41,475 nucleotides of DNA from Perkinsus chesapeaki ATCC PRA-425 (lineage: Eukaryota; Protista; Perkinsozoa), in assembly GCA_013115145.1 (NCBI GenBank), contig JAAPAO010000300.1:1-41475 (forward strand). Reading direction: 5' to 3'. Below are positions 1 through 41,475 of the stretch, piece by piece. Under the pieces are notes generated by a model. The model was not told the origin of the DNA. It was given only the letters and a program-made list of their open reading frames with translations, and did no database searches. The position numbers and the translations under genes were made by a program. Within the stretch, counting starts at the first letter, position 1; every line of letters begins with the position of its first letter.

Positions 1-874
1 GCGCACTCCAGCTTTGAGAGCTATATGTAACACGCACCTACGAGTGCGCGGAGTGCACCTGGATAAAGCCCTGTTCTTGACGGTACTTGCGTGCCTTGTG
101 TTTTCACCAGTGCCATCGGTTGAAACTCTTCGGAATATGTGGTTCGCCGGTAAACCGAGTGGAATTCGTTCAATGGAAACTTCTTGCTACTCTCCGGCCT
201 GTTATTCGATCATGCATTGCTCCATCTGAAAAGTGAGTGTTAGTAAAACTCACTGTAGTAACAATGTGTTACGAGTCACCATGCGACTATACTGACAAAA
301 GCCGACAATGTGTGCGACGATAACTAACAAGACCTCAGTCTGGAGCCAAATACAGCATTCGCACATACATCAATCAATGAAACAGATGACACACTGTCTG
401 ACCCAGACGGTAAGAATAAATCGGGGAGAAACTTCTTCGGTAAGCACTTTCATTGAACCGGCGCAACAAAACATCATCGTCCACATATCGAAGCTCGCCA
501 TCAAACTTATGATTCAAATCATTGCTTTTTGTGATAGCGTCTCAACAATGCATGAGCGAGTATCAGTGAGACTCGTTTGATAATATCCGCTCATCCCGCT
601 GAGCCCCGGGCCCCGCTCATACGGCTTCAGAAGCCACCATACAATTCAACAACGCTTTCAAGAGACTTGAATGATTCTCGCAGAACCTCTTGAGTCTTGA
701 GAGGCTCAACTAAGACTATCAACGCGATCCGAGGATACGGCAAGAAAACTACCCTATCATTCACACCGGACAGAGCACGAGTAGCACTCTAAGTATATGC
801 GTACTAATGAGACCTTATTAATTCCAAAGAACATAGGAAGGGTGGCAAGCTATTAAGACCGTTCTGCGGATATG

Positions 875-933
875 TGTTAACCATCAGGGAACTCAAAAAA
901 CCAGAGTGAGGCAAGAATCTGGGAAATATAATC
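875..933 (+). repeat. 59-bp direct repeat, copy A (copy B at 1288-1346)
   Basis: TGTTAACCATCAGGGAACTCAAAAAACCAGAGTGAGGCAAGAATCTGGGAAATATAATC aligns ungapped to 1288-1346 with 5 mismatches. Confidence 0.95.
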
Positions 934-948
934 AGATTAGACTAATCT
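927..948. other. 22-bp inverted-triplication scar (1 mismatch), inferred target TCTAATCT
   Basis: t ataatc a gattag a ctaatc t; the paralogous repeat carries single TCTAATCT at 1340-1347. Confidence 0.85.
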
Positions 949-1287
949 TAGCTTAGTACAAAAATAGCAGTACTAGCGTCGAGATGAGCTTAAGGTTCCA
1001 TTGTTGTGCAACTCACACAACATCCCCCTTCCCCCAGAGACGAACAACACAGGGAATTAAAAAAACATACATCAACAGCAATGTAGATCTCGTCATCGTC
1101 ATATTGGATCAACATACGAATCACATATCGCAAAATCAAGTTGTTCTTGGTGTTGAAACTTGTCAGTCTTCTTATTAAACTCGTCAGTCGGCACGTCGTA
1201 AAATGTTAGGAGTACCAGCAACACCAAAACCAGATGCAATTTGCTAAGCGATAGGAATAGGGATAGATGCAGCAGGGTTCTCCACCA

Positions 1288-1346
1288 TGTTAACAATTAG
1301 GGAACTCAAGAAACCAGAGTGAGGCAAGAATCTGGGAAGTCTAATC
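1288..1346 (+). repeat. 59-bp direct repeat, copy B
   Basis: Matches 875-933 with 5 mismatches; ends in the unexpanded 8-mer TCTAATCT (1340-1347). Confidence 0.95.
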
Positions 1347-1983
1347 TCGCGGGCCGCGGGAGACTGCCGCGGGGCGTGCATGGTTGGTACACGTAAACCA
1401 GATGCATTTGATATGTGATCTCATGGTTAAGGCTGGTACACACTCAGTGTACGGATCGAATGTGTACTACACTCTCGACAATCTTCTAGTTGGCTCCCTA
1501 TTGAGAGCACTTTGTAGACTCTCCTCGCCGGCTTCGTCGGCGCAACTCTCGCCAGACCCTCGTCTGCTCACAAGTTCACCGATTGAGAATGCTTGAAGTC
1601 AGATTCGAACCAGCAACCGCCCGCATTCCGTAAACTTTACGGGTAGTTGTGTGGTAGAAAAGGCGGGGCTTCCTGGGCTAGGAACGGTTTCCTTCCTTGC
1701 ATGGTAAAATATTTTTGAAGTTGATACGTAGAACTTGTATGTGTCAACTTCGAAAAAAGCTTTTAATACTTTGAGGCTTAACATGAATAATGTCTCTCGA
1801 AGTGCACGCGCAAATGACGAGCACCGAATGAGTACTTCAACGAATAAGCAAATAGAGTGCTTTTCCAAGGTATGTGACGCACACTGTGCAGTCAACACAG
1901 TGTGGACGCTGGAAACCTCACGTTACTGTCGTTGGAACGCAATGGTCTAGTACAGTGGAAACTCAGAGGGTTAGGAAAGTCAC

Positions 1984-2005
1984 GTGTAATGATTACACTG
2001 TAATC
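1984..2005. other. Perfect 22-bp inverted-triplication scar, inferred target GTGTAATC
   Basis: g tgtaat g attaca c tgtaat c: two overlapping 7-1-7 palindromes, direct-repeat period 14. Confidence 0.95.
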
Positions 2006-3223
2006 TGTAGACACTGTCTACTACTAGTAGATTAGTCTAGTACACTACTGGACAAGATTTTATGAACCTATATGGAACGGTGACGCTATCTACTAGGTTT
2101 GCGGGCTCTGCGGCTAATGGCAGAGTTACCGAGAAGATCTAACAATGCCTCCATAGGACCAACGGCATGGGCGCAGTGCTGGCCATTGGTTACCTAGGGT
2201 ATTGCACATGTCGATCGGAAAATGCTTAATAGGCATTGCCTAACTCAAAGAGGTCCTAAACCACTAACGACTGACCGCCAGTCGGCGATGGCATCTACTA
2301 CTCATTCAGAGTCTGAGCTTGTTCCGTCGTCAGAGGCAAAAAAGAGATCGCATCCCAGCGTATCAGTATCCTTTGCCAAAGGTGACTGTCTAACAGCCGC
2401 ATCAGGTCCCACCAATGCCTGGCGACCTGGGATCTGAGGTCTAATGAAATCTCTAGGACCAGCGAGCTCGCCGTGAGGGCGATGGGCAAGAACCCTATCT
2501 ATTACCTTAGAATGAACGAATTTCTTGTTCTTAGACTTTGGGTCATTCATTTTTCTTCTAAACCCTGTGAACTCCTTGGGCATTCGATCAAGACTACCCA
2601 CAAGGAAATGGTCAACATTAGACGAGGAAATTCCTAAGGAATTCCAACTGATGAAGGCTTCTTTAGAGAGACCAGAATGCCCAAGACGCCTTTTGGGGCT
2701 ATGCTTGTTCAGCAATGAACACTGGGATTCTACAACGCTTTCACAATGGCTTTTCATTGACACGCAGCCAATGATATATATGCAGTCTTCACATCCCGAA
2801 TAGATTTTGGCATTGGTGTGAACCTCAGCCCATACGGCTTCCATATCAATCTTAGGCATCCCATTGCCTGGTGGCATAGGTAAAAACTTCTCGCGTAAGC
2901 GATGGCGGAGCTCCAGATAATGTAACAGCAAGCCGTCAATATCAGTAGAAGTCTCCAAGACGGGCTTGAAACCACATACAAACTCTATGATTATCTCCGT
3001 ACACATTAATAATGCGTACAAAATTTGTGGGTATTGTGCGCGTAAATCGATAAACTAATATACTTGTTATGCTTAGCAAGATATGCTATAGGATTTCCCG
3101 CCAGAAGTCCTGTTCCGGAGTTGATTACTGTATCCTGAGGCTGAAAACCCGTAACGTTAATCACAAAGAGTCTGATCTAGTCAAACTAGGTGGAGGCAGC
3201 GTCCCCATCACGCACGCATGGAC

Positions 3224-3245
3224 ATCGTGGTCCACGATTCGTGGA
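3224..3245. other. Perfect 22-bp inverted-triplication scar, inferred target ATCGTGGA
   Basis: a tcgtgg t ccacga t tcgtgg a. Confidence 0.95.
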
Positions 3246-3569
3246 GCGTCACGGGGAAAATCGAGTTGTTGATTGCGGTAGTGTCGACCACACAGTCTTG
3301 AGATATTTTTGTTTGACTCATCCTCTCCCACCCGCAGCTAGAGAATACTGGCGTGGTCCACATCTTGATTACATTTCTTAGCTGTTAATCACTAATAAGT
3401 AGTTGCAAATCCGTGCAGCCGTGGCGCCGCGATGATCGCGGCTACTATGGCTGGCTTGGAGATCATAGACTCAGCTAAATAAGTGAGGCAGGCTGGCTCG
3501 AGCCTTCCTTGTTTTTCTTGAACTTCCTTGCCCACACATGTGGGTGGGCACCCCCATTTTCTACCACAC

Positions 3570-3591
3570 CCGTAAAGTTTACGGCGTAAAG
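3570..3591. other. 22-bp scar (last base mismatched), inferred target CCGTAAAC
   Basis: c cgtaaa g tttacg g cgtaaa g. Confidence 0.65.
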
Positions 3592-4145
3592 CAGTCTTAC
3601 TGCTAGGCCAAACTGAGGATTTAGTGTGGCGTACGTTACCAATATCCCTCACGAGGAAAGTTCCAATCGCCCCGCTGGACACACAACATGCCCATTACAT
3701 GAGCTCCGGAAACCCGGCCTCTAGGTTAACTTCGAAGAGCTCTCCTGGCTGAACTGATGACTATTGGACTTTCCAAGAAATATACATGATATCATCATAT
3801 CCGATATAATGAAATGCACGTGTAGGTGTAGGCTCCCCGGCAAAGACGCCGATTAAGCAGAACATTTTTGTTATGAAAGCGAGTGCTTCACTAACCCCTA
3901 TCGTCCCCTGTAATTGCCATCATGGGTACGAACCAATCGAAGCCAACCCATGTGTTCTTTCTCTGTCTCTGGGATGCGAAATGATCCCAGAACAACTGGG
4001 TGAGTCGGTGATTCCTGCTTATTAGGTTCCAATATCAGTGCACAGCCGAGCTCAGTTAACTAAGCTATCAATCGCCGATTCCGAGACGCCGAAAGAGCTT
4101 AGCTGAACTTCCAGTTCTTCAGTCAAGATTAAACATAGCATCACT

Positions 4146-4657
4146 ATGCAGTTCATCAGGGACATTCTGCTCATCACAGCTTTCGGCTGCTCTATCGCCG
4201 TCGAGCTTACGGTAACTAGTGTGTCTGAAGATGTCAATGTTCGAGGTGATTGTTATGAAAAACCAACCGGAAGATGTGATTCCGAGGGCAAAGGCTGCTC
4301 TTGCACTCCGCCAAACCACCTGTTTGGTACTAAGGTGAGATTTACTTCTGAGGGATGACCTGCAGTCAATATTGTTACTCTCTTAGAGACACTCGACTGG
4401 GAAGTATGCGTATTTTGTATGCGCGGCGAAGTGCGAAAATGCAGGCGATTGTCCTAAGCCTATCCGTGGTGGTGCTGTGTGTATCGAGAAATCCTGCGCC
4501 TTGGGTTGTTTGTCCGACAGTGTAAGCCATTACTCTTTTGTAGAATGGAAATGTTATTGTAAATCTTTAGGACTGCTATCAAGGTGGGGTATGTGTTATT
4601 ACATCGACTAGTAGTGCCTGTACGTTTCCTATAAATGAGAATCAGGGCGGATCATAA
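4146..4657 (+). CDS. Small secreted cysteine-rich protein, 136 aa, 3 exons (4146-4334, 4387-4521, 4571-4657)
   Basis: Signal-peptide-like MQFIRDILLITAFGCSIA; two phase-0 GT-AG introns (52 and 49 nt) join in frame to TAA; 13 Cys in the predicted mature part (CAAKCENAGDCP...CIEKSCALGCLSDSDCYQGGVC). Confidence 0.8.
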
Positions 4658-4914
4658 CGCTTCAATTCTTCCAGCTGCAGAAGCACGTTATGATAGTAAT
4701 GTTATCACAAAGTCGACCACAACATTCAGTACCAACTTAAGAATGTTGGTCATTGATCGACATATGGAAAGAGTCAATACTGCATTGGCTCGTATGCTTT
4801 GATTGTCTATGACGCGATAATCTTTAGAGAATATAACATCCTGGATATGTTGTGTTGTAATGATTTTCAACTTTGACGATAAAACATGAACTAGTCATGT
4901 GTTGATCATTCCTC

Positions 4915-4947
4915 GAAGATTGCTAGAAGATTGCTAGAAGATTGCTA
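4915..4947 (+). repeat. Tandem repeat 3 x GAAGATTGCTA
   Basis: Three exact 11-bp units. Confidence 0.95.
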
Positions 4948-5279
4948 GACTTGGACAATACATTCTCCTCGAGCTGTTTTCTGATATTTGTCTTGCATTC
5001 TCCCGCATGATGCAACACCGCCGCGGGGTGACGTGTTGGAAAGTGCTCGTGTACCGGTTGAATTCGACACTCACAAATACCATTGAGCCTTGGTGCTATT
5101 AAAACACATGAGCAACTTTGAACCACGAATAAAAGCTTGGAAACTATGTATACGCTTCGACATCTTCCAAAGTCGTGTAGAACAACGGAAGTGAGCAAGA
5201 GATGTCCAGTGACTGAAGGTGTCGCTGGGATAACAAAAGCAATGAGTCGCGTTACCATCCAAAGATGGCCGCTTATCAT
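4923..5279 (-). pseudogene. LTR-retrotransposon integrase (rve) core relic
   Basis: TRLIAFVIPATPS...VLHDFG.....PRLNGICE resembles the integrase core (TRF..A.P...FG.P..I.SD.G...P..NG..ER); catalytic residues look degraded. Confidence 0.4.
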
Positions 5280-5324
5280 ATGGGTTCACAAGCTCGGACC
5301 TGAATATTGACTGTCCCACTAATA

Positions 5325-6314
5325 CTACGGAATGAGCTTGGCGACGGCCTGATTTGCATCAACGCGGCCTAGCTTGAGCGTTTTCTCGCCGAAGCGATCT
5401 TTAACACCAGGCTTGGCGGTATCTTTGAGAATTTTCTTTACATCACCGGGGCTTAGATCAGGAGCCAAGCTGTAAAGCATGGCAGCTACACCAGCTATCA
5501 TAGAGGACGCTGCTGATGTACCAGATACCTTAGTGTAGGGCGTATCGACCGAAGTTGTCCATATATCGCTGCCTGGTGCAGCAATATCCACATAAGTACC
5601 AATATTGCTCAGAGAATTCAGCTGCATTTTCGTCTGCTCTGTCGCGGCAACGCAGACCAGCCCATCCAGGTACATTGTTAAGGCACATGGATAGCGTTTA
5701 TCTTTAGTGATATCTTTCCTCTCATTGCCAGCTGTGACCACAACAAAGATACCAGCGTTTGTCGCTTCTCTTATCTTTGCATTCAGCGGTTTATTTAGTG
5801 TGGACGAGGAAGTAGCCATCAGGATAATTTTCACCTTTTTCTCGTCCTTATGTTGAATGACATAGTCCACAGAGTCTAGCAGAGACTGGCTTGTTGCAGA
5901 AGTGCCACAATAGATTGGCATCACCTTCACAAGATCTGCCACTCCTGCGATACCGATTCCATTATTAATAACGGCTCCGAGGATTCCCGCCACCTCGGTA
6001 CCATGACTGCCTCGGTCATGTGTATCAGTGTTATGGTCAATAACATTGTAGCCCTCGATGTAGTTACCAGCCAAGTCGGGATGATCAGACTTCATCCCGG
6101 TGTCTATCACAGCAATGCCAATTGTATGCCTTGGAACCTTGGTGGTCAACAATCTGCTCCAGGCATCTTTTATGCCGACAGCCTTCAGGTAAGCCTTCTG
6201 CTTCGCATACATTGGGTCATTTGGATATCCATTGGCAGTATGAGTGACATTGTTATGCATTGTGATTGCAGATATCGGGAGTATGCCGAGGAGCATGACA
6301 CAAAGTTGCCGCAT
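5325..6314 (-). CDS. Secreted subtilisin-like serine protease (S8), 329 aa, intronless
   Basis: Signal peptide; catalytic motifs VIDTG, HGTEVAG, GTSAAS; oxyanion AGN; thermitase-like PNDP start and VDIAAPG. Confidence 0.95.
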   Translation of the reverse strand: MRQLCVMLLGILPISAITMHNNVTHTANGYPNDPMYAKQKAYLKAVGIKDAWSRLLTTKVPRHTIGIAVIDTGMKSDHPDLAGNYIEGYNVIDHNTDTHDRGSHGTEVAGILGAVINNGIGIAGVADLVKVMPIYCGTSATSQSLLDSVDYVIQHKDEKKVKIILMATSSSTLNKPLNAKIREATNAGIFVVVTAGNERKDITKDKRYPCALTMYLDGLVCVAATEQTKMQLNSLSNIGTYVDIAAPGSDIWTTSVDTPYTKVSGTSAASSMIAGVAAMLYSLAPDLSPGDVKKILKDTAKPGVKDRFGEKTLKLGRVDANQAVAKLIP

Positions 6315-6881
6315 GATACGGGTGGAGTAAATGGACTAAAGCCTTGAGGGAACACACTAAATAGAAACCTTTATACTGTAGCAAACGTATCTCTCTTCCG
6401 GCCTAACTCTGCCTCATACCTGCGCCCGCGCACGCACGCACGGAAAGCGAACAGGCTGTTCGCTGAGCTGAGCTGAGCTCGGACTGAATGATGCAGGTAA
6501 TATCAAGAAGATATTATCAACCATGTCACGAGCTGGACATCCCCTTCAAGTACGGGTGGGAGTAGGGTGGGTCAAAAAAGATGACAATCAAAGCTCGGAT
6601 GCATTACCGACACTAACTCTCACCATGAGGTTCTTATAAAGAAGCGCGACAGCTCGCCGATGCGCATGCGTGCGTGACCGAGAGGCGGACTAGTCTAGAT
6701 TTCACTTCGAAACACTTCGTGTGCCGAATATTAAAACAGCGTCGAGGTGCAATAGGCTGTTGTCAATAGCTCAAGGCCTCGGAATTCCCGAGTCGGAAAC
6801 GAGTGATGAATCATAGGTGAAGCTTACTTGCCATCAACGGCACGGATAAAATATTTTTTCGATATATTCTCTTACGACTCG

Positions 6882-6903
6882 CACAGTAGTACTGCGACAG
6901 TAC
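6882..6903. other. 22-bp scar (1 mismatch), inferred target CACAGTAC
   Basis: c acagta g tactgc g acagta c. Confidence 0.85.
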
Positions 6904-7221
6904 GTGTGCACACTCAGCTAATCCACACGGGAAGCGCCACGCCCGTGACCGAAAAGAATTGTGGGCGGAGCCGTGATCGGGGCGTCGATTGATACTATCG
7001 GTAGACGATGGCCGACTCTGGTAACAAAATCCCGAAGGCTTTATACGAAGTAGTGCTTAACGGGCAGGCAATACAGCTTCGAGTTGCAACAGCTTGAGAC
7101 CTCGGAGACAAGTAATGACGCGTAGGTGAAGCTAACTTCTCATCAAAAGCACGGACAAAAGAATCTGGCGAATCTTCTCTTTTATCTAACTCACCGTACG
7201 CGCGGGCACTTAGCTCTTCCG

Positions 7222-7243
7222 CACAAGATTCTTGTGACAAGAT
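7222..7243. other. 22-bp scar (last base mismatched), core CACAAGA
   Basis: c acaaga t tcttgt g acaaga t. Confidence 0.8.
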
Positions 7244-7866
7244 GCGCCGCGGCCGTGACCGACTACAACAGCAGGGGATATAAAGACTCGTAGCTACCTG
7301 TGGCCGAACGGAATCGATTTACATATAATATAGCCGGCACACAGCTAAAAACGGGTACACGTAGAAGGAAGACAGAAGCTTCCTACAACAACGGGTCACC
7401 TCACGATAATAACAATGCACTGTCAGAGTTGGGGAAGTAGGGAGTAGCACCACCTGGGAGTGGTGTAACATCCGGATTCGGGGAGTGAACAATGAACATG
7501 GACGGACAGATGATGTATGCACAATGCATGGTGTACTGGACATACCTTCAGCTATTCTACAAAAAACACGGCATAGTAGAGAGTGGGCAAGAACCAATGA
7601 CTTCTCCCAGGGTACTTGTAACACCGCGTGAAAACGGCGTAAACTTTCCCCGAAAGCTTCGGCAGCTTCCCGACGGGAAGTATGTGAAATATTCGTGAAG
7701 ATCACTTTTATTAAAGCTTGATTTACGTCCATTTTGCAACCTCGTGTAGCTATATGCCAGGTGATTATATTGGCATTTACTTGGGCGTATTATGCCTGTG
7801 ATTGCGCCGCTATCATTGTGGTGTACTGGTCCAGGCTGTCTGGAGTCAGACACCGCGGACTGAGCC

Positions 7867-7888
7867 CAGGACTCAGTCCAGTGGACTG
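7867..7888. other. 22-bp scar (1 mismatch), inferred target CTGGACTG
   Basis: c aggact c agtcca g tggact g. Confidence 0.8.
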
Positions 7889-8125
7889 CCTTGTTTGAGG
7901 CGGTCTCACGCGCTGCGCGTGTTGTTGCTCGGGACTCCAAAGCAACCAGCGGGAACCTGCGTCGGGGACAACGGCAGAATTCGATTGAACGCGATGACGA
8001 CATCGTACTCCAGGGTGACGTTTACTTGATTATCTTTGATGATCCAGCCTTGTGTACGAGGTAGTTATTTCGAGGGGCGAATTCGTTAGCCGACTCAGTG
8101 CCGTTCCCACGTGGAATACGATTGT

Positions 8126-8170
8126 TGTTTGTTCGACAAGACTTGTCGAACAAACACTTGTCGGACAAGT
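8126..8170. other. Extended double-palindrome scar (15-1-15 plus 7-1-7), inferred target CGACAAGT
   Basis: tgtttgttcgacaag a cttgtcgaacaaaca, overlapping by 1 nt with acttgtc g gacaagt. Confidence 0.9.
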
Positions 8171-8213
8171 AATTATTGCTGTTATTTATGATACGACCAA
8201 GTAGCCAACGGGA

Positions 8214-8235
8214 CAATGTTCAACATTGAATGTTG
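8214..8235. other. Perfect 22-bp inverted-triplication scar, inferred target CAATGTTG
   Basis: c aatgtt c aacatt g aatgtt g. Confidence 0.95.
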
Positions 8236-8471
8236 AAGTTTATGGGCCTTCCCCTGTGGAAGTTCCACGGCGAAAGCTTTGGAGTCTCCCTGTAGCAAGC
8301 AAGCCAGGGACCCGTTAACCAAACTGGATTCATTGTGGTTGCTCCTTGTGAAACTCTGCTAGCTTACAGGAGAGCATAATGATCAGGGTTACACAACGCA
8401 ATAGATATCATAATTAAAGATGCAGCGAGCGAGTGTGGAATCATAACAACACAACATGAACTCATTAATGG

Positions 8472-9347
8472 TTACTCAACTTTTGGTTGCTCTATTGACT
8501 GCTCTTGCTTGACCTCGCCGATCGATGAGCCTTGCACTCGTTTCACACTGTGGGGCATCCGGTTCAGGCCGGCCTCGGATTTGATTCCAGCCGCGTGGAC
8601 TTCAGACTTCACATTATCATCATCTTCCGAATATCCAGTGAAACCATACCGCCGCCTTCGGATGGCATTCCTCATCTCACGCGATACGGTATGCTCTACC
8701 CAACCACCTTGGGCGCCCAGTTGTGAGACGTCGACAGTCACGCCCTCTTCTGTTGCCGATCCCACTGCTGAACTTGTAGTCACTTCGGCGGTGAATGCAA
8801 CGCGCTCAGGCGGATTATTGCATAAAGCTTCAGAATCTGCAGGTCCTTCATCACTCCTCTTACTATAGGTATTATCTTCACCAGACTGTCGCGACGAGGT
8901 ACCATCCGCAATCTCGTTAGATATAGAATCTAAGAGCTGCTTGTAGCGCGCTCGTTTTAAACGACCACTTCGACGTACGCCTCCCGAGCTAGTGGAGCGA
9001 CTCAAGTCATCCAGCATCTGTGCTGCTTCACGTTCTCGGATTCTAGCACTTCTTCTAACTCCTGAGCTTCTCAGGAGGCCATAGGAATCAATATGAGACT
9101 GAGGCCTAGGCCATGGCACTGGTGTCTTAAGAAAAGACTCGCAGGAGCTCGGTGAATCCGACGGGGTTTCACGACTAGGTAATGGCACAGGTACGATGAG
9201 CGCGTGCTCTGAAGAGCTCGAGCACGAACTAACTAAACCAGCAGAGTGTGCTGGGGCGTCTGGCTGGGGAACCGGAAGTACTTCGGTTTGGAGTTGGACT
9301 ATCACAGTGAAGGAAACGTCACAATGGGGGCATTTAATAGTTAACAT
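8472..9347 (-). CDS. Hypothetical disordered protein, 291 aa, N-terminal CPHC and two RRSxR repeats
   Basis: Uninterrupted ATG-started ORF; Ser/Pro/Arg-rich; internal repeat SSGVRRSARI...LDDLS / SSGGVRRSGRL...LDSIS. Confidence 0.6.
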   Translation of the reverse strand: MLTIKCPHCDVSFTVIVQLQTEVLPVPQPDAPAHSAGLVSSCSSSSEHALIVPVPLPSRETPSDSPSSCESFLKTPVPWPRPQSHIDSYGLLRSSGVRRSARIREREAAQMLDDLSRSTSSGGVRRSGRLKRARYKQLLDSISNEIADGTSSRQSGEDNTYSKRSDEGPADSEALCNNPPERVAFTAEVTTSSAVGSATEEGVTVDVSQLGAQGGWVEHTVSREMRNAIRRRRYGFTGYSEDDDNVKSEVHAAGIKSEAGLNRMPHSVKRVQGSSIGEVKQEQSIEQPKVE

Positions 9348-9547
9348 GATTGAAAAAGTCTAAGATTTCTCAAAAGCGCGACTTTCAGCTAATAAACTTT
9401 CTACATTTCTGAGAGGAAGCCTCGCAGCCTCAACTCCTTCGAGGTGACAGCTTCATTGCATAGATGCGATCGTTGTTTGAAGGTTCTCATTGCGGAGTAA
9501 CGCAAGGTGTCCATTGAGGACATCAAAGGAAACAAGACCCGAGAATA

Positions 9548-9569
9548 AGTGGTGCCACCACTGTGGTGA
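9548..9569. other. 22-bp scar (last base mismatched), inferred target AGTGGTGG
   Basis: a gtggtg c caccac t gtggtg a. Confidence 0.8.
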
Positions 9570-9731
9570 ACATGTTGTACGGACAGACGCTAAGGTTACA
9601 TACGACTGGCTTGATACTACAATATAAGACAGCTAAGTAGGACAGAACAAGACAATAACGAATTTGATACGGGACTAAAGCAGCGACATCCGAGACTCGA
9701 TCTAAGAATGCTTCATAGCGACTTCAAGATA

Positions 9732-11399
9732 TTATTTCGACACAACAAAGGTATCTTGTACTTCAATAGATCCAAGGGTATCATTGTATCCCCAATAAGT
9801 GAAATTCAGCAACGTAGAGTTGATGACGTCAAGCTCGACATAGCCGTAGGTCTCGAGGACCACCTTGAGCCACGGAAGGTCTGACCTCGAACAGCTGCCC
9901 TCCATGAAACGCATCGACCCTGACAAGACGTGGACCGTTCCATTTATGGCACTTGTGCGTTCGTAGTGATGAACATGACCGGTTGCATAGACGTCGACGT
10001 CATACTTCATCAACAACGGGCCAACATCCGATGCCAAGTGAGCTGCTATCTCTCCATCCGGCTGTCCGGCCGTCTGGCAACTGTAGTACATTGGCCTATG
10101 ACCAATAACAATGATCCAAGGTGTTTTACTTCTATCAACCTCAGAGAGATCTTTATCTAACCATTCATTCTGATCACTACCATTAAGATAATTATGCTCA
10201 GTAGATAACATAACATAATGGACAAGACCAAAGTTAAATGAGAACCAATAATCTTGGTTAATACCATCACCTCGATGATAACGATGAGAGAATGGCACTC
10301 CACATTCACCACCAGAATCGAGACTATTATAGTTACCCCACTCTGGGTACCAACCCTTAGGATTGCCAGTAGAACAATATTCATGATTGCCGACACTGGC
10401 CGCAAATGGAGTGCGCATGGCAAAGCCATCCTCCATCTCGGCACCGAACTGATCCCAAACGATACCATAACCACCAGAGTAAGCAACATCACCGTATAAA
10501 ATAGCAAGTCTGATCCTGTCGTTGTCTCGGACATGATCGAGTGGATGGCTGGCGTATACAGGGGGGAACTCCATAGTCCCAAAGCCTCGTGCACCTCCGC
10601 TGATGCTGCTTCCTGTTACACCGAGATCACCAAATAGAGCCACGCTATGTCTGGCTGCGTCACCAGGAAGGATTCTGGGATGAGGCCGAAATTGGCGGGA
10701 TTCGCTCCCATCGTTACGAATTTGCAAACGAGAACCGAAGGGGAAGTTGGGCAGAGTAACCGAATGGAAGAAACCTGGGTTTCTGAAGCCGATATTTTCA
10801 GCAAGGAAAAAGCACATATCGGAGCCTTTGTATGTACGAGGGTTAGTGGTTTCCTTATGAGATATCCAATTTGTACCATCAACAGTTTGGTATAAAACTT
10901 CACCAGGTTGACTTGATGCACTAACCCAATTGACTTGAAGTTGATCTTCTCCAACAACTGTAATATGAGCTTGATTTGGTTCATCATCACCTTGGGCAAA
11001 TGTTAAATGGGTTGAGCATAACTCATTACCATCAGATTTAACATACGTTACTATATAACCACCACCACGAGGATTCACAGGACGAATCTCATACTCATTG
11101 TCAGTATTATTAAGTGATGCTACTAATATCCTGAAGGCACTTGCCAGAAAAGGTCCAGAAGTATCGTTAAGTCGGAACTCGATAGTATCTCCATCGTTAA
11201 CGGGCTGATGCCAAGTGACCTTAACAGGATCATAACTGTGTTGCAGCTGATTAGTCGACAGGCTTATGCAGCTAGTGCCGGCAGTTGGCTTCGCTGTTGT
11301 GGGTTCAACACTAGGGTTATTGTTATTATTGGAACAACCTATGATACCGAAGTATATCACCAGGAGAGATACGACCAGGAGTACAGCGATCGGGGGCAT
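9732..11399 (-). CDS. Purple acid phosphatase 1 (metallophosphoesterase), intronless
   Basis: All five PAP metal motifs: GDLG, GDVAY, GNHE, VIGH, GHVH; hydrophobic N-terminus. First ATG is at 11399 (the track start 11414 is TTG). Confidence 0.95.
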   Translation of the reverse strand: MPPIAVLLVVSLLVIYFGIIGCSNNNNNPSVEPTTAKPTAGTSCISLSTNQLQHSYDPVKVTWHQPVNDGDTIEFRLNDTSGPFLASAFRILVASLNNTDNEYEIRPVNPRGGGYIVTYVKSDGNELCSTHLTFAQGDDEPNQAHITVVGEDQLQVNWVSASSQPGEVLYQTVDGTNWISHKETTNPRTYKGSDMCFFLAENIGFRNPGFFHSVTLPNFPFGSRLQIRNDGSESRQFRPHPRILPGDAARHSVALFGDLGVTGSSISGGARGFGTMEFPPVYASHPLDHVRDNDRIRLAILYGDVAYSGGYGIVWDQFGAEMEDGFAMRTPFAASVGNHEYCSTGNPKGWYPEWGNYNSLDSGGECGVPFSHRYHRGDGINQDYWFSFNFGLVHYVMLSTEHNYLNGSDQNEWLDKDLSEVDRSKTPWIIVIGHRPMYYSCQTAGQPDGEIAAHLASDVGPLLMKYDVDVYATGHVHHYERTSAINGTVHVLSGSMRFMEGSCSRSDLPWLKVVLETYGYVELDVINSTLLNFTYWGYNDTLGSIEVQDTFVVSK

Positions 11400-11579
11400 A
11401 AGAGCAACAGTCAATATAAAAAAGCCGCTGAAACGAATCGCTTTGAGCAGTTCATGTTGAATGAGACTAACTCAACAACTGCATGATGATCAAAACATTT
11501 CAGATCACACATTCAAAAAATCATTCATTAGAGCAGAGATGTGACCACCACATAGATGGCCGATACAGTAGTAATTTGA

Positions 11580-13223
11580 TCACTTAGTGATTGTCCACTT
11601 GTCCTGAATAACAACATCTTTGGCGAGCTCATCATATGCCCAGAAGATGCCGTGAAGCTCGGTAGAGTTAACCACATCAAGCTCGACGTAACCTTGAGCC
11701 CATATAGCCGACTGAGAGTAAGCGCTTTCAATAAGATCGCAGAAGGACTCGATGAAACGCGCCGCGCCAGACAGAATATGAGTCACACCATTGACAGGAC
11801 CGTATCTCTCATAGCGATGTAAATGCCCTGCAAAGTACAGGTCAACGCCGTGCTTCTCCAGTATTGGTCCGACGTGTTGCTTTAGAGCATCAGCCACTTC
11901 TCCGTCAAGGCGTATGTCGGAACATGATTGGTACATTGGCCTATGACCAGTAACAACAATCCAAGGTGTTTTACTTCTATCAACCTCAGAGAGATCTTTA
12001 TCTAACCATTCATTCTGATCACTACCATTAAGATAATTATGCTCAGTAGATAACATAACATAATGGACAAGACCAAAGTTAAATGAGAACCAATAATCTT
12101 GGTTAATACCATCACCTCGATGATAACGATGAGAGAATGGTACTCCACATTCACCACCAGAATCCGGCCCTCTATAATTGCCAAAATCTGGAAACCATCC
12201 ATCAGGATTGGTGAATGCCACAAACTCGTGGTTACCCACCCCAACAACGAAAGGATGTCTCATCGCAAAACTGCTCTCCATCTCTGCGCTGAATTGGTCC
12301 CAAACTGTAGAGTGGCCATTAGCGTACGAGACATCACCGTGTAAGATCGTGAGCCTCAAACGTTCATTCTGGGCAAGATGCATCAGAGCGTCATCAGAAT
12401 AAGGAGGAGGGAACTCTAGGACCCCCGAGCCAGTAGCCCCACCTAGCATGCCGCCGCCCGTAACACCGATGTCGCCGAAGAGCGCCACACTGTGTCGGGT
12501 GCTGTCTCCTGCCAGTAGACGTGGTAGTGGCTTATATGCTCGAGAAGTACCATTGCCCGTCACGACCCGAAGGCTTTCAATTGGAACCGTGGCAGGGATA
12601 ATGGCAGAGTGGAAATATCCAGGGTTACGAAAGCCGACATTCTCCGCAATAAAGCCACACATGTCGCTTGCCGTATATGTTCTTGGCTCACTCTCTTCAT
12701 CAACGGAGGACCATTTAGTAGAGTCAACTTGTTTATACAAAATTTGCCCTTTCTGGTCAGACCCACTAACCCAGTTCACTATATACTGATCATCACCATA
12801 GACGCTCACATGCGCCTGATTGGGCTCGTCATCACCATGGGCAAAGGAAACCTTCGAAGAGCACACAACATCACCATTAGCCTTCTCATATGAGATAATA
12901 TACCCATTCCCGCGAGGATTAGCCACCTTGAGCTCATATCGATTATTAGGGAATTCAGATACTCTGATACGGAACATGCTGTCATCTAACTGGTCTTTCG
13001 GATAGACTTGTATAGTATCACCCTCATCAACAGTTGTGTGCCACGACAGTGTCAATCGGTCATAACTATGATATAACGTTTGGGTGGAAAGTGTGATGCA
13101 CTCCGGAGAGGATGTCGGCAAAGGTGTTGTTCTATCATCTACACATCCACTTAGTAGAAATGGCAACAACAGGATAGCGAATTGCGTCAACATACTAAGA
13201 TGGTTGAATAGATGACCCGACAT
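11580..13223 (-). CDS. Purple acid phosphatase 2, intronless
   Basis: GDIG, GDVSY, GNHE, VTGH, GHLH; ATG at 13223 (alternative 13193); the track start 13238 is TTG. Confidence 0.95.
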   Translation of the reverse strand: MSGHLFNHLSMLTQFAILLLPFLLSGCVDDRTTPLPTSSPECITLSTQTLYHSYDRLTLSWHTTVDEGDTIQVYPKDQLDDSMFRIRVSEFPNNRYELKVANPRGNGYIISYEKANGDVVCSSKVSFAHGDDEPNQAHVSVYGDDQYIVNWVSGSDQKGQILYKQVDSTKWSSVDEESEPRTYTASDMCGFIAENVGFRNPGYFHSAIIPATVPIESLRVVTGNGTSRAYKPLPRLLAGDSTRHSVALFGDIGVTGGGMLGGATGSGVLEFPPPYSDDALMHLAQNERLRLTILHGDVSYANGHSTVWDQFSAEMESSFAMRHPFVVGVGNHEFVAFTNPDGWFPDFGNYRGPDSGGECGVPFSHRYHRGDGINQDYWFSFNFGLVHYVMLSTEHNYLNGSDQNEWLDKDLSEVDRSKTPWIVVTGHRPMYQSCSDIRLDGEVADALKQHVGPILEKHGVDLYFAGHLHRYERYGPVNGVTHILSGAARFIESFCDLIESAYSQSAIWAQGYVELDVVNSTELHGIFWAYDELAKDVVIQDKWTITK

Positions 13224-14053
13224 CACTTCGGACAACAATCGTAAACCTGAAGTAGGAATCCCCTAGGACGAATCCATCCTGGTAATAACGCCAACTTCAT
13301 CGAGCTTAAAGGGGCTTTAAAACGAGCCACATATCCCACGAACGTCACAGGTGTGTTGAACTTGAAGCATATGCCACAGACACAATCTTTAAGATGTATT
13401 CCTCAGATATGTGCCCATGTTACCCGGAAACAATAGGATGTTTAGTAGGAAATATGTTCTCAATCAAAGATGCAACGAGAAATGGTTTCCTGTAGAGATC
13501 AGGACCTTGGCAAATCCGACAAGAGCGGTAGTATATTTATTATGGAGGATGTCGAACATTAGGGGTCATCTGGGGATGGCAGAGGCCACTCCAACTGGTG
13601 GAGTCCAACCCAGAGTAACAGTGGAGGAAAACGCGTACACTGACCGATCGATCGAGGTATTATAATGAGAAAGGCCAATGTAGCGAATGCGGACACTTTC
13701 AACTCAATACAGTGGTCGAAGAGAATACTGTATCTCCTAATGCAGATCTAAATGGAAGATCTGCAATCGGAGCCATACCAAAGGATAGTGATAAGGGTTG
13801 GTACATCTGCAGCGAAGCCGCCGTTGTTACCAACGATAATGGTTTCCCTTTAAGGAAGCATGTCTAGACCAAATGACACTACCGTGGGCACACCCGTAGG
13901 GGAAGGAAGCCCAAAGGACAAATAAAGACCATATCGAGCCGAGCCTCCAGCAGGTTGACTCGTGGCGGGAAAACGATACTTATACTTATAAGCAGTATCC
14001 TTTTAGTAGAGATAAGAAAGCCACGAGTACAACATAAAAACAAACGGACGACG

Positions 14054-15718
14054 CTATTTAGCCAGCAAGAAAGAATCAATCAAGGTAAACTGATTTACAC
14101 TATCGTTGTAACCCCAAAAAACACCACGTAGTTCGCTGCGATTGACAACTTGAAGTTCAAGATAGCCTTTCATCAAGACCTCCTTCTCGAACGGGAATGC
14201 AGTCTTGTAATGACAGTCATAGTCTAAGAACCTTCCTGAACCAGCTAATATATGAACCACGCTGTTCATAGTGACAGTACGACCATAACGATGGATGTGA
14301 CCGGAGACGTAGAGGTCAACATGGTGCTTTTCAAGTAGAGGAGCAACATCGGACTTCAGCATATCCGCAACTTGGTCCTCAAGACCGCCCTTCGGGCATG
14401 GGAAATACATTGGCCTATGACCAATAACAACGATCCAAGGTGATTTACTTCTATCAACCTCAGAGAGATCTTTATCTAACCATTCATTCTGAGCACTACC
14501 ATTAAGATAATTATGCTCAGTAGATAACATAACATAATGGACAAGACCAAAGTTAAATGAGAACCAATAATCTTGGTTAATACCATCACCTCGATGATAA
14601 CAATGAGAGAATGGCACTCCACATTCACCACCAGAATCTGGCCCTCTATAATTGCCAAAATCTGGAAACCATCCAGACGGGTTGGACAGACTGACGTACT
14701 CGTGATTGCCAACACTCATAACAGTTGGATGGTTCATACCTCCATTGTTCGAAAACTCATCACCGTATTGATCCCAAACTGTTGTGAAGCCACCAGCATA
14801 AGATATGTCGCCATAAATGATACCCAAGCTTATCTTCCTATCGTTATGACGTGACATAACATGACCGGCAGCCGGTGGGGGGAACTCTAGGGTGCCAAAG
14901 CCCTCGGCACCACCGCCCATACCGGCACCTGTTGTACCCAAATCACCAACCAAGAAAACAGTGTGGCCCGTAGGATCTCCGGCAGGCAGCCGAGGAGACG
15001 GGGTGTAGGTTTTTGAGGTCGCATTTCCTGTTCTTATCTTCACAGTTGAAAATGGTGGGATATTCGGGAACGTAACGGAATGGAAATATCCAGGATGCCT
15101 GAAGCCGGTGTCCTTCGCGGGAATACCGCACATATCGGAGCCTTTGTATGTACGAGGGTTAGTGGTTTCCTTATGAGATATCCAATTTGTACCATCAACA
15201 GTTTGGTATAAAACTTCACCAGGTTGACTTGATGCACTAACCCAATTGACTTGAAGTTGATCTTCTCCAACAACTGTAATATGAGCTTGATTTGGTTCAT
15301 CATCACCTTGGGCAAATGCTAAATGGGTTGAGCATAATTCACTACCATCAGATTTAACATACTTTACTATATAACCACCACCACGAGGATTCACAGGACG
15401 AATCTCATACTCATTGTCAGTATTATTAATATGATCCAGTACCACTCGGAACATCACGAAGGAAGGAGTGTCCTTCAATGATATCTCAATCTTATCGCCA
15501 GTGCGAGGAGATTCAACAGCCCAAGATATCCTAACTGGATCATAGCTAAACTGTAACACGTTTGGAGTGACCTCAACACAAATAGCTTCCGGTTTGGCGG
15601 TGCTAGTGGTGACCGGGGCCTCAGTTGCCGGTAGAGAGGACGAGCACCCTAGGTCAAAGAAAGCAAGCAAAGAACACCCAACCAGTACACAGGCTTTCAC
15701 GAGACGCATCGGAAACAT
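14054..15718 (-). CDS. Purple acid phosphatase 3, intronless
   Basis: GDLG, GDISY, GNHE, VIGH, GHIH; signal-like N-terminus. Confidence 0.95.
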   Translation of the reverse strand: MFPMRLVKACVLVGCSLLAFFDLGCSSSLPATEAPVTTSTAKPEAICVEVTPNVLQFSYDPVRISWAVESPRTGDKIEISLKDTPSFVMFRVVLDHINNTDNEYEIRPVNPRGGGYIVKYVKSDGSELCSTHLAFAQGDDEPNQAHITVVGEDQLQVNWVSASSQPGEVLYQTVDGTNWISHKETTNPRTYKGSDMCGIPAKDTGFRHPGYFHSVTFPNIPPFSTVKIRTGNATSKTYTPSPRLPAGDPTGHTVFLVGDLGTTGAGMGGGAEGFGTLEFPPPAAGHVMSRHNDRKISLGIIYGDISYAGGFTTVWDQYGDEFSNNGGMNHPTVMSVGNHEYVSLSNPSGWFPDFGNYRGPDSGGECGVPFSHCYHRGDGINQDYWFSFNFGLVHYVMLSTEHNYLNGSAQNEWLDKDLSEVDRSKSPWIVVIGHRPMYFPCPKGGLEDQVADMLKSDVAPLLEKHHVDLYVSGHIHRYGRTVTMNSVVHILAGSGRFLDYDCHYKTAFPFEKEVLMKGYLELQVVNRSELRGVFWGYNDSVNQFTLIDSFLLAK

Positions 15719-15752
15719 TGGACCAAACTAGAAAGCTACCTACAATACACCA

Positions 15753-15774
15753 AATTAAGGCTTAATTATTGAGC
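15753..15774. other. 22-bp scar (1 mismatch), inferred target AATTAAGC
   Basis: a attaag g cttaat t attgag c; 35 bp upstream of the PAP3 ATG. Confidence 0.8.
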
Positions 15775-15888
15775 ATCGTAAAGGGATTTTAATAACTTCA
15801 ACAACTCAACTCGATAGCTGGTACATCGGCGACTGTTCTTCAACAGGAAATTCCGACAAAGCCACGGATCAATATAAGCTAGCTACTC

Positions 15889-15910
15889 ATCCTCAGTGAG
15901 GATTCCTCAC
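15889..15910. other. Perfect 22-bp inverted-triplication scar, inferred target ATCCTCAC
   Basis: a tcctca g tgagga t tcctca c. Confidence 0.95.
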
Positions 15911-17170
15911 TATAATAGACCTTTTATTTTTCATAGTTGGATTCGCCGCTTAATTTGACTCAGACAAACCTCCTTCTCACTCACGAAAAACCAATATAGA
16001 TAAAAATGGAAGACGTGGTGGAAGATAAGCCAAAGAACGACTAAGCAAGAGCAAGATTTTGTTATATCTTGCTCTCTTGCTATTCCTCAACGCATCCGCG
16101 TCTTGTGTTTTTTCATCTCAATATATAAATCACCTTGTCCTCAAGGGTTTTGACCTTCGCTCAACACATTTTATGTTCCTAGCCGCACATATCTTTTATA
16201 CTCACACTAGAAACGCTTTCAAAATAAATCCGTCGAAGAGAGTCTATCTTTCAATAGAGTAAACCCTTATACGCCTGCAGCTTTATTTGCTTTCCAGTAC
16301 GACTGACAGATACCAGCGGGGGAGCTTCGTGCTGCCAATAACCGTGTCATTCTTTGGAATTTAGGGTAGAATCCGATCTAAAGATTAGGTTACACTAGAG
16401 GTTTAGTGGGCGATGTGACTTTAATCCCTGTGATTCGCTATCTGTCTCTAACAGTATGATTTGCTTATCGCCTCATGACAGATCAGCGAGGGTTTGTATG
16501 CATTTACCACCGATACAACTCGAGCGTGTTTCGATGCTCATTCGCACTCTGGAGAAGCTCTACAGTCCGCCCGAATTTGTCCTTCCCGAGCGACCAAACA
16601 ATTCGGTGAAATCGAGTGTAAAACAATCGATCAAATCTCGATGGAAGTTGTGTGCTGAAAGAATTCATCGACTAGTATAGTCACCACTGCCAACATGATC
16701 ATGTAACATTGCTCCGAGAGATACGTGTTGTCCTGTGTCTTGAGTTGAGACATGAAATCCTTCTAATGACGGGAGTGGGTAATTGAAAAGGCATTCAATA
16801 TACCCACTAATTGACGCGATGGGATCGCAATAATGAGCCATATCAAACGATCCGAGTGTGAGGTAGAGTAAGCCACATGTTGCCGAAGAAAGACAATTCT
16901 GACTGGATTTCGCATCCCTCAGTTCGAAATGTGTCTGGCATGTGGCTGACGGTGGCGGCAAACACGCCATCCAAGACATCTTTATGAATGAAATAAGCCT
17001 TGAAAGGAAACTAAGTGCATCGGTACTAGTCTCGCCGAGTTGCGGCGTTGGACTGTCGGAGCTTGATGACCGATGCCACGTCGGTAAGACGTACGCTCGT
17101 TTTTCACGTACGGTATGATATCATGTATCAACGCGAAAAGGCACAGTATTAGAAATTCTCATCGAGATAC

Positions 17171-18030
17171 TCAATCGTGATCATCATGGGATAACATAGC
17201 ATTGTGAACAGGGATGCCCAGCCGATCGCGCAGGGCACCGCGAAGATGAGATGCATCTAAAGCTGAGAAATACAGACCCAACCTAACTAGAAAACTTACC
17301 AAGCCTGTGGAGCCGACCATTGAACTATTGAAGATGACCATCGCAGTGGTGAAAGGCAGAGTGGTCACGCTCGCTGCGATTATACGAACACCGAAGCGCA
17401 TCAACTCGTCATCGTCAGGGTTGCCTGGGTAACAGAGCGGATTGACTGATAGCGTACAGCTTACCACGTATGTTGACTTTGGGCTTGAACAGAATCTGAT
17501 TGGACAAGGCAGAGATCAAAATCGTCGAAATGAGCACCTGAACAGGCGAAAGTCGAACCTCAAGACGGTTTCCAACCGAAACTCTTCGATGAAGGAAAAT
17601 TAGCGCTCAACAGCTGTGGTAAAGAACACTGCAACGATTACAAGCATCAGCCTAATGCCGATTGCGATGATGAAGGGAAACGCTCAAACGCGAAGAGCAC
17701 GGCAGGACCATATTGGTGAAGTGGAAGGGATGGTCAGTTGTGTCACAGTGCGCAGGGTCGAGTAGACAAAGCTGACATCGTTCTCCACCAGAGTCGTACC
17801 ATCTGATAGAAAAAACAATCGGCATTAACAAGAAGAAATCGCCTAGATTAGGCCATACCGACCGTACTGGCTTAAAGGACAGATTTACCTGTAAAGATAA
17901 GTAAGGACCCCGACCTGCAGAGGCAAGTCGTGGAGGAGGCTCTTGATGCCGACAAGCCAAGCAAAGTTTGTCGATGAGCCTCTGGGCCCCGATGACCCTC
18001 CAAACCATCGCCATACGAGAACACATGATA
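17171..18030 (-). pseudogene. Possible degenerate multi-exon membrane-protein gene
   Basis: Hydrophobic stretches (AFPFIIAIGIRLMLVIVAVFFT; FGVRIIAASVTTLPFTTAMVIF) and GT-AG-like signals, but with in-frame stops; no family recognised. Confidence 0.2.
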
Positions 18031-18407
18031 TTAGTGTTATCCAGCAGGATATACCAACCTACAGGAAAACTTGAACATGCAGGAATTATTCCTTGACATT
18101 TTAGCCTGCACTAGTCTATATTGAGAGATGTACACAGTGACACAACAGAGTCTTATGTGCTAACAAAGAGACAGGAATTTGAGGAAAGCTCTCAAATATA
18201 TACGCAGCACAAATTATCCAGTAAAATATTGACGCATGCATACAGAACAATTTACTAGACTTCTCCTTATCCAGGAGAGGAAGCCGCGTTTGGACAAGAA
18301 ACAACAATGCTTAGCAGGAAATATAGATCGGCATGGATCGATGAGGAAAATAATATACCAGATATCTAGAAGTGGCCAAGTGGACATGCTCCTCTCCTAT
18401 AGCATGA

Positions 18408-18884
18408 TCACTGAGTGCATGCCAGGATTTCGGTACCGAACACACTGGATGCGAGCGTACCTGAAGTCAGGTCCATAGTGTCAACTAAGAATAAACGATA
18501 CCAACAAACTCTCCCAAGGTAGAGAATCTGAGGTTGAATTTCACTATTTATACGATAGCGTATATATACGCTTTCAGTCTCTAAGCGTATAGTAATAGTA
18601 CGGTCGAGAGCCTCTACTAGAGCGACGGTACTTCTATGGCACACAGCAAACTCTACCGATCTGGGTGGTTCAACAGTGTGTTTAATTGCGTGGTAAGTAT
18701 GTGTCCTCACAATCTCTAAATGTGGGATATCGGCGTCTTCCACGTATATCTTAAGATGGCCTTGTGGCTTGGTGACGTGATAGGTGAAATCATCCATCGA
18801 GTGCGCATGGAATGGTTGTGTATCAATAACAAGACCATCCCATGTGATCGGCTTCTTTGGATCACCGGACTCCGTACCTGACAC
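18408..18884 (-). CDS. Hypothetical coding exon
   Basis: 158-codon open frame with protein-like composition; starts at GTG next to a possible acceptor, so true boundaries are unknown. Confidence 0.3.
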   Translation of the reverse strand: MSGTESGDPKKPITWDGLVIDTQPFHAHSMDDFTYHVTKPQGHLKIYVEDADIPHLEIVRTHTYHAIKHTVEPPRSVEFAVCHRSTVALVEALDRTITIRLETESVYIRYRINSEIQPQILYLGRVCWYRLFLVDTMDLTSGTLASSVFGTEILACTQ

Positions 18885-19073
18885 TAATTAGTAGACCTTT
18901 CAGTTGTTAGATGGAGCTGGCTGAAGGACTTAGAGTTATCCGTCAAGTTTCGTTTGAATGCAAAGTTTTCATGACCACGACTCTTCACGGAAACGTCAGG
19001 GAACACACTCCTTTTAATTGACATGTGAGGCCAATTGAACAGCTAAATACTGCAGATCACCGTTCGAATGATA

Positions 19074-19095
19074 GCTACACACTGTAGCCTACAGT
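19074..19095. other. 22-bp scar (1 mismatch), inferred target GCTACAGT
   Basis: g ctacac a ctgtag c ctacag t. Confidence 0.8.
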
Positions 19096-19101
19096 GGCGT
19101 A

Positions 19102-19123
19102 AGAAGAGACTCTTCTGAGGAGT
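19102..19123. other. 22-bp scar (1 mismatch), inferred target AGAAGAGT
   Basis: a gaagag a ctcttc t gaggag t. Confidence 0.8.
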
Positions 19124-20689
19124 ACGCCTCGTCGATGTCCGGTAGTAAAGCTATCAACCTAATAGTGTTGTTATTAACCTAAGTCCTGTACAGCTGGTAC
19201 TAGTCCAGGCTATTTTTATTTATAGAAAACGAGTTACACTCTTTATAAGAAGGGTGCATAAAGTCTGTTGTAGTATAAATATTCTGTACACTGTCGACCA
19301 TTTATAATTATTGGGGAAGGGAAATCACGGAATTACAAATGAGCTCTCACTTTCATCTAAGACCATTATGCTGTGAACTCCAAAGTTCCTCGGGCGATAG
19401 AAAGTCTCCGGGGCTCTCTGAGGATCAGCGTGACGGCTTATGCGGACCTAACGTATCAGCACATCCACTAATCCGAGTTTGTCGAACCACGGTATGTTAC
19501 ATGTTGAAAGTCTGTCGATTCGGTGACCCATAAAATAATTCTCAACAACCATCACGGGAACATCTTGGATGTTACATTCATTCAGTCAAAAGGATTAAGG
19601 GATTCTATGTCATCAACACCGATCGTTCCATCGGACGATATTCATCACCGGACTATATACACGCAGAGTTTTCGGAGATCACCAAGGATGAGAAAAGTTA
19701 AGTTACCGAACAGAGAAATGCAAGTCCGCGAAGGAACAAGGAAAGATCATCACCACTCCATATAAGCGTAATATAGGGAGGGAAAGAAGCCTGATCTCAA
19801 ACCAAGAGGAGCGTCGCTTACTGAATATCTTTCGTGACTCAACGGCCCATCGGCGCTCTCTGGGACAACTACCAGGATGAACGTTGGTGGGTGGCTGGTG
19901 GTCTTGAAGGTGAAGGTGTAGTCTCGAGAACCCTGTGATTGTATCGGCACTTCATCGTAAAATCTGAACGTGTAAAGTATACATGCGATACTTCATGTCT
20001 TCAATACTATAGCAGTATATTATATATTGTATATATATAAATATACTGCTGTACTATATTTACCCAATATATTAGTAATCGAGTTTCGGTTCAAGTCAGT
20101 GTATATCGGATATCCGCCGGTGTGAGAGGGAGACTAGTCATGAAACGATATAATTGCCCATTGCATTTCGGTGTGTACTATGGATTTACGCTTATTCCTT
20201 GCTACAAAGCGTCATTGCTACAAATATTCACTCCGCATTTTCATCGTACGCTAGCTTCCAAGCCTCCGACACACAGGCGCCATAAATAAGATGTTCGGCT
20301 TGTCGGCAGTGATCTTGTATGAGTTTGTCATGGTACTGCATGTTCGAGTTTATCTCATAGTATAGCTTCATAGCGGCCAGGAGGCTCACGAGGTGCACCT
20401 GAAGCTGCACCTGCCACTCTCGACAGCTGATAATTCTTACAGCCAGCCAAACGAATACAATCGGTGCTTTGATTTCTCGTTGAGCGAAAATATCGCTGAT
20501 AATTTCTGGACAGCAGAAAAGCGTGGACGAGGTCTCGGGTTCCGCCACGGGAGATGGTTTGATGCCGACGGAGCGAAAGTCTCTCGCTGGAGCTGCCCAG
20601 TTGCCAAGCTCGACTGGAGAGTCTGCCATTTGAGAATACTAGACTGTACTGCTGTCACACGTAAGGCGGCGGGTTGTGCAATGGTAAAC

Positions 20690-21298
20690 TCATGGTACTC
20701 CGTTGGCTCCGCAAGCAATCTCTACACCTAGTGCGGCACTGACGATAGCCGTAATTTCCGAATACTGACGAAACTGAGCAGCTTCAACCAACCTCGGACG
20801 ATGAAGTGAACTGACAAATGCAATGCATTTGTCTGAAATGCATTTACTGCATTTCAGTTGCACCCCACGAGGCCTATCGTCACACCGAAAATGTAAAGAA
20901 ATTAATGATGTTGCTGCGAGAGTATGACTGGCTAAGTTTGGGCAATCTTGCGCGTCCTTCAGTAACGCCTCATGTGATTTCATGGGTTTGCGTGCAATAT
21001 TGAAAGGCTCTTCATAACAACTCAACTCGCGTAAGTCGGATCCCGCTACTCGAAACGCTTATTTATCATAGACAGCTCATCAATGTGAAGGACCCATGAA
21101 AACATTTCTGCTATCCATGTCGTACCGACTCATTCCAAGGGAGGTCGAAGCATCACAGCAAAGTGACTCGAGCACATCCACAAGGTCCCAATTGTGCTCC
21201 CTGCAAGAACGACACACATGGGTCAGTGTAGCGCGACCTGGAACATTCGAACTCCTTGGCGGGCTAGCCAAATCGAGATACTTAACCTCTGAGGCCAT
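20690..21298 (-). CDS. Candidate family-Y gene, copy 1 (MASEVKYLDLAS...), possible 48-nt intron at about 21045-21092
   Basis: Track ORFs 21080-21298 and 20690-21025 are in the same frame; the intervening stops sit inside a 48-nt GT...AG stretch. Start resembles MASE..DLSS of the Y relics in units 3 and 4. Confidence 0.3.
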
Positions 21299-21485
21299 GT
21301 CAGTAGTAGGACTTCATCAAGCAGCGTTGAGTATAGATTGGTAGGTAGGACGGTACTTAAAGGAGGACGTATAGACATCATATGCAATCTACGGGACTGT
21401 AATATGAGAATTATAAAGCGTGATGTGCTCAACTAGGAGCACAAAGATGAGCATGACTTGACGATATGCGAAATTATTGAGCGGC

Positions 21486-22223
21486 TCATCTGGGAAGGCT
21501 TATGAGACTGCCAAGGAAAAGGATTTCATTTACATCTTCGTAATGCACATCATAGCCTCCTCTTTTGCCTGTCATGTTAACAGTAATATAGCCTTCATAA
21601 TTCCAAGTGACAAAGCCAGAAGGAGAAGTCATCCTAAAGAATAGATTACAAGTCGCCTTGAGGAATCTACTTCTTGCTTTGGTTCCGGCTACTAAAGTGA
21701 AGTAGGTGTATCTTGGCTTTTCTTTGTAGATGTAAGCGTGACCTCGGACGGCATCATCGGTAGCTATGGCAACTCCAATAGAGGGTACTTCTATCCTAGT
21801 ACGCAAGGAAGCGGAGAAATCAATCTCCCGTCTATGCTCCTCACTGAAGCCTCCTTCCTTTGAAATGAAGGGAATATGAAGGTCCAGATTCAGACCAACA
21901 TTACCAGCGGGAGTGAAGGCATAGGATGTATTGCCTCCGGCCCACACACCAATATTGACAGGATCCGTCCAAAATAGCTGCGATCTCGATCGAAGCGAAC
22001 GAAGCAATCCAGGGGCGTTAGATAGCAACCTCACGCCACCAGTGGATTGACGGCTGTCCCTCAAGATATACCAGCAGTAGAGACCGGGAGAAGTTACGTC
22101 CAAGCAGTCAGTTGGTTTAGTTGCGACCACTGAAATGCCCAGAGATCTGCTGCTTGCTCCAGAGCACAATTGAACCATCACCATCAGAAGAAGCTTGACG
22201 CAAATTAATAACTGGGATGACAT
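21486..22223 (-). CDS. Uncharacterised secreted protein family X, copy 1 (245 aa; internal compensated frameshift)
   Basis: Signal peptide; shares CL...G.YCWY.L, GG.RLLSN, GVWA, LHIP, TW.YE, GY.VHY with three paralogs. Confidence 0.8.
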   Translation of the reverse strand: MSSQLLICVKLLLMVMVQLCSGASSRSLGISVVATKPTDCLDVTSPGLYCWYILRDSRQSTGGVRLLSNAPGLLRSLRSRSQLFWTDPVNIGVWAGGNTSYAFTPAGNVGLNLDLHIPFISKEGGFSEEHRREIDFSASLRTRIEVPSIGVAIATDDAVRGHAYIYKEKPRYTYFTLVAGTKARSRFLKATCNLFFRMTSPSGFVTWNYEGYITVNMTGKRGGYDVHYEDVNEILFLGSLISLPR

Positions 22224-22645
22224 TGAAGGGATTATATGCCCTTGACAAAGCTGAGAAAGAAATCAATTGTTGAAGGAGTATGGAGCCTCTGACGGAATAA
22301 AAGTCTGGTACATGCGATTAGGTCTCAGGTACTATCGACTCGCACGAGTTAGACTCGGCATTTAGCTAGCCACTACATGACATGCCGCGGCGCCCTGCCA
22401 ACAAAAGAGGGCCATTGAGCCGATGGCATGGACGATACCTCCACGGTGGAGGGTACCCCTAGGGGTCCCAGTAGGATGACGCTAGCGGTTACCTTGACGC
22501 GGCTATAGATGAGGTTTTCTACTCCAAGCTTTTCTTCAAGGGTTTGGTTTGCTGGAGTGCTATAGTTCTCATGGCACTCTGTGGATTCATCCCAATGCAT
22601 CGACAAAAGTAAATAGGATTTACTATAGGAAAACTCTGTCAGTGC

Positions 22646-22667
22646 TGGAGGCTGCCTCCAGGAGGCG
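22646..22667. other. 22-bp scar (last base mismatched), inferred target TGGAGGCA
   Basis: t ggaggc t gcctcc a ggaggc g. Confidence 0.8.
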
Positions 22668-22668
22668 T

Positions 22669-22696
22669 TTGTGCGTCTGTATGCACCAACTGTGGG
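22669..22696. promoter_or_regulatory. Conserved upstream element of family X, copy 1
   Basis: TTGTGCGTCTGTATGCACCAACTGTGGG, about 450-470 bp upstream of the ATG; homologs at 24685, 27957 and 30152. Regulatory role is inferred. Confidence 0.4.
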
Positions 22697-23499
22697 ACAT
22701 GCATTGTTACAATGCTCGGTCCCATATCATGACTGGAAAATAAATTATAGCATTGAAAACAATTTAGATCTCGGAAACTAATGTGGTACGTGGCGATTTG
22801 AGATAGTCCTTAATATGTTCTGGTGCTTCGTGATTGGTACCCGCACTATCAATTGTGTGGAAAGAGACCGCAATGATGTCGATGGATCGAAACCTTGTGT
22901 TTAAGTTCGATTCAGCGCACCCTTATGCAGAGCGAGTCTTGGTTCGCAGAGTCCTGTAGGATGGATCACTGATCATATCGAATGAAGTGCATCCAATAGG
23001 TCTTGCCACCGGTGGTAGTTGACCTACTCAAGAGTACGCAAAGGTCGCCGTATGTTCATGCGGCAGCCGAACAATTTCGTACTGAGTTACGAAAAGATCG
23101 ACTTAGCTATTATTAACAACCCAACATCTTTAAGAAGACTGACGATAACAATGGGATGATTGAAGAGGCAGGACATTATTGTATTGGTCCACATGAACTT
23201 CCATAGTTCAGTTTGTCACTTGGGTGCCCTTTAGCTACAATCTAGAGGGCAAGTGAAAAGGCAACCTGGATGTGACATCGGATATGAGACTGCTTGTTGT
23301 CTATCCTCATGGCGCGACTGATGGTTGGCTATATCCTCCAGGACTGCAAGACGTGTATTATATAAGACGCCATGTAACATATACGACACTACTAGAACCG
23401 ATGGACGGCACTGCTCAGCCAAGACTACGTAAAAGTTAACAGGTACCACAGCCATAGTAGACTTGACCGTACGGAAATCCCCAGATACATAAAAAGGTT

Positions 23500-24216
23500 T
23501 TACTTAAGAGAGCCACTAAAAATAAGTAGATCTCGGTTGGTGTAATGGACATTATATCCAGCTCTCTCACCCGCAACATCAATGGTAGCATAAGCTTCAT
23601 AATGCCAAGTAACCAAGTCTTCGGAGCTAATGGTCACTGTAAGCCCACACTTCGACTCCATTAATATGTTTTTTGTAGCGGTTTCGGCAAATAAAACCAG
23701 ACGGGCGTCAGAATTTTTGTGAACAGCAGCGATTACTTTCGTCGTATCGTTTTTGCCAGTAGCACTCCCAATGAAAGGAATCTCCACAGTACTAGTCAAG
23801 GAGAAGGGGAAATCGATCTCCCATCCATTTGCGATAGCCCGACCTCCCTGCGTTGTGGCATCAGGGATGTGGAGGTTCAAGCTTAGTTTAATACCACCGA
23901 AGAGTACCGAGGTGTAGGATGTACTGCCTTGAGCCCAAACTCCAACATCGACAGGATGTCCCCCACTGTCTAAGATAGCTCCTATCTCTATCGAGATGAA
24001 CGAAGTAACCCCAGTGGCGTTGGATAGCATCCTCATACCACCATTGACTTGTTCAGTGTTTTTCAAGACATACCAACAATAGAGACCGGTAGGTTTCGTA
24101 TGCAAGCAGTTGCTTGGGCTACTGGCAACCACTGGAATGCCTAAAGCTCTGTTCTCACCGAAGCACGATTGCATCATCATCAGAAGGCCTACGCAAGATA
24201 GTACCGAGGGTAACAT
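23500..24216 (-). CDS. Uncharacterised secreted protein family X, copy 2 (238 aa)
   Basis: ATG at 24216 (MLPSVLSC...) matches the paralog starts; intronless; family motifs conserved. Confidence 0.85.
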   Translation of the reverse strand: MLPSVLSCVGLLMMMQSCFGENRALGIPVVASSPSNCLHTKPTGLYCWYVLKNTEQVNGGMRMLSNATGVTSFISIEIGAILDSGGHPVDVGVWAQGSTSYTSVLFGGIKLSLNLHIPDATTQGGRAIANGWEIDFPFSLTSTVEIPFIGSATGKNDTTKVIAAVHKNSDARLVLFAETATKNILMESKCGLTVTISSEDLVTWHYEAYATIDVAGERAGYNVHYTNRDLLIFSGSLK

Positions 24217-24684
24217 TAGAGGATGTCGCCTAAGCAAGCGTAAGGACAACTACGAAAGCAGAAGTCTATAGAAGTTATCACGTGATAGGAGCTTCATCAT
24301 GAAACAAGCGACCATTTCTTCTGAAGACTCGTGCCCGGATGAGATGGGCCTTGACTGATATTCTGAGGTTAATCTGGCAAACTCTGCCGGGACTCTAACT
24401 CGAAAAAAGATTGTTCGGCGGGGGTGGCTCCTACTAGCTGAAAACAGAGTCCGTCTTACGGACTCCGTCGTGGCGCGGCGCCTCACGAACATAAAAGCGC
24501 GCTTCACACTCACCTGATGCAGGCAGTTTCACTGGCTGCTATAATAGACTGTTCATCAAGTTATCTTTGAAATAATGTAGCCCACTTCTAGTCACTCGGT
24601 TACTATAATACTTATACTGTTTAGTCGTTCCAATGATTCACCAATAGAAAACGAAAAGAAAGAAACCAGATTCGCCAATGAGAG

Positions 24685-24712
24685 ACTTGTGCGTCCACAA
24701 ACTCCCTGTGGG
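24685..24712. promoter_or_regulatory. Conserved upstream element of family X, copy 2
   Basis: ACTTGTGCGTCCACAAACTCCCTGTGGG. Confidence 0.4.
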
Positions 24713-25732
24713 GGGAGGAGTTCCCATAATCCTGGGCCATAGATGATGTACAGGGTACAGAGGAGTATCGCTCAGCCCCAGGAACGTAGATATAGCCTGT
24801 AGCAAGTTGGATTACTGCTAAAGACTTTATAATATCATCAAGTGATTACTGCAACACTCATTGAGTTGGATTGGACGGCGCAACAGTGTCAGTCTCATGG
24901 AGATAGGCTCCATGACAGCACACTGCGACAAAGAAAAGCCGCCGATTGGCCTATTAGAGCTAACCAATAAGGAATCTCGAATTAAGAGTTGTGTCGGATG
25001 CTTTTTACTGATTCCGACTTTGAATTTCCGTGTTGGTGTGGGCAATATAACGAGCCATAATTTCTGTTAGATCAGACTTCGGTATCGAGGCATGATTGGC
25101 GAATCAATGCTTTATTTCTGTGCCAGTCGTGCACGACTTCCTGGCGTAGTTGCCACTGAGGTTGGAATATAGCGTGAAGTGACCTGGTCAATCACAAATT
25201 TGTTCTGAATAGGGTAACTGTACGGTACCGCTACCAGAAATTTATGTCGCATATTCACGAGCCTATTTGGTGAAGAAAAATGAAACTTCTAAGCTCTTAG
25301 TATTTACAGAAGTGCGCTACACATTCGCGGCAGTCTCGAAAGTGGCTCAATTACAATTCAGATAACTTGAAGGGCAAACCTCGCAGACCTTTGTGGACTT
25401 CGGTTCTCCGGTGTGTTCTCTGTGTATACCGACAAGCATCAGTGAACTATGGATCGGAATTAGTAGTCTATCGTGGTCCATGGAGATCGCCAGTATAAGC
25501 CGCTATGTGATTCAGTCTCCAAGCAGGCTCCTTGAAGAAGCCCTTTGGTGGAGAGTCAACGTGCGTATCAGAGTATACCGCGACAGTGAACGAGAGTTAT
25601 ACCTCAATCGGATATCGAGGTCTGTCTGATACTGAGGTATTCCATCTCGTGCCGAATTGGCAGTGCTGCATCAGCATATGAGACAGTATGTGAGAGATAC
25701 AGTTAAACTACAAGCTTTGGGAATGGCAGATT

Positions 25733-26402
25733 TCACTTGGCAATCATCCAAAGGAGTGTAGAAGACTTTTGCGATTCCCCGGGGCATTTCTTAGATGCCC
25801 CGAAACTTCTTTTCGCAACTCGGCTCGCTTCGTTGGGATCGATTAGGCCAGTTTCGGAGAGGTCGCGAGAGAAGGCATGAAATGTGGTCTTCTGTGGCGG
25901 GGGAAGCAGATCGCAGGATTGACAGTACCTCATAACGAAACCAATAGGTACTTCGAAGAACAATGCTCGTCAGTTCAGGTATGATTCCAATGTGTGAATC
26001 TGAAGTGGGTCAAGAGGCTTGACCCAGGCTCGACTCAAGCCTGTAACACTGTGCCAGTCCCTCTTCTGAGACCCTCCAGAGCTGCTCAGCTCCTCCAAAC
26101 GCTTTAGGAGCCCAAGCGGACAATCTTCTGCGGAGAGTACCTCGTATCGGTGATGAAGATGTCTCGACGGCCCGGCCACCGGCGTACTCTCGCGGAACAG
26201 TTTTAACTCTGTACTTATCTCAACTATATGAGACCTCGCCAGGTGGGTGTGGCAAGGCTCTGGGAAGGTGCGGCCTACCCCTGCTGAAGCGGCTCGTGAG
26301 ATTTTGGTGACACCCAGTGGTTGAGGAATTGATAAACTTGGATGCTAAAATATCTTTAATTACACGACAACTTGAACTCAAGTCTAATAACTCGGACGCC
26401 AT
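25733..26402 (-). pseudogene. Family-Y relic, unit 3
   Basis: MASELLDLSS start; fragments RDIFITDTRYSPQKIVRL and GLIDPNE...RSFGASKKC match unit 4 but lie in different frames with stops. Confidence 0.45.
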
Positions 26403-26753
26403 TCATCAAAGGCGGCATCATTCATTACCTAAAAGCTGATGACAGGGAGGCTCGAGAAAATACGTTCGCAACACTGTAGGCTATACGTACTCGTTACAGA
26501 GATGGGACATCCAACAGTCTGATCAACACAATAGAGTGAACCCACCAGACCTCAATCACACTGCCTGCGAGATCGGCGCGCATAGGTCACCTACACTAGT
26601 TGTGACACTATGCTCATGGAGAGACTATATTGAAAATCAGACTGCTCAAGTATCATACGAAAGGTTTAGACATAGTGTCGCATATGCGATACAGGGCGAA
26701 GATAGCTGTTCAGCAAGAATTTATTGATGGGGATTTTGCAAATGGCACATATG

Positions 26754-27485
26754 TTACGATTTACCCCTGAGAGAGCCAAGGAAAATGAGTAGACCAGGAT
26801 GGACGTAGTGGACATTATAGCCATCTTTTTTGCCGGCCACGTCAATAGAGACATTAGCCTCATAGTGCCACGTAATCAGGTCTTCTGAGCTGATCATAAC
26901 TGTTAGTTCGGCCATTGACTCAAGATAAGAAGTATGTGCGGCAGTTCTACCACGTAAGACTAGAGAACTGGTCTTACGGTTATTCTTGTAAACTACTGCA
27001 TGAGCACTTACACTCTCATTCTTGGCGGTTACATCGCCCACATAGGGAACGGTTACAAGAGAAGTTACGGAGGCAGGAAAATAGAGCTCCCACCCGTCCT
27101 TGAAAGCGCTGCCTCCTTTACAGTATAGTGGAATATGAAGAGTTATCTTGAGCTTAATATTGCCGATCAAGAGTGATTCATAGGATACATCACGGTTCGC
27201 CCAAACACCAATACCATTCGGATGACCTTCAGAATCTAACCCGGCAGAGAGTTCTATCGAGCTGAACGTGTGCGCGCCAGTGCCATTCGATAGCAATCTT
27301 AAACCTCCATTGACTTGACGATTGTCTCTCAAGATGTACCAACAATACGGACCAGATACGTTTTTATGTAGACACATATTGGGTTCACTGGCAACCTCGG
27401 GGATGGCCGGAAATCTAGAGTCTCGTAGGCCAAACTTTGCTATTATAAGCAGAAGAGTGATGCAGTTGGATACCGAAGATAACAT
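26754..27485 (-). CDS. Uncharacterised secreted protein family X, copy 3 (243 aa)
   Basis: Intact ATG-to-stop ORF; signal peptide; highly similar to copy 4. Confidence 0.85.
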   Translation of the reverse strand: MLSSVSNCITLLLIIAKFGLRDSRFPAIPEVASEPNMCLHKNVSGPYCWYILRDNRQVNGGLRLLSNGTGAHTFSSIELSAGLDSEGHPNGIGVWANRDVSYESLLIGNIKLKITLHIPLYCKGGSAFKDGWELYFPASVTSLVTVPYVGDVTAKNESVSAHAVVYKNNRKTSSLVLRGRTAAHTSYLESMAELTVMISSEDLITWHYEANVSIDVAGKKDGYNVHYVHPGLLIFLGSLRGKS

Positions 27486-27956
27486 TACAAGGTTATATGC
27501 GGTCTATTAAGCTAAGAAGGTGGCAAAGAGATTAAAGAGATATGAAAGTTACTCTCCACGAGAACAAAGCTTTATAAGGTCTGATCGCCAGCTTCACAGC
27601 GAAGCCTCGATCATGAAACGAACAAACCAATTCTCTCGTAGCATTGCTTCATATGAGATAGACTTCGTTTCCCTACGCTTAGTTGGAACCTTGGCCCACG
27701 AAACACCGAGGTAATGTCTTTGCTGTATTTCGAAGATCTAATGTTCGTCGGAGCTTTGACAAAATCGATCATGGCGCGGCGCGGTACCAACACGAAGGCG
27801 CCCTCTCTAGTTGGCTTTAGTGTCAGTATCAGATGATCTATGGTTCCTTTTAAACGGTGAATTGGAGCCAGAGCATAGTAATGCTCGTATTGCTGATCTT
27901 GTGAAATGCTCGACTGAGAACAAATGAAACCTGTCAAGCCTTTTCGCCTATGATGC

Positions 27957-27984
27957 ACTTGTGCGTTCGAGCACTCCCTGTGAG
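27957..27984. promoter_or_regulatory. Conserved upstream element of family X, copy 3
   Basis: ACTTGTGCGTTCGAGCACTCCCTGTGAG. Confidence 0.4.
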
Positions 27985-27991
27985 GAAAGCC

Positions 27992-28621
27992 CTATCGATT
28001 TCTAAGAGGTGAGGAAGACCTCTGTGATACTCTTCGGCACTTTTTAGATGCACCAAAACTTCTTCCGGCAACTCCCTCCTTTTCGTTGGTATAGATTAGG
28101 CCCGTCGTGGAGGGGTCGCCAGAGGAGCCGCAGAAGGTGACCTCCAATGGTGGTGGGCGCAGATCGAAGAATCGACAGCACCTCACACGAGAGTGCTCAT
28201 CGGGCAGCTTAAGAATGATCCCAGCATAGAAATCTGAAGCCGTTCGAGCCCGGAAGAATGCCCCGGTCCTTATACTGGGACCCTTCTACGTTGCTGAACT
28301 TCCAGGCGGTTCTGTGCGCTTGAGACGTCCAAGCGCACCATCCGCTGCGGACAGAACCGTGTATTGACCATGAAGATGTCTTGCCCGTTACCATCGAACT
28401 CTTGCGAAGCCCCTTATCATCGTAACTATACGATTGCTCGCCAGGTGTATGTCGCAGGGTTCTGGCAAGGCGCAGCCTATCCTTACCCAGTCTACCCTTC
28501 CGCAAGTGGCTCGCGAGGTTTTGGTGATACCTAGTGGTTCAAAAGCAAATGAACTCAAATGCTGAAATATCCTTAATTAGAAGATAACTGAACTCAAGTC
28601 GTCCCTTGCTTCGGACGCCAT
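27992..28621 (-). pseudogene. Family-Y relic, unit 4
   Basis: MASEARDDLSS start; QDIFMVNTRFCPQRMVRL and GLIYTNE...RSFGASKKC fragments; multiple stops. Confidence 0.45.
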
Positions 28622-28994
28622 GAATCAAAGGCATCATTCGTTATCCTGAATCCTAATATGTTCGCAACTCCGTAGCGATGCTATGCAGATTTGTTATAGC
28701 GACGGACCACCCATCCGTCTGAACAAGACAACCAACGAGTGGACAATAGGGCGTGTCCACACGATCCTAAGCACACTACCTGCGAGAATTATGTGCATAA
28801 ACGTGTGGAGGATTATACAGACTATGTTAATGACAGCAGCATAAGGCTGCTTGGAGTGTCATATGAAACGTATAGACATAATATCGCATATGCACTCCAA
28901 CGAGAACATATGGACAACAAAGCCAACTAGGAGCAAAACAATATTGTGCATGACTGTATCAATGGAAAATATTTCCAGGACACATTTCCCAGGC

Positions 28995-29726
28995 TTAATA
29001 TCTGAGAGAGCCGCTAAAAATGACTAAATCTGGGTGCTTGTAGTGGACATTATAGCCATCTCTTCTGCCGGCTACATCGATCAAGACATGAGCATCATAA
29101 TGCCACGTAATCAGGTCTTCCGAGCTGATCATAACTGTTAGTTCAACCATCGACTCAAGATAAGAAATATGTGCGGCAGTTCTACCACGTAAGACTAGAA
29201 AACTGCTCTCACTATTATTCTGGAACACTACTGCATGAGCACTTACACTCTCGTTCTTGGCGGTAACACTGTCAATATGGGGAACCGTCACAAAAGAAGT
29301 TACGGAGGCCGGAAAATAGAGCTCCCACCCGTCCTTGAAAGCGCTGCCTCCTTTACAGTATAGTGGAATATGAAGAGTTATCTTGAGCTTGATATCGCCG
29401 ATCAAGAGTGATTCATAGGTTGCATCACCGATAGCCCAAACACCAATATTAATCGAATGACCTTCAGCATCTAACCCGGCAGAGAGTTCTATCGAGCTGT
29501 ACGTGTGCGCGCCAGTGCCATTCGATAGCAATCTTACACCACCATTAACTTGACGATTATTTTTCAAGATGTACCAACAGTACGGGCCAGTCACTTCTCT
29601 GTGTAGGCACCTACTGGGCTCACTGGCAACCTCGGGGATGATTGGAAAGTCTCGGGTAGAATCCCGTGGGCCAAATTCAGATATTATAAGCAGAAGAGTG
29701 ATACAGGTGGATACCGAGGATAACAT
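28995..29726 (-). CDS. Uncharacterised secreted protein family X, copy 4 (243 aa)
   Basis: Intact ORF; signal peptide; family motifs conserved. Confidence 0.85.
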   Translation of the reverse strand: MLSSVSTCITLLLIISEFGPRDSTRDFPIIPEVASEPSRCLHREVTGPYCWYILKNNRQVNGGVRLLSNGTGAHTYSSIELSAGLDAEGHSINIGVWAIGDATYESLLIGDIKLKITLHIPLYCKGGSAFKDGWELYFPASVTSFVTVPHIDSVTAKNESVSAHAVVFQNNSESSFLVLRGRTAAHISYLESMVELTVMISSEDLITWHYDAHVLIDVAGRRDGYNVHYKHPDLVIFSGSLRY

Positions 29727-30014
29727 TACAAGGGTTATATGCCGTCTATTGAACTAAGAAGGCGACGAAGATTAAAGAAATATGAAAGTTACCACAAGAT
29801 GGAAATTTCATGAGAAATAGGACGATAGGCAACGACTCGTCTCCCTACGCTTTGTTGAGACTTTGGCCCAAGAAACGCCGAGGTAATATCTTTGCTGTGC
29901 TTCGAAGATCCAATGTTCGTCGGAGTTTTGACAAAATCGATCATGGCGCGGCCCATTACCAACACAAAGGCGCCCTCTCTAGGTAGCCTTAGTGTCAGAT
30001 GATCTATGGGTTCC

Positions 30015-30036
30015 TCTTTAAGTTAAAGACTTTAAC
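30015..30036. other. Perfect 22-bp inverted-triplication scar, inferred target TCTTTAAC
   Basis: t ctttaa g ttaaag a ctttaa c; the paralogous unit has a single 8-mer TTTTAAAC at 27848-27855. Confidence 0.95.
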
Positions 30037-30151
30037 GGAAAATCGATACTAGAGTATCGTAATGCTCATACGGTTGATCCCTTACAATGCTAGACTTAGT
30101 CGAATCCGCTACGACTAAGTAAAACTCATCAAGCCTATTCGTCTATGGGAC

Positions 30152-30179
30152 GCTTGTGCGTTCGTACACTCACTGTGGG
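30152..30179. promoter_or_regulatory. Conserved upstream element of family X, copy 4
   Basis: GCTTGTGCGTTCGTACACTCACTGTGGG. Confidence 0.4.
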
Positions 30180-32524
30180 GAGAGTCTCCCCAGAATCCTC
30201 ATTGTTAGACGATGCCCAGGATATAGAGGCTCACGGGCTACATGCTACCCCTTGTTAAGCAGCCCAACAAACTTAGGTAAAGTACGGAGCAAGTAAGAGT
30301 ATTGCTCACTACTTAAGGGCACATCAATGGTGGTTAGATAACCTTTATTGCAATACTAATTGTGTGGAATGGGGCAGCAATAAAAGATTGTGATAGTATC
30401 GTTTCAGAGCATTTGTATCCCGTAGAACGGGAGAGTATAATGGAATCCCATGCGTGCAGTGCAATGCACACTGCACATTGTACTGCGCCGTTTCGAGGGT
30501 TTCTCTCCCTTCCTCGCGAAACGCACCTACATGCGGAACACTTCACTGCAATGCGTGCAGAGATTGCGGGATATCGCTGCTCAACGCAACCGGACGCTGC
30601 TACGTAAGACGAAACAGAGAAACACCAACCCCGCATTAATGGCGGTATAGAAAGTCAAAGTTTATAAATATTCGTCAGGCACACACAGCTCTATGAGGTC
30701 TCCCGATAATAGTAGGCATTTTGCATGTTAATGCTCGTGTCGTATATCTCGCGCAATGCACTTCACATTTCACGCTGTGCGCGCAACGACAGCAGTAGCG
30801 ATTTGCAGTGCAAACTTTGGACTCGTGGAAATGTGCGAGGTGCAGTGAAAGCATCGCACTTCAAGCAAATCAGGCTTTCCAATCCAATGCGGGTGCATTT
30901 CCAATAATATCGGTATACTCTCAGTGCTGCTATATCATACGGCCTATATGAGTATCGCTGAGTTATGGGACAGTAATAGCATAATCGGTGCCACGATGAT
31001 CGTGGCATGGTCCACGATCAAGGTACCATTCTGCACAGCATGTTCAAGCTTAATCGGACTTGATATATCGTCTCCTGGGTCACTCAAGTTGAGTGTAATT
31101 GCGAGTTCCGCAAAAAGGTGCCAAACCCCTAGATACGGCCCATGTCACATGGAGGAGTAGGCTGGCGAGAAGCCGCTATTCTTCCTTCCGAGAACGCCCA
31201 ATAAGAAATCCCCCTAGTAGGGGCCCCTTCACGGCAAAGCCCCGTCCGGACTAATTGCTCGACACGGGCGATCACTGTTCCCTTCCAGTGATCACGATGA
31301 AGTTGTCCGCCGTCACCGCCAGCCCGTCGTACGGCACGAGGATATTGACGCATACGAAAGCGGAAGCGGAGACTAGAACGAGGACATATACGAGAAAGGA
31401 AACAGAAAATGAAACGAGCCTTAATTCCGAATCGCGACGAATCCAACTCAGCGACGACACAAGGCTTGAACGAAGAGGACAGGTCATTCACTATATGTGG
31501 TACCACCACAGTGGTAGCTGTGCAACCTTCAAGGATGAACCTTGAGATCTAGCGATTAGAAGTAGTAACACTAAATATCTGAGGACGGTTTACGTAGATG
31601 GATACCCTCTGGAACTCCTTTCTACAACCTGAGCGCCCCAAGCCCAGACGTGGGCTAGTATAAGGGCATTAATCCACGTTGACCAGGCAATAACGCGTAA
31701 ACACGAATTGACAACAAAAAGGCACATCAGTTACACTCCTCGAAGCCTATCGTCATCGTATCGATCCTGTAGTAAAAAACTGTCAACAAGCTTTTCATAT
31801 TCTTTCCTCAAACTTGTTTCTCTTGTTCGCTCCAAATGCTTGTAGGCAATGGAGCATCGGCTCTCGTCGTCGAAAATGACGAGCAAAGTCGAAGTTGGTG
31901 ACATCTTCACCCTTAACTGACCTAAAGTGCACAGCAAAATCTTCATAGAGCGGCAAAGATATCTTACAAGGTTGATCTCGGACGCATGATACTTCTGTTA
32001 CCGCCATCGATCCCACATAGCGTACAATGCCGTATCCAGGGCATGTTCGTTCAGGAGCGGTGAGCAGGAAAACTGTGTCCCAAAGAATCAGGTACAGAGA
32101 CTCTGCGGACTTCATCTGACTCTGACTCGGCACTGACGCATCTTCCAACTTCACGCATTTGCAACTCAGTCGGTCGGACTTGCCTGAAGCACCATCTTAG
32201 TGAACCGCCCAACTATTGCAACCCGAATGCCAGTAGTTGACGAAGCACTTCAGAGAAATCAAGTAAGTTACCAAACGAACTTCTACCTACCTAAATCGAG
32301 AGCGCTGCCTTCGGGCCATCCACTAGTTTCAGCTCCAGCTGCACAGCCGGTAGTCTCCGACTTGACACCAGGTAGTAGTTGTTCTCTCAACAACTTAACA
32401 TAATCAATAGCATATTGAACAGGAGCGCTCGTGGGGTTCGGCGGAGGTAGCAGGGTTGGTCGACCAGGAGGGATGCCGGCCAGTGTCGAAACTAACATTG
32501 AGGAACCTGACAGGGATAACATTG

Positions 32525-32546
32525 CTCCTCAGTGAGGAGTCCTCAC
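32525..32546. other. Perfect 22-bp inverted-triplication scar, inferred target CTCCTCAC
   Basis: c tcctca g tgagga g tcctca c. Confidence 0.95.
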
Positions 32547-33148
32547 TTCACCCTCTACGACTCAGCCAAATTTTGTCAGCACCTATGCTCGTGACCGACA
32601 TAGTGTATGAAGATGCTCCCGAAGGTGTGTGTGAGTATATAGTTCACCGCCGAAATTGGCTTAGTTAGACTATCCATTCTATGTGCAGCTTCAGAGCGAG
32701 AGTTTAATACCTATACTGTTATTGTCTGTACTGTAGGGTTCTCCAAAAACGAATGTAACTAGTCTCAACTAGTCCCGAGAGTGAATTCTATTCAAGTGTC
32801 GGCAGGCAGGGGAACGCGATAAAATAGAGGAATTCGTTTCATTTCTATTTCTCACCCCACTTTGAGTATTGTACCGTAGAATCATAGAAATGAGTACTAT
32901 AAAAAAGGGAAGGCACTGAACTAAATCGATCAACCGTTTCACACCGTTGAGCGATATCTGGGCGAATGGTATCTAATATTCTGGGGAACGCCACACGAAA
33001 AGTACGGTCGACGCAATGAAATAGAATATTCTCTATTACTCCGATTTCTCGCTCAGTATTGCCCATCCTAACATTAAGATTTCACGGTTTTTGCAGGTAC
33101 CACTTGCCTCATTTATATGTTAGTAACATGCCACGGGTTAAACTCACA

Positions 33149-33268
33149 CACCTTTTCCCGTGCAAGCTTAAATCAAAGGTGTGTCAAAGATGAATACTTA
33201 TTGTCATTTTTGGGGAAGACATTGACGTTGTTGCTTGGACATTTCTCAAACTTGCACGGGAAAAGGTG
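33149..33268. mobile_element. Putative MITE, 120 bp, 18-bp perfect TIRs, possible TA target duplication (Tc1/mariner-like)
   Basis: CACCTTTTCCCGTGCAAG ... CTTGCACGGGAAAAGGTG; flanks are CA (left) and TA (right). Confidence 0.6.
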
Positions 33269-33300
33269 TAGATAAAGACTATTGCCTACTAGACAAAGCA

Positions 33301-36300
33301 TCACAAAGATGAAACACTCGATAACACTCCAGCTGCATTTGTTAACTTCTTACTCGATTTGCTGGCGCTTGTCGTCTGTTTCAGCTCACTATCGGCCTTC
33401 TCGATGGCATCTTTATACAGCATTCCTCTAGGGGCGTCAAAAACATGTTTCCTCGCCTCGCTTGCCACTGCATGAAAGCACTCCCATGCTCGATCGCTCG
33501 GACCCTTCTCAGCGTGGCCGATCACAGCTTTGTAAAGCGCCAGCAGTAGTTCGATAGTCAAAAGATTCCATTGCTTTTCGTACCCACTTTTCACCAAGTC
33601 CAAGCACGATTCCGCCAGCTCTGGTTTCGGAAATTTCCTGCCTCCGGAACTCACCTTTGGCAAATCATTCGGGAAGCTCTCAAGTAACCTCGCAGCATCC
33701 AGAACCGAAATCGACTCGTCCGCCTCGTCTGGATTCGGCAGACTTGGCGGCGCCGGTGAAAACTCAGCGAGTTTCGTCCGTATCTCCGGCGCGTTCAAGT
33801 AGTGCGAAATTTGCACCATCACAAACGTGGCCAGAATTTTGTTGGGAGCCTCTTGCCGAGGCGCGAGGATCGGTTCCAAAGCATACATGGACATCTTGTC
33901 AACCAAAAGATTCAAAAGAGGTTGTATCTGAAATGCATCTTCCAAAAGCGCTACTCCCACTCCCATGGCACCAAAAAGGCACGTATTTCACACTGCCCGA
34001 ATTTGCCGAAATGTGCGAGCTTGTTTTTTTTCAACCACCCCAGATATCGTGCCCAGTTCACGAAAATGAGTTCAAAATCTTGTAAACGAAGGGCCATGCT
34101 GCAGGGGGCCTGGAATATGGCCAGCACAACGGAAACGTACGAAATACCTCTACAGATACGTACTGAGCCCGGATAAGATACTCATCCGACAACTACCAAG
34201 CATTGCTCATGTCTGCGGAGAATCACTAAATCGCCTAAGGAACCCTCCTGCTTCAAGTCCCTTCACGATCAACAAACAATGAATTCCTCAGACGCTGGAG
34301 GAGACCTTATGAACCAATGGCAATTATACAACTCCCCGAACTCACATTAGGATTATCAACTGTAAAGATATCAGAGATGTAGAGCAGAACATCAACTATA
34401 TCATCCACAGCCGCCTCAGCAACTCTCCTCGATGTGCTGAGTTTGCCAACCTTTTGCCATTGTTCCCGAAGGCCTTGGCTTAATAGAGAGAAATAGCCGC
34501 CACTGTGAGTTACCTGGCAACAGTTCCTAGACGAGCGGCAAACCCTCTACGCAGTGCTTCATATAGAACATATATGCATTGCTTTAGGCTTTATTGGGGA
34601 TCGTCCGCGATATGTGAACACCTTACAACTTCGAAAAATACAAGTCAAATCTCCAATTTGCGTCCATGTGCTTGTGAAATGCACCCAAACGCCTGACTTC
34701 CACGGGTGAATCTACATGGATGTGGAGGCTCATGCTAAGAACTACTCGGTACAAAGTAACCCATAACCCGACAGAAAGGTGAGGCATTCGGTAAACCAAA
34801 GGATTCCCAATGAAGCTTACAAGGAATAATAGGATGAGCGCGAGAAATAGTGACAATTTTCTGGAAAAGTGACAATTTTCTGGAAAAGTGACAATTTTCT
34901 GGAAAAGTGACAATTTTCTGGAAAAGTGACAATTTTCTGGNNNNNNNNNNNNNNNNNNNNNNNNNNNNNNNNNNNNNNNNNNNNNNNNNNNNNNNNNNNN
35001 NNNNNNNNNNNNNNNNNNNNNNNNNNNNNNNNNNNNNNNNAAAAGTGACAATTTTCTGCAAAATAGTGACAATTTTCTGGGAAATAGTGACAATTTTCTG
35101 GGAAATAGTGACAATTTTCTGGAAAATAGTGACAATTTTCTGGGAAATAGTGACAATTTTCTGGGAAAGTGACAATTTTCTGGGAAAGTGACAATTTTCT
35201 GGAAAAGTCACAATTTTCTGCAAAATAGTGACAATTTTCTGGAAAAGTGACAATTTTCTGGAAAATAGTGACAATTTTCTGGGAATAGTGCCAGTTTCTA
35301 CTTGGTACACCGACAGTAAGTATTATGCAATAATGTTAATAATTTTCTCGATCGTCAAGAATCCACAACTTTCGAATTTTCTAATTGTCTGATCTCGACT
35401 TACCAAGAAATCCATACAAGATCGATCTGCCACTTGATAAATCGCCAAGGTGAGTGTTCTGACAGAAGTCCTCACCATGGCGTCCGAGCTGTTATAGAGT
35501 CGTATAGGGACCGTGTAGAGGACCTAATAGGAGTAATAGCACATTCTGTGGAAACCCAATTTAGTGGAAGCTGAAGGATACTCGGCGCGATATCAGAAAT
35601 TAACAAAAGCAGGCTGAAGACGTACAAATCAGAGCAACAGAATAGCGAAAATGCGAAAGTGACAAACCAGGAAGCGAACAGTAAGTACCTCAACCGGCGT
35701 CTTTATGGCAAAGAGCGTCATAAAATTTAGTGAGCACTTTCGAAAATCGAAGTCGGCAACGCCCGCAAATTTTTTATATTAATAAACACAGTTATTTCAT
35801 TCAGCTGTCATTCGGTATTGAACATCAATATCATATATTGGACACACCGGAGGCATAAGTCTTAAGTGGCCATATTTACAATATGATAGTCTTCAAGCCA
35901 CCAAGTTGTTTTCGCTTTGGACCATCACAATCGAACACCCTGTTAATTAATAAGCATATTAAGCTCCTACTCTAGTAGGGCACACTGGGGTGTTCAGAGA
36001 GACTTACGAATTGATCATTATGGAAGAACAGCGTTAGCATCTCTTGGTCGAGTCTAAGAGCCAAACTCTTGACAAAAGTAATGTAGTAGGACAATAGCTC
36101 CTCATCAGAGGACCAATCACATGGTGCACCTAATAAAGACTTAATTCAGCAGCCTAAAATATAAAGTCTATTTTCCGAAATGACCTCCAGCCGGAGCTCA
36201 AGAAAGTTTCATTGCCTTATATTGCGGAGGATATGATTCACTCTGTGCTATAGAAGAGGTCAACTATTTAACACCTCCTTTTTACTGACAATATTCTTCA

Positions 36301-37218
36301 AGCCGATCAAAGTCATCACTGAACGGATGTCCGAGCTATCACTCCCGAAGGAAGGTCCAGCTGTCGGTCATCATTCGCAGTTCCTCAGGAATCTCTTACA
36401 GAAAAAATCTCGCTTGTAACCAACAGATAGCCCCAGAGAAGTTTGTTTTTGATATATGAAAAAGATATGTACCGAAGCCACAGTTTTGCATATTTCACAT
36501 TGTTATTCACATTCATCATTTTGTCTTTCACATAGTTCGGCTCTGAAACTTCGCGAGTAACCTTACTGTGTCGAGAAAACCATCTACTTTAAGTACCCAA
36601 TGGTTAATGCTCCTTGGTTGCCACTCAATCCCAATACAAGGCACGAATTGATTAGGATTTGACACGCAGTGTATATCGCAACAAACCCATTTCGGCTCAC
36701 TTATAAGGTTATTAATATGATCATTGCTGAATACATATATAAGCGAGGTCCGAGTCTTGAGATTCTGGGTAAGTAAACTCATCGTTTGCAATAATTGCAC
36801 CTTCACTGTCACCGACACCGACGCCATACTTATCACTTTAACCTGGGACCAATGAAAGTTTAGTTATTAACTAATAATTAACTAATAGTTAATTCAAAAT
36901 AAATTGTTAAAGTAATAATTATTAAATTTTTGGGATAAATTATTCATTTCCAAAACCGCTACAGTGTCTCCAATTCGATGGAGATGTTAAGAACCCCGAT
37001 ACCCGGATTTTCACCAGCGCACCAACCGCACTTACAAAGCTGCTCAACATTTCCTTCTCACAAAAGTAATCAAACAGCTCTTGATGATCGTTCTGTTCTC
37101 CCCACAGTAATATCTCAGATATTTCCCGCAGATCTTCGACAAGACCCTCGCAAGAACTGCCACTCAAAGCTTCTGGCTCTTTTAAGCGTGCTGTTATTCT
37201 TTTGTATATCTCCGCCAT
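33301..37218 (-). CDS. CLEC16A: CLEC16A/GOP-1/TT9-like FPL-domain protein, multi-exon
   Basis: Phase-consistent GT-AG exons 37218-37036, 36842-36701, 36129-36008, 35523-35404, 34670-34627, 34588-34514, 34478-34346 give LREISEILLWGEQND...FDYFCEK, VQLLQTMSLL..NL, DEELLSYYITFVKSLALRL, MVRTSVRTLTL, YFSK, DVLLYISDIF, all FPL/CLEC16A hallmarks. Exons between 34345 and about 33950 are unresolved; the last exon ends at 33301. Confidence 0.88.
34844..35299 (+). repeat. Minisatellite of 19-22-bp units (AAA(T)AGTGACAATTTTCTGG) in CLEC16A intron 4, spanning an assembly gap
   Basis: Head-to-tail units with no unique spacers; 100 N at 34941-35040, so true length is unknown. Confidence 0.97.
36860..36894. 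other. Extended double-palindrome scar (7-1-7 plus 9-1-9), inferred target TTAGTTAA, in CLEC16A intron 1
   Basis: ttagtta t taactaa, t, then aattaacta a tagttaatt; AT-rich context lowers significance. Confidence 0.6.
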
Positions 37219-37553
37219 CTGCGATAGAGAATGCCTAAAATAAAGCAGGAAAACTTAGGAAAATTTAGGTGAATTTATTATTTTGACAACTTTTGAACAC
37301 GTTTCAGTTGGGATCTTCATAACTGGAAAGATACACTAAACGCAGTGTGATCTCAAGCTCAGTGGTGGTGTTGAGAAGCCCATTTCCCCCGTCGCTTCAT
37401 TATACAGTCCAACTTCTGCTAGACCATCAAGAGAATGGTCAGCTGTATGATGGTGTCGAGGATCTCACAATAAGGGGAAGGCCATCAAGAGGATGGTATC
37501 GAATAGTCCCCTATACCTCTTCTAAAGTGTTGCGTTTTAAACCAGGTTTTTAA

Positions 37554-37588
37554 GGGCAGGTTTTGAGAACGTTTCTCAAAACCTGCCC
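37554..37588. other. Perfect 16-bp inverted repeat with 3-nt loop
   Basis: GGGCAGGTTTTGAGAA-CGT-TTCTCAAAACCTGCCC, between the DDX49 stop and the CLEC16A start. Confidence 0.9.
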
Positions 37589-37973
37589 AACTTAATCCTC
37601 ACCTTTCGCCTCTCTCTTCCTTCACAGAATCCAAACTTTGCCCCTGACCCGAAGAGTATCCAAAAAACCGACCCAGCACTGACATTATAAAACTACTGAC
37701 CCAATAATGCTCTTCACCAGTGTTATTTGCCGGCCTTTCCCAAACAATCCTTCGACCTCCTCCTCAGACCGCTACGGAGAATTTTCTCATAGATGCTGGG
37801 AGATACCGAAAAGGCGACCAAAATTTTACAATTTTTCAGTATCTTTTTCTTCCTCTAACCACATTTATATTCACAACTTCAACGCTTTTAACAACTGTCA
37901 AACTCAACAACAGTCCAACAGAGAAGAATACAATTTAAGGAACAACGTTGAGTAATGATTTGACGTATTCTTA

Positions 37974-40930
37974 TCAGCTACTAGCTGACCTCCGCTGCGC
38001 CGCCATTTCGCGGTACTTTCTTTTCCGACGTTTCGACTCCTTTATCTTCTCATCAAATCCGACCTACAAGGATGATGAATACAGCACTTCATCGGAGACA
38101 ACCAACAGCGAAAAAAACGAAAGCAAATTAGTAGAGGAGTAGATTGCGGGACCATGGCTCCCGTAGGTGATGAGCCGGCCGACATCATCGAAGAAGTCGT
38201 GAGAAACTTAGCAGGTAAACCTTCACGCCTATTTGATGAGCCTTCGAGAAAGGCGACTCGCCAACTCCCCTCAAAATTCTATAGCCGGTATTATCTAACT
38301 CATTCAGTTGAAACTATAGTACGTTACCGAATTGAGCTAGAGTCCACTACATTCAACCCCCCTGCATGACCAGAAACTCTATTTCCAGCTATACGGTATT
38401 ATCCAATTTGTTTGCCAAAACTGGTATTCCCCATCACGCTTATGAAACTGTGCTTAAAGGCGGACGACAGACTCGATTAGCTTCAGTGGCAAAACCATTC
38501 CCATACAGCCCACTATATTCCATCACCGCCTCGACCCTATATGACCTCAAAAAGCATAAGCTCAGCCTCTTGAACTGCCTTAGAGGTCTTAGTAAGTAAC
38601 TTCAAAATTGTGGCATCCTCATCCTCGATCTCTAGCTTTTCCATTGTTACCTATTACAGCAAAAATTCTCGCTCTTGCATACGGTAAGACGCCGGTAAAC
38701 GAATAGCCCGTCTCACACAAAAAGTGTCTCCCCTCATCTAGGAGTCCAAGAACAGGTTCATTGAAACTCGCAGTGTGCTGCTAATGCGAAGATGCAATAG
38801 AAAATTTTATGAAAACGTTATCAAAGTTAAAATGACCATTCCCGCTGAAACTGCTCCCCTATCAATCCCTCAATGACGCGCCTGGCTCGGCATTCACCCA
38901 CTCTCCCAGCAATGCGCCGAGAAGAAAAATCTGATAGAAAATTTCTTCCTATTAAAAAATGAAACATTGAATTCATTACCACTAGATATCGCTTCCTTTG
39001 TCATTTCCCGGTCCATATTACCCCCATCCTCTCCTCTACACTCTTCACCAGCTGCACATCCCCCTCAGTAACGATACTCACAGCATCACCCTTCCGCCCC
39101 GCACGAGCAGTTCTACCAGCCCTGTGCACGAAGTCATCTGGATCAGTCGGCAACTCGTAATTGAGAACCACGCCAACTTGTGGAATATCCAAACCACGAC
39201 TCGCCACGTCCGTAGCGACCAACACTCGAACCTTCGCGTTCCTGAACTTTCCCAGTGAGGCCGTTCGCCTGCGTTGATCTTGCAAACTGTGCAGAGCTGC
39301 CACCGAAACGCCTAGTTTCTCCAAAGTCGACGCGACCAGTTGACACGACCGTAATGTCGCCGTGAAAATTATCATATTATCCTCGGAGAACTTTTGGCAT
39401 ACCAAATAGTTAAGATAAGCCATCCTTACCATCGCCGGTATAAAGACGTATCGAAGCCTCAAATTCGTCGGCAAGTCACTCGATGGATTCGCATCAAGTA
39501 AAGGCATGGACTCCTCCCCGTACCGCTGCTGCAGCGCCATCACGTTCTCCGAGAGGGTCGCAGTGAACAATAAAGTCTGTCGCTTGGCCTTGCCCGGCAA
39601 TGCCTTCATAATATCGGCGATGGACGTTTCAAAACCGGACCCGGAGACCAACAACCGATCCGCTTCATCCAGCACGAGGAACTCGGTATGAGCGAACGCT
39701 TCCACCAGGGACGAATCCCCGTTGAGTATCTCAGCCAGTCGGCCGGGAGTTGCCACTACTATGTGGGGGCGGTCGTGAATTTCGTTGATTTGCGGCAAAA
39801 TGCTGGTGCCGCCTACAATGCAGGCAATCTGCCCGTCAATAGGCTTCGACAAAGCCTCGAATTGCTCGGCAATCTGAACCGCAAGTTCTCGTACGGGGGT
39901 GAGGATGACAGCGAAAACGCCAAAGGGATCTTTGGAAAGTTTTTGGAGGATAGGAAGGGCAAAGGCGGCAGTTTTGCCACTACCTGAAAAAACGTCATAA
40001 GCAGCTCCGTAGATATAACACGAATCTCAAGACAGGACGGACACACCAGTATATCCAACCCAAAGGAGTCTCTAGATAATAGCCGGTTCTGTGACTAGAA
40101 TGCGCAATATCAACCTGGCAACATTAGTGGGAGAACTGATTAACATCAACCGATCCATAAGATGTTTCGATAATACGTTCTAAACGATAGCTGCTACTAT
40201 CTGCCATCGACAACCGTGCTCGAGCGTGCTAAGGCAAGCTCGACTAAGAGAAATTTATTTTCACACTGAGATCATGGTATAACCATTGGTGATATTATTG
40301 AATTACTATAATAATATTATTAATGTTAATATTTCACTACATTACCAGTGGCGTAGCTGAGGGGCGAGGAGCACCGCTGTCCCCCCTGCTGACAGGTTTG
40401 GGTGCTGCGAGGTATGGGTTTTGGGGACAGTAATTGACCCTTAGCGGTGTAGGTCCGCCCCCACCTTGCCCCCCACTGTCAAGTGCCCAGCTACGCCACT
40501 GTTATCTCCACTAAATCGTACTATTTGATGTTTCCCTTAATACAAAGAACTAGCCCTATTAGTGGCAAAGAGCAAAACACTAAGTAACAAAAGGGGCTTA
40601 CAATCCCAACCCCGCACGAGTAGGAGACAGCCTATCGATAAGCGCTGCAAGTGCAGAATGCCAATCCCCGCATCGTAAGCTCCTCAGAAATAAGCGACTT
40701 TCTCCTAGTAGTTTCTAATATCAATTGCGCCATTCCCATCGAATACGTAGTCCAGTTGAGCTCTAATCCCCAATAGTACCAGTCTTGCTCGCACCAACAA
40801 CGTTTTTCCCTTCAAGAATGGCTGGTATTGCTAGTTGTTGAATAAGCGTCGGTTTCGTTATCTCCAGACTGCTGCAGACATCCACTGCCCACTGGCTCAG
40901 TCCGAGATGTCTCAAGCTCTTACTTGGCAT
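37974..40930 (-). CDS. DDX49: DEAD-box RNA helicase DDX49/Dbp8, 435 aa, 4 exons (40930-40780, 39983-39022, 38650-38546, 38063-37974)
   Basis: Q-motif exon (LGL...PTLIQ..AIP), SKTG|SGKT across intron 1, LSKDPFGVFAVILTPVRELAVQIAEQF (DDX49-type), DEAD, LHS, ATDVASRGLDIP, HRAGRTARAG, basic tail; spliced length 1308 nt, in frame. Confidence 0.92.
40346..40501. mobile_element. MITE, 156 bp, 14-bp perfect TIRs of hAT type, in DDX49 intron 1
   Basis: CAGTGGCGTAGCTG ... CAGCTACGCCACTG; GC-rich interior in AT-rich flanks; no intact 8-bp TSD (left TACATTAC, right TTATCTCC). Confidence 0.8.
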
Positions 40931-41475
40931 TTACAGAGAAACAGCAAGTAGCACCTACGCAACCGGAGAGCTGATGCTATGACAGTAAGGAATCCTCCAA
41001 GGCTCGTGGTGTTGAAGGACTACATCTTGCTTTCTTGCAGTCTTAAACCACCTCCCGGACAAATGAGTGCTTTGAGTTCTCGCTCGCCCAATAATGTCAG
41101 GCGCCGGTTTGAAGTAAAAGAATGTGGGGATACGCCCGTTTCTGGAATCGATTGTGAAAATCGCTTCCGAACTCAGTAAAGTAGGATATATTTGATCATC
41201 TTGTCAATTCAATTCTTGATTCATTTCAAAAATCAACATTGATTTTGAAGTTTGACAATCGACTCCAGAGTAGATTCGGATCTGTGTTCAGTTGAGACGA
41301 TTTCAAGAACTGATTTTGTGATCCATTTTGTGAACTGCCAGACAAGCGGAACTTCTCGGGATTGATCCGACAATCCGCACCTCTCCAACATTATAACTCG
41401 AACTCAAATCACAGAATTGGGATGGCCATAGCTACAGAGAGGGTATACGACATTAGGTAACGAATGATACGGAGG

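Follow-up and report, generated by a model that had tools for sequence, protein, structure and literature searches.

Stereotyped 22-bp scars in the non-coding DNA of Perkinsus chesapeaki that fit excision of a hAT-type transposon

The non-coding DNA of the shellfish parasite Perkinsus chesapeaki carries many 22-bp scars built to a single rule, in which an 8-base site is turned into forward, reverse and forward copies, and these are probably the excision footprints of cut-and-paste DNA transposons of the hAT type (probability about 0.78). The stretch of DNA analysed, referred to here as the window, is the 41,475-nt contig JAAPAO010000300.1 (positions 1 to 41,475) of strain ATCC PRA-425 (assembly GCA_013115145.1). 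The pattern can be written W[1-7]+revcomp(W)+W[2-8], where W is any 8-mer, and is equivalent to cX, comp(b), rc(X), comp(c), Xb with W=cXb and X of 6 nt, as it was first described in a sequence-only reading. It occurs 6 times perfectly, 16 times with at most 1 mismatch and 30 times with at most 2, compared with 0, 0.1 and 0.3 in dinucleotide-preserving shuffles. When unit lengths of 4-13 and offsets of 0-3 were scanned, a single peak was seen at an 8-mer unit with a 1-nt offset, the apparent 10-mer/offset-3 hits being the same sites shifted by one. Our literature searches found no description of these scars.

The six perfect scars lie at 1984-2005 (W=GTGTAATC), 3224-3245 (W=ATCGTGGA), 8214-8235 (W=CAATGTTG), 15889-15910 (W=ATCCTCAC, upstream of the phosphatase gene 14054-15718), 30015-30036 (W=TCTTTAAC) and 32525-32546 (W=CTCCTCAC), all as given in the sequence-only reading. 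Scars with 1 mismatch are found at 927-948 (W=TCTAATCT), 3570-3591, 7222-7243 (inside the roughly 10x repeat 6415-7414), 7867-7888, 9548-9569 (intergenic), 15753-15774 (35 nt upstream of the start codon at 15718), 19074-19095 and 19102-19123 (both in the presumed intron of gene 17149-20629) and 22646-22667, with a weak, AT-rich, scar-like sequence with 1 mismatch at 36860-36881. Those with 2 mismatches are at 2222-2243, 6778-6799 (W=CTCGGAAA), 6882-6903, 7659-7680, 8248-8269, 19559-19580 (in the presumed intron), 25520-25541, 30801-30822, 30991-31012, 31074-31095, 31496-31517 and 31523-31544, together with two scar-like sequences, one at 20014-20035 which is AT-rich and weak, and one at 3420-3441, where a second allele in runs X2-X4 (see below) lacks 8 nt, so that this may be a single palindrome plus a partial duplication. 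Of the ten sites that the sequence-only reading had listed with one mismatch, nine have 1 and 6882 has 2, and of its two-mismatch sites 7659 and 30801 have 2 whereas 24449 has 3. It had missed site 36860 and eleven sites with at most 2 mismatches (2222, 3420, 6778, 8248, 19559, 20014, 25520, 30991, 31074, 31496 and 31523). Collapsing every scar with at most 1 mismatch to its 8-mer revealed no new, nested scar, and although three pairs lie within 40 nt of each other, this clustering is not significant (P=0.1).

No scar overlaps an ORF of 150 aa or more, and as these ORFs cover 30% of the window the probability of this is about 2e-5. Contigs of run X1 (2020) and of runs X2-X4 (2022, from another sample and study) cover 3215-6505 and 7268-9214 with no differences, with the scar at 3224 identical in the contig of X1 and those at 3570 and 8214 identical in X1-X4, and the scars there are real DNA rather than an assembly artefact. 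The assembly gap at 34941-35040 lies inside a 19-21-nt minisatellite (34844-35297), but no scar is within 800 nt of it and it does not affect the finding. A look-up of other haplotypes of this contig returned only the window itself. The scars also occur in P. marinus and P. olseni, in independent assemblies and runs, but are absent from the Clytia and Phytophthora control loci. It is very unlikely that the 22-mers are a selected structural motif, such as a hairpin-forming signal, or an assembly or sequencing artefact. They do lie in UTRs, introns and intergenic DNA and can form hairpins, but their sequences are unrelated, copies decay by mutation, perfect copies are polymorphic presence/absence alleles, and they are found in Sanger-era and later assemblies. 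No Rfam family matches the window, and no tRNA was found.

Comparison with unscarred copies indicates that each scar is a +14-bp change of one 8-bp site. At nine of nine comparable sites a single 8-mer is present where the other copy has the 22-mer, six of these being allelic in P. olseni and three paralogous in the window. All six perfect P. olseni scars are exact 14-bp gaps against another isolate or haplotype, and the other copy holds the predicted 8-mer exactly (TTAACGAC, GTGACAGG, ACCCCGAC and ATCAGCAG) or with one change (AGCACAAC and CGCTTACT). Within the window, the paralog of scar 927 keeps exactly TCTAATCT at 1340-1347, the paralogous copy of scar 30015 holds a single 8-mer, TTTTAAAC, at 27848-27855 (the copies are about 86% identical), and the tandem unit neighbouring scar 6778 has a single CTCGGAGA at 7101-7108. 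All polymorphic scars are perfect, whereas the one scar shared by two P. olseni haplotypes has 2 mismatches. That the scar is the derived state is inferred from parsimony and from the perfection of the scars, as a 14-bp slippage deletion between the direct copies could also turn a scar back into an 8-mer. The process appears to be both ancient, since mutated copies exist, and recent, since perfect copies are polymorphic.

The reconstructed 8-mers follow nTnnnnAn. Across 50 scars, T at position 2 and A at position 7 are each present at 48% (p=2.7e-6), while the other positions are flat. This is the published target preference of hAT elements, with Hermes preferring 5'-nTnnnnAn-3' (PMC10368747) and hobo NTNNNNAN (PMC3276498). 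Only palindromes with a single central base are enriched (arm 7: 29 against 2.6), and those with spacers of 0, 2 and 4 are not. The palindromes are centred on the complement of the base next to the presumed element, as is described for Ac/Ds footprints (PMC5873905). This centring, the sharp peak at 6 nt for X, the absence from coding sequence and the empty sites agree with what the sequence-only reading had predicted.

A transposon-independent origin, in which a polymerase switches to the opposite strand and back during replication or break repair and so triplicates a short stretch, seems improbable. Template switches may well create forward-inverted-forward arrangements, no element was seen at any of the comparable sites, and chains of odd palindromes which we could not decode exist at 2007-2031 and 20816-20860. 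However, a polymerase slip gives no reason for one fixed length of 8 with a 1-nt offset, nor for a T2/A7 preference at the ends of the unit, and other lengths are not enriched.

The pathway we infer begins with an element that inserts and duplicates the 8-bp target W=cXb. On excision, the transposase nicks one nucleotide into the flank and closes each flank into a hairpin, the apex of which is the complement of the base that lay next to the element. Host nucleases then open both hairpins several nucleotides from the apex, such that the left end reads ...cX+rc(W)... and the right end ...rc(W)+Xb... Both flanks carry a copy of W, so the two unfolded tails are complementary over the inverted copy of W, and whenever the tail lengths sum to more than 8 nt the in-register joint gives the same product, cX, rc(W), Xb. 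The two opened hairpins share the whole 8-nt inverted duplication, rather than only the 6-nt core through which the sequence-only reading had proposed that they anneal. A joint through the direct copies would restore the original 8-mer and leave no trace, and the 22-mer is therefore the one visible product.

Interestingly, one extended scar of 45 bp at 8126-8170 (W=CGACAAGT), identical in contigs of X1-X4, is reproduced base for base by two opened flank hairpins. Its left palindromic tract is 16 nt and runs 8 nt beyond the target-site duplication (TSD) into the complement of the left flank, its right tract is 7-8 nt, and the two are joined end to end with a 1-nt overlap. In contrast, shorter footprints of the form cX + i P-nucleotides + j P-nucleotides + Xb, for all i+j<8, are not enriched. 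As such short forms are typical of hAT excision in plants, yeast and Candida, the repair must differ from every studied host, although that step is inferred. Loss of classical end joining is not supported as the reason for the uniform product, as Ku70, Ku80 and Lig4 are listed as present in P. marinus (PMC6635534 Table S1).

The element itself has not been identified. No TSD-flanked element was seen among the 9 comparable sites, no TSD-plus-TIR element with an exact 8- or 9-bp duplication was found in about 150 kb of Perkinsus loci, and no transposase domain was found among 110 unannotated ORFs of about 160 kb of Perkinsus loci or in selected ORFs, which represent only a small part of these genomes. 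The inverted repeats of the window have no matching flanks. The 8-nt deletion allele at 3418 and two replaced segments in the P. olseni loci L005 (8822-9580) and L011 (3183-3634) could not be read as insertions of an element. It remains possible, though unlikely, that the footprints come from another hairpin-forming element with 8-bp duplications (Mutator-like, Merlin or an undescribed superfamily) or from a domesticated hAT-like nuclease, with the same repair logic but a different enzyme. The MULE Muta1 also makes flank hairpins (PMC5499845), and a P. olseni foldback element (L005:8921-9566) has 8- or 9-bp direct flanks, although without an empty allele for comparison. Against this, the usual MULE duplication is 9-11 bp and there were no hits with at most 1 mismatch at 9-13-mers, while the nTnnnnAn logo and the complement-of-adjacent-base centre are the published hAT signatures. 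P elements are likely to leave remnants of their termini at the donor site, whereas these scars contain no constant sequence, and the core positions 3-6 of the logo are flat, unlike the P target GTCCGGAC (PMC3276498).

A more speculative and doubtful possibility is that Perkinsus has a very active hAT or hAT-derived cutting system whose flank hairpins are opened far from the apex, at least about 5 nt and up to 16 nt or more, by a route unlike the Artemis-type opening of studied hosts although Ku and Lig4 are present. The +14-bp scars would then be a major class of mutation of their own, which would keep seeding hairpin-forming palindromes in UTRs and introns, some of which may have been taken into use. 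Alternatively, a domesticated enzyme may make the scars with no long-lived element, which would explain why no one finds the transposon.

If the hAT reading holds, every scar is a dated record of one insertion and excision, and past transposition could be counted and timed across a genome without relying on resident copies alone. The uniform product would also report how this protist opens and joins DNA hairpins in vivo, a step otherwise studied mainly in V(D)J recombination and in a few model hosts. As the scars are polymorphic between P. olseni isolates, they would be easy, unambiguous markers for strain typing of an economically important shellfish parasite. P. marinus can be transfected (PMC7200600, PMC8062965), which makes the model directly testable.

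The closest known systems are the excision footprints of Ac/Ds, Tam3, Ascot-1 and Hermes under the hairpin model, with which the scars share the 8-bp duplication, the palindromic additions centred on the complement of the base next to the element (PMC5873905) and the target preference (PMC10368747, PMC3276498); long palindrome arms, up to 20 nt, are also known from yeast. In plants, yeast and Candida, however, the footprints are many and mostly short, with 28 kinds in 128 Candida events (PMC5873905), whereas here one 22-bp product dominates and is seen as a genome-wide fossil record, at about 1 per kb of non-coding DNA, rather than at a watched donor site. In V(D)J coding joints, RAG hairpins opened off-centre likewise give palindromic additions (P nucleotides), and the extended scar at 8126-8170 keeps both tracts unannealed, like a coding joint with long P tracts. 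RAG hairpins appear, however, to have no 1-nt offset and no target duplication, so the two ends would share no complementary inverted copy and give no stereotyped product. Short template-switch mutations (quasi-palindrome or fold-back events) also produce a forward-inverted-forward arrangement, but have no fixed length, offset rule or target preference, all three of which are present here. In the repair of mPing excision sites guided by TSD-derived microhomology (PMC4561436), the duplicated target also provides the homology that steers repair to one outcome, but there the direct copies pair and restore the site precisely, whereas in the pathway inferred here the inverted copies created by hairpin opening pair and add 14 bp.

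The window, contig JAAPAO010000300.1 of the Perkinsus chesapeaki assembly GCA_013115145.1, carries three tandem purple acid phosphatase genes, a subtilase and a DEAD-box helicase fragment, mostly on the minus strand, and one of its proteins matches FOL47_005459 of P. chesapeaki. The three phosphatase paralogs are only about 53-61% identical as proteins, yet they share tracts of 230-360 nt at 94-98% DNA identity (10086-10319, 11931-12164 and 14406-14638, and also 10756-11113 and 15072-15429), which suggests patchy gene conversion. Three further paralogous ORFs of 243-249 aa on the minus strand (23500-24249, 26754-27485 and 28995-29726) have no Pfam match, and the last two are 86% identical in DNA, together with their flanks.

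The rule underlying the scars can be written W[1-7] + revcomp(W) + W[2-8] for an 8-mer W=cXb, which gives 22 nt and 14 constrained positions. All six copies described as perfect in the sequence-only reading are perfect, and its mismatch classes are nearly correct, although site 6882, given as having one mismatch, has 2, and site 24449, given as having two, has 3. A scan of the window found 6 perfect copies, 16 with at most 1 mismatch and 30 with at most 2, whereas dinucleotide-preserving shuffles gave 0, 0.1 and 0.3, and the observation is confirmed. Varying the unit from 4 to 13 nt and the offset from 0 to 3 nt left a single peak at 8 nt with offset 1, the hits at a 10-mer with offset 3 being the same sites read one base earlier. 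Shorter products of the same kind, with fewer palindromic bases between the two direct copies, are not enriched.

Palindromes with exactly one central base are strongly enriched, with a peak at 7-nt arms (29 against 2.6 expected), while palindromes with 0, 2 or 4 central bases are at chance. Chains of overlapping palindromes with one central base, in which one short word recurs three or four times in alternating orientation, were also seen at 2007-2031 and 20816-20860, and at 3460-3610 of the P. olseni locus L011. These do not fit the simple 22-bp rule, and may be repeated events at one site. A roughly 40-nt inverted homology between 1628-1667 and 3551-3591 includes the palindrome CCGTAAA-n-TTTACGG and 19 nt of flank, with one copy being a full scar (3570) and the other a lone palindrome (1635).

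Contigs of an independent sequencing run from 2020 (X1) and of three runs from 2022 belonging to another sample and study (X2-X4) cover 3215-6505 and 7268-9214 without a single difference, showing that the scars there are real DNA. Those stretches include the scars at 3224, 3570, 7659, 7867, 8214 and 8248 and an extended scar at 8126-8170. Runs X2-X4 also carry a second allele across 3322-3507, with 9 substitutions and 8 nt missing at 3418, next to the 2-mismatch scar-like site at 3420, while run X1 shows only the allele of the window. In all four runs contig depth across 6415-7414 is about 10 times higher than in the flanks; this stretch contains roughly 310-bp tandem units and three scars, and many diverged copies exist elsewhere in the genome. 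The assembly gap at 34941-35040 is more than 800 nt from any scar, and most likely sits inside a minisatellite with a 19-21-nt unit (GAAAAGTGACAATTTTCTG) which lies on both sides of it (34844-35297).

None of the 30 scars overlaps an ORF of 150 aa or more, although such ORFs cover 30% of the window (P about 2e-5). Against the gene calls of the record, four scars fall in gene 17149-20629 (414 aa in 3.5 kb), where they sit between the long ORFs and so presumably in an intron. The others are intergenic or just upstream of start codons.

Three scars in the window have a paralogous copy. Scar 927 pairs with 1340-1347, which reads TCTAATCT; this is exactly the predicted W, so the one mismatch of the scar is a later mutation. 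A 59-nt repeat (875-933 and 1288-1346, 92% identical) ends exactly at the 8-mer or scar, and beyond it the two copies are unrelated. Scar 30015 pairs with 27848-27855, which has 8 nt where the scar has 22, with homology continuing on both sides. Scar 6778 pairs with CTCGGAGA at 7101-7108 in the next tandem unit.

We also retrieved the orthologous phosphatase loci of several isolates of P. olseni (including those denoted L002, L004, L005, L006 and L011), in which all six perfect scars are exact 14-bp gaps against another isolate or haplotype. The empty site holds the predicted W for L006:5133 (TTAACGAC), L011:1954 (GTGACAGG), L011:2272 (ACCCCGAC) and L002:8425 (ATCAGCAG). For L006:13720 it reads AGCACAAC where ATCACAAC is predicted, and for L006:245 it reads CGCTTACT, in two other loci, where CGCTTGCT is predicted. 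Each haplotype has private scars. The haplotypes differ by 6-9%, yet all six polymorphic scars are perfect, whereas the one scar shared by two haplotypes (L004:4664 = L005:3825) has 2 mismatches. The polymorphic scars are therefore inferred to be young gains of 14 bp at a single 8-mer, rather than old structures lost in the other copy, although reversion by slippage between the direct copies remains possible.

The scars are not confined to these two species. In P. marinus (GCA_000006405.1), a 14-kb locus (L001, GG685043.1) holds 3 perfect scars and a 21-kb locus (L007) holds 2 perfect scars and 7 with at most 1 mismatch, while in P. olseni perfect scars occur in several loci. Control loci from Clytia (L008, 23 kb) and Phytophthora ramorum (L009, 22 kb) contain none with at most 1 mismatch. 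In all, 18 perfect scars were counted in about 161 kb of Perkinsus DNA, where about 6e-4 are expected by chance.

Three independent features point to a hAT-type transposase. Firstly, the unit is 8 bp, the hAT target duplication. Secondly, the palindromes are centred on one base that is the complement of the base that would have lain next to the element, which is the published rule for Ac/Ds footprints and is explained by a flank hairpin; arms of up to 20 nt are reported in yeast (PMC5873905). Thirdly, the 8-mers reconstructed from 50 scars of the three species have T at position 2 and A at position 7 in 48% of cases each (p=2.7e-6), with no preference elsewhere. Hermes is stated to prefer 5'-nTnnnnAn-3' (PMC10368747), and the earlier literature motif for hobo is NTNNNNAN (PMC3276498). 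A Mutator-like or other hairpin-forming element is the main rival, but is disfavoured by this logo and by the absence of any 9-mer peak. A polymerase template switch would explain neither the fixed length nor the T2/A7 preference.

Further evidence comes from the 45-bp structure at 8126-8170. It equals, base for base, the left flank TGTTTGTT, then CGACAAG, then A, then the reverse complement of those 15 bases, joined with a 1-nt overlap to ACTTGTC-G-GACAAGT. In other words, both opened hairpins of a site W=CGACAAGT are kept without annealing. The left tract runs 8 nt beyond the duplication into the complement of the flank; only a fold-back of the flank explains this, and it shows opening at least 16 nt from the apex.

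The supposed element itself was not observed. All nine comparable sites show only the empty and scar states, and the intermediate, an element between two copies of the 8-mer, was never seen among them. The loci scanned for a target duplication plus terminal inverted repeats, about 150 kb, contain no element with an exact 8- or 9-bp duplication and good terminal inverted repeats. The one foldback element with 8- or 9-bp direct flanks (CGCGGAAT(G)), at L005:8921-9566 in P. olseni (JABANN010000307.1), is 646 bp long with roughly 75-nt inverted termini and internal 29-nt tandem repeats, but no empty allele is available to compare; the other isolate has unrelated sequence at this place. No transposase domain was found among 110 unannotated ORFs or in selected ORFs. 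In P. marinus, ORFs with reverse transcriptase and integrase domains at L001:4778-7989 mark an LTR-type retrotransposon between two phosphatase genes. The hAT assignment is supported, but therefore rests on the signature of the enzyme and not on the enzyme.

How a single product arises is inferred. After excision, the left end would unfold to ...cX + rc(W)... and the right end to ...rc(W) + Xb..., so that the two 3' tails are complementary over the inverted copy of W, up to 8 nt rather than the 6 nt proposed in the sequence-only reading. If the tails are p and q nt long, they overlap by p+q-8 nt, and for every p+q above 8 the in-register joint is the same 22-mer. Pairing through the direct copies would restore the single 8-mer and be invisible. 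The lack of short footprints then implies that the hairpins are usually opened at least 4-5 nt from the apex. Loss of classical end joining is not supported as the reason, as Ku70, Ku80, Lig4, Mre11, Rad50 and XPF are all listed as present in P. marinus (PMC6635534, Table S1).

In full-text searches that did not extend to most subscription journals, we found no description of a single dominant 22-bp product, of its density (about 0.7 per kb overall and about 1 per kb outside long ORFs), or of its use as a genome-wide, partly polymorphic fossil record in a protist. The parts of the mechanism, in contrast, are textbook, namely flank hairpins, palindromic additions and homology from the target duplication.
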